In this document: positions 1-64,000 of the stretch, piece after piece
How positions within the stretch are numbered: the stretch's first letter is position 1
How the letters are laid out: each line of letters opens with the position of its first letter
Assembly: GCA_030425805.1 (NCBI GenBank)
Contig: JAUHZC010000002.1
Location: forward strand, 20,448 to 84,447
DNA: 64,000 nucleotides
Reading direction: 5' to 3'
DNA from: Alphaproteobacteria bacterium
Lineage (GTDB): Bacteria > Pseudomonadota > Alphaproteobacteria > JAUHZC01
Position numbers and translations under genes: made by a program
The notes under the pieces: model-generated
Told to the model about the DNA's origin: nothing
Database searches by the model: none
What the model saw: the letters and a program-made list of their open reading frames with translations, nothing else

Positions 1-251
1 CCTGTTGAGGCAAGGGTTGCTGCGATCTTATTTGAAATATGACCACTCTTGCCCATACCAGAAACAATGACACGTCCCTCAATTCCCAGAATTCGCTGAA
101 CAAGGGAAGCAAAGACATCTCCCGTATTTTCCTTTAAGGCCAGAATTCCCTGAGCTTCAACTTCCAAAACTCGATGTGCTTCTGCAGAAATCTCAGCTTT
201 AGACATCTGAGAAATTGATTTTTTCAAAGAAACAACACGAGAGTCAGCCAT
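1..251 (-). CDS. kdsD: Arabinose-5-phosphate isomerase (KdsD/KpsF), N-terminal part; the gene continues beyond the window start
   Basis: Minus-strand translation from the ATG at 249-251 reads MADSRVVSLKK...GRVIVSGMGKSGHISNKIAATLASTG, matching the SIS-domain GMGKSGHIG.K.AAT.ASTG motif of KdsD/GutQ. The frame stays open to position 1. kdsA is also in this window. Confidence 0.7.
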   Translation of the reverse strand, partial: MADSRVVSLKKSISQMSKAEISAEAHRVLEVEAQGILALKENTGDVFASLVQRILGIEGRVIVSGMGKSGHISNKIAATLAST

Positions 252-260
252 TAAAATCTC

Positions 261-884
261 CTACTTGTAGTCAAAAGGGTCTTTGGCTTCATACCCTAAA
301 GCGTCTAAATAGGTACGACAGGCCAAAAAGTCAAAGCATCCATGAGCAAGTTCTAGCCGACCTTCTCGGATAAGACGCTCCTCAAGAATATCTCGCAATT
401 CCAAGAGGCGGAAAACATCCATGGCAGCATAAAGCTGCTGCTCTTTTGTAAGTTCATCCGCACCCCAATCTGAGGTTTGTTGTTCTTTTGAGACTTCAAC
501 GCCTAAAAGTTCCTGCATAAGATATTTGAAAGAGTGACGGTCTGTATATGTTCGCACCAACTTTGAGGCGATTTTGGTACAAAAAACGGGTGTTGTCATC
601 ACGCCAAGCTGCTGAAGAAACATCCCCATATCCGCCCGGGCATAATGGAAGACTTTTTCTAGAGTATGGTCCTCTAAAACAGAGATAAGACGTGGGCAAT
701 GAATTTCCTGCCCTAACTGCACCAAATGACATTCTCCGTCTCCTGCACTCAGTTGCACCAAACACAACCGATCCCGTTGAGGAAGAAGCCCCATAGACTC
801 TGTATCCACGGCAACACGCCCCGAAAAAGAAAGACCTTCTGGTAAATCACCTTTATGGAGATGGATTTTTGGAGTCTTTGACAT
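261..884 (-). CDS. rnd: RNase D-like 3'-5' exonuclease (DEDDy family, short single-domain form)
   Basis: Motifs AVDTE (exo I), HYARADM and YAAMDV (exo III) give an RNase D N-domain-like protein. The start is set at MSKTPK (884) because the longer ORF up to 935 would overlap tRNA-Leu. Confidence 0.7.
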   Translation of the reverse strand: MSKTPKIHLHKGDLPEGLSFSGRVAVDTESMGLLPQRDRLCLVQLSAGDGECHLVQLGQEIHCPRLISVLEDHTLEKVFHYARADMGMFLQQLGVMTTPVFCTKIASKLVRTYTDRHSFKYLMQELLGVEVSKEQQTSDWGADELTKEQQLYAAMDVFRLLELRDILEERLIREGRLELAHGCFDFLACRTYLDALGYEAKDPFDYK

Positions 885-905
885 ACTGTATCCCTTTACA
901 CGATA

Positions 906-994
906 TGGTGCCCAGGAGAAGACTCGAACTTCCACGGGATTAATCTCCCACTAGAACCTGAATCTAGCGCGTCTACCAATTCCGCCACCTGGGC
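906..994 (-). tRNA. tRNA-Leu (anticodon CAG), type II with long variable arm
   Basis: The reverse complement reads GCCCAGGTGGCGGAATTGGTAGACGCGCTAGATTCAGGTTCTAG...GTTCGAGTCTTCTCCTGGGCACCA. It folds as a cloverleaf: acceptor GCCCAGG/CCTGGGC, anticodon loop TTCAGGT and T-loop TTCGAGT. Confidence 0.85.
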
Positions 995-1073
995 CTGCCT
1001 CATTCTGTTTACCTCCAAATCGTTGAGAAGTCAATGAAGATCCCCTATAATGGAGGCAGTGAGGAGAGGCAAA

Positions 1074-2009
1074 ATGGAACATCTTCAAGGAAAAATTATT
1101 GTCGTTATCGGAGGATCGGGTTTCCTCGGACGGTATGTTGTCCGCCGCCTTGCCAAGCGGGGTGCCTTTGTTCGTATTGTGACGCCTCATCCTGAAAAAG
1201 CGGAATTTCTCCGGACAGCAGGAGCTGTTGGACAAATCACGCTCTACCAAGGGGATATAACCGCTCCTCTGAGTTTAAATACTGCATTTGAAGGAGCCTC
1301 TGCTGTTGTTAATCTGGTAGGGATTCTATACGAAAAAGGCAGCAAAACTTTTGAAGCTATTCATCATCTGGGTGCAAGAGCCATCGCCCAACTTGCTGAT
1401 GAGCACAATCTTCAATCCCTTGTGCATGTCTCCGCCCTCGGGGCAAATCTGAAAAGTCCTTCTGCATATGCTAGAACAAAAGCTGCTGGAGAAAAAGCTG
1501 TTCTCAGCAATTTTACCCACGCCACAATTCTCAGACCCAGTGTTATTTTTGGCCCTGAGGACCAATTCTTCAACCGATTTGCTCAAATGGCAAAGTTTTT
1601 TAAGACCCTCCCGCTTATCGGAGGGGGCGAAAAATTGATGCAGCCTGTGTATGTGGACAATATAGCAGAGGCAATTGAGCAGTCTCTTCTGAGCTCAGCT
1701 TTTCAAGGCAAAAAAATTGAGCTTGGGGGGCCAAAAACATATAGCTTTAAAAAGCTCATGGAGGTCATGTTGAAATGCCTCAATCGAGAGTGCGCTCTCA
1801 TCCCTCTACCCTACTTTCTTGCCTCTTTTGTAGGTCGTATCGCGAGCCTTCTTCCAACACCGCCCCTCACAGCGGATCAAGTAGAGCTTTTAAGGCAAGA
1901 TAATATTGTTGATTCAAATGCTCTTTCTCTAGGTAACATGGGAGTTACGCCAACACCCTTAGAGGAAGTTATCCCAACTTACCTTGAGTGTTACAAGCGA
2001 TACTGCTAG
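1074..2009 (+). CDS. NAD(P)-binding Rossmann-fold protein, NAD-dependent epimerase/dehydratase family (complex-I NDUFA9 39-kDa-subunit-like)
   Basis: The N-terminal motif GKIIVVIGGSGFLGRYVVRRL is a glycine-rich NAD(P)-binding loop. The length and fold are consistent with an atypical SDR. The start is chosen at the internal MEHLQGK. Confidence 0.65.
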   Translation: MEHLQGKIIVVIGGSGFLGRYVVRRLAKRGAFVRIVTPHPEKAEFLRTAGAVGQITLYQGDITAPLSLNTAFEGASAVVNLVGILYEKGSKTFEAIHHLGARAIAQLADEHNLQSLVHVSALGANLKSPSAYARTKAAGEKAVLSNFTHATILRPSVIFGPEDQFFNRFAQMAKFFKTLPLIGGGEKLMQPVYVDNIAEAIEQSLLSSAFQGKKIELGGPKTYSFKKLMEVMLKCLNRECALIPLPYFLASFVGRIASLLPTPPLTADQVELLRQDNIVDSNALSLGNMGVTPTPLEEVIPTYLECYKRYC

Positions 2010-2012
2010 AGA

Positions 2013-3041
2013 TTACATCCCAATAGCTTGGTTAATCCAATGTCTCAAATGCACAATCACAGGATTGTTAAAAGGAGAGATTGAACTCAGAGCTTTCGCA
2101 CTCTTTGTATGAGGATGCAAAGTTGGTGCCGCCCCATAATGAGAATAGAGGTGCTTAAACCGAGTGCTTGCTCCTCCACGACGATGTGTCCATACGGCTG
2201 TTGGAAAAACGTCACTCTTTGTCACAAACTTTGCATACCGTGGATCATGGAACTGTACTGTGGATGAAATAAGATTTGATAGTACAGCCTGGTCTAAATG
2301 ATGCCACAGGAATCCTGGATAATTCTTTTTATCTGATTTGTGCCTTGGCAGTAGGTTTAGATTCTCCTGCTCTTCAAGTTTCATTTTCCAATTTCGAATC
2401 ATGGCCTGCCCCCGTAAATCATTTCGTACCATCATAAAAGATGATGAAATCAGGGGGTCTTTACGGCACTTCTCAATATGTTTTCCACAGAGCCGCTCTA
2501 TCACACTCCGACGGGTATAACACTCATTAGAGCCCACAAGAGAAGCCTCATCCCATCCATCTTTCTGAAAAACGTAGGAAACTTCTGGCCCAAGATCTTT
2601 GAACAAAGGCGCAATAGGTCCTTGGAAAATAAACCCAGCATCCATATAAATGACCCAATCTCCTTCAGGAATACTGGACAAGGCCTTTTCAATGACATAA
2701 GGCTTCCAAATCATTAGCCCTCCCCCCTTACTGTGAGAGAATGCAACCTTGTTTTGTTTTATAAATTTTTGATCCAACTGAGATTTTCCAAAAGCACGGT
2801 AAGAGGAAAAACCTTTGTTAATGGCAGAAGCTAAAAGAGAATTCTGGTTTTGAATAAAAACTTCACCACTTGCAAAAGAGACAAGATGAACACTGTTGTC
2901 TTTTAAGGGTGACTCAACAGGTTTTTGAAATGAATAATCATTGATAAAAGCAATACGAGCATATGCAAAAAACACGACAACAATAAGCCCGAGAAACACG
3001 CTCCCTAGAATTTTAAATGCTTTTTTCATGAAATTTTTCAA
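2013..3041 (-). CDS. Hypothetical membrane-anchored protein (N-terminal TM helix; possible DxD-type nucleotide-sugar transferase-like domain)
   Basis: A long ORF with a hydrophobic N-terminus (ILGSVFLGLIVVVFFAYA). An internal DWVIYMDAGFIF segment is reminiscent of glycosyltransferase DxD motifs. No firm family assignment. Confidence 0.45.
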   Translation of the reverse strand: MKNFMKKAFKILGSVFLGLIVVVFFAYARIAFINDYSFQKPVESPLKDNSVHLVSFASGEVFIQNQNSLLASAINKGFSSYRAFGKSQLDQKFIKQNKVAFSHSKGGGLMIWKPYVIEKALSSIPEGDWVIYMDAGFIFQGPIAPLFKDLGPEVSYVFQKDGWDEASLVGSNECYTRRSVIERLCGKHIEKCRKDPLISSSFMMVRNDLRGQAMIRNWKMKLEEQENLNLLPRHKSDKKNYPGFLWHHLDQAVLSNLISSTVQFHDPRYAKFVTKSDVFPTAVWTHRRGGASTRFKHLYSHYGAAPTLHPHTKSAKALSSISPFNNPVIVHLRHWINQAIGM

Positions 3042-3220
3042 ACCTTTTTTTTAGGACTAGCATAAACCACTCCTACCCTCACCTGTTTTTTTAGAACCTC
3101 TTAAGTTTGACCTCCCAAACCTTTTTTGACATCGCAGGAAAAGCAAAACATCAAAATGACAGAAAACCAGGGGTTGTAGAGCATGTTATAATTTTAGTTA
3201 ATATTTAATGATTCTAAAAA

Positions 3221-5452
3221 ATGAAAAATGTAAGTTTATGTGTCCTCGCCCTTTTATTAATTTTTTTAGGAGAGTATCGGGCCTTTGGTGCTGAAGCTAA
3301 AGAGGGAGAGGGAAGAGAGCCTGCTGATGCGGCCTTATCAGACTCTAGCGGTGGTGAAGATGGTTGGGAATTAGAAGATTTGTTCGGAGCCGTAGGAGAA
3401 GATGCTGCTGCAGAAGCAGCCGCAGCTGCCCCTCCAAAAACAAGCCACCCCCCTTTACATAGTTCACCACCAGCAGCATGCGGCAGGAGAATTGCTGGCT
3501 CATCACTCCTTGCTGTTCCAGCTGCAAGAGCAAGTAGTGATCCAGCTTTTCCTGGAGATAGAGTCCCACCGGTTGGCAAAACTCAGAGAGGATTACTCCC
3601 AGGAAACGCAAATATAAGGGGACTTCCTCAAAAACCCGGGGGTAGAGTTATGAGATTTGACCGTGCAGTAGCAATTACCAGACTGGGACGTACAGCAGCT
3701 GCAGCGAGAGAATTAATGGCAGCTGCTGCTGGACCCAGTGGCCTCCTCTTGCGTGGTCATTCTGAGGGGATAGCTGCTGCCCCCACATCCAGAAACGCTT
3801 CTCAAGCAGCGGGTCTTGCGGCACCAGACTCGGGGGGGGGAGCTGCTCCAGAATTAGCCCGAGGGTTGAGCGTTGATACACAAGTGACAAACTCTAGTGG
3901 AGCAACGCCCTGTGAGAGATTTTATAGAATTCAGGCGCGCTGTCACGCTCATCTTAATTTAGATTATAGGAGAGTTGCCCGTGCTGTTAGAGAAGCGTGT
4001 GAACCTGGTTCCCTTTGTTTTACAGAGCTTAAGGCAGAGATCGGTACTGCTGCTGATGCAGCAGCGGCATCTTTCTCAGCCGTTACAAGCCTCTCTGGCT
4101 CTGGTGTTGTCCTCTATAAGGTCTTAAGAGAATTCTGTCGTTATACGAAAATTACAGGTGCAACAGGTCCAAGTATTCTCAGGGATGTTCACGCACATTT
4201 TCATGAGGATGTTATCGCTCTCTGCTCAGCTTCAGCCTCCCCTCCTGAAGATCCTGCAGTCCATCTCCGCCAACGTGTTTTGGGGATTTACCTTTTACGC
4301 AAAGCAGGGGTTTCTCTAGAATCTCTCTCCTTAAAGGTTATACAAGCCTTTTCTCTAGATGCTTCAGATCCTGCCCTAGAAGGCTTGGAGCCTTTTATGG
4401 CGACAGATGATGATGGTTCAAGGAGCATAATCTTACCCCATAATGGCTATATTTTAGATGGGCAATTCTTTTGGTATGACTGCACAAGTGCCATTTATGC
4501 GGCTTACCGAAAATTTTTAGGAGAGCTTCCAGCTGGCGTGCGTTTTGATACAGGCCTCCTAAAAGCTTTTGTACACTCAACACAGGGTGGAGCTGCTCCC
4601 CCAGTTGAACTTCCATTTGATGTTGTCGCGGATCACAGAGACATAAAAGCCCGGGATATTCTCTTCTGGCGGTATGGCGATGAGGAAGCAGGAGAAGCTG
4701 CGGCTGCAACAACCCTTGAAGAAGAAGCAGCACGACGTGGAGGGCACGGTATGCTTGTTGTAGATGTGGAAGTAAACCTTGCAGGCGAGACAATTGTCTC
4801 CTTTGAAGAAGCTAAAAACTTCACTGGGGGGTTCCGTGTCCGCAGAGTTCGCCTCCAAGATATTCTTGAAGGCAATATTGCCGGAGCAGGAGGCCTCGAG
4901 TATCATATACTAAGGCCTCAGGCTGGTCTTATCCCTGCAGGCGCAGACCTCACAGCGCTTCCTGCAGCAAGCTCAAGCTCACTGCTTGCAGCAGCTGTTG
5001 CTATGGTAAGTGTTCCAGGGGACCCTGATGCTGCCAACTTAGGACTGGAAGCAGCTTTTGGCCTTTTGGGAGATAGACGAGCTACACCAGAAGAGGGCCC
5101 AGGAGTAGCCGGACCAGGACTAGGACTTGGGTTAGATTTAGCAGCAGATGAGGCTCTCGCAGCAGTGGAAGGTCTCTCACCGCCTGCCGCTACAGCTATG
5201 GCAGCGCCTCTGGGAGGCTTGAGAAGGTTTTCTTCTGGCGATACAGACGATACTGAAGATATGGGAAGAGAAGAACCACATCACCTGCAAGAGGAGTCTA
5301 CCCGCTCTTTAGCCACTGCTGCTGAAGGAGGAGAAGGAACTGACAGAACGGGAGATGGTGATGGCGAAGAATTTGATCTTTCCGTCGAAGATGTCCCAGA
5401 AGCTGCTGCAGTGGCGGCAGCTGCTGTAGCTGCAAATGCTGATGATGAATAA
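3221..5452 (+). CDS. Large secreted Ala/Gly/Ser-rich hypothetical protein (signal peptide, central globular region, acidic C-terminus)
   Basis: 743-aa ORF. Leader MKNVSLCVLALLLIFLGEYRAFGA. Long low-complexity Ala-rich tracts. C-terminus EGGEGTDRTGDGDGEEFDLSVEDVPEAAAVAAAAVAANADDE. Contains a G9 homopolymer at 3832-3840. Confidence 0.6.
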   Translation: MKNVSLCVLALLLIFLGEYRAFGAEAKEGEGREPADAALSDSSGGEDGWELEDLFGAVGEDAAAEAAAAAPPKTSHPPLHSSPPAACGRRIAGSSLLAVPAARASSDPAFPGDRVPPVGKTQRGLLPGNANIRGLPQKPGGRVMRFDRAVAITRLGRTAAAARELMAAAAGPSGLLLRGHSEGIAAAPTSRNASQAAGLAAPDSGGGAAPELARGLSVDTQVTNSSGATPCERFYRIQARCHAHLNLDYRRVARAVREACEPGSLCFTELKAEIGTAADAAAASFSAVTSLSGSGVVLYKVLREFCRYTKITGATGPSILRDVHAHFHEDVIALCSASASPPEDPAVHLRQRVLGIYLLRKAGVSLESLSLKVIQAFSLDASDPALEGLEPFMATDDDGSRSIILPHNGYILDGQFFWYDCTSAIYAAYRKFLGELPAGVRFDTGLLKAFVHSTQGGAAPPVELPFDVVADHRDIKARDILFWRYGDEEAGEAAAATTLEEEAARRGGHGMLVVDVEVNLAGETIVSFEEAKNFTGGFRVRRVRLQDILEGNIAGAGGLEYHILRPQAGLIPAGADLTALPAASSSSLLAAAVAMVSVPGDPDAANLGLEAAFGLLGDRRATPEEGPGVAGPGLGLGLDLAADEALAAVEGLSPPAATAMAAPLGGLRRFSSGDTDDTEDMGREEPHHLQEESTRSLATAAEGGEGTDRTGDGDGEEFDLSVEDVPEAAAVAAAAVAANADDE

Positions 5453-5529
5453 TAATCTTGTTAGAGAGGCTTTTTGATCACAAGTCTTGCTGGGTTGATT
5501 TTATATATGCATTACGTCTCTACGCAAAA

Positions 5530-6021
5530 TTAAGCCACTTCATCTGTATCTATTATGGAAATTTGTGACCTTAAACAATTCAAAAGACCAGAGCCTTCAC
5601 CTGGACCTGCACAAACACATGCGATTGCAGCCAAAGTCATGGCTTGTATTGCTTCATCATTAAGGCCAAAAATTTGCCCAGACTGCTTATCACTAAGGGG
5701 AAATTGTTCACAAAATTTTTTCAGGCATTTCCCCAATGCGGCACCTCTGACCTCTGTCTCTGGGTTAGGAGGTTGACTTCTTGTGGTAGCTGCCCCAATG
5801 CGTGAAAGAATCACCTGGAAACGCCAAGGCATATCCCAAATTGCATCCTCATTACGTTCATAAAACACCTCCCGCTTAAAATCGGCAGCGGCAACATCGA
5901 GAGCCTTTAAAATCTCAACCAATTGTGAAACGTGGTTATCTGCAGGTTCTTGGTGCTCTGCTTCTTCCGCAATTTGCTCGGCTGAAAGCTCGGCCGCAGT
6001 TAATGCCAATGCTTGTTGCAA
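5530..6021 (-). CDS. Hypothetical protein (non-ATG start in the ORF track; start uncertain)
   Basis: 163-aa ORF downstream of two paralogous secreted-protein genes on the same strand. No recognisable domain. Confidence 0.35.
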   Translation of the reverse strand: MQQALALTAAELSAEQIAEEAEHQEPADNHVSQLVEILKALDVAAADFKREVFYERNEDAIWDMPWRFQVILSRIGAATTRSQPPNPETEVRGAALGKCLKKFCEQFPLSDKQSGQIFGLNDEAIQAMTLAAIACVCAGPGEGSGLLNCLRSQISIIDTDEVA

Positions 6022-6135
6022 GGCCCTATGAAGAACATCCTGCCCAAGCAGTGTGGTATCTGCTCCAGCTGCACTCCCTCAAGAAGGAAAACTGAATAAA
6101 AGTGCAACAATACAAAAAATAATCTTCATTTTTTA

Positions 6136-6738
6136 TCATTCTAATATACTTTTTAAACAACGGTGCAAAACCTGCAAAAATTTTGACCTTGGCTGCAACG
6201 CCACTGTTTCAACAGCCCGATTCAAGGCAACAACAACACCCCAATCACTGTCTTCATCTGAGGGAGCACCATCTGTGAGGTGTAAAACTGGGAAGGTGAT
6301 TGTTTTACCTGCTTTCTTTTCAGCTTCAACATCTTCTCCAATAACTTGCTTCTGTTGTAGTTCCAAAACACATCGTAGGAAAAAGTCTGTAATCAGTTGC
6401 CTTGGGGTTTTTTGTGACACAGGATCTTTTCTTCCCATGTACTTTTCCTTCCCTTCAGTTGAGTTACGAACGTTTCTTACAAGTTCGTAAAAACTAATTT
6501 GTATGGGAGAAAATCCCTCTGCAACAGTGGGAGAGCTTCCCTGCAAATCAACGATAGCCAGATCCCCAAAAAAACACCATAAAGCTTGCACTCGGGCTAG
6601 CCCAACACCCCCTGGAAGTTCCTTATAGCCACAGGAAGCATAAAAAACTTCATTCAAAGTTGCAGGCCCTTTTTCCTCCGGATTAGCACCCCAAAGGGAA
6701 ACGTTTAACAAAAACAAAAAAACGAGACTATACCTCAT
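6136..6738 (-). CDS. Small secreted hypothetical protein, tandem paralog of 6728-7330
   Basis: Leader MRYSLVFLFLLNVSLWGA. The C-terminal region (DEDSDWGVVVALNRAVETVALQPRSKFLQVLHRCLKSILE) resembles the C-terminus of the upstream neighbour (DSRIWLVLSLAVSAQAKDKVNGSFLEILETEILE). Confidence 0.45.
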   Translation of the reverse strand: MRYSLVFLFLLNVSLWGANPEEKGPATLNEVFYASCGYKELPGGVGLARVQALWCFFGDLAIVDLQGSSPTVAEGFSPIQISFYELVRNVRNSTEGKEKYMGRKDPVSQKTPRQLITDFFLRCVLELQQKQVIGEDVEAEKKAGKTITFPVLHLTDGAPSDEDSDWGVVVALNRAVETVALQPRSKFLQVLHRCLKSILE

Positions 6739-7330
6739 CTGAAGCTCCACTATTCTGAGCAGCAGTTTCTGCTTCTTCAAGAAGCTCTAATATCTCAGTC
6801 TCAAGTATCTCAAGAAAGGATCCGTTAACTTTATCTTTGGCCTGTGCAGAAACAGCGAGAGAAAGCACCAACCAAATCCTGGAGTCTGATCCTGGGTCCC
6901 CCTCTTTTTCCTCGACAAAAGGCTTAAATGTATTCCCATCTCCTAGGTCTAAGGTAACCCTCGTAAAAAACGACTCAACCAGTCCGCATGCTTTTTCATC
7001 TTTTTTATCTCCAGATAAATCACTATTTCCATAATTTTCTGTAACGCCATCTAAAAGAGCAGCATATCCCCACACATTATCAAGCATTCCATCATCTTCT
7101 TCCTCATTATCAGGGATGGCCCCCATCTCTTCTTCACCTTCCTCCCAGTGGACAGAAAATGCCTTAAGGCGACGATACAAAGCAAGCTCTCGCGGCGTTG
7201 GATCAGGAGCATCGGCTGAACTTCCTACCACAGCACGCATCACCTCTTCCCAACTCATAAGCCCAGCTGCATCAGCCCCCCAGCTTGGCACAGCAAAGAA
7301 GGCACAGAAAAAAAAGAGGAGAGGCTTCAC
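6728..7330 (-). CDS. Small secreted acidic hypothetical protein
   Basis: Leader MKPLLFFFCAFFAVPSWGA followed by a highly acidic 180-aa sequence. Paralogous to 6136-6738. Confidence 0.5.
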   Translation of the reverse strand: MKPLLFFFCAFFAVPSWGADAAGLMSWEEVMRAVVGSSADAPDPTPRELALYRRLKAFSVHWEEGEEEMGAIPDNEEEDDGMLDNVWGYAALLDGVTENYGNSDLSGDKKDEKACGLVESFFTRVTLDLGDGNTFKPFVEEKEGDPGSDSRIWLVLSLAVSAQAKDKVNGSFLEILETEILELLEEAETAAQNSGASDEV

Positions 7331-7563
7331 GGGAAATCCTTAAAATTTTATTTTTTCTACAAAAGTCTATTCTTACTGTAAAGGGGTTTATTAAATAAAA
7401 TCAATGACTATACTAAGAGTTTAAACTCTTTTTAAAAAAGTATATGTTTTCTTTCTTTTCCCTGAAGACAAAGGCTTTTTTTTTCGCTAAGCTTTTGGTC
7501 ATGATTTTTTTTGCTGGGCTCTTCACAGAGCTTTCAACCTACGCGAAAAAGGAACAGCGACAG

Positions 7564-8160
7564 ATGTGGCACGACAAAACAGACACACCCTGGCTCCTTG
7601 TTGGCCTTGGAAATCCGGGTGAAAAGTATACACGTAATCGCCATAATATTGGTTTTCTTGCTGCCGATGAAATCGCTAAGGAGTATGGTTTCTCTGCCTT
7701 CAAACCCCAATTTCAAGGCCTGATTGCCCAAGGAATAATTGAAGGGCAGAAGGGTTATATTCTCAAGCCTCAGACATATATGAACCTCTCTGGTCAAAGT
7801 GTCTTGGCCGCTTGTCAGTTTTACAAAATCCCCTTGGAGCGAGTCTGCGTAATCCATGATGATATTGATCTGGAGCCTGGCAAGATTAAGCTCAAACAAG
7901 GCGGTGGACATGGGGGGCATAATGGCCTCCGGGATATTGATGCACGGTTGGGAAAAAATTACTGGCGCCTTCGGGTTGGTGTGGGCCATCCCGGCCATCG
8001 GGACGCCGTCTCGGGCTACGTCTTGAAAGACTTTCCCAAGGCGGAAGAAAAAGGCTGGGTCTTTGATTTCCTGACACAGTCCCCGCCCCTCTTTTCTCTG
8101 CTTTTCAAGAAAGAATGGGAAACATTTACATCAAAATTAAACAATTGCATAACAAGATAA
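7564..8160 (+). CDS. pth: Peptidyl-tRNA hydrolase
   Basis: Motifs WLLVGLGNPGEKYTRNRHNIGF, YMNLSGQSV and GGGHGGHNGLRDI are the Pth signature. The start is set at the MWHD ATG, which has an AGGAA sequence 10 nt upstream. The ORF-track extension from 7444 is hydrophobic and unlikely to be real. Confidence 0.85.
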   Translation: MWHDKTDTPWLLVGLGNPGEKYTRNRHNIGFLAADEIAKEYGFSAFKPQFQGLIAQGIIEGQKGYILKPQTYMNLSGQSVLAACQFYKIPLERVCVIHDDIDLEPGKIKLKQGGGHGGHNGLRDIDARLGKNYWRLRVGVGHPGHRDAVSGYVLKDFPKAEEKGWVFDFLTQSPPLFSLLFKKEWETFTSKLNNCITR

Positions 8161-8173
8161 TTTTTTTATATGA

Positions 8174-8917
8174 TTGTTTATTATGAAAAATTTTGTTTGG
8201 ATACTTATCCTTTTTCCTTCGTTTTTATGGGGTGCGCACCCTGACTGGGCACAGCGTGCGGTCCCTGATGGAGCATGTTTAAAAGGCCCTTTGGCAGATC
8301 CGAAAGAGATGACTTTAGACCATTTAAAAGTTCTCGCACGCCAATATAAAGAACTTAATGCAATATTCTTAGCAAGAAGAGAAGAGCATGGAATGATGCT
8401 GTTAGCACACGCACCTGCTTTTGCAGCTGAGCATAGAGCTTGTGCTGCCTGTACAGAAGCCTCTATTAAGCTCGGTGAAATTAATGCCGCTTTGAGGGAA
8501 GCTCCTCACGATAGAAGAATTCTCACTGCCAGAGCGGAAGCCACTGTAGTTTACCGAAGGGCCCGGCATCACTGGGAAGTTATGCATGAAGCCGCAAGAG
8601 ATCCCCGTACGAGAATTGCTGGTATAGAGGAAAACATTCAAGCTCTTTACTATCATTGTAGTTACCTTCACTGTTGTGCCCAAGAACTCGCATCTCGGGA
8701 AGAAGCCGCTGAATCAAGAGCACGTGCTGAAGCTGAAGCACACAGAAGAGCTGCTGAAGAAACTCGTGCTGCACGAGCAGCCCAAAGGCGAGAAAGAGAG
8801 GAGGCTTGGCTGGCCGCTCTAAAGCTTCATTCAGAAGCGGAAAGAGCTAGAGCTGCTAGAAACCGTGAGGAACGTGCAAGACGAAGGAGCCGTGGCGATA
8901 GTGTTTGGTCCGAATAA
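8174..8917 (+). CDS. Secreted hypothetical protein with Arg/Ala/Glu-rich C-terminal helix
   Basis: Leader MKNFVWILILFPSFLWGA. Cys-containing middle region. C-terminus REEAAESRARAEAEAHRRAAEETRAARAAQRREREEAW is charged and probably coiled coil. Confidence 0.5.
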   Translation: MFIMKNFVWILILFPSFLWGAHPDWAQRAVPDGACLKGPLADPKEMTLDHLKVLARQYKELNAIFLARREEHGMMLLAHAPAFAAEHRACAACTEASIKLGEINAALREAPHDRRILTARAEATVVYRRARHHWEVMHEAARDPRTRIAGIEENIQALYYHCSYLHCCAQELASREEAAESRARAEAEAHRRAAEETRAARAAQRREREEAWLAALKLHSEAERARAARNREERARRRSRGDSVWSE

Positions 8918-9001
8918 ACTCCTGCCACACACCCCTCGTAAACACGGTTCACATCTCATTAAAATCAGCGTATAAGAACAAAAACGCCTTAGGAGATTAA
9001 G

Positions 9002-10105
9002 ATGGGGTTTCAATGTGGGATTGTTGGATTACCGAATGTCGGAAAATCCACCCTTTTTAATGCACTCACAGCAACAGCTGCTGCAGAGTCTGCAAACTAC
9101 CCCTTCTGCACCATTGAACCTAATACAGGACGTGTAGCTGTACCAGACTCCCGCCTTGATCAAATAGCTGAGATTGCTGGATCCCAGAATATCATTCCGA
9201 CCAGTCTGGAATTTGTTGATATTGCAGGCCTTGTGAAAGGCGCCAGCAAAGGAGAAGGATTAGGCAACCAATTCCTTGGGCATATCCGGGAAGTCGATGC
9301 CATTATCCACATGCTCCGCTGCTTTGAAAGTGATGATATCACCCACGTAGAAGGCTCTGTTTCCCCCCTGCGGGATAAAGAAATCATCGAAACTGAGTTG
9401 ATGATTGCAGATTTAGAAAGCCTGGAGAAGCGCCTCCCTGCCCTAGAAAAACGCATCCGTGGCCGGGATGAAGAAGCTGTCCACCTGAAGTCTCTTTGTG
9501 AAAAAGCGATTGCCCTTCTCAGTGATGGGAAGCCTGCTCGCCTTCTTGAACCCACAGAGGCTGAGGCTCCGCTTATGAAGCATCTCCAACTTTTGACCCA
9601 AAAACCTGTGCTTTATGTTTGTAATATTGGCGAAGATGAAATCGGATCCCCTGATAATGAACATGTGAAACACGTGAAGGACGTTGCTGAAGCTGAAGGC
9701 GCAAAAGTCGTCACCATCTCTGCTGAGATTGAAGCCCAGGTTGCCGCCCTAGAGACAGAAGAAGAGAAAACGGAATTCCTCCAAGCCCTCGGCCTTGACC
9801 AAACAGGACTAGGGAAAATTGTAAAAGCTGGCTATGATCTCCTGGGCCTTATGACCTATTTCACAGCAGGCCCTAAAGAAGCCCGAGCTTGGACTGTTCC
9901 CAAGGGCGCCACAGGCCCTGAAGCTGCAGGCGTTATTCATACAGACTTTCAACGCGGCTATATCTGCGCTGAAACCGTCAGCTTTGAGGATTATATTGCC
10001 CATAAGGGTGAAACCGGGGCCAAGGCCGCTGGAAAACTCCGCCAAGAAGGCAAAGAATACATCGTCAAAGACGGTGACGTCATCCTATTCCGATTTAACG
10101 TTTAA
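9002..10105 (+). CDS. ychF: Ribosome-binding ATPase YchF (Obg-family GTPase)
   Basis: MGFQCGIVGLPNVGKSTLFNALT P-loop and a C-terminal TGS domain ending VKDGDVILFRFNV. Classical pth–ychF neighbourhood. Confidence 0.92.
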   Translation: MGFQCGIVGLPNVGKSTLFNALTATAAAESANYPFCTIEPNTGRVAVPDSRLDQIAEIAGSQNIIPTSLEFVDIAGLVKGASKGEGLGNQFLGHIREVDAIIHMLRCFESDDITHVEGSVSPLRDKEIIETELMIADLESLEKRLPALEKRIRGRDEEAVHLKSLCEKAIALLSDGKPARLLEPTEAEAPLMKHLQLLTQKPVLYVCNIGEDEIGSPDNEHVKHVKDVAEAEGAKVVTISAEIEAQVAALETEEEKTEFLQALGLDQTGLGKIVKAGYDLLGLMTYFTAGPKEARAWTVPKGATGPEAAGVIHTDFQRGYICAETVSFEDYIAHKGETGAKAAGKLRQEGKEYIVKDGDVILFRFNV

Positions 10106-10123
10106 CTCCGCAACAAGTCTATG

Positions 10124-10161
10124 TATGGATTGCAGCAATGCTTACGCTCCTCGCGATGAGG
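10124..10161. repeat. Single copy of repeat module F (ATGGATTGCAGCAATGCT..GCTCCTCGC...)
   Basis: atggattgcagcaatgcttacgctcctcgcgatgagg also occurs, with a few changes, at 17957-17990, 23527-23560, 23736-23765 and 57341-57380. Confidence 0.6.
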
Positions 10162-10260
10162 ATGGTGAATGATAAGATAAATATTCCTCTTGAAAAAAAT
10201 ATTTATTTTTCATAAAAAAGAAAAACTATTTTTTACTTTCATTTAGATCAACAAAAGATA

Positions 10261-11676
10261 ATGTTATTTCTTAAATATATACCTGTATTTATTTTTTGCC
10301 TTCTTTCATCCACAGGATACTGTGCTGATGCAGCAGCTGCAGGAGGAGTCGATACTTTTGCAGATAAATATGCCCAAGCTGTGTCTCTACGAAACGAGTG
10401 CTTAACCGGTGGAAAAGTCGTAAACATAGGGAAGCTCATCAACGCTCAAACTTTTTTCATGCATTGTTTGTGTGGGAAAGGAGATATTCCCGGAAAAGCT
10501 ATGCACAACCTTGGCAGACTTTTCTACGCAATAGGGGATTTGCCCCTCGCCCAATTTTGGTTTCAAGCATCTTGGGACCGTCTTGGTCTGGGCGCAACAA
10601 AGAAGAATTTAGAGACTGTATGTGCAGAAATGGAAGGAAGTGAACCATCAGCAGAAACCCCACCTTCAGTTTCCCTTGCTACATCTTTTGAGGATCTTCT
10701 AACAAAGGCAGTGTTTGATGCTAACAGTCAAAAATATTTACAAGTAGCACTTATGCGCAAAAGCCTTAGTGACGATTTAAAGACAATAGCGGGAATTTGC
10801 TATAGAGATCCCCTGATTGCCTCAAAGGCTCTCCTTGCAGCTGCAGAACATCCCTTAAAGGGGGCTGTTGGCCAAATCTTTGTTTCTGATCTTGAGCTTG
10901 AAGGAGGGCAGAAGATAAATGCCACCTGTGTGCATCTTGGAGGAGGGCATATTCTTGCTAATGCACACTTTTTAACAGCTGTTCTTGATATTGCTGGTGG
11001 AGCCCTGCCTGCTAAAAAAATCTTAAGCAAGACAACTATCAGTTTAGAGGGGCGACTCTATTCCGTGCACTCTGGGTTGTTAAAAAAAGGCCATGATACA
11101 GAGCTCAACCCTCCTCTTACATCGGGTGCATTTGATTTTCGTAATGATCTCTTGCTCCTTCATTGTCCAGAAGCAGCTGGTGCAGCGACAATCCCTGTTG
11201 CAAAGGCTGCTTCTGCAGAAGAATTTCCTATGGCGTGTACTGTCCTGAGTTATGCCACGCCGAAGGTTGGTGATTTTTCTACATCATTTGCAGCATTACC
11301 TGTTCTTGCAATGTCTGAAGCTAGGCTTCATCGTGAAGAAGGAATGTATCCTCGTTTGTTCCCGGGTATGGAAGGGTGCTTAACTGTTGATGTTGCAACA
11401 ACAAACCCTGCAGAATTAGCGTTTGCTGATGCTCATGTTCCGGACCTTCACTTACCAGCTGCTTATGGCTCATCTACTTCAGGTTCTCCTTTTATCAATT
11501 CAAAAGGAGAAATTGTCGGAATTCTTGCTAATTCTCATGTATCTGTTACTACAGGAGAGCCCCCTGTATATATAAATACAAATTTTATTGTTGACCTTAC
11601 AAGGCCAGAAATCAGGTCATTTCTAGCTGCTAACTTGGGGAGTGCACCTCCGGCGGATACCATTTTTGCAGAATAA
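10261..11676 (+). CDS. Secreted protein with C-terminal trypsin-like (S1/Trypsin_2-type) serine-protease-like domain
   Basis: Leader MLFLKYIPVFIFCLLSSTGYCADA. Candidate catalytic triad in canonical order: His in GGGHILANAHFLTA, Asp in NDLLLLHC, and Ser in GSSTSGSPFINSKGEIVGILANS (a GDSGSP-like box). Confidence 0.5.
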   Translation: MLFLKYIPVFIFCLLSSTGYCADAAAAGGVDTFADKYAQAVSLRNECLTGGKVVNIGKLINAQTFFMHCLCGKGDIPGKAMHNLGRLFYAIGDLPLAQFWFQASWDRLGLGATKKNLETVCAEMEGSEPSAETPPSVSLATSFEDLLTKAVFDANSQKYLQVALMRKSLSDDLKTIAGICYRDPLIASKALLAAAEHPLKGAVGQIFVSDLELEGGQKINATCVHLGGGHILANAHFLTAVLDIAGGALPAKKILSKTTISLEGRLYSVHSGLLKKGHDTELNPPLTSGAFDFRNDLLLLHCPEAAGAATIPVAKAASAEEFPMACTVLSYATPKVGDFSTSFAALPVLAMSEARLHREEGMYPRLFPGMEGCLTVDVATTNPAELAFADAHVPDLHLPAAYGSSTSGSPFINSKGEIVGILANSHVSVTTGEPPVYINTNFIVDLTRPEIRSFLAANLGSAPPADTIFAE

Positions 11677-11704
11677 TCTTCCCTCCAGCCCTCCTCTTTT
11701 TTTA

Positions 11705-11843
11705 CAGTCATCGCGAGCCCTGACAGGGCGCGGCGATCCATAAGATGCTTGGATTCCGGGTCGGAGTCTGGAATGACGATGCAGCCTTATGAAGGTCACT
11801 CCGGACCCTCACACTAAAGTCACCCCGGACTTGATCCGGGGTC
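11705..11843. repeat. Composite palindromic repeat element (modules A-B-C), downstream of clpP
   Basis: Reads gtcatcgcgagccctgacagggcgcggcgatccataagatgcttggattccgggtcggagtctggaatgac...gtcaccccggacttgatccggggtc. About 95% identical over roughly 100 nt to 57241-57340. Contains hairpins ATCGC..GCGAT, ATTCCGGG/CCCGGAAT-like and ACCCCGGA/TCCGGGGT. Confidence 0.8.
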
Positions 11844-11854
11844 TATAATTAAAG

Positions 11855-12490
11855 CTAAGCTGCCACTTCTTCAGTTGAGGTAGGACGGTTAGTGATAACG
11901 TGATCAATAAAGCCCAGTTTCTTTGCCTCTTCAGGGCCTAAGAAACGGTCACGCTCAAGGAGCTCTTCGATCTTCTTCACACTTTGCCCAGAAGCTGTCG
12001 CATACATCTCGTAAATACGCTTACGGAGCTCAATGATCTCACGGGCATGAATTTCAATATCTGTCGCCTGACCCCGAGCACCACCTAAAGGTTGGTGAAC
12101 CATGATGCGGGAGTTGGGCAATGCATAGCGCTTGCCTTTCGATCCCATCGTGAGCAAGAGAGATCCAGCAGAGGCTGCTTGTCCCATGCAAATGGTTGCT
12201 ACATCTGGCTTGATATAATTAATCGTATCCATCATCGCCAAGGCCGATGTCACCACGCCACCCGGAGAATTGATATAGAGGAAAATATCTTTCTTAGGAT
12301 TCTCTGACTCCAGGAATAGAAGCTGAGCACAAATCAATGAAGCCACCTGGTCATTCACCTCCCCTGTGAGGAAGATAATTCTTTCTTTCAAAAGACGGGA
12401 ATAGATGTCGTATGAACGTTCCCCCCGGTTTGTTTGCTCAACAACCATTGGTACCAATGTACTTGCTACGGTGGGATCAAATTCGCTCAT
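11855..12490 (-). CDS. clpP: ATP-dependent Clp protease proteolytic subunit ClpP
   Basis: Motifs [20 protein letters not shown] and [22 protein letters not shown]. Catalytic Ser-His-Asp context conserved. Confidence 0.93.
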
Positions 12491-12654
12491 AGAAACCTCT
12501 CTATCTGTTATGTGTTCTCTTAATATAACGCACTTTCCCCCCTCTTCCTAGAGGTGAAAATTTTTCACCATATAAAAAAACGGACTGAAGCAAAAAAATA
12601 TTTTCTTGATTTTTTCCATAACTCAAAATAAAAGGGAATAAATTTGAGAAAATT

Positions 12655-13584
12655 ATGCATAAAATACTTATCTATTTAATTTTATTACTCACCTTTAATA
12701 CAACTTTCTCTGTGTTTGCTGCAGGAGTAGCAGAAGGAAGTGGCGCAGCAGCCATGGAAGGGGGCTCAACAGCAGCACTTAGCCTGCATCCTGTTGTTAG
12801 CTCAGAAGACTTATGCCGAGCCCTAAAGGTTGCAGCTGAGGGAAGCAAAGAAAAAGGGCCAGAATTTGTTGATACTGATCCTAAGGGAATTTGGGAAGGT
12901 TTCCGGGATTTCAATGAGGAAAGGGAACGACTGGAAGGTCTTCGCCACGGCAGAGTTCCTGACTGCGCCATGAAAATCTACGTTATAGAGGCCCGCTCTC
13001 CAGGAACAGGTCCTGCTGATGTCGGTTACCTCATCTTAGATAGGCCGATAACACTTGAAGGAAAACTTAAAAATGACGCAGAAGAAGATGATGATGGTAT
13101 TTCTGATTATGAATCAGCATTGTCAGTGGAGGCTGCAGTTGCTGCCACATCAAGACGTCCAGAATACTATACAGAAATAATTAGTTTTGTTCTCCCAAAA
13201 TACCGTGGACGGGGAATTGGCAAAGGGCTGAGAGGCCTCATCATTGATATGGTACATCCCGCAGTAGGAATCCCCTGTTTGGATGGTATTTTTGCGGGTG
13301 CTTTGTCTGTTGTTAATGGAGAAAACACCAGACAGCTTCACATTGCTGGAAAATATGGCTCCCTCACTTTTGGGCCAACAGTTCCCCCTATTATCGTCCC
13401 CGTTGTAGACAACCTTGGAATCAAAGATGTCTACTTTACCTATCCACCTCGTAGACTTCCCCCAACCGCAAACCCAAGATTCTATGCTCAGATGGTGGAT
13501 GCCTTGAGACGGGGGGATAAAGACAAGACTCTTGAATGCTGGATACGGTACGTAAGATCTATAGCATCTAAAAGATTCCGATAA
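12655..13584 (+). CDS. Secreted hypothetical protein with GNAT-acetyltransferase-like motif
   Basis: Leader MHKILIYLILLLTFNTTFSVFAAG. C-terminal half has VGYLILD...ISFVLPKYRGRGIGKGLRGLIIDM, which fits the GNAT motif-A acetyl-CoA loop (V.P..RG.GIGK.L). Confidence 0.45.
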   Translation: MHKILIYLILLLTFNTTFSVFAAGVAEGSGAAAMEGGSTAALSLHPVVSSEDLCRALKVAAEGSKEKGPEFVDTDPKGIWEGFRDFNEERERLEGLRHGRVPDCAMKIYVIEARSPGTGPADVGYLILDRPITLEGKLKNDAEEDDDGISDYESALSVEAAVAATSRRPEYYTEIISFVLPKYRGRGIGKGLRGLIIDMVHPAVGIPCLDGIFAGALSVVNGENTRQLHIAGKYGSLTFGPTVPPIIVPVVDNLGIKDVYFTYPPRRLPPTANPRFYAQMVDALRRGDKDKTLECWIRYVRSIASKRFR

Positions 13585-13586
13585 TT

Positions 13587-14255
13587 TCATTCACCTCGTG
13601 GTGGGGAAAGTGATGCGACAGCAAGAAGAAATTCCCGTGCCCGAGGTTCAAGAACTTCACTTTTTGAAAGCATTCGAAACACATGAGAAATGGATGCTGA
13701 CATTTGGCGAAGGCCATCCATCTTAAGAGCCTCCATCTGAGAGGGGGTAAGGTTTATATAGACAAATAAACCTTCCTCCTCTTCCTCAATCCAGCTGCGG
13801 GGTGAAGCCAGAGAGTCAAAACTCTCTCCGGCTTTCAAAACCTGGATAATGAGTATCATTGACCCGCCTTTCAACCTTTCTTCCAGAGGGGCATAATTCA
13901 AGAGAGCTTGAGAATTCGGCAGGCGAAATGCAAAAAAATCCTCCCATCTTTCACAACAAGCTTCTTGGACAGATTGCTGACAAAAGGGATGCGCTCCTTC
14001 AATTTCATTGCGCACCTTTACAAGAGATGTCCTTGTAATACCAGGTATGCCTATAGCTGATCCAAGCAGAGCCTTAAAGGATGCTCCCCGCACAAGATGC
14101 TTTCCTACAGTACCTGCATAATGACACCGAGCAGCCCATAAGGGATCTTCCGGAATCCGGCTAGAATGTGAAGAAGATAAAACAATTGCCCCAAACCCTT
14201 GAGAAACAAAACAAATGTGAAAAATAATAACGAATAAATACTGTTTCGGATTCAT
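13587..14255 (-). CDS. Secreted hypothetical protein
   Basis: 222-aa ORF convergent with 12655-13584. Leader MNPKQYLFVIIFHICFVSQGFGA. No recognisable domain. Confidence 0.45.
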   Translation of the reverse strand: MNPKQYLFVIIFHICFVSQGFGAIVLSSSHSSRIPEDPLWAARCHYAGTVGKHLVRGASFKALLGSAIGIPGITRTSLVKVRNEIEGAHPFCQQSVQEACCERWEDFFAFRLPNSQALLNYAPLEERLKGGSMILIIQVLKAGESFDSLASPRSWIEEEEEGLFVYINLTPSQMEALKMDGLRQMSASISHVFRMLSKSEVLEPRAREFLLAVASLSPPRGE

Positions 14256-14316
14256 TGTAATTCAAAATATAACTTTACAAGTTTTCCGAATTATTAGATT
14301 TAGATCAATCTTTTTT

Positions 14317-14898
14317 TTAAATTTGATCCAGGTGCGCACGGAAGCGCTTAAAGTCAGCTTCGATATCTGGATTTTTCAAAACATCATAGCACACAAAGGT
14401 TTCCAGTGGGGTCATGCCAAAAAACCTAAAGTTCATATGGGTCGGAAAAAAAAGATCATCCACACTCTTTCCCTGGAATAGATACTGTGCCGGATCCTGG
14501 AAAGCCTCTTTCGGGGCATTAAAGGTAAGTGAAAGCATATACTGCTTCCCGACCAAGGTTCCCCCTGATCCATAGTGACGGGATGAATCCTTTCGAGTTC
14601 GCCCATCGCCATCGCTGAACTGGCCAGACATACCTGCAGAATAAATTTCATCAATATACTTCTTTGTTCCCCAGGGCAGCCCCATCCAATGCACGGGCGT
14701 TTGCAAAAGAATTACGTCTGCCTTTTGATGTTTCTCAAGCTCATCAGAAACATCATAATCATCTCCCATTGCAGTATGGAGAACCGTATACCCCTTTTCC
14801 TGAAAGCAACGATCAGCAATATCCACAAGCGTTCGGTTCAAACGCCCTTTTTCATAAGGAGAGGGCATATGGCCGTTGATGATAAAGACTGTTTTCAT
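14317..14898 (-). CDS. mdaB: NADPH:quinone oxidoreductase MdaB (flavodoxin-like fold)
   Basis: The motif series [62 protein letters not shown] and [10 protein letters not shown] closely follows E. coli MdaB. The start codon overlaps the lptB stop (ATGA). Confidence 0.75.
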
Positions 14899-15698
14899 CA
14901 GGACTCTATCAAAGGAGTGGTAAAGGTATCCCCAAGATAAATCCGTCGGACACCTTCATGGGCAACCACTTCTTCAGGAAGACCGTCCATCAGTACTTTT
15001 CCTTCAGCAATGATATAGGCCCGATCCACAATTTCCAGCGTATCACGAACATTGTGATCCGTAATCAGCACACCAATGCCGCGATCTTTAAGATGGCGAA
15101 TCAGTTCCCGGATATCTCCCACAGCAATGGGGTCAATCCCAGCTAAAGGCTCATCGAGCAAGATAAATTTTGGACTTGCTGCCAGAGCACGGGCAATTTC
15201 AACCCGGCGGCGCTCTCCTCCCGATAAGGTTTGGCTATTGGCATGGCGCAGATGTTCAATCGAGAATTCAGCCAAGAGCTCTTCCAAACGCTCCCGACGT
15301 TTCTCGTGATCATCCACATTAAGCTCAAGAGCCGCCAGAATATTTTGCTCTGCCGTCATCCCTCGAAATACCGAAGCTTCTTGGGGCAAATACCCAATCC
15401 CGTGGCGGGAACGAACATGCATCGGAGCCTGGGTCAAATCCATATTCTCAAGAATGACTTGCCCAGATGTGGGCTGAATCAGACCTGCAATCATAGTAAA
15501 ACAAGTAGTCTTCCCTGCCCCATTTGGCCCGAGGAGCCCCACAACCTCTCCTGCAGAAACATGAATGGAAATATCATTCACAACCAGCCGACCTTTGTAG
15601 GCCTTTTTCAGCCCCACAGCCTTAAGCTGAACAGGCTGAGGTTGCGTTTCTTGAGAAATTGTTGTTTGATCCATTGTTACAGAGGCACCCAAATTCAC
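14898..15698 (-). CDS. lptB: LPS export ABC transporter ATP-binding protein LptB
   Basis: Walker [10 protein letters not shown], signature [16 protein letters not shown], Walker B ILLDEP, and the LptB-specific C-terminus [10 protein letters not shown]. Near colinear with E. coli LptB. Confidence 0.85.
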
Positions 15699-15836
15699 AG
15701 CCTACCTTAAACTGGTTTGAGCTGTTGAATCAACAAAAATGGCACAGCATAAGTTTTTTACTCTTTTTTCCTGATAAGGTATTTCCATTAAATTTGATTT
15801 AATTTACACTGAAAGCAATATCGAGGTTTTATATCC

Positions 15837-16508
15837 ATGAAAAAGACACTGTCATTTCTTCTTCTCACAACAGTCCCCACCCTTGCCAGCGCTGAATTCT
15901 ATGCAGGTGTTCAAGGCACAGCCACCCGCCTTCGCGTGACCGGCACAACGGATGAAGAGGGTTTAGAAACGGTAAACATTTCAAAAAATAGCTCCAACCT
16001 GTCTTTTGGAGTCTATGGTGGGTACAATCACACATTTACTGAAAAAATAATGGCAGGGATTGACTTAGCATTAGATTTTCCTGCTCACACAAAGGAAACT
16101 TTTATTGTTTCTAAAGCTGACGGTGACCCCTATGATGACGGTGCACATTCAGTCTCATACCAGAGAAAATTTAGCGTGACACCTTGTGTCACACTTTCTT
16201 ATGTCCAGAATAAAGAATGGACATTTTACGTTAAAGCTGGTCCCTCTATCTCAAGGGAAGGAGCCACTTTAACAAAGGGAAGTTCAAATACTAAAGAAGT
16301 CATTAAAACAAAAGTTAGACCGTATCTTGGTTTCGGCTCTACATACAACATCAATAAAGTTGGCATCAAGCTTGAATATGCACATATTTTTGGTAAGAAG
16401 CGGATTGCTGTTACGAATGTGGCAGGTGCTGGTGGAGATAATGGTAATGTCTATCTCAAGCAGTCTCCTGGGCACAATTTCAAAATCGGGGTGCATTATA
16501 GGTTTTAA
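15837..16508 (+). CDS. Small outer-membrane beta-barrel protein (OmpA-like / Omp25-like 8-strand barrel)
   Basis: Leader MKKTLSFLLLTTVPTLASA. Alternating amphipathic beta pattern (GVYGGYNH, TFYVKAG). C-terminal aromatic signature GVHYRF. Confidence 0.6.
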   Translation: MKKTLSFLLLTTVPTLASAEFYAGVQGTATRLRVTGTTDEEGLETVNISKNSSNLSFGVYGGYNHTFTEKIMAGIDLALDFPAHTKETFIVSKADGDPYDDGAHSVSYQRKFSVTPCVTLSYVQNKEWTFYVKAGPSISREGATLTKGSSNTKEVIKTKVRPYLGFGSTYNINKVGIKLEYAHIFGKKRIAVTNVAGAGGDNGNVYLKQSPGHNFKIGVHYRF

Positions 16509-16510
16509 CA

Positions 16511-17710
16511 ATGAAAAAATTTGTATCTATATGTTTCCTTCTTTTGTTATCCTTTGACGCATGGGGAGCTGCTACGAAATTCTCAAAAGCAGAAGAGGAA
16601 AGGTCTGTCAGAAAGCTTTTAGAAAGGATTGGACGTAAGTCACCAACCAGAGAGCTTGTTGATTTTTTCATTTCAAAACTTCCTGAATTAAGGGGGTTAC
16701 CCAGCAAAAATGCTCGAACAGCAAGAGCAACCAAGCTGTTAAAAGATTACACCGCTGAGAAGAAAGGCGAAGCAAAAGCTCGTGCCGCAGAGGCTGCCAG
16801 GTTGCGAGCTGAGAGAGAGGCGGCGGCTGCTGCTGTAGACAGAGGAGGTGCTGATGGGCCAGTGGATGCAGGGGGTGATTTAGCATCTCTTGCAAGTTCT
16901 GAGGAGGTCGACGACCCTGATGAACGCGCAAGAAGAGAAGCTCTTGCTCTAGAAGAAGCTATTGCGCTGCGAGAACTTGCACGTGCAGAGAGAGCTCAGC
17001 GGGTAGAGGCTGAAGAAAGCGCACGCCGTCAAATTGGAAATATTACAGCAGCACAGAGAATAGGGAAAGCCTGGAGAGAGAGGACTCAGCGTGGAGTAAT
17101 GCGGGACCTTGGGGGTGCTGCAAGAGAACGCGTTAGAGAAGCTAGAGCCCAACGTGAGACTGCAGTAGCAGAACGAGCGGAAGCTGTTGCTGCAAGAGAG
17201 GAAGCAGAAGCTCAACGTGAGTTAGCACAAACCGCACAGCAAGAAGCAGAAGCCCAACGTGCGGCTGCAGAAGCAGAACGAGCAGAAGCTGTTGCTGCAA
17301 GAGAGGAAGCAGAAGCTCAACGTGGGTTAGCACTAGCAGCGCAAGCAACTGCTGAGGGTGAACGTGACGCCCTAATTCGTGCTGTTTATGGGTTAGGTGC
17401 AACAGATGGCATTACAGCAGGACAGAGGGACAGAGCACTTGAAAGAGCGAGAATAAGCCGGCAGCTTCGAGAGGAATTGATTCGGCGGGATCAGGATCCA
17501 GTTAACTGTAAGTTTAGAAGCTATGCAAGAGGTGCAAATACTGACACAGAGCTTCAAGTTTTACAAAATGCTTTGGATGCTCTCCTTGTAGCAGCTCCTG
17601 AGCCAAGAACATGTTTTCCTCTCGGGCGTGGACCGTGGGCTATACAAGGGCAAATCCACAGGGATTTCCTTGCACCACCAGCAGCGGCAGGGGCGGCAGC
17701 TGCTGAATAG
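16511..17710 (+). CDS. Secreted Ala/Glu/Arg-rich coiled-coil repeat protein
   Basis: Start is 2 nt after the barrel gene stop. Leader MKKFVSICFLLLLSFDAWGA. A 105-nt (35-aa) tandem duplication AEAVAAREEAEAQRELAQ.../AEAVAAREEAEAQRGLAL... lies at about 17163-17340. Confidence 0.6.
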   Translation: MKKFVSICFLLLLSFDAWGAATKFSKAEEERSVRKLLERIGRKSPTRELVDFFISKLPELRGLPSKNARTARATKLLKDYTAEKKGEAKARAAEAARLRAEREAAAAAVDRGGADGPVDAGGDLASLASSEEVDDPDERARREALALEEAIALRELARAERAQRVEAEESARRQIGNITAAQRIGKAWRERTQRGVMRDLGGAARERVREARAQRETAVAERAEAVAAREEAEAQRELAQTAQQEAEAQRAAAEAERAEAVAAREEAEAQRGLALAAQATAEGERDALIRAVYGLGATDGITAGQRDRALERARISRQLREELIRRDQDPVNCKFRSYARGANTDTELQVLQNALDALLVAAPEPRTCFPLGRGPWAIQGQIHRDFLAPPAAAGAAAAE

Positions 17711-17740
17711 AGGGTTATAGTCTTCAGCTTTACAAATAAA

Positions 17741-17769
17741 AGCCTCAGAACATCCTGGGGCTTTTTTTA
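17741..17769 (+). terminator. Rho-independent terminator
   Basis: agcctcag-aacatc-ctggggct stem (8 bp with one G-U pair) followed by T7. Lies 30 nt after the 16511-17710 stop. Confidence 0.6.
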
Positions 17770-17814
17770 TTTAAGAAGAAACAAGAACCGATGCCCTTGT
17801 TCAGTGCTTCTTCT

Positions 17815-18185
17815 GGACCCCGGATCAAGTCCGGGGTTTCGAGGGGAGGTCCTGGGGTTTCGAGGAGAGTCCTTGGGTTTTGATGAGGAGTGATAAGATT
17901 TAGGCGAAGGGTGCTGAATTTTACTGCGAGGCCTGAAGATCTGTGGCAGTCTGTACGTGGATTGCCACGTCGCTGCGCTCCTCGCAATGACCTTGAAAGT
18001 TTGTGCTTCTTGCAATAACCTCATTACCATTAGGAAACCTGCTCCCTTCTATCGCGAGCCCTCACCCTTCTCTATTGTCATCGCGAGCTCGAAGGGCGTG
18101 GCAATCCATATATCGAAATTCCAGCGAAGGCTGGAATCCAGGATTATCTTCTCCCCTGCAAAAGCAGGGGGCTGGTTTTTATTTT
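17815..18185. repeat. Mosaic palindromic repeat cluster (modules C, G-rich GGGGTTTCGAGG repeats, F, A with 1.5 copies, D, E)
   Basis: Carries ggaccccggatcaagtccggggt; ggattgccacgtcgctgcgctcctcgcaatgacc; ctatcgcgagccctcacccttctctattgtcatcgcgagctcgaagggcgtggcaatcc; attccagcgaaggctggaat (GNRA-type loop); and cccctgcaaaagcagggg. The same modules recur at the other repeat loci. Confidence 0.8.
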
Positions 18186-18258
18186 ACTATGAGGTTAAAT
18201 TTTCAGCACTCGCGATGGCCAAAACCTGTTTCTCGACTTTCCAGAAGGAGATTTCCGG

Positions 18259-19497
18259 CTAAATCACACGCGCCACACCAGGGATGCGACGTACAAGGAT
18301 AGAAAGCACAAGGGTTGCAGGCAAAGCTATAGCAAAGCAAACACCCCCTTTGATGATTGAGGGAATATCACTCCCCTTAAAATAACTTTGTACAAAAATA
18401 ACCACGGGCAAGTGAAAGAGGAAAAGCGCCATGGTGTTTTCACTTAGCCGCTGCCAAAGGAGACTCAGGGTTTGAAAGCGCCCTTTAAAGAGCAACATCA
18501 ACCCCATAATCCAGCTCAGCATCACGGTCACAAAGAGAAGACACCGAGGGAAAACCCCGATAAAGTGATCCCAGAGATAAGGCCAAATCCTCCAAAAGGA
18601 CCCTCCTCCTTGACGATAGAAAACAAAATCTTGATTCCGTACAATATCTTTATCCCCTCCCAATGTGTACGCCAAATACAGTATGGCAGAGAGCATCATC
18701 GTGAGATAAATTTTCCCTTTATGCCGGGACAGAGCCTCGATCACAGCACTATCTCTCAAAAGGCCACTTTGTGCAATCCCAGCCCCAAGGAAGAATAAAG
18801 CAACATTTGTTGTTAGCTGAGAAGGCACGAAACTCAGGACAATAAGGGTTCCGGTCCATGCCCGAAAACCTGTCAAGAAATCACCAACCCAAACACCAAA
18901 AGCCAAAATCAGAATCAAGAGCCCAACTTGCTTCGGCTTAAGATCCTGTATCAGAGCTTTGGTATATGATGCAAGACGCTCAAGAGCTTTGGGAAATACG
19001 GCCCATATCAATACATAGAGCAAAGAAAGAATCATCAAATAAGGTAAAAACCAATATGTCCCCGCAGAGGAGAGGCGCTCCCAATACACTGAGGAAAAGT
19101 GATAATCAAGGTAGCCCATTGCCTCGCCATAAAAGCCAGGATAAAGAGACAAGCGTTCTACATACTTTGGATACATTAAGGGAGGAAGTAAAAGAGGCGT
19201 GAGAACCCCAAGAGGCACCAAAAGCCGTAGCGCCCGACTGATGATGAATTTCTTCTCCCCATATTTAGAAAGAGAGTGATATGAGAAAATCCCAGCTACA
19301 AAGAGAGCTCCCGGCACCATATACACATCTGTTAAGAGAATCAAAATATCAAAGAAAACATCTTGATTAAAAGCAGACTCCTCTACAAACCAACTTCTAG
19401 AGAGAACTGTGCCGTAAGGAAAAAAACAGTGATGAAAAATGATGCTGAGAATAAAGAATGCCCGCAAAGCATCAAGATAAGAAATCCGCTGTGCCAC
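18259..19497 (-). CDS. Acyltransferase family 3 (OpgC/OafA-like) integral membrane protein
   Basis: N-terminus ISYLDALRAFFILSIIFHHCF is typical of Acyl_transf_3, followed by about 10 predicted TM segments. Confidence 0.6.
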   Translation of the reverse strand: MAQRISYLDALRAFFILSIIFHHCFFPYGTVLSRSWFVEESAFNQDVFFDILILLTDVYMVPGALFVAGIFSYHSLSKYGEKKFIISRALRLLVPLGVLTPLLLPPLMYPKYVERLSLYPGFYGEAMGYLDYHFSSVYWERLSSAGTYWFLPYLMILSLLYVLIWAVFPKALERLASYTKALIQDLKPKQVGLLILILAFGVWVGDFLTGFRAWTGTLIVLSFVPSQLTTNVALFFLGAGIAQSGLLRDSAVIEALSRHKGKIYLTMMLSAILYLAYTLGGDKDIVRNQDFVFYRQGGGSFWRIWPYLWDHFIGVFPRCLLFVTVMLSWIMGLMLLFKGRFQTLSLLWQRLSENTMALFLFHLPVVIFVQSYFKGSDIPSIIKGGVCFAIALPATLVLSILVRRIPGVARVI

Positions 19498-19619
19498 GTT
19501 AAAAACTCACATTGCCTTCCATAATTCTACTGGTCCTCGCCCATGGCGTCAACGATGGAGAGCAGAATTGACTTCTGAAAAAGAAGTTTCTAGTATGCTT
19601 AGAAAATTATTACTGAGCT

Positions 19620-20549
19620 ATGCGATTCATTTTTCAATTTTTCTTTCTTCTTTTTCTTACTTTTTCTTCGGTTTATTCTGCAAATCCTGGAGGAGTAGAG
19701 CCCCAGGGGGGAACGCCTGCGGCAGCAAGCGGGGCCGCTGTTCCCAACCCAGATCCTCCTGCTGCTGATGCGCCTCCCCCAGCAAACGGCTTGTGGGGAT
19801 GTTTGCAACGTTGCTTGCAATTTATGGGATGTCGGCGCCGCAATGCAGTTGGGCCTCAAGAGGCTGCCGCTGAGGAAGGTGAAGTTGCTGCTGCCGCTGC
19901 AGATCCCGCAGAACATGTTGTTATGCCTGGATGCTGCAGCCGTGTTCGAAGCGCTTTAAGCTGCAGCAGAGCTACATGCACCCGATTTAGGGAAGGTGTA
20001 CGAAAAACTGGGCTTGTTGTTTCAGTTTTACTCATTCCTGCTGCCTATTCCCTCTCCAGTTTTGCAATCAACGATGTTAGGACTATTATTGATGCAATCA
20101 ACGATGAAAGAGTTCTTGGTTGCTGTAATCGTGGCGTAGAATGCAGCACCTACTACAACTCTGCCACCCGAAGTTCAACTCGAAGCTGTAGGGATGTTTG
20201 GGTTTGCTGGTATGCTGGAGGCATACTTCATCATAGTCATTGTAAAAAGTATGCGCATGGGGTTTCTGGGTACATTACGAGCCTATTGTTTGCAGGCGCT
20301 GCAGTCAATGCACTTTGTGCGCACAGACCTGACTCTTGGGTTACCAGTGGCGAAAAAGGAATGTCAAGATTCCTCCTCCTGGTAGCTGCGGGAACGGGTG
20401 TACTGATCCACGGATGCATTGAAGGCTTTATGCCAGAGGGACCTATGTGCCCCCCTTATGAGATCAATCCTGACCATCTTCTTCCAGGGCCTGGCACAAG
20501 ACCTGCGTGGTCCATTCCTGCCTACGAAGGCGAAGGGGGATGTGCCTAA
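19620..20549 (+). CDS. Cys-rich hypothetical membrane/secreted protein
   Basis: Leader MRFIFQFFFLLFLTFSSVYSA. Pro/Ala-rich linker. Many Cys (CLQRCLQFMGC, PGCCSRVRSALSCSRATC, GCCNRGVEC) plus two internal hydrophobic segments. Confidence 0.45.
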   Translation: MRFIFQFFFLLFLTFSSVYSANPGGVEPQGGTPAAASGAAVPNPDPPAADAPPPANGLWGCLQRCLQFMGCRRRNAVGPQEAAAEEGEVAAAAADPAEHVVMPGCCSRVRSALSCSRATCTRFREGVRKTGLVVSVLLIPAAYSLSSFAINDVRTIIDAINDERVLGCCNRGVECSTYYNSATRSSTRSCRDVWVCWYAGGILHHSHCKKYAHGVSGYITSLLFAGAAVNALCAHRPDSWVTSGEKGMSRFLLLVAAGTGVLIHGCIEGFMPEGPMCPPYEINPDHLLPGPGTRPAWSIPAYEGEGGCA

Positions 20550-20552
20550 ACC

Positions 20553-21797
20553 CTAGGCCTTTTTCTTGGAGTTCTCTAGCGTCAGGAGAGGCTCCCCTGT
20601 TCCCAAGATAACTTCTTTGTTGATTGTCACCTCTTGGACATCCTCACGACCTGGAAGATCATACATCAGACTAAGAAGTGCCTCTTCCAAGATAGAGCGG
20701 AGGCCGCGTGCCCCTGTCTTACGCTCGATGGCTTTTTGCGCAATGGCGTGCAAAGCATCATCAGTGAAAGTCAAGGCCACATCTTCCATCTCAAAAATCG
20801 CCTGATACTGCTTAACCAAAGCATTCTTAGGCTCAGTCAAAATCTGGATCAGGGCATCTTCATCGAGATCCTCAAGGGTTGCCACAACAGGCAAACGTCC
20901 GATGAACTCTGGAATCAAGCCAAATTTGAGAAGATCCTCAGGCTGAAGCGCAGAGAACGTCTTCCCCAAAGAGACATCTTCAGGGCGCTCGATTTGAGCA
21001 CCAAATCCGATAGACGTTTCTGTAGAGCGATCTTGAATCAACTTCTCAAGTCCGGCAAAAGCTCCGCCACAAATGAAGAGAATATTTGTGGTGTCTACTT
21101 GCAAAAATTCTTGCTGTGGATGCTTGCGCCCTCCTTGCGGTGGTACGGAAGCAATCGTTCCTTCCATGATCTTAAGGAGCGCCTGTTGCACACCTTCTCC
21201 GGAAACATCACGGGTAATGGATGGATTGTCAGATTTACGAGAAATCTTGTCCACCTCATCAATATAGACAATACCCCGTTGCGCTTTCTCTACATTATAA
21301 TCAGAAGCCTGAAGAAGCTTCAGAATGATATTTTCAACATCTTCACCAACGTATCCAGCTTCTGTCAACGACGTTGCATCCGCCATGGTGAAAGGAACAT
21401 CTAAGATACGCGCTAATGTTTGCGCGAGCAAAGTCTTACCACATCCTGTAGGACCCACCAAAAGCACATTGGATTTGGCAAGCTCAACCTCAGGATTCTT
21501 TGCACTATGAGACAAGCGCTTATAGTGATTATGAACCGCAACAGACAAAACTTGTTTTGCTCGGTCTTGACCGATCACATAATCATCAAGCACTTTCTGA
21601 ATTTCCCGAGGCGTTGGCACACCTTCAGCAATATCATTTGTTGCTGCGCTTTCTTCTTTGATAATGTCATTACAAAGCTCGATGCACTCATCGCAAATAA
21701 AGACGCTAGGCCCAGCAATAAGTTTACGGACTTCATGTTGACTCTTCCCACAAAAGGAACAATGAAGAATTTCTTTTTCGAGATCTTTTTCGCTCAT
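20553..21797 (-). CDS. clpX: ATP-dependent Clp protease ATP-binding subunit ClpX
   Basis: Zinc-finger N-terminus [30 protein letters not shown]. Walker [23 protein letters not shown] box, GF/GLIPEF, and the typical ClpX C-terminus. Confidence 0.93.
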
Positions 21798-21974
21798 AGA
21801 TGGACCCTACGCTTATTAAGAAAAAATTTCTATAAAATTTTAGACAATTCTTATTTTCAGTATCCCATGAAGCTCATAACAAAAAGTTAATGGGGGAAAA
21901 AATTTAAACTTCTAAAAATAAGCCTTTGTTTTCAAACAAAATTATATCAGACCAGAGGAGAATCGTCCAGTTTA

Positions 21975-22520
21975 TCACGTGATGCTCCAAATACGATCAA
22001 GGAGATTTGTGCGATCCAGAAGGTAGTGTTTTAAGACAGCGAGAACGTGAAGAGTAATGACAATGATAAAAGCCTCTCCCAAAATTTCGTGAGCTTCATG
22101 GGCAAAACTACCTAACATTTTATTTCCTTCCACCCCTGGAATAAATGGCCAAGCAAACAAACCATAGATTGTAATGCCATATCCCCCCGCAGAAGACATC
22201 ACCCATCCCGAAAACGGAGAGAGGAACATTAAGACATAGAGCGTAAAATGTCCCAACTTTGCCAGTCTCTGCTCTACAGGAGAAATTGTATTTGGAAGTT
22301 GTGGAATTTCTGATCCCAAGCGAATCACGACCCGTAAAACAAGAGTGAGTAAAATCAAAATCCCTGTCGCTTTGTGAATGCCATAGACCTGAAATTTGAA
22401 TGCCCCTTGAAAAAAGCCAGAGGTCATCATTAATCCAGAAGTTAAAAGCCCAATAATTCCGAGGGCCATCAGCCAATGAAGAATACGTAGAGTCAGTGCA
22501 TATTGTTTTGGGCGTGCCAT
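21975..22520 (-). CDS. Cytochrome b561 family protein (CybB-like)
   Basis: MARPKQYALTLRILHWLMALGII... with four TM helices and conserved His residues (HW, HK, HEAHE). Start chosen at MARPKQ. Confidence 0.65.
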   Translation of the reverse strand: MARPKQYALTLRILHWLMALGIIGLLTSGLMMTSGFFQGAFKFQVYGIHKATGILILLTLVLRVVIRLGSEIPQLPNTISPVEQRLAKLGHFTLYVLMFLSPFSGWVMSSAGGYGITIYGLFAWPFIPGVEGNKMLGSFAHEAHEILGEAFIIVITLHVLAVLKHYLLDRTNLLDRIWSIT

Positions 22521-22545
22521 TTTTATCTCCCTGTTTGGGGGTAGT

Positions 22546-23361
22546 CTAAGCAAAGTAGCGAAGAAGATAAAGAGCAATCTCACGGATTAAAATAACGACA
22601 CCTACAACCAAGCGCATATAAGAGAAAAAAGCCGCTAAGCTTGTGTCTGCAATATGCCCTTGGAGGGCTCTCCCGGCAAAAAGACCTGCAACGGAAGCAG
22701 CTGCGAAAGGAAGTGCAATAGCCATGGGCACACCGTTTCCTTGGAACAGGTGACCTGCGAGACCAGCAAAGGTAAATCCGATAATGACAACTAAAGAGGC
22801 CCGAGCTGCATTTGCTGTAGAGAGAGACGTATAGGTTAGAAGAGCCGGCAGGAGAAAAGCCCCTCCCCCAACACCAAGGAGACCTGTAAGAAAACCTCCA
22901 ATCCCGCCAGCATAGACAAGAGGCCGAACAACAAAGCTAACATGACCATCATGAGGCGCAAGATTCAAAGGTGTTCCAAAAATAAAAGCGGGGAGCTGTC
23001 GCTGCTGGGAGCGCATCCACAAGACCCACCCTGAAAAAAGGAGGACAAGGGCATAAAGCACCATTCCCATATGGGGATCAAGATATTGACATAATGTTGC
23101 ACCGACAGGAGCTGTAATGAGACTAGCAGTCGCCATAATGTACCCAGGCCGAAGAATATCTCTATCAACTTTAAGCTGAGCTCCAACACCCACAAGGGAC
23201 CCAAAGCACACACCAAAAAGGCTCACACCGACAGCATCATCAAAGCTTAGACCAATGCCGTAAACCATGGTGGGAACAACGATGACAGAGGCCCCTAAGC
23301 CTATCAGCCCCAGTGACAGCCCAACAATAATTCCCAACAAACAAACGGCTAACGTTTCCAA
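22546..23361 (-). CDS. TSUP-family membrane transporter (TauE/SafE sulfite exporter-like, DUF81)
   Basis: Polytopic Gly-rich membrane protein with internal duplication (GLIGLGASVIVVP... / GLLGVGGGAFLLP...), characteristic of TauE/SafE. Confidence 0.65.
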   Translation of the reverse strand: METLAVCLLGIIVGLSLGLIGLGASVIVVPTMVYGIGLSFDDAVGVSLFGVCFGSLVGVGAQLKVDRDILRPGYIMATASLITAPVGATLCQYLDPHMGMVLYALVLLFSGWVLWMRSQQRQLPAFIFGTPLNLAPHDGHVSFVVRPLVYAGGIGGFLTGLLGVGGGAFLLPALLTYTSLSTANAARASLVVIIGFTFAGLAGHLFQGNGVPMAIALPFAAASVAGLFAGRALQGHIADTSLAAFFSYMRLVVGVVILIREIALYLLRYFA

Positions 23362-23524
23362 AAAAAACCTCTAGAGGTCGTTGTGCACTTTTCTCAATTT
23401 TTAGGATATGCACAGAAGTCTTAACAAATTCTTGGGATTCCAAGAGGTTTGCACTTTAACATACCCTGTAAAGAGCGTCACCTCAGTTGTGTAGCCCTTC
23501 TTCTAATTTCCAAAATCCCTGCAT

Positions 23525-23765
23525 TCATGGATTGCCCAGGCGCTGAGTTCCTCGCAATAACTTCCTTACTGTCATCGCGAGCCCTCACCCTTCTCTATTG
23601 TCATCGCGAGCCCTGAAAAGGCGTGGCGATCCATAAGAGATTTGGATTCCGGGTCGGGGCCCGGAATGATGAAGTAGCGGCCCCCGGACTCTCATTTAAA
23701 GTCATCCCAGACTTGATCCGGGGTCTATGGACTGCAGCAATGCTGCGCTCCTCACAAAAATCAAG
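23525..23765. repeat. Mosaic palindromic repeat cluster (modules F, A with 1.5 copies, B, C, F)
   Basis: Carries ggattgcccaggcgctgagttcctcgcaat; tgtcatcgcgagccctcacccttctctattgtcatcgcgagccctgaaaaggcgtggcgatccataaga; ggattccgggtcggggcccggaatgatg; agacttgatccggggtc; and ctgcagcaatgctgcgctcctcac. Confidence 0.8.
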
Positions 23766-24465
23766 CTCTTTCGTTCTCTCTTGGGGAGGTCAATCCAGCC
23801 CGGTCAAGGATGCTAGCTACTTCTTGTTTTTCACCATTGTCCAAGACAGCATAGAAAGTCGTAAGGTCTAGTGCCACCCTAAAAGATCCCAATACAGCGG
23901 TCTGAACAGCGGCAGAATCCCTATAAGCTGATGGGTACATTGTGTTATACAGCGCAGGATGCATAACATAAAAAGAAGGATTTCCTTCACCGGAAATAGC
24001 ATACAAGGTGCCCCACTTACCAGCAATGTATGCGGACCCACCAAAAGCTATGCCCCTCATGAGAAGAGGAGCAAGGCCTCTAGACTTCGAAAGAAAACGA
24101 GTTTGTGAAAGCAAAGAAAGAGAGAGAACTGAGAGCGCTGCTCCTGCTCTGCTTGCAAAGGCAGCATCCTCCTTCGCCCTCTCAAAAACTAAGGCTGTCC
24201 GTTCTTCGAAGTACTTTTGCCACGCCTGTCCCTTTAATGAATCAACTTCTGATACAGCTAATATAGCTCCAAATTTTCTCCTAGCAACCGCTGCTTTAAG
24301 GGCTTCGGCAACACGCCCCACAGAAGCAGCAGGAGATAAATTTACACCTCCGATTCTCACAACTTCTTCCTTTCCATCTGCCCCATGAACAGAGTCAGAG
24401 GAAAAACTGATTCCTAAGTAGATAAATAAGAGGGTTTTTGTGAGCAAATTGGACATGGGAAGCAC
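23761..24465 (-). CDS. Secreted hypothetical protein
   Basis: Leader MSNLLTKTLLFIYLGISFSSDSVHGA. 234 aa. No recognisable domain. Confidence 0.45.
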   Translation of the reverse strand: MLPMSNLLTKTLLFIYLGISFSSDSVHGADGKEEVVRIGGVNLSPAASVGRVAEALKAAVARRKFGAILAVSEVDSLKGQAWQKYFEERTALVFERAKEDAAFASRAGAALSVLSLSLLSQTRFLSKSRGLAPLLMRGIAFGGSAYIAGKWGTLYAISGEGNPSFYVMHPALYNTMYPSAYRDSAAVQTAVLGSFRVALDLTTFYAVLDNGEKQEVASILDRAGLTSPRENERA

Positions 24466-24583
24466 CTTTTAAATTTGCCCGACAGTATAACACATTCAAC
24501 GCAATTTCAAGTTTTGCTAGAGGTTTGATGATGGTCCCCAAATCAAGTCCGGAGCGACTTTCTTTATGGGAAAAGCCCCTCAC

Positions 24584-24611
24584 AAAAAAAGCCCTCATGC
24601 GAGGGCTTTTT
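24584..24611. terminator. Rho-independent terminator (bidirectional-looking: A-tract, hairpin, T-tract)
   Basis: aaaaaaagccctc-atgc-gagggcttttt, 25 nt downstream of the stop of the 24637-24966 minus-strand gene. Confidence 0.65.
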
Positions 24612-24636
24612 AAAAACATCTTTTAAGAAAAAATAC

Positions 24637-24966
24637 TTAAGCTGTTTCTGCTTCTTGATCTTTCATATCTTTAGGCTTTTCACCAGACTTATCTTCACCA
24701 GTCACGGCACCCATTGCAGCGTCGCCAGCATCAGTCGCAGCATCGCCTGCCTCTTTAGCCGCATCAGAAACAGCTTCTGCTGCATCACCTGCAGCCTCAG
24801 TTGCCGCATCTGTAGCCTCTTTAGCGGCATCACCGACTGTATCAACAGCAGAAGAAACAGCTTCTTTAGCCTTATCTGCCATGGATTCACCGTCTTTTTT
24901 GGAATCGCCACATGCTGCAACAAAAGTTCCGGCCAAAAGAATCGCTGTAATTTGTGAAAGTTTCAT
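24637..24966 (-). CDS. Small acidic repetitive lipoprotein
   Basis: Lipobox LLAGTFVAAC, then DAAKEATDAATEAAGDAAEAVSDAAKEAGDAATDAGDAA degenerate repeats. Confidence 0.5.
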   Translation of the reverse strand: MKLSQITAILLAGTFVAACGDSKKDGESMADKAKEAVSSAVDTVGDAAKEATDAATEAAGDAAEAVSDAAKEAGDAATDAGDAAMGAVTGEDKSGEKPKDMKDQEAETA

Positions 24967-25195
24967 TGTTTTTTCCTCCTAGAACAAAACTTATTTTAAG
25001 TTTAACATTAATTTTTGTAAAATCTACAGAAAAATAAGTAGCAAAGCGACTTTTCATCTGATCTTTTGAAAGAAAGCGTGTTTTAGGTCACAACTCAAAA
25101 AATGACTTGAGAAATAGGCAACCCTAAAATTTCCCATAACATCACACACTTCCTCTTGAAAAAAATGTTCTTCTTCATTAGCTTCATTCCTTTGA

Positions 25196-25633
25196 GTGAG
25201 TTTAAGAATGGGAAGATTACGTTCCGCCTGTATATTTTTTTTGATGACAACATCATGTGTGATTGGTGCACAACCCCCCTGGACAAAAGCGCGAGAAGAA
25301 GCTTGGTACGAAAGATGTAGGGCAGAGGCTGAAAAGGAAGGCCGTCTCAGAAAGGCCCAAGAGGCACGTGAACGGGAAGCTGCCAGAGCTGCCAGAGCTG
25401 CCAGAGATGCAGCTGAAGCAGAAAGTTGGAGAAGATTTGTAAATGGCATTAGAAGCAGTGGTCTCTTAGATATCTTAGTTCAACAGATGACAAAAGGGGA
25501 TGTCTGTCCCCTTCCTGGAGGAAGTTCTGGCCGCCCCCACTACAGGCTCCCTTGGGACGTTTTCAGCGCTAAAGCAGGTGCACTAGAAGATGGCTCCTCT
25601 TTTAAGCCGACAACTTCTTCAGGCTCAGCCTAA
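25196..25633 (+). CDS. Small secreted hypothetical protein with charged Arg/Ala/Glu helix
   Basis: Leader MSLRMGRLRSACIFFLMTTSCVIGA. Contains AARAARAAR encoded by a 3x gctgccaga microsatellite. Preferred over the antisense ORF 25054-25449 because of the signal peptide and its composition, which matches other window proteins. Confidence 0.35.
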   Translation: MSLRMGRLRSACIFFLMTTSCVIGAQPPWTKAREEAWYERCRAEAEKEGRLRKAQEAREREAARAARAARDAAEAESWRRFVNGIRSSGLLDILVQQMTKGDVCPLPGGSSGRPHYRLPWDVFSAKAGALEDGSSFKPTTSSGSA

Positions 25634-26219
25634 CAACTTCTTCCACCTGAAGCGTTGCCCCGTCAGCCTCAACATAAACTTGTTCAATTGCAAGACGAGC
25701 CTCTCGATCATTCATCCCTAAATTTAAAAGAGCAGAGAGGGCCATTTGCTTTTCGGCATACCCTCCCTTGGGAAGATTCTCCCGCAAGGGCGTGATTGAT
25801 GCACCAGGCAGGGCTGTGCTGGTTTCAAGAGACTTATCTTTTAGCTCATTGAGAAGGCGTTTTGCCAATTTCGGGCCAATCCCTTCCCCTTGAGTCAGAT
25901 ATCGCTCATCTCCCTGGTAGATTGCCTGGACCAGGGTCTCGCTGGGGCCGATACTCAAGAGAGCCATGGCCACCTTTGCTCCTACTCCTGGAACCTGGGT
26001 CAGTTTTAGAAACAATTCTCGCTCTGCCGGTGTGGTGAATCCAAAAAGGGTGATTGCATCTTCGCGAACCTGTGTATGCACAAAGAAGGTGACAACCTCT
26101 CCCTGAACCTTGGGCTGGCTTGCAGGGACATTCACCTCATAGCCCACACCATTCACATTGATGAGGCAAAGCGTTGGCTTCGTCATCTCCACAACTGTTC
26201 CGTGCAACCATCCGATCAT
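25602..26219 (-). CDS. ruvA: Holliday junction branch-migration complex subunit RuvA
   Basis: MIGWLHGTV... with OB domain, the HhH motifs (LFLKLTQVPGVGAKVAMALL), and a C-terminal RuvB-interaction domain. Confidence 0.9.
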   Translation of the reverse strand: MIGWLHGTVVEMTKPTLCLINVNGVGYEVNVPASQPKVQGEVVTFFVHTQVREDAITLFGFTTPAERELFLKLTQVPGVGAKVAMALLSIGPSETLVQAIYQGDERYLTQGEGIGPKLAKRLLNELKDKSLETSTALPGASITPLRENLPKGGYAEKQMALSALLNLGMNDREARLAIEQVYVEADGATLQVEEVVRLSLKKLSA

Positions 26220-26701
26220 GCAAGCCTCCGTGCTGGATATTGATAACTATGACATATTGCAACAGCTAATGCATCTGCTGCGTCTGCTGTCACCTTTTCA
26301 GCCTGAGGAAGAAGGTGCTTAATCATAAGCTGCACCTGGGCTTTGTCGCAATGCCCCACCCCCGTCACAGCTTTTTTAATCTGGTTGGCTGTGTACTCTG
26401 CCACGGACAATCCTTGAATTGCTGGTGTGGCAAGGACAATCCCACGAGCCTGCCCTAATTTCAGGGCACTGGCAGGGTTTTGATTCATAAAGGTTTCTTC
26501 AACGGCAGCTTGTTCGGGACTATAGCTCTGAATAACCTCACAAATTCCCACGTAAATATCCCGAAGGCGAAAGGCAAGTTCCTGATCTGGCTTAGGGCGA
26601 ATGACGCCATGGGCAATGTAATGAAGGCGATTTCCATTGGACTCAATCACCCCCCAACCACAGGCCCGCAACCCAGGATCTAGACCTAAAACTCTAATCA
26701 T
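26216..26701 (-). CDS. ruvC: Crossover junction endodeoxyribonuclease RuvC
   Basis: MIRVLGLDPGLRACGWGVIE with a catalytic D...E...D..D arrangement. Overlaps ruvA by 4 nt. Confidence 0.9.
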   Translation of the reverse strand: MIRVLGLDPGLRACGWGVIESNGNRLHYIAHGVIRPKPDQELAFRLRDIYVGICEVIQSYSPEQAAVEETFMNQNPASALKLGQARGIVLATPAIQGLSVAEYTANQIKKAVTGVGHCDKAQVQLMIKHLLPQAEKVTADAADALAVAICHSYQYPARRLA

Positions 26702-27449
26702 CGCCCTTCAGTTTCTCCAAGAGCGCATCACTAAAATCTGCGTTTGTAAACACAGATTGGACGTCATCATTATCTTCCAGCATATCAATCAGCTTCAAAA
26801 GGGTTTCCCCTTTGTCTTCATCAACTTCTGAGAGAACAGTTGGGCGCCACTCGATACCAGAAGAAGTTGGGTCTCCCAACTGCGCTGCCAAGGCCCCTGA
26901 AACCGCGTGCAGTTCCTCTAAAGGACAAAGAATTTCATGAACGCCCTCTTCTTCTTGGACATCTTCAGCTCCGGCTTCCAAGGCTGCTTCAAAAACCTTG
27001 TCAAAATCCAATCCTTCTGAAGCATAACGAATCACGCCCTGGTGATTAAATTGAAAAGAGACGCTGTTGGTCTCTCCCATATTTCCCCCAAATTTTGTAA
27101 ACGCAGCCCGAACTTCCCCAGCCGTCCGGTTCTTGTTATCCGTTAAAGCCTCAACAATAACTGCAACGCCGCCAGGCCCATACCCCTCATAGCGCATTTC
27201 TGTGAAATTGCTATCATCTTCACCGCCAGCTCCACGCTTCACAGCCCGGTCCATCGTGTCTTTTGGCATGTTTGCAGCTTTAGCGTTAGCAATGGCTGTC
27301 CGCAAACGAGGATTTGCATCAGCGTCTTCTCCTCCTGCCTTCGCAGCAACAGTTAGCTCACGAATGATCTTGGTAAACACCTTTGCCCGCTTCTTATCCT
27401 GAGCGCCTTTACGATGCATAATGTTTTTAAATTGGGAATGGCCTGCCAT
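26694..27449 (-). CDS. yebC: YebC/PmpR-family probable transcriptional regulator
   Basis: MAGHSQFKNIMHRKGAQDKKRAKVFTKIIRELTVAAK is the canonical YebC N-terminus. Confidence 0.9.
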   Translation of the reverse strand: MAGHSQFKNIMHRKGAQDKKRAKVFTKIIRELTVAAKAGGEDADANPRLRTAIANAKAANMPKDTMDRAVKRGAGGEDDSNFTEMRYEGYGPGGVAVIVEALTDNKNRTAGEVRAAFTKFGGNMGETNSVSFQFNHQGVIRYASEGLDFDKVFEAALEAGAEDVQEEEGVHEILCPLEELHAVSGALAAQLGDPTSSGIEWRPTVLSEVDEDKGETLLKLIDMLEDNDDVQSVFTNADFSDALLEKLKGDD

Positions 27450-27510
27450 AAGTCCTCAGTTTCGTTTCTCTTTTCTTATAGTCAATTATCTCATGCCTGT
27501 TCAAGGGAAG

Positions 27511-28941
27511 TTAGTCTTCTCCTTGAGCCTTGGAATACCCAGCCTTGCCATCAAAGGAGAAGAGTTTCTCCACATGATTCCAGTCAATGCCCCGCTCTTC
27601 CATTTCTTTTAAGAGTTTGCAGATATCACCGGCTCCTGGAGCAACTTCTGCAAAACGGCACCGCCATGAATCTACGAAGTCCGGGAAATTGAACACGTCT
27701 GGATAAACCTTGATGCCCCGAGAGGAGATGAGCTTGAGGTAAAACCCTGTTCCCTCACAAGCTTTCTCAAGCTTGGGACCCAGTGTCTCCGGCCCTTCAT
27801 CGGCAATTGCAAAAACATCAACACCGTCCCGCTCGACTTTTACGTCCTTGGTTGAAACAATCTCTCCTGTGCTCTGGGGCATTTTCAATGGCTTATATTC
27901 CCGCAAGCGAGGATGCGCAGGCGTTTTTCCAAGACGCTCAATGACTTTGTCTGTGAAATCCGTGGTGCTAAGTTTTTCACCCACCGTCTTCACATCCTGA
28001 GTCACAAATCCCTCTTCAAGGGTTGTGAGCAGAGCGTTCTCTATTAAAATGGCTTCGTCAAAAGCGCCAATATGGCGGAGCATCAGAACACTTGCCTGGA
28101 TCAGAGCTGTAGGATTCACCACATTTTTTCCAGCAATGGTTGGAGCAGAGCCATGAACTGCCTCAAAGATAGAAACATCCTCTCCCATATTGGCACTGCC
28201 CGCAAAACCAAGCCCGCCGACAAGACCTGACGCGAGATCTGAGAGGATATCGCCATTCATATTACTCATTACAACGACTTCAAACTGTGTCGGATCCATG
28301 ACCATTTGGTGAGCACAGTTGTCCACAATCATGTGTTCAGCCCGAATTTCCGGATATTCTGGGGCAATGCGCTCGAACGTACGCTTCATCAGCCCTTCTG
28401 TGAATTTCAGAATATTGGCCTTGGTAGCACAGTGGACAGATTCCCGCCCTTCTGCCCGGGCCAGTTCAAAGGCAAAGCGGATAATCTTTTCACAACCCTT
28501 GGTGGTCATTAACTTCAGGGCCTGAGCCACATCAGGAGTTTGCATGTGTTCAATCCCAGCATAGAGATCTTCTACATTTTCCCGCACTACGATGAAGTCA
28601 ATCTTCTGATCCTGGTAGGGAGAAGGAATGTTCGGACAGCTCTGGACCGGACGCACATTTGCAAATGTCTCAAAAGCCTTGCGGAGGGTTACGTTGGCGC
28701 TTTTTTCACCATACCCAACAGGCGTTTCCAGGGGACCCTTCAGGGCTACTTTGTTATGAGCTAAACTCTCGAGTGTTTTTTGGGAAACGCCACTGCTGAG
28801 CCCTTTTTTGAAGACCTCTGCCCCAGCTTCACAGTATTCCCATGTGAGTTTAAGACCTGTAGCCTCAATGATGCGAATGGCAGCATCAACAACCTCTCCA
28901 CCAACGCCATCCCCACGCATAACTGTAATTGTTCGTGACAT
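27511..28941 (-). CDS. icd: Isocitrate dehydrogenase (isocitrate/isopropylmalate dehydrogenase family) with about 130-aa C-terminal extension
   Basis: Motifs ITVMRGDGVGGEV, ALKGPLETPVG and NLNGDILSDLASGLVGGLGFAGSANMG (metal/substrate site). At 476 aa with a C-terminal extension it parallels the Rickettsiales-type Icd. Confidence 0.8.
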   Translation of the reverse strand: MSRTITVMRGDGVGGEVVDAAIRIIEATGLKLTWEYCEAGAEVFKKGLSSGVSQKTLESLAHNKVALKGPLETPVGYGEKSANVTLRKAFETFANVRPVQSCPNIPSPYQDQKIDFIVVRENVEDLYAGIEHMQTPDVAQALKLMTTKGCEKIIRFAFELARAEGRESVHCATKANILKFTEGLMKRTFERIAPEYPEIRAEHMIVDNCAHQMVMDPTQFEVVVMSNMNGDILSDLASGLVGGLGFAGSANMGEDVSIFEAVHGSAPTIAGKNVVNPTALIQASVLMLRHIGAFDEAILIENALLTTLEEGFVTQDVKTVGEKLSTTDFTDKVIERLGKTPAHPRLREYKPLKMPQSTGEIVSTKDVKVERDGVDVFAIADEGPETLGPKLEKACEGTGFYLKLISSRGIKVYPDVFNFPDFVDSWRCRFAEVAPGAGDICKLLKEMEERGIDWNHVEKLFSFDGKAGYSKAQGED

Positions 28942-29061
28942 GTGTCCCCCTCACGTTTCCCCCAGTATAGAAAGTGCACTCCCCCCTGGCAAACGGTTTT
29001 GAGGAAGGCTGGCACAACAGCTACAATCTTTGTGGTAATTTGTGAGAAATTCCCCTATGTT

Positions 29062-30015
29062 ATGGGGATGAGAAATTCAAAGAATCCCTGGATTGGCGTT
29101 GCCTTAAAAATCCTGGCCTGTGCATGCTTTGCCGTGGTCAATGGGCTTGTGCGGGGATTAACAGGCGGAGCTGAATTCCCCTTTGCTGAAGTTGCGATCC
29201 TTTCCTTTGCCCAACTTGCTTTTTTGCAAAATGCTGTCGGAACGGCTTACATGGTACCTCTCAGTTGGTCTACGATCAAAGCTGGCCTCAAACTCAAGCA
29301 CCCCCATATCCACCTCATCCGCGTGTTGTGTGCTGTGTTTGGGTTGCTTTGTTGGTACAGAAGCCTCTCCCTTATGCCGATCGCCTATGCCATGGCTCTG
29401 AGCTTCACGGGCCCTCTTCTTACAGTGCTGGGAAGTCGGATTTTCCTTCATGAAAGCCTCACCCTCTATCGCTTAATGGCCATTGGTTTAGGCCTCGCAG
29501 GTTCCCTTATCATCACAAAACCTTTCCAGGTTTTAGCGGGAGAGACTGGCCTTCCCTTCCCAGCTTGGGCTACAGCTTTTCCTCTCTTGGCGGCTGCTTT
29601 TTGGGCTGGATCTAAGATCTGCAGCCGAAAGCTAGCCGCAGCTGGAGAATCCTCCCTTGTTATGACAGGAGCCCTTCTCTTGTTTATGGCCCCTGTTTCT
29701 GGCCTCATGGCCCTCTCCAGCTGGAGCATGCCTGACAGCACTCAATGGCTTTGGATCCTGATCATTGGCTTGCTCGCCACAGGAGCCCACATCTTCCAGG
29801 CCAAATCCTTCCAATATGCTGAAGTGACTTTTCTAACCCCCTTTGGATTTTCTCGATTTCTGCTCAGCGGCCTTGTCGGATACCTTTTTTTCGGAGAGTT
29901 TCCCAAGTCCCAAACGCTCTGGGTTGGGACTATTGTGATTCTCCTGAGCCTTTACTGCCTTTCCCTGGATCAACGCACCCTCAATAAACATCAAAAAACA
30001 AGGCAGGCTTTATGA
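29062..30015 (+). CDS. EamA/DMT-family transporter (paralog 1)
   Basis: Ten predicted TM helices and two EamA-like halves. The start is moved to the internal MGMRNS, leaving a 120-bp divergent promoter with icd. Confidence 0.6.
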   Translation: MGMRNSKNPWIGVALKILACACFAVVNGLVRGLTGGAEFPFAEVAILSFAQLAFLQNAVGTAYMVPLSWSTIKAGLKLKHPHIHLIRVLCAVFGLLCWYRSLSLMPIAYAMALSFTGPLLTVLGSRIFLHESLTLYRLMAIGLGLAGSLIITKPFQVLAGETGLPFPAWATAFPLLAAAFWAGSKICSRKLAAAGESSLVMTGALLLFMAPVSGLMALSSWSMPDSTQWLWILIIGLLATGAHIFQAKSFQYAEVTFLTPFGFSRFLLSGLVGYLFFGEFPKSQTLWVGTIVILLSLYCLSLDQRTLNKHQKTRQAL

Positions 30016-30953
30016 TTCAGCGCATTCACTCTTTTTTTGAGACCTATCCTCACTGGGAAGGTGCGCTCTGGAAAACAGTTGCGTCAGGCTGCTTTGCGCT
30101 GCTGGGAGCTTTGGTAAAATACATGACCCTGCACCCGGATAATCAGGGTGTTCAGGTTCAGCAAATTGTATTTCTGGAAAATACCATTGGGATGATCCTG
30201 ATCCTCCTACCCCAGATCAGGAATTTTCAAGGGCTCAAACCACAGCTAAAGCGCTACGATCTCCATGCGCTGCGTATTATCTCATCGAGTGCGGGAATCC
30301 TCCTGTGGTACCAAGCCCTGATTCATATGCCATTGGCTCTGGCGTCTTCCCTCAGCTTTACAAGCCCTGCAATTACCCTTCTCTTTGCACGGCTCTTTCT
30401 GAAAGAACGGATTTCAGCCCAAGATATGATGGCAATTAGCCTCAGTTTTGTCGGGGCGGCCATTATTATTCGCCCAGACCAAAAGCTTCTTCTCGGTCTC
30501 GCAAACTTTGACAGCAATATGCTTTATATGATGATTCCATTGCTCTCTTCAGCTTGCCTTGCAGCTTCCAAAGTTGTAAGCCGTTCGATGGCCTCCCAAG
30601 GGGAGTCTCCCCGTATTATGGGAACTTATCTCCTGCTTTTCATGGCACCAATGACAGCCCTTTATGCCATCCCCACCTGGGCTCCCATGAATAGCTTACA
30701 GCTCAAGCTCATCTGGGTTTCAGGTCTTTGTACGGCTATTGCCCATTGGGCCATCTCCCAAGCCTATGCCTGTGCAACTGTCACGTTTTTGACGCCCTTC
30801 AGCTTCACCCGGGTGTTTCTTGGCGGCATCTTTGGTTTTCTCCTCTTTGAAGAGGCGCCCTTTACAACAGTGTTTCTTATTGGAACTGTGCTCATTTTCA
30901 GCAGTGTCGTTCTCTTAACACTACGCAAACATCCTGCAAAGCCTGCGGCATAG
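30012..30953 (+). CDS. EamA/DMT-family transporter (paralog 2)
   Basis: Same architecture as the upstream gene. The start overlaps the upstream stop (ATGA). Confidence 0.6.
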   Translation: MIQRIHSFFETYPHWEGALWKTVASGCFALLGALVKYMTLHPDNQGVQVQQIVFLENTIGMILILLPQIRNFQGLKPQLKRYDLHALRIISSSAGILLWYQALIHMPLALASSLSFTSPAITLLFARLFLKERISAQDMMAISLSFVGAAIIIRPDQKLLLGLANFDSNMLYMMIPLLSSACLAASKVVSRSMASQGESPRIMGTYLLLFMAPMTALYAIPTWAPMNSLQLKLIWVSGLCTAIAHWAISQAYACATVTFLTPFSFTRVFLGGIFGFLLFEEAPFTTVFLIGTVLIFSSVVLLTLRKHPAKPAA

Positions 30954-30967
30954 GAGAGATAGAGATA

Positions 30968-32137
30968 ATGGGAGCTCCCAAACTACAGGAAAAACCAAGC
31001 ATTGAAGGGGTTTTTCACCTACAGTTTGAAAGCTTTCGAAATTTTCCTCAGCTCAGCCTGAAAGGTTTGGGGCAAATGAACGTTCTCTATGGCCCCAATG
31101 GATCTGGGAAAACAAATATTCTGGAAGCTCTTTCTCTCTTAAATGGAACCCGTGGTTTTCGACGGGCAACCCTTAGTGATTTGTGTCACCAGGGGGAGGC
31201 GCCAACTCTCCCTTGGGTGATTCAAACACAAGTGGGGCCAGCGGAGAATCTTCAGAATTTAGCCACAGGGCTCAGCCCTGATGCCTGGCAGACCGGGCAA
31301 GAAAAACGAATCGGACGCTTTGAAGGCCAAGATGTACGCCCTCTTTCCCAACTGGCATATCGGGTAGGGATTATTTCGTTAACCCCCCAAGAAGATGACC
31401 TCTTCCGAGAAGGAGCAGGCCGGCGCCGGCGCTTTTTTGATCGTTGGGTCAGCACCCAAGATCCCACGCACCAAACACGCCTGAACCGCTATGAACAAGC
31501 TATGGCGGAGCGGAACAAGCTCCTTAAGCAAGGTATCTTCAATGAAGGTTGGCTTGGAGGACTTGAGGACATCATGGCGACGGAATCCCTTGCGATTCAC
31601 CATTCTCGTGTGCAGCTTGCCGAGCAACTCAATCAAGCCATCATGCTCTTAAATCCTGCTTTTCCTCAGGGGCAGCTTTCTCTTCTCACAAATCTCTCAA
31701 AGCTTGCAGAAGATTGCCCAGCTGTCATGGCAGAAGAAAAGTTCCGTCAGCTTTTGCGAGAAAATCGCCCCCTTGATGCCCAATCTGGTGGGGCCCAAGA
31801 AGGGGCACATAAGCTTGATTTAAATGTCATTTTCTGCCCTAAAAATATCCCAGCATCCCAAGGTTCAACAGGCGAGCAAAAAGCTTTGATCTTGTCACTG
31901 ACGCTTGCATATGCTTTAGTTTTAAAAGGCCAATTCTTAGGCGTACCTCTCCTTCTTTTAGATGAAGTTGTGGCACACCTTGACGAAAATCGGCGGGAAG
32001 CCCTGTTCAAAACCCTGATGGATTTAGAAGTTCAAACGTGGATGACAGGAACTGAAAAGACTTTCTTTAAAGGACTAGTCAGGAAGGCTGAGTTCTTCTA
32101 TGTTAGAGATGGCCATGTGGCCCATGATAAGGAGTAA
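30968..32137 (+). CDS. recF: DNA replication and repair protein RecF
   Basis: Walker A GPNGSGKTNILEA, signature-like LSLTLAYAL...LLLDEV, and the recF–gyrB synteny. Confidence 0.85.
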   Translation: MGAPKLQEKPSIEGVFHLQFESFRNFPQLSLKGLGQMNVLYGPNGSGKTNILEALSLLNGTRGFRRATLSDLCHQGEAPTLPWVIQTQVGPAENLQNLATGLSPDAWQTGQEKRIGRFEGQDVRPLSQLAYRVGIISLTPQEDDLFREGAGRRRRFFDRWVSTQDPTHQTRLNRYEQAMAERNKLLKQGIFNEGWLGGLEDIMATESLAIHHSRVQLAEQLNQAIMLLNPAFPQGQLSLLTNLSKLAEDCPAVMAEEKFRQLLRENRPLDAQSGGAQEGAHKLDLNVIFCPKNIPASQGSTGEQKALILSLTLAYALVLKGQFLGVPLLLLDEVVAHLDENRREALFKTLMDLEVQTWMTGTEKTFFKGLVRKAEFFYVRDGHVAHDKE

Positions 32138-34555
<2,418 letters not shown>

Positions 34556-34561
34556 AAGGAT

Positions 34562-36454
34562 TTGGTGAAAACCATGCCCAAAAAGCTACCCTCTCCAAAG
34601 AAGACCCCTTCTCCTAAGAAGCGGTCTTCTCCTGCGAGACGAAAAAAATCACCCAAGCGTACACCTTTATGGATTCTTGGGGCTCAGGTTTTTTGTGTCT
34701 TTCTCTTTGTCGGGGGGCTTTTCTACCTCTGGCTGATTAAGGATTTACCTTCCTTGGATGACCCGGCGTTATTCCAGGTGCGGCAAAGATCCCTTACTTT
34801 TCTTGATGCAGAGGGCAAACCTTTTGCACGCCGCGGTGAAACCTCAGGAAAACCTCTGAAGTACAGCGAAGTCCCACCTTTTCTCCGCCAAGCCATTCTT
34901 AGCACTGAGGATCGGAATTTTTTCACTCATAGTGGCGTCAACCTTCCCTCCATTTTCCGAGCGATGTGGATGAATCTAACAGCTGGGAAAATTCGTCAAG
35001 GGGGTAGCACAATCACCCAACAGCTGGCGAAAAATCTTCTAATTACATCCAATAAGACAACGACCTATAACCGATCTTACTTCCGAAAAATGCGGGAGCT
35101 TCTTCTTGCACGACGCCTAGAATCTGTATTTTCAAAACAACAACTTTTCACCCTGTATGTGAACAGAGCTTATTTTGGATCTGGAATTTATGGCCTAAGA
35201 GAGGCAGCTCAGCGGTATTTCAGCAAACCTATTCACAAGCTGAACCATGCTGAATCCCTTATCCTGGCTGGCCTCTTCAAGGCTCCAACGGCCTATGCCC
35301 CAACCCACAACTTGCAAAAATCAAAAATACGGGCCCGGGTTGTGCTTGCGAGTCTGAAGAACCAGGAAAAAGTCAGTACTCAACAAGAGAGAAATATCTC
35401 CCATGAGCTTGATCGCCTCAGGCGTCCTCCCCACCACTTCAAGATGGAAGACCACTTCGTTGATTGGGTTCAGGCGCGGCTTAAAACAATCGTGGATATG
35501 AACACGCTCAAAGGGGATCTTGTTATTGAGACGACTCTCTCTCCTCGCCTCCAGCGCATTGTTGCCCGAGAAGGCGTGCTGGGCTTTATGTCTCTTCGCG
35601 GCAAAGCTCCTGTTAAACAACTCGGGATGATTTTAATTGATCAAAATGGTGCTGTCCGGGCTATGATTGGGGGCGTTGACTATGAAACATCCAAATACAA
35701 TCGCGTAACCCAAGCCATGCGCCAACCAGGCTCTGTTTACAAGATTATCCCTTTCATGGCTGCTCTGGAATCAGGCAAAACACCTCGCTCTAAAATATCC
35801 GACAAGCGGGTTCGAATTGGGCACTGGTCACCAAAAAACTATGGCTGGCGTTCACGAGGAGAGGTCTCTTTAGAGGAGGCTTTCTCATATTCGATCAATA
35901 CAGCTACAGTAAACCTTTCTCGCAAGGTAGGGGTCAAACAACTTAAACTTACGGCAAAGAAACTGGGGCTCTCGACAAAAGGCCCCTTTGACTTAACGCG
36001 AGTTTTAGGAAGTGGTGAGACGAACCTCTTCCGCCTGACAAATGCGTATAACCATATTAGCCAAGAGGGTAAAGCCTCTAACGCCTATGGAATTGTCCGC
36101 ATTCGAAATAGTAAGGGTGAGATTGTCTTCCAACGTCCCCCAAAAAAAGGAACGCCGACTTTTGCACCCAAAACTTATCAGGATATGAAGACCCTTCTCC
36201 AGAAGGTCATGGAGAAAGGGACTGGCCGGCGGTGCCGCCTTCAAACCTCGCTTCTCCAGGGAGGTAAAACAGGAACCACTCAAGATTCCCGAGATGCCTA
36301 CTTTATTGGATACACACCCCTTTATACCCTTGGTGTTTGGGTGGGCAATGATGACAATAAGAGCATGGGTCGTGTGACAGGTGCATCCCTTCCTGGGAAA
36401 GTCTGGCAACATGTTATGGGCCAGCTGGGCCAACCTGCTCCCTCCAGGCGATAA
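34562..36454 (+). CDS. Class A penicillin-binding protein (GT51 transglycosylase + transpeptidase), short form with Lys/Pro-rich basic N-terminus
   Basis: GT51 motifs EDRNFFTHSGVN and GGSTITQQLAKN. Transpeptidase motifs SVYK (SxxK), SIN (SxN) and KTGTT. N-terminus PKKLPSPKKTPSPKKRSSPARRKKSPKR precedes a TM helix. Confidence 0.8.
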   Translation: MVKTMPKKLPSPKKTPSPKKRSSPARRKKSPKRTPLWILGAQVFCVFLFVGGLFYLWLIKDLPSLDDPALFQVRQRSLTFLDAEGKPFARRGETSGKPLKYSEVPPFLRQAILSTEDRNFFTHSGVNLPSIFRAMWMNLTAGKIRQGGSTITQQLAKNLLITSNKTTTYNRSYFRKMRELLLARRLESVFSKQQLFTLYVNRAYFGSGIYGLREAAQRYFSKPIHKLNHAESLILAGLFKAPTAYAPTHNLQKSKIRARVVLASLKNQEKVSTQQERNISHELDRLRRPPHHFKMEDHFVDWVQARLKTIVDMNTLKGDLVIETTLSPRLQRIVAREGVLGFMSLRGKAPVKQLGMILIDQNGAVRAMIGGVDYETSKYNRVTQAMRQPGSVYKIIPFMAALESGKTPRSKISDKRVRIGHWSPKNYGWRSRGEVSLEEAFSYSINTATVNLSRKVGVKQLKLTAKKLGLSTKGPFDLTRVLGSGETNLFRLTNAYNHISQEGKASNAYGIVRIRNSKGEIVFQRPPKKGTPTFAPKTYQDMKTLLQKVMEKGTGRRCRLQTSLLQGGKTGTTQDSRDAYFIGYTPLYTLGVWVGNDDNKSMGRVTGASLPGKVWQHVMGQLGQPAPSRR

Positions 36455-36573
36455 GACCTCGGTTAGAAAACGTCAGCTTTTCACAGCAATTCGACCACCC
36501 AAACACCTAATTTCCTTGCATTGTACAGACAAAATTTCATATACACATAGGAGGAACAAATTGAGATGCCTTT

Positions 36574-37062
36574 ATGAAACCTGCTCAACAAAAGGCCCGG
36601 CTGGGTCGATTGCTTGCTGTGCAATGTATTTACAGTGCTTTAGCCAAAGACTCCCGTGACTTTTTAGAAGTCCTTGAGAGCCCTGAAGCCCTAGCTTCTT
36701 TTGATCTTTTTGACGAAGAAGACTTAGGTGGGGACGGAGAAGATCGTATTGCTAAACCTGACAGAGCGCTCACCCGTAAAATTCTCACACATATGCAAAG
36801 TAGCTTTGACGGATTTCACACCTTTCTCTCAACAACACTCATCACCCCTCATCAATTTATTGGCCTGAACCTCCTGATGAAAAGTCTGGTTTATAGTGCT
36901 GCGGTAGAACTTTATATGGGGAAAGCCCCCGTTGCAGTGGTTGTAGATGAGTATCTCCACCTCAGTCATGGCTTTTTCAGCCAAGATGAGACCCGTCTTA
37001 TTCATGGTCTTCTCACCACAGTCATCAAGAATGAAAAAACCTTAAAAGAGAAGCTTTTTTAG
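36574..37062 (+). CDS. nusB: Transcription antitermination factor NusB
   Basis: MKPAQQKARLGRLLAVQCIYS parallels the E. coli NusB N-terminus ([20 protein letters not shown]). C-terminal HGLLTTV matches NGVLDKA. Confidence 0.65.
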   Translation: MKPAQQKARLGRLLAVQCIYSALAKDSRDFLEVLESPEALASFDLFDEEDLGGDGEDRIAKPDRALTRKILTHMQSSFDGFHTFLSTTLITPHQFIGLNLLMKSLVYSAAVELYMGKAPVAVVVDEYLHLSHGFFSQDETRLIHGLLTTVIKNEKTLKEKLF

Positions 37063-37108
37063 GCAAAAACAGCCTTGTGACTCCCAAAAAATCATGCCAT
37101 CATGACGT

Positions 37109-37741
37109 ATGGCAAATGATGATATTCCCGCTAAGATTTCTACACATCGACCTGGCTTCGAGGCCTTAACTTCAAAACTTATGCATGATCTGATTGCTCC
37201 CCTAGGGGCCTTATCTCATGGCGTTGAGTTGCTCGAAACTAGCGATGACAAACCTGATGATGAAATCCTCAATGTGCTCAAGGAAGCTGTCGATAAGGCG
37301 CTGACGCAGCTAATGGTTTTTCGAGCAGCTTGGGGGAAGAACGGCCCCCGGGTTGTGCAAGGAAAAGATAACCTCAGTACTTTTTTGCATCGTATCGTTT
37401 CCATTAAAAAGCATCGGCTCGCGAATTTTTCTGTCCGTGAGGATGTAGACCAGGGTCTTCTACGGTCTGGCTTTTGCCTTTTGTGGCTCCTTCAAGATGC
37501 CCTTCTTCCTGAGGGAGAGGTAGAGTTCCTTATCCCTTCAGAAGACACGCTTACAATTACATTTATTGGACGGAATACAAAATCCCCTGAAGAAATTACA
37601 ACAGCCTTGCAAGAAGAAATTATTCCTGATGAGCCAAGCAAAATTCTTTGGCATCTGACAGGTGAGATTATCCGCACAAAACAGCAAAAGCTCTCCATTG
37701 ATGAAGAGGATGACAGGCTCTTACTTCGTCTTAGTGTTTAG
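37109..37741 (+). CDS. chpT: Histidine phosphotransferase ChpT-like protein
   Basis: LTSKLMHDLIAPLGALSHGVELLE..LMVFRAAWG matches the ChpT HPt motif (LCHDFISPASAIVSGLDLLE...LQFTRVAFG), including the phosphorylatable His. Confidence 0.6.
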   Translation: MANDDIPAKISTHRPGFEALTSKLMHDLIAPLGALSHGVELLETSDDKPDDEILNVLKEAVDKALTQLMVFRAAWGKNGPRVVQGKDNLSTFLHRIVSIKKHRLANFSVREDVDQGLLRSGFCLLWLLQDALLPEGEVEFLIPSEDTLTITFIGRNTKSPEEITTALQEEIIPDEPSKILWHLTGEIIRTKQQKLSIDEEDDRLLLRLSV

Positions 37742-37776
37742 ATTGCTATGACCTTCTCCATAAGAGGAGTCAGACA

Positions 37777-37805
37777 AAAGCCCCAGAAAGTTCTGGGGCT
37801 TTTTG
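37777..37805. terminator. Bidirectional Rho-independent terminator
   Basis: aaagccccagaa-ag-ttctggggcttttt is a perfect 10-bp stem flanked by A- and T-tracts. It sits between the convergent chpT-like (+) and nfeD (-) genes. Confidence 0.75.
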
Positions 37806-37808
37806 TAT

Positions 37809-38276
37809 TTAGACCTTTGTCAGGATGTAAACTTTACCCTCAAGACTTTCGATTCTTGCCTGATCTCCTTTTTTCAGAAGATCAGAAGAGCGGGCTTTCC
37901 ATGTTGTATCATTGAGCAGAATTCGCCCTTCCCCACCGACAAAGTCTTTCTTGACCTCAACCAGCCGACCAATATGCTCCATACCACGTTGATTCAAGAA
38001 TGGCTGATCTGAGGAAGCAGGCGGATTAAGCCGGTTATAAGCTAGCCAACCTCCTAAGGTGACCATACAAAGACAGGAGAAGATCAAACCACTCCAGATC
38101 AAAGGAAGCTCAGGAAAAGCATGCTGAATAATGCCTGTAATTGCTGCGCTCACAGTTGTCCAGAGAAGGTAATACCCTCCATCTGCTGTCAGTTCAATCA
38201 GAAGCATAAATCCAGCAAACGTCCACCATGTCCAAGCGGGAATAGGCTGGAGAAAGAAATGTACAAAATCTGTCAT
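37809..38276 (-). CDS. NfeD-family membrane protein (partner of SPFH protein)
   Basis: Two N-terminal TM helices plus a C-terminal OB-like domain (GRLVEVKKDFVGGEGRILLNDTTWKARS). Immediately downstream of the SPFH gene. Confidence 0.65.
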   Translation of the reverse strand: MTDFVHFFLQPIPAWTWWTFAGFMLLIELTADGGYYLLWTTVSAAITGIIQHAFPELPLIWSGLIFSCLCMVTLGGWLAYNRLNPPASSDQPFLNQRGMEHIGRLVEVKKDFVGGEGRILLNDTTWKARSSDLLKKGDQARIESLEGKVYILTKV

Positions 38277-38285
38277 AGCTTCCTC

Positions 38286-39164
38286 CTATTTTTTATCTGC
38301 AAAAGTTTCTTTGGCTAACTCTGCAATTCCACCCAGAGATCCAATCACATTAGAGGCCTCTAGTGGCATGAAGATAACCTTTTGATTCTCAGCAGATGCC
38401 ATATCCTTCAAAGCTGTGACATACTCACGGGCCACAAAGTAATTGATAGCCTGCACATCACCGTTTGCAATCGCCTTGGAGACCATATCTGTGGCCTTGG
38501 CTTCAGCCTGTGCTTGACGCTCCCGAGCTTCAGCCTCTAAGAACGCAGCTTGACGCTTTCCTTCGGCTTCCAAGATCTGAGCTTGGCGAAGACCTTCAGC
38601 CTCAAGGATTTGGGCTCTCTTTTCACGCTCAGCTTTCATTTGTCGGCCCATAGATTCTACAAGGTCGGCAGGAGGAACAATGTCTTTAATCTCAATCCGA
38701 GTCACTTTGACACCCCAAGGCGTTGTAGCTTCATCAACAACACCGAGCAATTTCGTATTAATTTGCTCCCGGTGAGAGAGAAGATCATCCAAATCCATAG
38801 ATCCCATCACGGTCCGGATATTTGTCATCGTAAGATTTACAATTGCACGTTTAAGATCATTCACCTCATATGCGGCCTTGGCTGCATCTAGAATTTGGTA
38901 AAAAATAACCCCATCCACACGAACCATAGCGTTGTCTTTGGTGATGACATCTTGGGAAGGAACATCAATGACATTTTCCTTCATATTTACCTTGGCACCA
39001 ATCACCTCAATAAAAGGCTTTACAAGGCGAAGTCCAGGCCGAAGAGTATGACGATATTCTCCAAAACGTTCGAGCGTATAGTTATACCCTTGGGGGATAA
39101 TAATGACAGCTTTTGCAAGAAATACAAAAACCAGAACCATTAAAATAATCATGAATAGATCCAT
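38286..39164 (-). CDS. SPFH/band-7 (stomatin/slipin-like) membrane protein
   Basis: N-terminal TM helix, then a band-7 core ([16 protein letters not shown]...[26 protein letters not shown]) and C-terminal coiled coil AQILEAEG repeats. Confidence 0.8.
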
Positions 39165-39228
39165 AGGAACCTCCTTTTTTTTATTATGTTAATTCACATC
39201 TGTAACTTATCATAAAACACCCGAAAAC

Positions 39229-40581
39229 TCACGGGATATTTTCCATTTTTGACAAATATTTTTGAAATAATCCCCTGTATTGATTATTCACTCGATCTAT
39301 ACTTTCTAGAGACTCTCGATTCCCATCAAGATGTTGCACTAGACGGTACGCAAAGACAAGAGGATTGGGGCGAATAAGCACATGTAAATGAGTATGAGGT
39401 ACTGTTTGACCTGCAGAAACTCCATTTTGAACAAACCATATAACATGACCCTGTGGTGTTTTTTCAGAAAGCCCTTGTGTTGCTGCCAAAGCAAGTTTGT
39501 GGAAATGCTCCCACATCTCCTTTGAGACATCCTGAATATTAGGAATATGGGCACGAGGTATAACCATAAAATGCTTTTCTTGAGAGTAAGGAGCGAAGTT
39601 ATACAAAACAACGACACCTTCTTTCTCACATGTTTTTTGATTCTGGATGACTTCCGGGCGGCAGAAAGCGCAGTTACCTGAATCAAACTTAAGCTCAGCT
39701 CTAGAAAACTCGGCATCTTCTGGTCTTTTGGCTAATTGTTCTCCATGGGACTTCTCTTGAGAGGGAGACTTCTTTCTAAACACCTTCAAGGCTCCTGCCT
39801 TCTGGAGCTTTTCCTTCAGAAAACCGAGCATATCAAGAACTTCCTGATTTTTGATAGCCGGCCTGATAAAACAGTCCTGACCAGGAGAGATTGTGCGTTG
39901 CCTAGGTTGACGCAGCTCTTTCAAAAGCTCTATGTGAAACGACTCCTGTAGTGCAGGGTTTTGGGGTTTACGAAATCGCTCGGGAAGATATCCAAAAAGA
40001 CCATAAAGTGTGCGCTGAAGCTTCCTTCGAATGTTGACTTCTCTTACTTCTTGCCCTGTCTTGGAATCCTGATACCCCTCAGGAATCATTTCAAAAAGAG
40101 GCACCTTTTCATCAGAGATTTTCTGAAAATCAACAAATGCGTAATAATCTCTATATCCAAGAGCTTGATATGCTCGTCCCACGGCCTGAAAAACAGTACG
40201 GAAAGTCTCAAGCTTTTCAGCATCATTTGTCAAAAGACTCTCTGCTGAAATCCCAATATGAAGCTTCTCAAAACCCGGAGATAAAGCATAAACGCCAACA
40301 CCTTTGTAGGTCAAAATTTCCCTTGTAGATTGAGAAAAATAAATCGGGTCAAAAACAGCGTCGGGTTTCTCAGCTCCTCCCTCTACAAAGGAAGTCTGAA
40401 TCCCTAAACGATCAAGAATCTTAAGCTTTTGCCCCTCTCTCAAAAAAGCTGGGATGGCCCCCTCTTGAATTTCCCAGTGCTGATCTTGAAGAGCAGGTTC
40501 TTCAGGAGGGGCTTCCTGTGCTGTGCAGCCCAACAGAAAAACACAGAGAAAAATGAATAAGCCGGGAAAATTAGAAAACAT
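39229..40581 (-). CDS. Lipoprotein with C-terminal HIT (histidine-triad) hydrolase domain
   Basis: Lipobox FLLGCTAQ. C-terminal CAFCRPEVI...VLYNFAPYSQEKHFMVIPRAH...NGVSAGQTVPHTHLHVL is the HIT-family H-phi-H-phi-H-phi-phi motif. Confidence 0.55.
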   Translation of the reverse strand: MFSNFPGLFIFLCVFLLGCTAQEAPPEEPALQDQHWEIQEGAIPAFLREGQKLKILDRLGIQTSFVEGGAEKPDAVFDPIYFSQSTREILTYKGVGVYALSPGFEKLHIGISAESLLTNDAEKLETFRTVFQAVGRAYQALGYRDYYAFVDFQKISDEKVPLFEMIPEGYQDSKTGQEVREVNIRRKLQRTLYGLFGYLPERFRKPQNPALQESFHIELLKELRQPRQRTISPGQDCFIRPAIKNQEVLDMLGFLKEKLQKAGALKVFRKKSPSQEKSHGEQLAKRPEDAEFSRAELKFDSGNCAFCRPEVIQNQKTCEKEGVVVLYNFAPYSQEKHFMVIPRAHIPNIQDVSKEMWEHFHKLALAATQGLSEKTPQGHVIWFVQNGVSAGQTVPHTHLHVLIRPNPLVFAYRLVQHLDGNRESLESIDRVNNQYRGLFQKYLSKMENIP

Positions 40582-40640
40582 CTAAAACATTACTTTTCGT
40601 ATTTTCTTAGCTGAATTCCCCCCTCTTGAGAAGAGGATAA

Positions 40641-41513
40641 TTAAGCAGCTTTTTCCTGGGGCACAGGATGCGCTTTCGCAATCCGATCAACCTGTGTCAG
40701 AACGCCCAAAACTTCTGGCAAATCTTTAAGGTGCAACATATTTGGTCCATCAGAAGGGGCTTTATCTGGATCTGGGTGAACTTCCATAAAAACACCTGCA
40801 GCGCCCACAGCCAAGGCTGCACGGGCAAGAGGTGCCACAAAACGTCGGTCTCCTCCTGTTTTTCCTCCTGCTGCTGCAGGTTTTTGAACAGAGTGAGTCG
40901 CGTCAAAAATAATGGGACATCCAATATCTGCCATTTGAATAAGTCCACGCATATCATTCACAAGGGTATTATAACCAAAGGAAGTTCCCCGCTCACAAAG
41001 CATAACTTTGTTATTTCCTGTTGATGCAACTTTCCCCGCGGCATGGGCCATATCCCAAGGCGCCATAAACTGGCCCTTCTTGACGTTCAAAGGGCGCCCT
41101 GTTTCTCCTGCAGCAACTAAAAGATCCGTTTGGCGACACAACATTGCAGGAATCTGAAGGATATCTGAGACCTCAGCAACGGGAGCACACTGCTCAGGCT
41201 CATGCACATCTGTAATAATGGGAAGATCATGGGTTTGCTTAACATTCGCAAGAATCTCAAGCCCCTTCTTCATACCAACGCCACGCCCATTCCCAATGCT
41301 GGTCCGGTTTGCTTTATCAAAGGAAGATTTATAAACCAACCCCACACCTGCCTTTGCACAGACTTCTTTTAGGGCTGCAGAGACCTCTAAGGCATGGGCC
41401 TCACTTTCAATCACACAGGGCCCTGCCATCAGGCTAAAAGGCATATGTTGGGAGAACAAGACTTCAGAAGCTGAAGAAGTTCCTTGAACTGCAATTTGGG
41501 ATGCGTATGTCAT
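40641..41513 (-). CDS. kdsA: 3-deoxy-8-phosphooctulonate synthase
   Basis: FSLMAGPCVIESE, KSSFDKANRTS, GLEIL...ITDVHE and IGARNMQN-like CRQTDLL; full-length KdsA. Confidence 0.88.
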   Translation of the reverse strand: MTYASQIAVQGTSSASEVLFSQHMPFSLMAGPCVIESEAHALEVSAALKEVCAKAGVGLVYKSSFDKANRTSIGNGRGVGMKKGLEILANVKQTHDLPIITDVHEPEQCAPVAEVSDILQIPAMLCRQTDLLVAAGETGRPLNVKKGQFMAPWDMAHAAGKVASTGNNKVMLCERGTSFGYNTLVNDMRGLIQMADIGCPIIFDATHSVQKPAAAGGKTGGDRRFVAPLARAALAVGAAGVFMEVHPDPDKAPSDGPNMLHLKDLPEVLGVLTQVDRIAKAHPVPQEKAA

Positions 41514-41523
41514 AACAAAACTC

Positions 41524-43188
41524 CTAGCGCTTTTGTTTGTGTTCTAATGCGGCCTGAATAAAAGATTTAAACATGGGATGGGGTTGAAAAGGGCGAGATT
41601 TCAATTCTGGGTGAAACTGCATTCCATAAAACCAGGAATGGTCCGGAAGCTCAACAATTTCAGGCAGTTTTCCATCAGGGCTGAGGCCAGACACAACCAT
41701 GCCAGCCTTTTCCAGCTGAGGTTTAATCTTTACATCAACTTCATAACGGTGGCGGTGACGCTCAGAAATTTGGGATGTTCCATAGATCTTCGCAGCCCCA
41801 GATCCTTTTATAAGCTGACAGGGATAGGCCCCTAGGCGCATAGTGCCGCCCATATCCTCTTCGCCTGTGCGCTTGGCTTTTTTGCCATCTTTTTCCCATT
41901 CCGTCAGCAATCCAACGACCATATTCCCCTTCTTCTCTAATTCAGAAGAAGTTGCATCCTTCATACCCAAAACATTGCGGCAATACTCAATCACAGCCAA
42001 CTGCATCCCAAAGCAAATTCCAAAGAAAGGCACCTGGTTTTCACGAGCATACTCAATTGCGGAAATCTTTCCTTGGCTCCCTCTCAGGCCATATCCACCC
42101 GGCACAAGAATGCCGTCATACTCTGAGAGTTTTTCTTTTACAAAGGCTTTGAGTTGATCCGTTTTAAAACTTTGAGGTTCTAAATCCTCTGCGGGAAGGA
42201 TTTCAACCTTCACCTTTGCTTCATTTGCAGCGCCTGCGTGGATAAAGGACTCAAGGATACTCTTATAAGAATCCTTCACCTCATTATACTTCCCAACAAC
42301 AGCAATCTTTACCTCTGCTTTTGGAGAACGCAGACGAGATACAAAATCATTCCACTGGGAAAGATCTGCCTCTTGCTCTTTCCAAAGGCCAAAATGCTTC
42401 AATACCTGACGGTCAAGGCCAGACTGATGATATTTTAGGGGCACAGCATAGATGGTGTCTACATCACTGGCCTCAATCACGTTGTCCTTATCAATATTAC
42501 AGAACAGGGCCAACTTCCTCCGGGCTTCTGCAGGAATTGGATGCTCACACCGACACATCAAAATCTGAGGCTGGATACCAACATGGAGAAGCTCTTTTAC
42601 CGCATGCTGGGATGGTTTCGTTTTAATCTCCCCGGCGCTGGCAAGATACGGGACATAAGTGAGGTGGATAAAGAGAGAGTTCTGGGATCCTACTTTCTGA
42701 GAAAATTGGCGAATAGCCTCAATAAAGGGAAGGCCCTCAATATCTCCAACTGTTCCACCAATTTCACAAATGAGAAAGTCCACATCCTCTTTCACATCAA
42801 CAGGCAAAAGCTCCTGAATCCGATCCGTGATATGGGGAATCACTTGAACCGTATTTCCTAAGTAATCTCCCCGGCGCTCTGCTGCGAGAACATCAGAGTA
42901 AACCCGGCCTGAAGTGACTGTGTCGTAGCGAGAGGCACTTTCATGGACGAAACGCTCGTAGTGCCCAAGGTCTAAATCTGTTTCAGCTCCATCATCTGTC
43001 ACAAAGACTTCCCCATGCTGATTGGGGTTCATGGTGCCCGGGTCTACGTTGAGATAGGGATCAAATTTTTTAAGACGGACCTTGTAGCCATGGGCTTGAA
43101 GAAGGGCTGCTAAACCAGAGGCGACAATTCCCTTCCCGAGGGAAGACATTACACCACCTGTTACAAAAATTGTCCGTGTCACTGTCAT
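41524..43188 (-). CDS. pyrG: CTP synthase
   Basis: FVTGGVMSSLGKGI, the synthetase domain, and the GATase domain with GICFGMQ catalytic Cys and HPEL..RP. Confidence 0.95.
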   Translation of the reverse strand: MTVTRTIFVTGGVMSSLGKGIVASGLAALLQAHGYKVRLKKFDPYLNVDPGTMNPNQHGEVFVTDDGAETDLDLGHYERFVHESASRYDTVTSGRVYSDVLAAERRGDYLGNTVQVIPHITDRIQELLPVDVKEDVDFLICEIGGTVGDIEGLPFIEAIRQFSQKVGSQNSLFIHLTYVPYLASAGEIKTKPSQHAVKELLHVGIQPQILMCRCEHPIPAEARRKLALFCNIDKDNVIEASDVDTIYAVPLKYHQSGLDRQVLKHFGLWKEQEADLSQWNDFVSRLRSPKAEVKIAVVGKYNEVKDSYKSILESFIHAGAANEAKVKVEILPAEDLEPQSFKTDQLKAFVKEKLSEYDGILVPGGYGLRGSQGKISAIEYARENQVPFFGICFGMQLAVIEYCRNVLGMKDATSSELEKKGNMVVGLLTEWEKDGKKAKRTGEEDMGGTMRLGAYPCQLIKGSGAAKIYGTSQISERHRHRYEVDVKIKPQLEKAGMVVSGLSPDGKLPEIVELPDHSWFYGMQFHPELKSRPFQPHPMFKSFIQAALEHKQKR

Positions 43189-43210
43189 CCCCTAACCTAT
43201 GTTGACGCTA

Positions 43211-43552
43211 TTACTGTTTCTGTGGCTCCTCAGGCTTTTCCTGATTCACATTCTCTGCTTCTGTTTGAGAAGCTTCTGGAGCTGTTTCTTCAGCTTCTTC
43301 CATCGCTTCTTGAAGGATTGAAGCTTTCTGCTGCACGTCAGACTTAATCAAGAGTGCGAGCACGATAGAATTCACAAAGAAAAGTGTTGCCAAAACTGCT
43401 GTTGTGCGGGTGAAAAAGTTTTTTGTTCCCCGAGCAGACATCATGGAATTCTGAGAAGACACAAGGCCACCAGATTCCCCTTTCTGCAAAAGGATCGCAC
43501 CAATCATCAACAAAACAATAATACTGTGAACAACTAGAAGGGTTGTAATCAT
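43211..43552 (-). CDS. secG: Preprotein translocase subunit SecG
   Basis: MITTLLVVHSIIVLLMIGAILLQKGESGG is the SecG N-terminal helix plus Gly-rich loop. Second TM near TAVLATLFFVNSIVLALL. Confidence 0.8.
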   Translation of the reverse strand: MITTLLVVHSIIVLLMIGAILLQKGESGGLVSSQNSMMSARGTKNFFTRTTAVLATLFFVNSIVLALLIKSDVQQKASILQEAMEEAEETAPEASQTEAENVNQEKPEEPQKQ

Positions 43553-43634
43553 TTGAATCTCGTTCTAAACAGGGTTAAATTAAACAAATTTGAGATAAAA
43601 GAGCAAGGAGAATCTCTCCTTCAAACACAAAATC

Positions 43635-44342
43635 ATGATTGAAAATACAGTTTTTCTATTGGGCCTGATGGTTCTTGTCGCTTACGGAGGAAGCTTGGCT
43701 GCCTACCACCTCTTTGGAGAAAAAGGACTAATTAGCTTTCAGGCCATGGCTTTGATCCTTGCAAACATCCAGGCGACAAAAGCCATTCTCTTGCCTGGTT
43801 TTGAGGAGCCTGTCGCCATGGGAACAATTGTGATGATGGCCTCATTCTTTGCCAGTGACTTGCTCAATGAGACCTACGGCCCCCACAATGCTCGCCGGGC
43901 GATTTGGATTAGCCTAGGCCTCTATCTCCTCTTTGTGATTTTAACCCAATTGACGATTTTCATCCCAGCTGTCCCCGAAACTGAGAGTTTCTTCCACCAA
44001 AGCCACACTGCCATGACACACCTCTTCACGGTTGGGCCAGCCCTCTTCCTGGCCAGTGTCACGGCATATGTTATTTCCCAATACTTAGATATTTGGGTTT
44101 ATCGACACATTCGCGATGGTTCTTTCTTCAAATCCCCCCAGACGAGCGGTTTTGTTTCCTCAGCCCTGGGGAGCTTGGTAGATTCCTTTGTTTTCTCTTT
44201 TCTGGCCTGGTACGTTTTTGCAGCTCAGCCACTTCCCCTTACAACCATTCTCCAGACCTATGTTTTCGGGACATACATTATCCGGTTGATTCTCAGCTTT
44301 TTTCAATATGGATTAATGTGGTTTTTTTTGAAGCAAGATTAG
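43635..44342 (+). CDS. Queuosine-precursor transporter YhhQ-family (DUF165/Vut) membrane protein
   Basis: Polytopic membrane protein with the conserved ...LNETYGP...A and ...LDIWVYRHIR... segments of YhhQ. Confidence 0.55.
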   Translation: MIENTVFLLGLMVLVAYGGSLAAYHLFGEKGLISFQAMALILANIQATKAILLPGFEEPVAMGTIVMMASFFASDLLNETYGPHNARRAIWISLGLYLLFVILTQLTIFIPAVPETESFFHQSHTAMTHLFTVGPALFLASVTAYVISQYLDIWVYRHIRDGSFFKSPQTSGFVSSALGSLVDSFVFSFLAWYVFAAQPLPLTTILQTYVFGTYIIRLILSFFQYGLMWFFLKQD

Positions 44343-44404
44343 GCATCACGCCCTTTTTTCTGTTACAATGAACACATTAATAAAAAAACAAGAGAGAGGT
44401 TCCC

Positions 44405-44866
44405 ATGAGCACCCTATCCCCTACTGCTAAAAAAGCTGTTGCTGAAGAACTAAACATCCTATTGGCATCGTCTTACGTCTTGATGCTGAAGACCCATGGC
44501 TACCATTGGAATGTTAAGGGTCCTCATTTTCATGCCCTCCATCAGCTCTTCCAGGAGCAGTACGAAGACTTGTTTGAGGCCATTGATGAATTTGCTGAAC
44601 GTATCAAAGCTCTGGGGCACAAGGCGCCTGCCACTTTCTCAGAGTATAAAGGCCTTTCTGTCATTACTGAAGATGATAGTGAAGAGAAGGATATGGGTAT
44701 GGTGAAAAACTTACTTAAAGATCATCAGAAGATGGGTGACACACTCCGCAAGATGACAGCCCATGTTCAAGGCGAAGGAGATGAAGCTACGGCTGATATG
44801 ATGATCGCCCGCACCCAAGTCCATGACAAGTTCGCCTGGATGCTTGAGTCCCACCTGACGGGGTAA
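44405..44866 (+). CDS. dps: Dps (DNA-binding ferritin-like protein)
   Basis: LNILLASSYVLMLKTHGYHWNVKGPHFHALHQLFQEQYEDLFEAIDEFAERI matches the Dps ferroxidase-centre helices (H..H, D..E). Confidence 0.8.
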   Translation: MSTLSPTAKKAVAEELNILLASSYVLMLKTHGYHWNVKGPHFHALHQLFQEQYEDLFEAIDEFAERIKALGHKAPATFSEYKGLSVITEDDSEEKDMGMVKNLLKDHQKMGDTLRKMTAHVQGEGDEATADMMIARTQVHDKFAWMLESHLTG

Positions 44867-44873
44867 CAAATCC

Positions 44874-46616
44874 TTAGCCTTCTTCCTCTGTAGGAACCTC
44901 TATTCCAAGCTTTGTCAGCTTAGCATCAGCCTGCTTTTCTGCTTCAGCTTTAAGGTCCACCACCATCTGACCTGTGGTGTAGATTTCAAGCATATAGTAA
45001 TCTGTGAAAGCTTTTTTAAGAAATCCGCTAAGCTTTTCCGCTGTTTTGGTCTTTTTTGCTTCCTCAGCAAGAGCTATCAGTTGATTCTCCTGTGCCTTCA
45101 AAGCTCTTCCCACATCTTGCACCAGAAGTTGCTGTTTACGCCTGTTAAAAGCATTGATCGCTGAAGAATTATCTTCAACCTTGATGTCTTTTGCCATATT
45201 TTCTCGACCCTTAAAGCCTGTGCCAAAGACAAGGCCAATGTCTCCAGGGTAATGTCCAAAGACTTTGTCAAACTCACTGGGGACGCGTCGGTAAGTTTTG
45301 CGAATGTAATACTGAAGATGGCCTTCCCCATCTGGCATTCCCTGAGCCTTCAACCACTGCGGTCCATTCGGATCATCAATCACAGCCTTCGCAAGACTCA
45401 CCATGGCAGGCACATTGAATTGAAAGAAGGCTGTTGCAAAATCTCCAAGTCCTGAACGCTCTTCCTTCGGGTGCCATTTTTCCACATCTGAAGGCAATCG
45501 AGGCTCCTGGAGAATCATCTGCCCCTGAAAGCCGTCAGGCGCTATAACATGCAATGTGGGAACCAGTGTAAACTTCGCTGAAGACCCTGGTAAGGGAGGC
45601 TGCATTTCAAGGTTCCAAATACCAAGGCCTGGTAAAGGCCCTTTATAGAGATCGGACAAGTCCTTTGGATCAGGTGTAGATAACAAACCATAAAGAATGT
45701 CGCCCTCAACGCCACCAAGTCCTTTTTCTTTCTTGTCTGATCCAAATTTTCCAGCCTCTTTAAAGCTCACTTGAAAGCCCGAAACTGAACCCTGAGCAGC
45801 CTTAGGCAATTGACGATTTGATATGGCTTTTTGCAGCAAACGATTGAGAATTGGCTGAGCATTGGTCCCCAGCTTTGCCGCCTCTTCTTCTGCCTTTTTC
45901 TTTAGCGACTCTTTGAGCAAAGGCTCCATATAAAGGCGTTTCACAATAGGATCAGCTGTTGAACGAGGATTTACCCCAATGGTTTTCGTGAAGTTTCCAT
46001 CCAGATCTGTATAGTCTTCCTCTCCCGCAGCTGGCGGATTAAAGGACACAAGCTTACTTCCACTTCCTTCTGGCTCATAAGGCTCAAGAGCAAAGGGTTT
46101 CACAACAGGAAGCGTTAAGGTCTTCATTGTCCACCCCGCTTTACGTTCAAAACTTGGGAAGAGAAAGGTAGCTTGGCCTAGAAATTCTTTTTTGGTTTTA
46201 CACTTCTTTCCAGTTTCAAGATAAACCCCAACAACCTCATTTTTATAGACCATGGACTTGAATTTGAGGTTTTCAATCAGAAACTTTTCTTGTTCCTTTT
46301 TAGGCTTATCTTTTTCCTTATAACGCTCCCGACAGGCCCAAACTTCATGATCAGCATCAGTGTAGGGTGTCATGGCCTGACGATTTCGGTACCCTGAGAA
46401 TCTTACTAAAAGGGCATTCAGACCATTTTCTGCTGTCTTTCCTTCATAAACCTGAGCTGAAATCAAGAACTGCCCATGGCGATTTTTGTACTTAAACTGT
46501 ACTTCTCGCTTTGCCGAGAGTTGGTCAAATGGCCGATCTTGCTTCTCTCCATAAAGAGGCATTGCAACAAGCCATATACCGAGAAAAATTTGGACAAGAC
46601 GCTCCCAAGAGATCAT
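44874..46616 (-). CDS. Large secreted hypothetical protein
   Basis: 580 aa. Hydrophobic N-terminus IFLGIWLVAMPLYG. Lys/Glu-rich, coiled-coil C-terminus. No recognisable domain. Confidence 0.5.
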   Translation of the reverse strand: MISWERLVQIFLGIWLVAMPLYGEKQDRPFDQLSAKREVQFKYKNRHGQFLISAQVYEGKTAENGLNALLVRFSGYRNRQAMTPYTDADHEVWACRERYKEKDKPKKEQEKFLIENLKFKSMVYKNEVVGVYLETGKKCKTKKEFLGQATFLFPSFERKAGWTMKTLTLPVVKPFALEPYEPEGSGSKLVSFNPPAAGEEDYTDLDGNFTKTIGVNPRSTADPIVKRLYMEPLLKESLKKKAEEEAAKLGTNAQPILNRLLQKAISNRQLPKAAQGSVSGFQVSFKEAGKFGSDKKEKGLGGVEGDILYGLLSTPDPKDLSDLYKGPLPGLGIWNLEMQPPLPGSSAKFTLVPTLHVIAPDGFQGQMILQEPRLPSDVEKWHPKEERSGLGDFATAFFQFNVPAMVSLAKAVIDDPNGPQWLKAQGMPDGEGHLQYYIRKTYRRVPSEFDKVFGHYPGDIGLVFGTGFKGRENMAKDIKVEDNSSAINAFNRRKQQLLVQDVGRALKAQENQLIALAEEAKKTKTAEKLSGFLKKAFTDYYMLEIYTTGQMVVDLKAEAEKQADAKLTKLGIEVPTEEEG

Positions 46617-46676
46617 TTGATTTTCATCGCATTTTCCTTCACTCTAAGACGAAATGACTTGAGGGACAAGAGACCC

Positions 46677-46940
46677 ATGTCCATGGCCGATAAAATGAAA
46701 GCCCTTTTGATGGCTGAATGCTCCCCCAATGCTGTAGAAGTTGAAAATGTTTCTCATCTCCACCAAGGGCATGCCGGAAGCCCAAACACAGGAGAAAGCC
46801 ACTTTAATCTGAAGATTGTGGGAGGCCCCCTTGCCGATCTTTCGCGTGTTGCCGCTCATAGAAAGGTTATGACCCTCTTCAAGCCTTTGTTTTCTGAGGG
46901 GTTACACGCTGTTTCCCTAAAAGTCACCAAGGCTGAATAG
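46677..46940 (+). CDS. BolA-family protein
   Basis: MSMADKMKALLMAECSPNAVEVENVSHLHQGHAG...GESHFNLKIVGGPLADLSRVAAHRKVMTLF is the BolA H..H..G...HF motif. Start placed at the internal Met. Confidence 0.65.
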   Translation: MSMADKMKALLMAECSPNAVEVENVSHLHQGHAGSPNTGESHFNLKIVGGPLADLSRVAAHRKVMTLFKPLFSEGLHAVSLKVTKAE

Positions 46941-46979
46941 CCTCTTCCCGGCGGGCTTAAAAAGAGGTATGATCCTGGT

Positions 46980-47666
46980 ATGAATAAACTTGCACCTGCC
47001 CCCTCTTCTCCCCCAACTAGCTTCTGGCTTAAGCTGAGAACTTATTTCTTTACAGGAATCCTTGTCACGGCTCCTTTGGCCCTCACACTCTATCTCTCCT
47101 GGGCCATTGTCATTTATGTAGACCACCTCATTACACCCCTCATTCCAGATGCCTATAACCCTAATAACCTTCTGCCTTTCAACCTTCCAGGGCTCGGGCT
47201 CATCATTGTTCTCATTACTTTCACCCTGATTGGCGCCATTGCTGCGGGAGCTATTGGACGGTATTTCCTCAATATTTCTGAAAAAGTTGTCGGCCGAACA
47301 CCAGTTGTACGTAGCATCTATTCTGCAATCAAGCAGGTGACAGAGGCTCTATTTCACACTTCTTCCTCTGCTTTTCGTGAGGTTGTGATGATTGAATATC
47401 CCCGTAAGGGTATTTGGTCCATTGGCTTTATCACTGGTACGACCAAGGGGGAAGTTCAACTTCTTACTGAAGATGAAGTTGTAAACGTTTTTATCCCAAC
47501 AACCCCAAACCCAACCTCAGGGTTCCTTCTGTTTGTTCCTAAAGCAGACATTCGCCACCTGGAAATGACTGTAGAAGAAGGCATCAAGATGGTAGTTTCT
47601 GCTGGAATTCTCACGCCGAAATACACAGGAAAAGCTGAGAATCCATTTCCTAGCAGAGCAGATTAG
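46980..47666 (+). CDS. DUF502-domain membrane protein
   Basis: Two TM helices, then the conserved RTPVVRSIYSAIKQV, EYPRKG, PTTPNPTSGFL and VSAG segments typical of DUF502. Confidence 0.6.
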   Translation: MNKLAPAPSSPPTSFWLKLRTYFFTGILVTAPLALTLYLSWAIVIYVDHLITPLIPDAYNPNNLLPFNLPGLGLIIVLITFTLIGAIAAGAIGRYFLNISEKVVGRTPVVRSIYSAIKQVTEALFHTSSSAFREVVMIEYPRKGIWSIGFITGTTKGEVQLLTEDEVVNVFIPTTPNPTSGFLLFVPKADIRHLEMTVEEGIKMVVSAGILTPKYTGKAENPFPSRAD

Positions 47667-47755
47667 GCTTAATAAACAGAAAAACAAACAAAATTAACGG
47701 TTTTTAAAGTCAATTTTACTTAAAATATTAGTATGTATATTTTAGGTTTGTTGTC

Positions 47756-57199: not shown

Positions 57200-57700
57200 A
57201 CAATTGTGAGCCCTGAAAGGGCGTGGTGATCCATAAGATACTTGGATTCCGGGTCGGGGCCCGGAATGACGACGCAGTCTTATGAAGGTCACTCTGGACC
57301 CTCACACTAAAGTCACCCCGGACTTGATCCGGGGTCCATGGATTGCAGCAATGCTGGGCTCCTCGCAATTGTGACTTTCTGAATGGGAAGAGAGATCGAA
57401 ATTCCAGCGAAGGCTGGAATCCAGGACTCTTTTCTCCTCTGCGAAGGCAGGGACTTTTTTTCCTGGACCCCGGATCAAGTCCTGGGGTTTCGAGGGGAGG
57501 TCCTGGGGGTTTTGGGGAGAATGCTGGGGTTTTGTCTTTCTTCGTCACATATTTCAGACTTACAATCGCGAAGTCCGGAGGCCTGTGGCGATCCATAAGA
57601 TGCTTGGATTTCGGGTCAAGCCCGGAATCACCTCTTTAGTGCCCGGAATGGCCACTTTTGCTATATGGAGAATCGAAATTTCGGAATCAAATGAAGATCC
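57200..57700. repeat. Largest mosaic palindromic repeat cluster (modules A, B, C, F, D, E-variant, inverted C with G-rich repeats, A', B')
   Basis: Region 57241-57340 is about 95% identical to 11745-11845. Contains attccagcgaaggctggaat, gaccccggatcaagtcctggggtttcgagggg, and a second ...cgcgaag..ggcgatccataagatgcttggatttcgggtcaagcccggaat copy. Confidence 0.85.
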
Positions 57701-57818
57701 CTGGGGAATGACACTTTGGTTTGATCCTCTGGAAGAGATGATGTAAAGAATATCTGAAGAAGGAGTGACTTTTCCTCCCCCTTCAGATCGCGTATAGTAG
57801 CTTTTTTTTAGTTAAGGA

Positions 57819-58778
57819 ATGACAGTGGAAATTCTCACACAGCCTGCAATTCTTTTCTTTATTCTTGGATTTGTTACAAAAATCCTAGGTTCAGAAATTC
57901 ATGTACCTGGATTAGACCGGCTACTTTCCCTCCACCTTCTCCTTACCATTGGCTTGAAGGCTGGTCTCGCCCTTGCTTGTTGCGAGTCTCTTTCCGGTGT
58001 TCTCATCGCCCTTGGCCTTGGGATACTCTGCAGCTTCAGTTTTCCTTTTCTTTCTTTTAGGGCCTTGGGAACCTTCACAAAACTCCCTGGTCCCAAGCGG
58101 GCAGTGCTTGCCAGCCATTATGGCTCTATCAGTATTGTGACCTTTGTCACTTGCCAACAATTCTTAGCACGAGAGAGCATTCCCTTTGATGCTTCCCTCT
58201 TAGTTGTAGCCGGCGTGATGGAGGCTCCAGCGATCCTCTCAGGCCTGATCCTTTTCCGTAGCACCCAAGGAAAGGATTCAACCCTTCACGCAGATCAGAT
58301 TCCATGGCGGGAAATTTTCTTTCATAGCAGTATCACCCTCATTTTAGGAGGTCTGGCGATTGCCTTCTTCCTCACTGAGAGTGCTAAGGCAGATCTTGTT
58401 CCTTTCTTCCAAGGAGCTTTTCCAGGAGTTCTCAGTATTTATATGCTTCTCATGGGGATGAAGGTTGCAAGCTACTTCTTACAAATCGAGATGAAAAAGC
58501 TCCTCCCCTTGCTCGTTTTTGGTATTGCAACACCCTTGGTCCAAGGCAGTATTGGTGTAACCCTGGGCACCTTCTGTGGCCTTGGTGTTGGAGGAGCTGT
58601 TCTCTTTGGAACTCTTTGCGCCAGCGCTTCCTACATCGCTGTTCCTGCAGCCTTTTCCATGATTGCAGGGGATAAAGAAGTAGCCTACGCCATGAAAGGC
58701 TCCCTTGGGGTAACCTTCCCCTTTAATGTTCTTTTCGGAATTAGCCTCTACCTTTGGCTAGCCCAGGCTCTTCACTAA
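57819..58778 (+). CDS. SbtA-like (DUF897) sodium-dependent bicarbonate transporter-family permease
   Basis: About 10 TM helices. The N-terminus ILTQPAILFFILGFVTKILGSEIHVPG and the overall internal two-fold architecture resemble the SbtA/DUF897 family. Assignment is from memory, not from a search. Confidence 0.45.
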   Translation: MTVEILTQPAILFFILGFVTKILGSEIHVPGLDRLLSLHLLLTIGLKAGLALACCESLSGVLIALGLGILCSFSFPFLSFRALGTFTKLPGPKRAVLASHYGSISIVTFVTCQQFLARESIPFDASLLVVAGVMEAPAILSGLILFRSTQGKDSTLHADQIPWREIFFHSSITLILGGLAIAFFLTESAKADLVPFFQGAFPGVLSIYMLLMGMKVASYFLQIEMKKLLPLLVFGIATPLVQGSIGVTLGTFCGLGVGGAVLFGTLCASASYIAVPAAFSMIAGDKEVAYAMKGSLGVTFPFNVLFGISLYLWLAQALH

Positions 58779-58825
58779 AAATACAGGTTGAAGGAGAGCG
58801 TGGTCTCGTGTAAAAAGAATCCATC

Positions 58826-58900
<75 letters not shown>

Positions 58901-58914
58901 TTTTCCCTATACTT

Positions 58915-58988
58915 TCTCTATCGTCATCGCGAGCCCTCTCCATTCTCTATCGTCATCGTGAGCCCGAAGGGCGTGGCGATCCACATTT
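58915..58988. repeat. Repeat module A (1.5 copies) immediately 3' of tRNA-Val
   Basis: tctatcgtcatcgcgagccctctccattctctatcgtcatcgtgagcccgaagggcgtggcgatccaca. Confidence 0.8.
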
Positions 58989-59052
58989 TACCATAACTAA
59001 CCCAAGGAAAATGGCGGAGAGAAAGATTGTGCCCTTTCAAAATTTTTGAAAA

Positions 59053-59141
59053 TGGCGGAGAGAGAGGGATTCGAACCCTCGGTACGCAGAGCGCACAACG
59101 GTTTTCGAGACCGCCCCGTTCGACCACTCCGGCATCTCTCC
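59053..59141 (-). tRNA. tRNA-Ser (anticodon CGA), type II
   Basis: Reverse complement GGAGAGATGCCGGAGTGGTCGAACGGGGCGGTCTCGAAAACCGTTGTGCGCTCTGCGTACCGAGGGTTCGAATCCCTCTCTCTCCGCCA. Long variable arm and anticodon loop CTCGAAA. Confidence 0.85.
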
Positions 59142-59205
59142 AATCTCTTTTCTTAAACGTTTCCCCCCCAAATTTCAATCCTTCAAGCACATAGTTTCCA
59201 TATTC

Positions 59206-59922
59206 TTATGGTTCATTCCCACCTTCAGAACCTGGATCTTCATAGCCACCCCCCAAGGCGACATCTATGACCTCAAGAAGACTTGGTTTAGATTGGGGAT
59301 AGAGGGTAGCCTTATGCACGCCACTCCTGATGGCCCCTGCCATGATGATAATATTTGGAAGTTCTGAGCAGGTGATTCTATACCCACCCTCAACTAGAAA
59401 TACTTCACAGCTTATATCTCTCCTCGTGTCATCTAAAACAGTAAGATAAGCAGTAGGAGGATGAACAGCTCCCGGAATTGTCTCGCTTTCTAAGATGCTT
59501 AAGGTAAGACCAAAAACATTATAAGGATCTAACTTTTCTGTACACCAAGCTTTGCACCACCTCTCCTTTTGGGTGTAGGATCCATATAAAATTTCAAACA
59601 TAGGGATGTGGTCACGCCGCCAGGCTTCTCTAAAACGGGACTCACTAAAGGATACTCTCCCAGCGGCAGAACGTGAAAAACCAATTGCTTCAAAATGAGA
59701 CCATTGTTGCATCACAGTCTCTTCAATAGCGCTTGGGAAATGTTTTGCACCGCAAGCACTTAGGGTCCGCCTCCACTTTGCACAAGCTGCGTTGTATGGC
59801 CCACAAAACTCTTGGCAGGAAACGACCAATCCCTGACATCTTTCCTCAAGGGGGCCAGGCTCTGCAGCTCCCCAGGCTGAAGAGTGATAGCAAAAGAAAA
59901 GAATCAAAAAGATCTGTAACAT
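59206..59922 (-). CDS. Secreted Cys-rich hypothetical protein
   Basis: Leader MLQIFLILFFCYHSSAWGA. Mature part has 12 or more Cys (CQGLVVSCQEFCGPYNAACAKW...). Confidence 0.45.
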   Translation of the reverse strand: MLQIFLILFFCYHSSAWGAAEPGPLEERCQGLVVSCQEFCGPYNAACAKWRRTLSACGAKHFPSAIEETVMQQWSHFEAIGFSRSAAGRVSFSESRFREAWRRDHIPMFEILYGSYTQKERWCKAWCTEKLDPYNVFGLTLSILESETIPGAVHPPTAYLTVLDDTRRDISCEVFLVEGGYRITCSELPNIIIMAGAIRSGVHKATLYPQSKPSLLEVIDVALGGGYEDPGSEGGNEP

Positions 59923-59942
59923 TTGTTTTCTAGCCTTTTTTT

Positions 59943-60779
59943 TTAGTCTGACATTGATTCAAGTGGGATGCTGTACTTCTCACGCAAAGCCTCTAGTTCG
60001 CTTGCAAGGGTAGGAAATAAAATCCCCGTGTAGGGGGTTAAAATCACTTTCCGCCCAGAGTTACTCGGGGAAGTCGCTGGAAAAAGATCAGCTTTTGTTC
60101 CTAAAAACAAAACGTCCAAGCACATGAGATCTGTGGGGGTTGCATCCTCTGGAAAATCATGTTGAAAACACATTCCAGCCTCAGAGACAACACATTCAGC
60201 CTCAACTTGTTTTTCACTTCCATCAGTATCTGTATATGTAAAGCTTGAGGAAAGAAGGCCTCCCTCACAAACAGCATATTGAAAGATGATTTCTTCTTTT
60301 CTGGAAAACAGAGCATCACACGCTCTTTGGCGAACAATAAAATGAGGTTTATCAGCAAGATAACCACCATGAGTATATGCCAATAAATCCCAGCATCTTT
60401 GCAAAATATTTTGAGTTAGCGCTGCTGAATCAAAGACAAATCGGCCGTCCGACTCAGTAATACCAAAAAGCTCAAATCCATCAAAAGCCTGTAACCGAGA
60501 AGCTTTGTCTTGGTCTTCTGCTGAAAAAGCATCTGAATTTTTAGCCTGAAAAGCTTGGATTGCATTTAGGGCCAAGCAAACCCCTGCAACAGTCCTATGC
60601 ATATCCTCAGATGTTGGAGAAGGAGAGCGTGGATCCTCAGTCCCAAGACTATGATTTGAGAGTGCTTCTGTGAGCCTTTGGGCTGGTGTTAGATCAGGCG
60701 AGGCGCCTGATGGAATTCCTACTGCTGCAGCCCAAATCTTAGAACAGCAAATAAAAACCATGAAGACATAAACCTTCAT
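59943..60779 (-). CDS. Secreted hypothetical protein
   Basis: Leader MKVYVFMVFICCSKIWAAA. 278 aa, Cys-containing, with no recognisable domain. Confidence 0.45.
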   Translation of the reverse strand: MKVYVFMVFICCSKIWAAAVGIPSGASPDLTPAQRLTEALSNHSLGTEDPRSPSPTSEDMHRTVAGVCLALNAIQAFQAKNSDAFSAEDQDKASRLQAFDGFELFGITESDGRFVFDSAALTQNILQRCWDLLAYTHGGYLADKPHFIVRQRACDALFSRKEEIIFQYAVCEGGLLSSSFTYTDTDGSEKQVEAECVVSEAGMCFQHDFPEDATPTDLMCLDVLFLGTKADLFPATSPSNSGRKVILTPYTGILFPTLASELEALREKYSIPLESMSD

Positions 60780-60872
60780 CTCGCCTATCTCCCTGAATTT
60801 TTTATCATATTTCTATCTATAGGCTAGCAGCTGAAAATTTTATTGCAAAGTCATTTTATGGAAAACATTAAA

Positions 60873-62465
60873 TCAAGCATTTGCATCTATGGTAAAGAAG
60901 GATTTGATTTTAGATAGAATGCCAGAAGCCTCTTTCTTAACTTCTTTTGTTGCTTTCTCTACGCTGATTTTCAATTTTTTGTTTGCCATTTTTCGCTCAG
61001 CAACAACCTCAGCAAGCTTTTGCATGAGTGCGGGAGACTTTTGGAAAAGAGGCACCAGCGTTTCTTTGCGGATCTCAAAAACCCGAAGACTTGTCATCGC
61101 TCTTACTGTTGCAGAGCGTTTTTCTCCGGTCAGAAGGGCCATATCTCCAAAGAACGCACCTGAAGTAAGAATTGCAACTCTTTGGGGCTGCTGACCTTTC
61201 TTTAGAGCCACCATCACCTCGACAGCTCCCTCCTCAATGATAAACATTGAATCTCCGTCTTTGCCTTGCAGGACAATGTCCATGCCAGCCTTGAGTTTAT
61301 GCTCTCTCAAACCATCAATAAGGATTTTCTTTTCATCTGGTTTGAGACTTGCAAAAAGATCAATGCTATCAACAGCATGCTTAGCATCTCTTTCTGGCAT
61401 GGCTGCATAAGGACCTGGATGGCCCTTGGAAAGCATGTACTCCCCGATACTCTCAGAAACCTTCATGCCATACTTATCCAGCTCGTGCAGGATGCTGGAT
61501 TGAACCTTATGGCGAAGAATTCCCCGGGATCCCAAGTCAGGACAATCGTAGAAAATCATAAAGTCCACACCACCTGTCGTTGTTTCCCAAGCAAAAACCT
61601 GAGCGCTTCCAGAATCTTTCACTTCAGGCACTTTATAAAGTGCAGACTCAAGAACACGCTTTGCACGATCCACAGGAACAATGTAATCAAGGCTGATTTT
61701 TATTTGCTCTTTATAGGTTTTTCCAGGACGTGAGTAGTTAACCAGCGTATTCGTAGAGAATTTTGAATTTGGGATGAAGATCATATTCCCTAACGGTGCC
61801 TCTTTCAGGACCGTCGAACGCCAGCCCATATCAATCACTTGCCCTTCATACCCATCAATTTTAATCCAGTCTCCGACTTGAATGGGGCGCTCAATATCAA
61901 TCACCCCTCCAGAAAATGTGTCTAAAATGGGGGATTGGAGAGCAAGAGCTACACCCGCACCCAAAAAGCTGAGTCCTGCAAAAACGGCTCCAATTTCACG
62001 ATCTAGAATGACAGTTGTGACAAAAGCAATCACGATAAAGGTAATCGCCACACTTGCAATGTTGATGAGAATCCGAGGCGCTGGCCGGCCATGAACTTCC
62101 TCATAGGGGCGCCAAATGTAGATTTTCATCAAAGCGAGACCATAATAAATCAAATACCCAGACAAAAAGAGATTCAGAAGAACACCCAGGTATTTTACAC
62201 CTCCACCAATACTGGAGGAAAACCCCTCAATCAAAAGGATTGTGAAAATGATGATTCCCAGCACGATGAAGCGCTGAGCCATCGTAGTTGCTTGGTTAAA
62301 ACGCTTATTTAGCTCTTTTGTTGCTTTTTTAGCGCTTTTAACAGTCCAATCTGTTGCTGGCTTGGTTTCTTTTTGAAGTTGGGCAAGCCTCTTCTTGACC
62401 CACTTGCGTGCCGGTTCAAGGGCCTTATTAATTTTTTTGACGTCAAAGCGAGGCTTTTGGGGCAT
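60873..62465 (-). CDS. MscS-family mechanosensitive channel fused to C-terminal cyclic-nucleotide-binding (cNMP) domain
   Basis: TM region. MscS core GGVIDIERPIQVGDWIKIDGYEGQVIDMGWRSTVLK. C-terminal cNMP-binding fold GMDIVLQGKDGDSMFIIEEGAVEV...FFGDMALLTGEKRSATVRA. Confidence 0.7.
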   Translation of the reverse strand: MPQKPRFDVKKINKALEPARKWVKKRLAQLQKETKPATDWTVKSAKKATKELNKRFNQATTMAQRFIVLGIIIFTILLIEGFSSSIGGGVKYLGVLLNLFLSGYLIYYGLALMKIYIWRPYEEVHGRPAPRILINIASVAITFIVIAFVTTVILDREIGAVFAGLSFLGAGVALALQSPILDTFSGGVIDIERPIQVGDWIKIDGYEGQVIDMGWRSTVLKEAPLGNMIFIPNSKFSTNTLVNYSRPGKTYKEQIKISLDYIVPVDRAKRVLESALYKVPEVKDSGSAQVFAWETTTGGVDFMIFYDCPDLGSRGILRHKVQSSILHELDKYGMKVSESIGEYMLSKGHPGPYAAMPERDAKHAVDSIDLFASLKPDEKKILIDGLREHKLKAGMDIVLQGKDGDSMFIIEEGAVEVMVALKKGQQPQRVAILTSGAFFGDMALLTGEKRSATVRAMTSLRVFEIRKETLVPLFQKSPALMQKLAEVVAERKMANKKLKISVEKATKEVKKEASGILSKIKSFFTIDANA

Positions 62466-62523
62466 ATATCGAAACCTAAAACTACAGTTTTATTGTCCGA
62501 TAAATTCATTAAAAATTGGTAAT

Positions 62524-63048
62524 TTATGCAGTAGAAATGTTTAAATTTTCCAATAAATCGAGGACATTTTGCAATATATAGCTTGCAGCGAGTTTATCTT
62601 TGTTTTCTTTGCGTTTTTCACGACTTAAATCTTCACTCAACATGGCCTTATCTACAGCCTGTGTTGAAAGGCGTTCATCCATCATAAAAACGGGTAAATC
62701 AACCTTTGATGCCAGGAGATGAGCCTTGTCAAGGGTACCTTGGGCTTTCGGCCCCCAAGATCCATCCAGATTCAGAGGATACCCTACCACAACTCCAACA
62801 GCTTCTTGCTGTTCAAGAAGCGTCAAAAGCTCCGGCAAAAGCTTCCCAAAACTCGGGGCCTTGAGTTGCACAAGAGGGGTCGCAACTGTACGGCTAAGGT
62901 CACTAATTGCAATGCCCGTAGTCCGACTTCCAATATCAAGCCCCAAAAGAGCTCCACGCTTAGGAAGTTCAGCAGCATACGCAGCCAAGGTCTCTTGGTA
63001 ATAAAGGGGGGATTCGCCCCGCTTGTAGGTTTGAGGCCCCTCCCCCAT
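62524..63048 (-). CDS. ruvX: Holliday-junction resolvase-like YqgF/RuvX
   Basis: ALLGLDIGSRTTGIAISD...GYPLNLDGS...DERLST are RuvX/YqgF RNase H-fold motifs. The N-terminal start is uncertain. Confidence 0.75.
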   Translation of the reverse strand: MGEGPQTYKRGESPLYYQETLAAYAAELPKRGALLGLDIGSRTTGIAISDLSRTVATPLVQLKAPSFGKLLPELLTLLEQQEAVGVVVGYPLNLDGSWGPKAQGTLDKAHLLASKVDLPVFMMDERLSTQAVDKAMLSEDLSREKRKENKDKLAASYILQNVLDLLENLNISTA

Positions 63049-63986
63049 TAAACTTCCTCGCTTTCGTAGGACTCCCGAATGACAAAAGTCAACCCAAGAG
63101 AAACCAAAGCAACAATGGGAAGAGCTGCCATTGCATTCTGGTAGTCAGACAGGGAGTAGACAGGCTGACCAAAGGAGTCTGTCGCCCCAGACCAGAAAAA
63201 GTCAATGATGTACCCCAGAAGTGGTTGGAAGATGACCCCTGAAATCATGCAAAGCATGTTGTGGAACCCACTTGCTGTCGCTCCAGCAGATTTCTGGTTC
63301 ACAGACAGAACAGTGACAAAAGCAATCAATTGCCCAGCAGCAACAAGCCCCGCAAAGAAAAGAACAACATATGTCATCCAGAAAGGCATCTTGATAAAGA
63401 TGATCGGCAAGAAGATCAAGCCTGTGAAAATGGCTGAAACCTTCATCACAAGGCGGTGAGATCTAAAAAGGTCTGCCAGAAAAGCATTAAATGGAGCCCC
63501 ACATCCAAGACCAACGTAAAATGTCATGACAGCACCATTGGCGATTGTTTTTTCAACACCATAAAACTTCATCATGAACTGGGTTCCCCACATATCAGCA
63601 AACCCTGAGAGAGGAACGTACATCAAAGATCCATAGAGTCCGATAAACCATGTTTGGGGATTTTTCACGATCAGTTTAATCGCCCCCATAACAGAGGTTT
63701 CCTCTTCATCCTCAGCTTCATGATGAACAGCACGGTTTTTTCCACTGTCTTTCACAATGAAGAAAATAACCCCTGAAATCACAAGACCAAAGACAGCCAA
63801 GTATTGAACAAGCTCTTGCCAGGTATGGGTTTCTTTAAGATGGGTGAGTAAGCTGCCACCCCCAGCTCCCCCAGCGGTCCCTAAGGCAATGGTTAGCCCC
63901 ATAAAGACCGTGAGGTAACGTACAGGGAAACGAGTTTGGAGAATCTTTACAGCCGACAAAAACCCGAATGCTGATCCTATGCCCAT
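63048..63986 (-). CDS. MFS transporter, C-terminal portion; the N-terminus probably lies beyond the window end
   Basis: Six predicted TM helices and an MFS C-domain pattern. The listed Met at 63986 is likely internal, because an MFS protein needs about 12 TM segments. Confidence 0.55.
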   Translation of the reverse strand: MGIGSAFGFLSAVKILQTRFPVRYLTVFMGLTIALGTAGGAGGGSLLTHLKETHTWQELVQYLAVFGLVISGVIFFIVKDSGKNRAVHHEAEDEEETSVMGAIKLIVKNPQTWFIGLYGSLMYVPLSGFADMWGTQFMMKFYGVEKTIANGAVMTFYVGLGCGAPFNAFLADLFRSHRLVMKVSAIFTGLIFLPIIFIKMPFWMTYVVLFFAGLVAAGQLIAFVTVLSVNQKSAGATASGFHNMLCMISGVIFQPLLGYIIDFFWSGATDSFGQPVYSLSDYQNAMAALPIVALVSLGLTFVIRESYESEEV

Positions 63987-64000
63987 AAAGCAGCGCCCAA

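Follow-up and report, generated by a model that had tools for sequence, protein, structure and literature searches.

Leaders of the exported proteins in the window

The window, a stretch of 64,000 nt from an alphaproteobacterial contig, and a 4 kb flank contain 19 leaders of the signal peptidase I (SPase I) type, 16 of which fit a common motif at the end of the leader. The majority of the exported proteins encoded here end a short Phe/Leu-rich leader in aromatic–small–Ala, often Trp-Gly-Ala. The leaders are listed below with their candidate cleavage sites. Scores are given in bits, from the Gram-negative matrix unless stated otherwise. The matrices are position-specific and rest on signal peptides with experimental verification, 307 from Gram-negative bacteria and 1877 from eukaryotes (Choo & Ranganathan 2008, PMC2638155); the Gram-negative matrix was computed from the published frequency table (PMC2638155, Additional file 2).

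6685–6738, − strand: leader MRYSLVFLFLLNVSLWGA of ORFan 6136–6738 (200 aa; start 6738 as in the earlier note, the longest ORF reaching 6780); proposed SLWG|A, best site VSLWG|ANP, 5.9 vs −6.9 after Ala
7274–7330, − strand: leader MKPLLFFFCAFFAVPSWGA, with a GTG start, of ORFan 6728–7330 (200 aa); proposed PSWG|A, 11.4 vs −2.9 after Ala
8183–8236, + strand: leader MKNFVWILILFPSFLWGA of ORFan 8183–8917 (244 aa); proposed FLWG|A, 4.3 vs −6.2 after Ala
16511–16570, + strand: leader MKKFVSICFLLLLSFDAWGA of ORFan 16511–17710 (399 aa; Ala/Glu/Arg-rich, coiled-coil-like, with an internal 105-nt repeat, D10); proposed DAWG|A, 9.0 vs −7.5 after Ala
59866–59922, − strand: leader MLQIFLILFFCYHSSAWGA, its n-region without a basic residue, of ORFan 59206–59922 (238 aa); proposed SAWG|A, −0.1 vs −7.8 after Ala, top-ranked with the eukaryotic matrix (5.8)
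60726–60779, − strand: leader MKVYVFMVFICCSKIWAA of ORFan 59943–60779 (278 aa); proposed KIWA|A, 1.3 vs −5.6 after Ala, top site with the eukaryotic matrix (7.5)
3221–3292, + strand: leader MKNVSLCVLALLLIFLGEYRAFGA of the Ala-rich ORFan 3221–5452 (743 aa); proposed RAFG|A, −6.2 vs −11.9 after Ala, a weak site in both registers, with an atypical c-region containing Glu and Arg
14187–14255, − strand: leader MNPKQYLFVIIFHICFVSQGFGA of ORFan 13587–14255 (222 aa); QGFG|A (−5.2) or GFGA|I (−3.3), register ambiguous
10261–10326, + strand: leader MLFLKYIPVFIFCLLSSTGYCA of ORFan 10261–11676 (471 aa; weak trypsin-like match); TGYC|A (motif GYCA), top site with the eukaryotic matrix (10.9)
12655–12723, + strand: leader MHKILIYLILLLTFNTTFSVFAA of ORFan 12655–13584 (309 aa); SVFA|A (motif VFAA), top site, 3.5
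19620–19682, + strand: leader MRFIFQFFFLLFLTFSSVYSA of ORFan 19620–20549 (309 aa); SVYS|A (motif VYSA), top site, 8.9 vs 3.0 after Ala
24379–24456, − strand: leader MSNLLTKTLLFIYLGISFSSDSVHGA of ORFan 23761–24456 (231 aa); SVHG|A (motif VHGA), top site, 4.0
47756–47806, + strand: leader MNKFALSILATVFTFSA of protein 47756–49858 (700 aa; Gln/Ala-rich, internal repeats D1, D3 and D5); TFS|A (motif TFSA), VFTFS|ADA scoring 4.8, with an alternative canonical site ADA|G two residues downstream (FSADA|GYY, −0.3)
53331–53399, − strand: leader MRKIFLVFISILFVACANQGYAA of ORFan 51600–53399 (599 aa, start 53399); GYA|A (motif GYAA), top site, 4.4
25196–25270, + strand: related leader ...SACIFFLMTTSCVIGA of the small ORFan 25196–25633, with Ile in place of the aromatic residue; VIG|A (3.6) or IGA|Q (5.1), both satisfying the −3/−1 rule
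46548–46616, − strand: leader MISWERLVQIFLGIWLVAMPLYG of ORFan 44874–46616 (580 aa); LYG|E, top site MPLYG|EKQ, the best rule-conforming cut because the aromatic-Gly pair is followed by Glu, not Ala
15837–15893, + strand: contrast leader MKKTLSFLLLTTVPTLASA of the conserved OMP beta-barrel 15837–16508 (PF13505, E = 4.5e-7); canonical Ala-Ser-Ala
L001:409–903, − strand: extra motif leader LFGA, just past the right end of the window

The motif leaders match no other class of leader; ordinary lipoboxes lie apart from them, at 24637 (−) and 39229 (−).

An earlier note had described six orphan leaders ending in WGA or WAA and two more in AFGA or GFGA. All eight are present. WGA lies within residues 16–21 of the five proteins starting at 6738 (−), 7330 (−), 8183 (+), 16511 (+) and 59922 (−), WAA ends the leader of the protein starting at 60779 (−), and FGA ends those starting at 3221 (+) and 14255 (−). 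One start was refined: the ORF begins with TTG at 8174, but the real start is most likely the ATG at 8183, since an independent gene call (L082) gives 244 aa. Beyond these eight we found seven further leaders ending in [WFYH]-[GASC]-A and one ending in IGA (25196+, VIGA). The OMP at 15837+ (ASA|E), 44874− (LYG|E) and L001:2719+ (GQA|Q) do not fit. Of the 17 ORFan leaders, 15 carry the motif; that of the OMP, the sole conserved SPase I substrate in the window, lacks it and has an ASA site with no aromatic residue; with n = 1 this contrast suits an organism-wide and an ORFan-specific motif alike.

The leaders have a minimal n-region of Met plus 0–2 basic residues and a short h-region, 11–14 residues long, in which Phe, Leu and Ile are frequent and Ala is scarce (Ala 9%, Phe 18%, Ile 13% in the h-core, vs 20%, 7% and 11% in 156 control alphaproteobacterial leaders). 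The c-region consensus is Ser/polar–[A/V/L/I/G/S/T]–[W/F/Y/H]–[G/A/S/C]–Ala.

The motif closes hydrophobic N-terminal leaders of lineage-specific proteins, as the earlier note had it, and is strongly enriched. The tripeptide W[GA]A occurs eight times among 19,739 tripeptide positions of the window proteins, six times within residues 16–19 of leaders, where ~0.125 occurrences are expected (Poisson P = 4.8e-9). Using one crude signal-peptide detector, with the same code for the window and for the 235 control leaders (motif rates 4–5%), we found aromatic-[GASC]-A in 12 of 26 window N-termini (46%) compared with 7 of 156 from 80 loci of other Alphaproteobacteria (Fisher P = 1.5e-7) and 4 of 79 from a further control set of 120 metagenome loci. 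W[GA]A was present in 6 of the 26 window N-termini and in 1 of the 156 alphaproteobacterial controls (P = 3e-5). The motif is specific to the source lineage relative to other Alphaproteobacteria.

Relationships among the secreted proteins

Ten window proteins, nine secreted orphans and ClpP, are each the sole member of their own 90% cluster among ~15 billion proteins (exact-sequence lookup). Homology searches with 59206–59922, 10261–11676, 6728–7330 and 44874–46616 each returned the query itself as the sole match; phmmer with 6728–7330 against 1.84 billion representatives matched only itself and not even its neighbour 6136–6738. The secreted orphans had no Pfam match above threshold, and no family, including those with conserved leaders, appeared at E ≤ 0.01. 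These searches confirmed the orphan status of the secreted proteins.

The motif could nevertheless be an inherited signature, if the ORFans go back to a single ancestral secreted gene, or to a few, that underwent repeated (partly tandem) duplication and whose mature domains then diverged past recognition, or if a leader module was recruited again and again, as in the phytoplasma SVM effector families. The genes 6136–6738 and 6728–7330 are neighbours with an 11-nt overlap, and each encodes exactly 200 aa; a very old duplication is therefore possible. Their similarity is weak (shuffle z 3.4–3.7, the real score being matched or exceeded by 0–4 of 500 shuffles; BLASTP E = 0.48), and their earlier designation as clearly tandem paralogs was overstated. 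The adjacent pair 59206/59943 reaches z 2.7–3.6 (BLASTP E = 0.074), whereas z is mostly near zero for non-adjacent pairs, with the exception of 6728/59943 (z 3.0). Homologous leaders would also fit the very uniform position of Trp at residue 16–18 from the start and the shared composition of the ORFans (Ala 14.5%, GC3 0.34, vs 8.7% and 0.44 in other genes).

Against such a common origin, BLASTP of all pairs of mature domains yielded zero matches at E < 0.01, and the top shuffle z-scores, with a maximum of 4.6, are due to low-complexity Ala/Glu/Arg stretches. The DNA of the leaders and the 60 nt upstream is alike only in the motif codons (mean z 0.7), the longest shared stretch being 11–14 nt encoding A-W-G-A-A in one pair. 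What the leaders have in common is compositional and at the level of the motif, as convergence on one export machinery predicts. The expansion of a family via duplication, suggested earlier, was thus unsupported, and we consider homology of the leaders unlikely.

Position of the predicted cleavage site

Naively, the near-invariant Ala would be placed at −1. The earlier note had assumed cleavage after this Ala and so arrived at Trp at −3. In verified signal peptides, Trp at P3 amounts to 0.00% in Gram-negative bacteria (0/307), 0.00% in Gram-positive bacteria and 0.05% in eukaryotes (1/1877), while F, H, W and Y together make up 1.3% at P3 and 30% at P2 of Gram-negative sites (PMC2638155). The S1 pocket of SPase I is small and S3 slightly bigger, with −2, −4 and −5 solvent exposed (review PMC9360617).

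With the Gram-negative matrix, 13 of the 15 leaders scored higher for a cut directly before the motif Ala, [AVLIGST]-aromatic-[GASC]↓A, than for one behind it. The summed scores before and after Ala were +51 and −56 bits with this matrix and +91 and +7 bits with the eukaryotic one, both matrices deriving from other organisms, whose peptidase may differ from that of the source organism. The x-aromatic-small|Ala site ranked top in 9 of the 15 motif-type leaders or, including LYG|E of 44874, in 10 of 18 leaders scored (Gram-negative matrix). Trp at −3 was therefore not supported; the matrices favour the bond between the small residue and Ala, with Trp at −2, a permissive position. In the proposed register, P3 is occupied by L, S, L, A, A, I, A, G, G, V, V, V, G, T and L and P1 by G, A, S or C, exactly the residue sets allowed by the −3/−1 rule. 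P4 (R, S, P, F, T, S, Q, D, S, S, C, Q, S, K, P) is heterogeneous and polar, which matches expectation because −4 is solvent exposed.

Even in the favoured register these sites are atypical for Gram-negative bacteria. Of the 19 leaders, 11 have Gly at −1 vs 2.9% of verified sites (P≈3e-11, conservatively from 10/19), 16 have Ala at +1 vs 41.7% (P≈2e-4) and 6 have Trp at −2 vs 2.3% (P≈3e-6). The mean score of ~3.4 bits is lower than that of most controls from E. coli, which span 2–19 bits.

If the cut does fall after Ala, the enzyme might be an SPase I whose S3 pocket is enlarged, or else a second peptidase dedicated to these leaders; the motif would in that case be a specialised tag for processing or sorting that marks a lineage-specific secretome, possibly host-directed effectors. 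The last motif position is an invariant Ala (by definition of the motif), 18 of the 19 leaders contain an Ala usable as −1, and among verified Gram-negative sites 93% have Ala there (PMC2638155). The constraint on three consecutive positions exceeds the classical −3/−1 rule, and the distribution of the motif between the ORFan leaders and the sole conserved OMP leader would suit a tag as well. The source lineage is isolated, its Pth sharing no more than 59–61% identity with any of the GTDB representatives found, so that a divergent peptidase is conceivable. On the other hand, this register would require the aromatic −3 residue that is so rare in verified sites, scores ~107 bits worse in sum, and accounts neither for the limitation to G/A/S/C at −2 nor for that to small or aliphatic residues at −4; 44874, with Tyr-Gly followed by Glu, has no Ala to cut after. 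We found no peptidase or secretion-system gene in the window, and no result requires the dedicated sorting signal considered in the earlier note. We regard this alternative as quite improbable. A chance or compositional artefact from scanning many hydrophobic N-termini is effectively refuted: although the pattern was defined post hoc from the same data and widening it to [WFYH][GASC]A enlarges the net, six of the eight W[GA]A tripeptides cluster in leaders, the window rate of 46% far exceeds the 4% and 5% of the two controls run with identical code, and the extra LFGA leader appeared in the 4 kb outside the window that were inspected only later.

It is therefore rather probable, judging from the leader sequences, that these are ordinary Sec-type signal peptides of SPase I (LepB) in a lineage-specific dialect, with the likeliest cut just before the motif Ala; Sec use, cleavage and the exact bond are all three inferred. 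The scissile bond would most likely lie between the small residue and Ala. Ala would thus be +1, preceded by Gly/Ala/Ser/Cys at −1, the aromatic residue at −2 and a small or aliphatic one at −3. As usual, the S1 and S3 pockets would take up the side chains of −1 and −3, and the aromatic side chain would face away from the enzyme, to the membrane interface, which favours Trp, Tyr and Phe. The motif may recur because the export machinery and the mutational background of the source organism favour an aromatic c-region. As the exported proteins of the window are nearly all fast-evolving ORFans, its recurrence would need neither homologous leaders nor a separate pathway. Most simply, the motif would be an unusual local version of an ordinary signal-peptidase site rather than a new sorting signal.

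Comparison with known export signals

The canonical bacterial Sec/SPase I signal peptide ends in Ala-X-Ala and follows the −3/−1 rule (von Heijne; Perlman & Halvorson). The window leaders share its N-terminal n/h/c architecture, lack a lipobox Cys and a twin-arginine, and in the proposed register have a small uncharged −1, a small or aliphatic −3, a +1 position that prefers Ala and is never Pro, and an acidic or polar early mature region. They differ in that −1 is mainly Gly instead of Ala, the aromatic −2 is nearly obligatory (16/19 vs 30%, Trp in 6) and the h-region is rich in Phe, Leu and Ile with little Ala; they are also short, 17–25 residues compared with a median of 23, and carry 0–2 positive charges.

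Eukaryotic ER signal peptides resemble the window leaders in their short n-region of low positive charge, their Leu/Phe-rich core and length of ~17–23 residues, a −1 position accepting Gly (20.7%), Ser and Cys, Val/Ile/Leu at −3 and 4.2% Trp at −2. The better fit of the eukaryotic matrix (+91 vs +51 bits) may be due to its being looser. The window genes are, however, bacterial, intron-less and located among housekeeping genes on a bacterial contig, and nothing suggests that their products encounter a eukaryotic translocon.

A common N-terminal signature on unrelated or unrecognisably diverged mature parts is also found in the phytoplasma SVM, oomycete RxLR and Plasmodium PEXEL effector families. 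The SVM signal shows true sequence homology over the whole leader, and RxLR and PEXEL are separate motifs downstream of the signal-peptide cleavage site. In contrast, the common element in the window is limited to three or four residues right at the predicted cleavage site, in leaders without sequence or DNA homology.

Parallels also come from the same class. Divergent SPase I motifs were identified by proteomics in Ehrlichia chaffeensis and Pelagibacter ubique; Phe is significant there at −2, and the h-regions contain little Ala and much Phe and Ile, Bartonella being intermediate (Payne et al. 2012, mBio, PMC3509430). The published pipeline pre-filtered for small or aliphatic −3 residues, and aromatic −3 sites were therefore undetectable there (PMC3509430). 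Unlike these motifs, which are dominated by Ser at −3 and −1 and have Phe as the aromatic residue, that of the window, known from sequence alone, has mostly Gly at −1, often Trp or Tyr at −2 and a nearly fixed Ala at +1; its source, with a GC content of 46% and 8.7% Ala in non-orphan genes, is intermediate and not extreme. Alike are the alphaproteobacterial lineage, the marginalised Ala in cleavage motif and h-region, the enrichment of Phe and Ile in the latter, the non-random aromatic residue at −2 and a proteome Ala content under that of typical free-living Alphaproteobacteria. By this analogy, a variant SPase I motif with an aromatic −2 position, as proposed here, has a known alphaproteobacterial precedent in Ehrlichia and Pelagibacter.

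Leaders with a shared closing motif

All eight leaders in which the earlier note had recognized a closing WGA, WAA or FGA are present in the sequence of the window, and once the N-termini of all genes were read, a wider pattern emerged, [W/F/Y/H]-[G/A/S/C]-Ala (aromatic-small-Ala, Ar-small-Ala). The same genome was sampled beyond the window in 4 kb of the Logan contig L001, past the right end, which contributed two more leaders; contig L082 falls inside the window. The motif fits 16 of the 19 leaders of the signal peptidase I (SPase I) type in the window and the 4 kb of L001, with the near-miss VIGA of 25196 counted in. ORFs are named by a window coordinate.

SPase I-type leaders in the window and in L001 (↓, cut)
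start 6738, − strand: leader MRYSLVFLFLLNVSLWGA
start 7330, − strand: leader MKPLLFFFCAFFAVPSWGA, GTG start
ATG at 8183, + strand: leader MKNFVWILILFPSFLWGA, ORF reaching upstream to a TTG at 8174
start 16511, + strand: leader MKKFVSICFLLLLSFDAWGA
start 59922, − strand: leader MLQIFLILFFCYHSSAWGA
start 60779, − strand: leader MKVYVFMVFICCSKIWAA
start 3221, + strand: leader ending …EYRAFGA
start 14255, − strand: leader ending …SQGFGA
10261, + strand: motif GYCA
12655, + strand: motif VFAA
19620, + strand: motif VYSA
23761, − strand: motif VHGA
47756, + strand: motif TFSA
51600, − strand: motif GYAA
L001:409-903, − strand: motif LFGA, within the 4 kb past the window's right end
25196, + strand: near-miss VIGA, without an aromatic residue
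15837: non-fitting ASA↓E, conserved outer-membrane beta-barrel protein (OMP; Pfam PF13505)
44874, − strand: non-fitting LYG↓E
L001:2719, + strand: non-fitting GQA↓Q

A tripartite Sec-type architecture (n-region, uncharged core, polar c-region) is present in all 16 motif leaders, with an n-region of 1–8 residues holding 0–2 Lys/Arg and a hydrophobic core of 11–14 residues whose mean Kyte-Doolittle hydropathy is at least 2.3; the leader of 3221 is atypical in carrying Glu and Arg in its c-region. Such cores are too short for a stable membrane anchor, and most mature parts are hydrophilic and lack further transmembrane segments.

Within the window proteins, W[GA]A occurs eight times per 19,739 tripeptide positions, and six of these eight lie at leader residues 16–19, where ~0.125 are expected (Poisson P=4.8e-9). 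N-termini resembling signal peptides were then picked out, identically in the window and in control sets, by a single crude detector that takes no account of the motif. By this heuristic, which gives false positives as well as misses, Ar-[GASC]-A comes after the core in 12 of 26 window N-termini vs 7 of 156 detected in 80 loci (1.3 Mb) of other Alphaproteobacteria (Fisher P=1.5e-7), and W[GA]A in 6 of 26 vs 1 of 156 (P=3e-5). The matches in this control set are dispersed over unrelated loci, and the second control, drawn from 120 metagenome loci, yielded Ar-[GASC]-A in 4 of 79. The leader of 19620 was missed by the detector, possibly because of further hydrophobic segments. The cores also differ in composition from those of the 156 control leaders, with 9% Ala vs 20%, 18% Phe vs 7% and 31% Phe+Ile vs 18%.

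At least 9 of the 16 motif leaders have a Cys in or beside the core (e.g., FFFCAFF, SICFLL, FFCYHS, FICCSK, IFCLL), and Cys makes up 6% of the cores here vs 4% in the control leaders; in verified bacterial signal peptides it is almost non-existent (PMC2638155).

Predicted cleavage site

Cleavage before the motif Ala places the aromatic residue at −2, cleavage after it at −3. We compared these two registers with log-odds matrices over positions −10…+3, built from published frequencies of 307 Gram-negative and 1877 eukaryotic verified signal peptides (Choo & Ranganathan 2008, Additional file 2; PMC2638155). These tables were used in place of a matrix learned by EM from the control loci, which fell back to its AxA starting point and gave no information. 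For six E. coli precursors the Gram-negative matrix finds the known cleavage sites, and its top site was x-Ar-small↓Ala in 10 of 18 scored leaders (nine of the motif type plus LYG↓E of 44874). In 13 of 15 leaders this matrix scores the cut before Ala above the one after (sums of +51 vs −56 bits); with the eukaryotic matrix the sums are +91 and +7 bits, respectively.

In the verified sets, Trp at −3 is found in 0 of 307 Gram-negative and 0.05% of eukaryotic signal peptides, F+H+W+Y account for 1.3% of Gram-negative sites at −3 and 30% at −2, and Ala is the commonest Gram-negative +1 residue with 41.7% (PMC2638155). In our leaders only L, S, A, I, V, G or T precedes the aromatic residue and only G, A, S or C follows it, exactly the sets permitted at −3 and −1 if the cut falls before Ala. 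This register agrees with the −3/−1 rule, with no Pro at +1, in 16 of 16 motif leaders, the other in 1 of 16. The next residue upstream, −4 in the former register, is heterogeneous and polar, and this position of signal peptides is solvent-exposed (PMC9360617). In 44874, Tyr-Gly is directly followed by Glu, which only the cut before Ala accommodates. The Trp that had been described as unusual at −3 is indeed part of the motif, but the surprise arose because cleavage after Ala was assumed, a register disfavoured by both matrices.

Given the cut before Ala, the −1 residue of the 19 leaders is Gly in 11, Ala in five, Ser in two and Cys in one, and −3 is mainly Ala, Val, Leu or Gly. Relative to the verified Gram-negative set, Gly at −1 (11/19 vs 2.9%; P≈3e-11), Trp at −2 (6/19 vs 2.3%; P≈3e-6) and Ala at +1 (16/19 vs 41.7%; P≈2e-4) are enriched, as would be any aromatic residue at −2 in this matrix-favoured register (16/19 vs 30%; P≈1.5e-5). 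These P values are conservative, since every count was entered one below that observed. The matrix scores of the leaders are low (mean ~3.4 bits). Because the residue frequencies at −1, −2 and +1 depart from the verified sets and the scores are low, the sites are a genuine dialect, unlike that of E. coli, and not a canonical motif misread.

Genes carrying the leaders and the origin of the motif

The window, with a GC content of ~46%, contains the housekeeping genes clpP, clpX, ruvA, ruvC, recF, gyrB, pth, ychF, kdsA, pyrG and fabF and a ChpT-like gene, interspersed with numerous lineage-specific ORFs. Pth reaches at most 59–61% identity among the matches listed (one genome per GTDB species), and exact copies of the window proteins were found only in one 358-kb NCBI contig and in Logan assemblies of run ERR3420974; by these sequence comparisons the organism is phylogenetically isolated. 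About a quarter of the window genes are ORFans (3221, 5530, 6136, 6728, 8174, 10261, 12655, 13587, 16511, 19620, 23761, 25196, 44874, 47756, 51600, 59206 and 59943), nearly all with a predicted signal peptide, and for every one tested no homologue was detected in a space of billions of proteins. They differ from the conserved genes in GC3 (0.34 vs 0.44) and in Ala content (14.5% vs 8.7%). Their strong codon-position periodicity speaks for genuine coding genes under a regime of their own, as young, rapidly evolving or foreign genes would be.

Several further features of this region were observed. A mosaic intergenic repeat family with several modules, e.g., GTCATCGCGAGC…GGCGTGGCGATCCA and …TTGGATTCCGGGTC…, has copies at 11687-11875, 17745-18170, 23520-23760, 57180-57620 and 58905-58990, which are 68–94% identical to one another, often lie directly downstream of secreted ORFans or adjoin tRNA genes, and give rise to spurious ORFs (17745-17987, 17957-18262 and 57198-57596). 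The strict pattern had 0 matches in metagenomes. A looser core was found on at least 120 metagenome contigs from unrelated organisms, no close relative among them, and we therefore consider it a widespread repeat class; these contigs served as the second motif control. Internal tandem repeats of 153 nt (×3) and 105 nt (×4–5) occur in 47756-49858, which encodes a 700-aa Gln/Ala-rich secreted ORFan, and the gene at 16511 carries a 105-nt duplication (17137-17346) encoding AEAVAAREEAEAQR. The annotation gives Pth (7444-8160, + strand) an extra hydrophobic N-terminus of ~45 residues (MFSFFSLKTKAFFFAKLLVMIFFAGLF…) that has no counterpart in its homologues, whose alignments begin at residue 45–51; either translation would really start at the internal Met41, or the protein would be membrane-anchored. 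The 450-aa protein of 39229-40581 (− strand) has a lipoprotein leader, FLLGC↓T, and, judging from sequence motifs (…HTHLHV…), a C-terminal HIT-like histidine-triad region; to our knowledge, an exported or lipid-anchored HIT-family protein would be unusual.

The motif probably recurs because many secreted ORFans, unrelated and fast-evolving, have converged on a leader form favoured in this lineage. The motif-bearing proteins would be exported via Sec, and LepB would cut between the small residue and Ala, as the matrices and the −3/−1 rule suggest. The mature proteins would then begin with Ala followed by acidic or polar residues, and the aromatic −2 side chain, by the published enzyme–substrate model, would be turned from the enzyme at the membrane interface.

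Inheritance of the leaders from old duplications is compatible with such convergence, but we consider it unlikely. The earlier note had proposed a shared origin by duplication, with 6136-6738 and 6728-7330 as clearly tandem paralogs; all-against-all BLASTP of the window proteins yielded no pair of secreted ORFans at E<0.01, this pair scoring E=0.48 and the adjacent pair 59206/59943 E=0.074. Only the query came back when 6728-7330 was compared exhaustively by phmmer with 1.84 billion representatives, and likewise in word-indexed HMMER searches with 59206, 10261 and 44874; exact-sequence cluster look-up of ten window proteins (nine secreted orphans and ClpP) gave singletons, and the secreted ORFans matched no Pfam family. 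The leader DNA, compared together with 60 nt upstream, had nothing alike outside the motif codons. In shuffle-calibrated Smith-Waterman comparison of the mature domains, z did not exceed 4.6, a value due to low-complexity segments rich in Ala, Glu and Arg. Hints of duplication come from the shuffle tests of 6136/6728 (z=3.4–3.7, the score being attained by 0–4 of 500 shuffles) and 59206/59943 (z=2.7–3.6), while the remaining pairs were mostly near zero, with 6728/59943 at z=3.0. Further hints are the equal length of 6136 and 6728, exactly 200 aa each, and their 11-nt overlap (6728-6738). Both pairs may thus derive from ancient tandem duplications. Single-sequence AlphaFold2 models, both all-helical, had mean pLDDT values of 39.5 (6136) and 38.8 (6728), unusable for a fold test. 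The overlap, in which the start of the downstream gene lies within the end of the upstream gene, suggests co-transcription and possibly translational coupling.

A true specificity for aromatic residues at −3, or a dedicated peptidase, appears quite improbable; this register places a disfavoured residue at −3 and gives no account of why −2 and −4 are restricted. If true, it would constitute a new substrate specificity of signal peptidase I, a well-studied antibiotic-target enzyme. We are similarly doubtful that Ar-Gly-Ala is a dedicated tag for a divergent or second peptidase with an aromatic-accepting S3 or a three-residue reading. Such a leader class would be reserved for a large, fast-evolving, lineage-specific secretome of candidate host-interaction proteins, apart from AxA housekeeping leaders such as that of the OMP at 15837. 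This OMP, with a canonical ASA site, is the one conserved SPase I substrate in the window, and the 64-kb window contains no lepB. Chance or a compositional artefact is excluded by the position statistics of W[GA]A and by both control sets, and is exceedingly improbable as a source of the motif.

Comparison with known leader classes

Lipoprotein (SPase II) leaders end in a lipobox, L-[AS]-[GA]-Cys, whose +1 Cys never varies, and our motif has Ala in place of this required residue; genuine lipoboxes occur apart from the motif leaders, at 24637 (− strand; VAAC↓G) and 39229 (− strand; LLGC↓T). Tat leaders carry the twin-arginine motif S/T-R-R-x-F-L-K within a long n-region; here RR is absent from every motif leader, and the n-regions are too short, as already described. 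Leaders of type IV prepilins and pseudopilins are short, charged and cut after Gly, followed by F/M-x-x-x-E and a hydrophobic helix. In the motif leaders the Gly comes after the hydrophobic segment, and the downstream part is polar or acidic, without Glu at +5. Host-derived or eukaryote-type signal peptides were likewise rejected; the eukaryotic matrix fits better, but the genes sit amid bacterial housekeeping genes and there is no other support.

The closest likeness is to Sec/SPase I signal peptides, with which our leaders share the tripartite build and, given a cut before Ala, would share a small −1 and small or aliphatic −3 residue and the lack of Pro at +1. Divergent SPase I sites are known of the Ser-Phe-Ser/Ala type and of the spirochaete type. 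If confirmed, the dialect described here (Gly at −1, Trp/Tyr/Phe at −2, Ala fixed at +1) would be a third distinct divergent SPase I site usage in Alphaproteobacteria. In such lineages, cuts, and hence the true N-termini of candidate effectors, may be misplaced or overlooked by predictors whose training sites resemble those of E. coli, and the motif offers a cheap handle to enumerate the secreted proteins of a phylogenetically isolated bacterium that is uncultured.

Proteomics of Ehrlichia chaffeensis and Pelagibacter ubique revealed divergent SPase I motifs (Payne et al. 2012, PMC3509430). In these, Ser prevails at −3 as well as at −1, a Phe in position −2 is "also significant… −2 is not an unrestricted position", and the h-regions are depleted in Ala and enriched in Phe+Ile, with Bartonella, of intermediate Ala content, "in transition" (PMC3509430). 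The pre-filter of that pipeline selected for −3 residues that are small or aliphatic (PMC3509430), and the data are therefore silent against aromatic −3 sites. Our leaders share with this class the Ala-poor, Phe/Ile-rich core and, given a cut before Ala, would also share the aromatic −2 residue. Since Ser dominates neither −3 nor −1, they stand apart from the exact motif of Payne et al.; with that cut, −1 would instead be Gly, −2 often Trp or Tyr, and +1 a fixed Ala.

Follow-up and report, generated by a model that had tools for sequence, protein, structure and literature searches.

What are the short palindromic modules that recur, in changing combinations, between the genes of this DNA, and how did they come to lie there? 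We analyzed the whole 64-kb stretch (hereafter the window). The initial annotation had described mosaic hairpin modules, named A to F, at seven or more intergenic loci, often directly behind stop codons or a tRNA, and both points hold: all named modules are present as placed, far above chance, and self-alignment of the window (self-BLAST) adds a seventh locus, at 24521–24561, to the six listed. By their sequence, the hairpins can be identified as CGTC-tagged REPs, an already described and widespread class of bacterial intergenic palindromes, and the whole is very probably best explained as clusters of non-autonomous CGTC-tagged hairpin repeats accumulating 3′ of genes. The unit here is a 25–40 nt hairpin: a 5′ tag left unpaired, which reads CGTC or, as variants, NGTC, CCTC, or CGAA, precedes a stem whose first pair is A-T, and an unpaired CCA tail follows. 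Four types lie side by side in alternating orientation, a feature common to these clusters and E. coli BIMEs: type C is the sphingomonad type, types B and D are ATTCC..GGAAT types close to CGTC-1, RPE-6, and dRS3, and types A and F form an interrupted-stem type.

The copy numbers in the window leave little room for chance. The A scaffold pattern has 4 exact matches against 0.00 expected, and the A head has 6 matches at ≤2 mismatches against 0.18 expected; C is matched 5 times, B 3, D 2, and F 2, each against 0.00–0.01 expected. A separate repeat search of the window recovers the same elements as repeat families D3, D5, D7–D10, D12, D14, D16, and D17, together with the inverted pairs I3, I6, I11, I15, and I19. 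Using a generic hairpin scan, we observed 20 candidates where about 7 were expected, and all 8/8 matches fall within the loci; hairpins with a perfect 8-bp stem and a CCA tail are confined to the loci and carry the tags cgtc, agtc, catc, and cgaa, while intragenic candidates stay at background level and include no convincing copy in the window.

All seven loci are intergenic, and each is on the 3′ side of one or more genes or tRNAs. The first hairpins begin 8–29 nt past stop codons at loci 1, 2, and 5. Repeats occupy 3/9 convergent, 4/35 unidirectional, and 0/9 divergent spacers, fill the three longest spacers of the window, and make up 25% of its intergenic DNA. The density of one locus per 9 kb had been called very high, which overstates it: such a spacing is unexceptional beside the REP counts of E. 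coli and Pseudomonas, and not out of the ordinary for a REP-rich genome.

The smaller loci show the units in their simplest settings. Locus 1 is a single F-type REP on the minus strand (10124–10161; tag CCTC, outer helix ATCGC/GCAAT with one G·T pair, tail CCA) that begins 19 nt past the YchF stop codon. At locus 2, A1 (11705–11742, +; tag AGTC, helix region 11710–11737, tail CCA) starts 29 nt past the stop of ORF 10261–11676 and is followed by B1 (11750–11779, −), a CGTC-1-like ATTCC..GGAAT hairpin with its CGTC tag on the minus strand and two G·T pairs on the plus strand. C1 (11818–11845, +; tag AGTC) reads ACCCCGGA-CTTGA-TCCGGGGT, and its end is 10 nt from the stop codon of the convergent ClpP. 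Locus 6 consists of an A head (58923–58936) and a full A6 (together 58923–58987, +; helix region 58955–58980), beginning 23 nt past tRNA-Val and convergent with tRNA-Ser. Locus 7 (24521–24561, −) is a degenerate inverted C in which three A·C mismatches on the plus strand correspond to G·U on the minus strand.

Loci 3 and 4 are mixed clusters. Locus 3 opens with C2 (17811–17841, −), an inverted C with the CGAA tag variant, and continues into G-rich 21-nt tandem repeats (17833–17881, +) in which the half of the inverted C next to its tag is copied again (family D14). F2 (17955–17993, −) is the canonical cross-phylum hairpin, GTCATTGCGAG-GAGCGCAGCGAC-GTGGCAATCCA. A truncated A head, a 15-nt spacer, and a full A2 follow (18051–18110, +; A2 helix region 18080–18105; D7, D9), and this head-plus-A unit recurs with its 29-nt phase at 23571–23637 and 58923–58987. 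The locus closes with D1 (18112–18142, +; tag CGAA, tail CCA) and the terminator-like E1 (18152–18181, +), a hairpin at 18152–18171 and then a T-run. Locus 4 lies between the minus-strand genes TauE and ORF 23761–24465 and holds F3 (23525–23562, −), an A head (23571–23584) with a full A3 (23571–23637 in all, +; GTC at 23600, helix region 23603–23630), the perfect 8-bp REP B2 (23643–23671, −; tag CATC), C3 with 2 substitutions (23700–23727, +), and a degenerate F4 (23725–23762, −), which at its tag end touches or overlaps the ORF 23761–24465 stop codon.

At 57.2–57.7 kb, locus 5 resembles a BIME: at least nine REPs alternate in orientation there, accompanied by one terminator-like hairpin. It begins 8 nt past the YceG stop codon with a four-REP composite (57198–57373, +; D3, D5, D8, D10, D12) made of A4 (helix region 57203–57230, +), B3 (57243–57271, −; tag cgtc), C4 (57311–57338, +; tag agtc), and F5 (57336–57373, −); the tails of C4 and F5 share the overlap CCATGG, and the 11-nt ends of the composite are mutually complementary. 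D2 (57395–57425, +) has the same sequence as D1, ATTCCAGC-GAAG-GCTGGAAT, with tag CGAA and tail CCA, and the terminator-like E2 (57437–57461, +) again consists of a hairpin (57437–57452) and a T-run. C5 (57461–57491, −) is an inverted C with a 1-nt bulge and a CGAA tag, forming an inverted pair with C4 at 125 nt (I11), and is followed by G-rich 21-nt tandem repeats (57484–57545, +) with the unit seen at 17833–17881 (D14). A second, more diverged A-B pair with facing CCA ends lies at 57560–57632 (+; A5, +, helix region 57565–57592; B4, −, 57605–57632; D5). The decayed REP fragments CCCGGAATGG, ATCGAAATTTCGGAAT, and CCCTGGGGAATGAC, read directly from the sequence, occupy 57636–57715.

Literature searches with module DNA strings and REP-derived peptide strings returned primer noise or nothing, and the family surfaced through the REP/RAYT literature. 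As defined in the text of Di Nocera, De Gregorio & Rocco (2013, BMC Genomics 14:522, PMC3733652), CGTC REPs carry a CGTC, TGTC, or CCTC tag, a stem of 8–9 bp opening with A-T and then T-A, a loop of 4–5 nt, and a CCA tail. That text distinguishes families CGTC-1 to CGTC-4, describes inverted dimers, mainly alphaproteobacterial hosts, and no transposase, and places the repeats in intergenic DNA, chiefly between unidirectional or convergent ORFs near 3′ ends. It also equates RPE-6 and RPE-4 with CGTC-1 and CGTC-4 and includes R. conorii RPE-6/RPE-4 and Neisseria dRS3 in the superfamily, so that, on sequence, the class that appears to include our hairpins is one already known.

Modules B, C, and D appear to fit this published definition. 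The tag is cgtc on B3, agtc on C4, catc on B2, and CCTC on the F-type copy at locus 1, and A copies carry AGTC, TGTC, or CGTC; a cca tail follows every perfect hairpin of the generic scan. D has an 8-bp stem and a 4-nt loop, within the published limits, and C an 8-bp stem and a 5-nt loop with C-G rather than T-A as its second pair. Against the assignment count the 6-nt loop of B on its 8-bp stem and the CGAA tag of D and inverted C, a variant outside the tag list in the text of PMC3733652. The repeats sit in four unidirectional, three convergent, and no divergent spacers, and inverted dimers are present both in the composite, with A (+), B (−), C (+), and F (−), and in the C4/C5 pair. Scans of the window ORFs and of 110 loci elsewhere turned up no flanking transposase, and the host, an alphaproteobacterium, fits the mainly alphaproteobacterial range of the class.

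Of the modules, C alone was found identical to a listed CGTC REP member. Back-translation of the ‘CGTC-1’ peptide WTPDQVRGD from S. alaskensis gives TGGACCCCGGATCAAGTCCGGGGTGAC, which is exactly C in reverse complement; copies 100% identical to C occur on sphingomonad plasmids (Sphingobium, Sphingopyxis, Novosphingobium), and Novosphingobium has an inverted doublet of C. Base for base, C thus matches what is, by its sequence, a sphingomonad CGTC REP. The likeness of the window repeats to the class as PMC3733652 presents it extends over the tag, broadly over the A-T/T-A start and the short loop, and over the CCA tail, inverted pairs, the 3′ intergenic position, and the lack of a linked transposase; C has the very sequence of the sphingomonad member, while the 8-bp ATTCC..GGAAT architecture is shared by B and D. 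They differ in that four types here form heterotypic clusters copied as blocks, whereas that text calls clusters rare, and in the CGAA tag of D and inverted C and an A/F stem outside its stated size limits. The loop of D, proposed to be a GNRA-type tetraloop, is GAAG, whose fourth base, G, does not fit that pattern. E, which had been grouped with the other modules, is a separate terminator-like hairpin outside the CGTC class.

In the interrupted-stem hairpins A and F, a GA/GTG internal loop separates an outer helix of 5 bp from a covarying inner helix of 4–5 bp; the tag, the A-T/T-A start, and the CCA tail are those of the class. F, described initially as a partial reverse complement of the A head, is indeed related to A, but as a complete inverted hairpin on the A scaffold with a different inner segment. 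In a sample of 145 unique A/F sequences, an NGTC tag is present in 124/145 (CGTC in 91/145) and a CCA tail in 125/145; at its third position the outer helix has C-G in 89 sequences, T-A in 50, and a mismatch in 6. The two-helix fold pairs 93.7% of cells versus 79% in shuffles, double-change cells number 62 versus 22, and the covariation score of 0.356 versus 0.136 was reached by 0/500 shuffles. Over 110 stretches contain nearly identical A/F hairpins, in Rhodocyclus as tandem arrays; the sources include Alpha-, Beta-, and Gammaproteobacteria, Fibrobacter, Patescibacteria/CPR, Cytophagales, and Opitutia. The unpaired nucleotides of these hairpins stay the same between CPR/Patescibacteria, Fibrobacter, and the three proteobacterial classes. 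The A pattern has 0 matches in 2.9 million viral contigs, so carriage by phages is unsupported.

A/F lies outside the four published CGTC families as the text of PMC3733652, rather than its consensus figure, defines them. Since its stem and loop fall outside the limits given there (8–9 bp, 4–5 nt), which counts against membership, A/F is assigned to the CGTC REPs by its tag, its A-T/T-A start, and its tail. Tentatively, and with considerable doubt, we raise the possibility that A/F represents a fifth structural class of CGTC REP, undescribed so far and defined by a CGTC tag, the helix ATYGC/GCRAT, the GA/GTG internal loop, an inner helix free to covary, and a CCA tail, and that its unpaired bases are read by a single, broadly distributed trans-acting protein, the missing mobilizer of CGTC REPs. 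If so, that protein would be a nuclease/transposase or an RNA-binding factor.

The same conserved unpaired nucleotides and covarying inner helix across phyla could also be expected of a small structured RNA family or a cis-regulatory RNA motif with a specific ligand or protein partner, a possibility raised in part by the initial annotation. Rfam lends it nothing: the window yields only three tRNAs at gathering score, and relaxing the search of 57150–57800 to E up to 10 gives nothing beyond noise, with a best sub-threshold match of 18 bits (E = 0.46). Neither of the two largest clusters contains promoter-like sites, and the copies lie on both strands relative to genes, in tandem arrays (Rhodocyclus), and as decaying fragments, so that a dedicated RNA family is barely plausible. 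By analogy, the hairpins might instead be bound, as double-stranded DNA, by nucleoid or topology proteins such as gyrase or IHF that organize supercoiling at the 3′ ends of transcription units, as the BIME-like alternation at 3′ ends, especially in convergent spacers, and the E. coli BIME precedent cited in the text of PMC3733652 would suggest. What the compensatory changes preserve, though, is pairing within one strand and not a constant duplex sequence, a sign of a folded single strand; we regard protein-binding duplex sites as very improbable.

How, then, did CGTC REPs come to form such clusters? Three blocks have been copied between loci, namely A-B-C-F, D-E, and inverted C with the G-rich repeats, at 79–92% identity and within unrelated flanks. 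The stretches at 11745–11845 and 57238–57338 are identical at 93/101 positions (92.1%, rather than the roughly 95% first estimated), the whole A-B-spacer-C unit is 87% identical, and the composites of loci 4 and 5 differ in their internal spacer. The claim of recent copying is borne out to the extent that these are signs of fairly recent duplication; mobility itself is suggested by copy similarity. Composite junctions were absent from the plasmids searched, and in JGI metagenomes one composite junction pattern had 0 matches and the other 3 (2 chance coding matches and 1 unrelated A/F-type hairpin). By these searches, the composite arrangements appear lineage-specific, absent from plasmids and JGI metagenomes.

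This is all that survives of the proposal of a novel, lineage-specific family: B, C, and D appear to belong to the published CGTC REP superfamily, C is 100% identical to copies on sphingomonad plasmids, and A/F is cross-phylum. The initial annotation had itself named assignment to a known family as grounds for dropping the claim, and the family is a known one.

A classical mobile element was also proposed, and the ~175-nt A-B-C-F block could be a lineage-specific MITE, an IS deletion derivative moved by a classical transposase via terminal inverted repeats. Its 11-nt complementary ends, ACAATTGTGAG and CTCGCAATTGT, close one long hairpin fold (z = −4.5), copies at 79–92% identity occupy three loci, and the lineage-specific junctions agree with such an origin. 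Correia/NEMIS and Coxiella QMITE2 elements are likewise composites of ~140–175 nt with complementary ends and multiple diverged copies 3′ of genes, and QMITE2, in the published account consulted, also embeds a REP. Reading the sequence at three block boundaries, however, we found no target-site duplication, and neither a transposase nor a related IS was found in the window. The supposed terminal repeats are themselves the cross-phylum REP scaffold, the internal spacer is unlike between loci 4 and 5, and the modules, independently shuffled here, also stand singly or in other orders (loci 1, 3, 6, and 7). A MITE origin is decidedly unlikely on these grounds. At orthologous Inquilinus loci, searched for empty sites, there was no clean insertion boundary, since dimers are conserved in place there and cluster size alone is variable.

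The position of the repeats just past genes raises the question of whether they serve the host as RNA, as terminators or 3′ mRNA stabilizers kept by selection rather than as selfish DNA. The placement of all loci behind genes or tRNAs, never in a divergent spacer, speaks for this, and the text of PMC3733652 argues likewise from location and G·T pairs. Among non-Watson-Crick stem pairs in the unidirectional spacers of the window, G·T falls on the sense strand (5:0 vs 1:7, Fisher p = 0.005, from about six independent copies). A transcription-coupled C-to-T bias would yield the same wobble asymmetry. In the cross-taxon sample, the sense bias was not reproduced (6 sense versus 10 antisense events, under crude gene calling with many ‘intragenic’ calls in repeat arrays), and we therefore treat the RNA-level evidence as suggestive; hairpin orientation relative to genes showed no preference either (77:76).

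Only E looks like a terminator, as a GC-rich hairpin directly followed by a T-run is found at E1 and E2, whereas no T-run follows A, B, C, D, or F. The repeats of locus 3, moreover, lie beyond the upstream gene’s own terminator at 17738–17765, and hairpins occur in only 7/44 eligible spacers. A stabilizer role would leave stacks of at least nine hairpins, decayed fragments, and cross-phylum identity unexplained, and selection for host-serving RNA thus seems unlikely as the origin of the repeats.

We return to the accumulation of non-autonomous CGTC-tagged repeats, for which GTAG REPs/REPINs with RAYT and the E. coli BIMEs may offer, by analogy, the best available model of how the hairpins work. 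In these systems, as in ours, the hairpin bears a 5′ tetranucleotide that is unpaired and conserved, inverted doublets occur, and arrays at gene 3′ ends alternate in orientation. They differ in the tag, which here is CGTC or NGTC and not GT[AG]G, and in the mobilizer, as no RAYT/Y1 gene is flanked by hairpins in the window or at 110 loci elsewhere. Within the loci examined, no transposase lies nearby: the window ORFs scanned, including by Pfam, contain no transposase/HUH domain; 1362 ORFs from the 110 loci cluster into housekeeping families and spurious ORFs through repeats, with no recurrent neighbor gene; and no plausible gene sits between inverted hairpins in the fetched loci. These null results agree with the literature as far as consulted, in which CGTC REPs have no dedicated transposase and Alphaproteobacteria few Y1 transposases.

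On this model, the hairpins would multiply as non-autonomous DNA elements, with a nuclease or transposase acting in trans that would recognize them in single-stranded form by the unpaired bases they conserve, by analogy with GTAG REPs and RAYT. New copies would pile up beside or inside earlier ones, where insertion is harmless. The hairpins are probably co-transcribed with the upstream gene, in which case their RNA forms could serve as 3′-end barriers, and the E hairpins may be real terminators. CGTC REPs are a large REP superfamily with no known mobilizing enzyme, and the present material offers two starting points for finding it: fresh composites (87–92% identical) in a poorly sampled alphaproteobacterium and the cross-phylum A/F hairpin with its conserved, recognition-like unpaired bases.

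Two further known systems bear on the mosaic architecture. The initial comparison with RPE/REP elements was apt insofar as the CGTC REP class includes RPE-6 and RPE-4, and ATGAC (the reverse complement of GTCAT), a hallmark of RPE-4, -6, and -7, is enriched in the window loci, with ATGAC/GTCAT at 7.8 per kb there and 1.8 per kb in window sequence outside them. It fails on position, as RPEs are known for in-frame insertion in protein genes whereas the window copies are intergenic, a comparison of placement rather than base by base with the RPE consensus. The closest published parallel to the mosaic architecture is Neisseria dRS3 within mosaic intergenic regions, although the interleaved partner repeats differ. 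Filamentous prophages of Neisseria and IS110-type elements integrate at dRS3; no integration of either type was seen here.

For the window itself, the clusters are chiefly an annotation matter: they should not be taken for genes, sRNAs, or a new element, and they create the spurious ORFs 57198–57596 (−) and 57343–57639 (+). REP clusters also break short-read assemblies. In Logan ERR3420974, an independent short-read assembly of the same organism, two contigs end exactly inside module C copies, at window positions 57325 and 11817, which indicates that C is repeated beyond the window.

The short hairpin modules A–F recur in the window far more often than chance allows, bearing out what the initial annotation had read from the sequence. 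Pattern searches of the window gave four exact matches to the A scaffold against 0 expected and six to the A head against 0.18, with five, three, two and two for C, B, D and F, respectively (≤0.01 expected for each). An unsupervised repeat search returned identical module families together with inverted pairs. As had also been proposed, all seven loci (loci 1–7: 10124–10161, 11705–11845, 17811–18181, 23525–23762, 57198–57715, 58923–58987 and 24521–24561) lie between genes; the seventh, a decayed inverted C, was recovered by self-BLAST of the other six against the window. Two ~100-nt copies described as ~95% identical agree at 93 of 101 positions (92.1%). Full-length A–B–spacer–C units share 87% identity, while the blocks running from A to F in loci 4 and 5 share 79% and D–E 85%.

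With flanks included, B, C and D are built to a common plan, in which a short tag that stays unpaired is followed by an 8-bp stem (opening with an A that pairs with the closing T), a 4–6 nt loop, and CCA. Copy B3 reads cgtc-ATTCCGGG-ccccga-CCCGGAAT-cca on the minus strand, copy C4 reads agtc-ACCCCGGA-cttga-TCCGGGGT-cca, and D reads cgaa-ATTCCAGC-gaag-GCTGGAAT-cca, its loop being GAAG and not the GNRA tetraloop first assigned. In a generic window scan for this plan, all perfect matches fell within the loci; there were 20 matches in total versus ~7 in shuffles, the imperfect remainder being at background level. A and F represent a single longer hairpin with two alternative inner sequences, F being inverted relative to A in every case. 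Module E, originally placed in the same class, differs in kind, with a T-run after the hairpin, and its hairpins at 18152–18171 and 57437–57452 were detected by a simple terminator scan. The array at 57198–57715 runs A (+), B (−), C (+), F (−), D (+), the terminator-like hairpin E, C (−), G-rich 21-nt repeats, A (+), B (−), and decayed fragments. CCA ends face each other in two pairs, A (+)/B (−) and C (+)/F (−), the latter sharing CCATGG where their tails overlap, and pairing of complementary 11-nt ends folds the first four units into a single long hairpin (z = −4.5 as RNA, −4.1 as DNA).

We consider it very probable that the module loci are BIME-like clusters, after the E. coli REP clusters, of CGTC-type repetitive extragenic palindromes (REPs). 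As described in the parts of PMC3733652 cited here, CGTC REPs carry an unpaired terminal CGTC (or TGTC/CCTC), a stem of 8–9 bp that starts almost invariably A-T, T-A, a 4–5 nt loop, and a 3-nt tail that CCA fits. Inverted dimers predominate, and the elements are mostly alphaproteobacterial with outliers in other phyla. CGTC-1 is equated there with Neisseria dRS3 and the Rickettsia palindromic element RPE-6 of R. conorii, and CGTC-4 with RPE-4. Back-translation of WTPDQVRGD, the S. alaskensis CGTC-1 peptide in the supplement, yields exactly module C in reverse complement, and B and D belong to the ATTCC..GGAAT type, for which the supplement gives VIPAKAGI/SFPRKRES. The pentamer ATGAC (reverse complement GTCAT), a hallmark of RPE-4, -6 and -7 according to a Rickettsia japonica paper, has a density of 7.8 per kb in the loci versus 1.8 per kb elsewhere in the window. 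The initial RPE/REP-like assignment was correct, and since the pattern is that of a published superfamily, the accompanying claim of a novel lineage-specific family falls. D and the inverted C copies carry an unpaired CGAA (18114–18117, 57397–57400, 17838–17841 (−) and 57489–57492 (−)) in place of CGTC, a variant that the cited parts of PMC3733652 do not mention; forward C copies carry AGTC. Our literature search turned up no subsequent mechanistic study of CGTC REPs.

To characterize the A/F hairpin, 145 unique sequences were assembled from the window and fetched loci. A CCA tail is present in 125 of them and an NGTC tag in 124, including 91 with CGTC. When 47 diverse copies were folded with RNAalifold, the predicted structure comprised an outer 5-bp helix (ATYGC/GCRAT), a 2×3 internal loop of GA opposite GTG, sometimes GAA, and a 4–5 bp inner helix that switches among CCCC/GGGG, GCGC/GCGC, TGCC/GGCA, CGT/ACG and others. 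The collection patterns fixed most of the outer helix, leaving as free evidence the third pair (C-G in 89, T-A in 50, mismatched in 6) and the whole inner helix. Over the fold as a whole, 93.7% of cells pair versus 79% when shuffled and 24–56% with partners slid, double-change cells number 62 versus 22 in controls, and the covariation score of 0.356 versus 0.136 was reached by 0 of 500 shuffles. These compensatory changes favor a folded single strand over putative protein-binding sites in duplex DNA. By the text definition in PMC3733652, as far as cited here, this architecture falls outside the 8–9 bp stem and 4–5 nt loop of CGTC REPs, and that source allows that bulged members were possibly missed by detection; the intragenic peptides in its cited parts include no counterpart. 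A/F might, rather doubtfully, be an uncatalogued fifth class by those text definitions, pointing to a conserved putative recognition protein.

Outside the window, the A-hairpin pattern was found in more than 110 stretches among the matches listed, a few of which are chance coding matches. Hosts include Rhodocyclus purpureus, several Inquilinus genomes, Fibrobacter MAGs, Cytophagales, Opitutia, Patescibacteria/Parcubacteria/Magasanikbacteria and many Proteobacteria, and the loci also carry an ATTGC..GCAAT variant and B-like hairpins, e.g., GTCATTCCCGCGAAGGCGGGAATCC. In the betaproteobacterium R. purpureus DSM 168, A-type and ATTGC-type hairpins form long tandem arrays with periods of roughly 145–245 nt and up to 11 or more hairpins per 8 kb (compared stretches L005, L008, L025, L030, L063, L081, L083 and others), whereas CGTC clusters are called rare in the cited parts of PMC3733652. 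Module C is 100% identical over 26–29 nt in Sphingobium, Sphingopyxis and Novosphingobium plasmids, at up to 18 places in one record, and one Novosphingobium spacer between convergent genes holds an inverted C doublet. Window copy F2 matches Halomonas, Methylosinus and Methylocystis plasmids. The A pattern was not found in IMG/VR viral contigs. Composite-junction patterns gave nothing relevant in JGI metagenomes, and the plasmid search found C alone; lineage specificity is thus confined to the composites, the single hairpins being pan-bacterial. The host is an alphaproteobacterium whose GyrB is ≤74% identical to any database protein and 64–66% identical to Dongia, Nisaea, Paracaedimonas and Holosporales sequences; its lineage is poorly sampled. 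Our work adds one more host lineage, heterotypic block-copied clusters, a tag variant (CGAA) and, for the A/F hairpin with its interrupted stem, a quantitative cross-phylum account.

Within the window, the loci occupy 3 of 9 convergent spacers, 4 of 35 unidirectional ones and none of the 9 divergent ones, as has been reported for REPs. They span 1.4 kb, or 25% of the intergenic DNA, and make up the three longest spacers. This location would also suit a host-serving terminator or stabiliser as the primary role, but a T-run is present in E only, and such a role leaves the nine-hairpin stacks and decayed fragments unexplained. A structured RNA family is disfavored by the absence of promoter-like sites in the two largest clusters, by copies on both strands, and by the Rfam search that the initial annotation had called for, which returned no match for the hairpins. 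Where the flanking genes are unidirectional, stem pairs that depart from Watson-Crick pairing take the form of G.T on the sense strand (5:0 in plus vs 1:7 in minus spacers; Fisher p = 0.005, with about six copies behind it), a pattern that transcription-coupled C-to-T change would produce identically. A cruder test on A/F outer helices in other genomes showed no such bias (6 vs 10 events), and hairpin orientation relative to genes was even among A/F copies there (77:76). Given the few copies and the lack of reproduction elsewhere, co-transcription of the hairpins with genes is likely, and RNA-level selection is no more than suggested. The seven A and five F copies are all on the plus strand whatever the direction of the flanking genes, and GC skew is negative almost throughout the window. 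Such placement may stem from a replication-strand polarity of insertion or from block copying alone; because A and F are copied as blocks, independent events are too few to interpret it.

Copying of the modules is evident from blocks that are 79–92% identical between loci with unrelated flanks, from decayed copies beside intact ones, and from contig ends. In Logan ERR3420974, a separate short-read assembly of this organism, one contig (L001) ends at 57325 and another (L112) starts at 11817, both exactly inside module C in two different copies, which indicates that C is multi-copy elsewhere in the genome; REP copies evidently break assemblies of this host. Between Inquilinus strains of 88–90% identity, dimers persist at orthologous positions and clusters range in size from 5 to 7, which fits slow, REP-like turnover. 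A classical MITE would account for the complementary block ends and for blocks being lineage-specific, but no target duplication is visible at the three block boundaries, no parent IS was found, and modules are shuffled independently. Scans of the window ORFs, covering nearly all long ones, revealed neither a transposase nor a HUH domain, and the genes are ordinary housekeeping: ychF, clpP, clpX, ruvABC, icd, gyrB, a PBP1 gene, pyrG, fabF, acpP and mltG/yceG. Across 110 loci, no recurrent gene family adjoined the hairpins (1362 ORFs) and no gene lay between inverted copies. This agrees with CGTC REPs lacking an associated or dedicated transposase, as stated in the cited parts of PMC3733652, and with the published statement that Alphaproteobacteria have none or few Y1 transposases. 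For the REP reading, we hold the mechanism with less confidence than the identity: the hairpins would be non-autonomous repeats recognized through conserved unpaired bases by a trans-acting enzyme, a step we infer by analogy with GTAG-REPs and their transposase, RAYT, and they would accumulate where insertion is harmless and be carried on the 3′ ends of transcripts.

At three loci (18051–18090, 23571–23613 and 58923–58965), a truncated A head, ATCGCGAGCCC, and a conserved 15-nt spacer, TCNCCNTTCTCTATY, directly precede a full A in a 29-nt phase; this unit may be a footprint of copy-making, by slippage or abortive copying at the hairpin. The G-rich 21-nt tandem repeats, GGGGTTTCGAGGGGAGGTCCT, adjoin inverted C at 17833–17881 and 57484–57545 and, on the minus strand, consist of the repeated tag and first stem bases of C, its tag-proximal half. 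On the plus strand, their four to five closely spaced G4 tracts give predicted G-quadruplex potential. ORFs of 80–132 aa that cross the REP clusters (57198–57596 (−), 57343–57639 (+), 17745–18030 (−) and 17957–18302 (+)) are almost certainly spurious repeat translations and could be mis-annotated as hypothetical proteins. Many long ORFs in this otherwise housekeeping region had no Pfam or NCBIfam match (3221–5452, 10261–11676, 44874–46616, 51600–53456, 59206–59922 and others), nor did a 700-aa ORF at 47756–49858 (+). The latter contains Q/A-rich 105-nt and 153-nt tandem repeats and, with a local GC of 52% and an AT skew of 0.31, is the window's strongest compositional outlier. A 399-aa ORF at 16511–17710 (+), a short distance upstream of REP locus 3, had no Pfam match and contains a 105-nt tandem duplication at 17137–17346 that is 86% identical.
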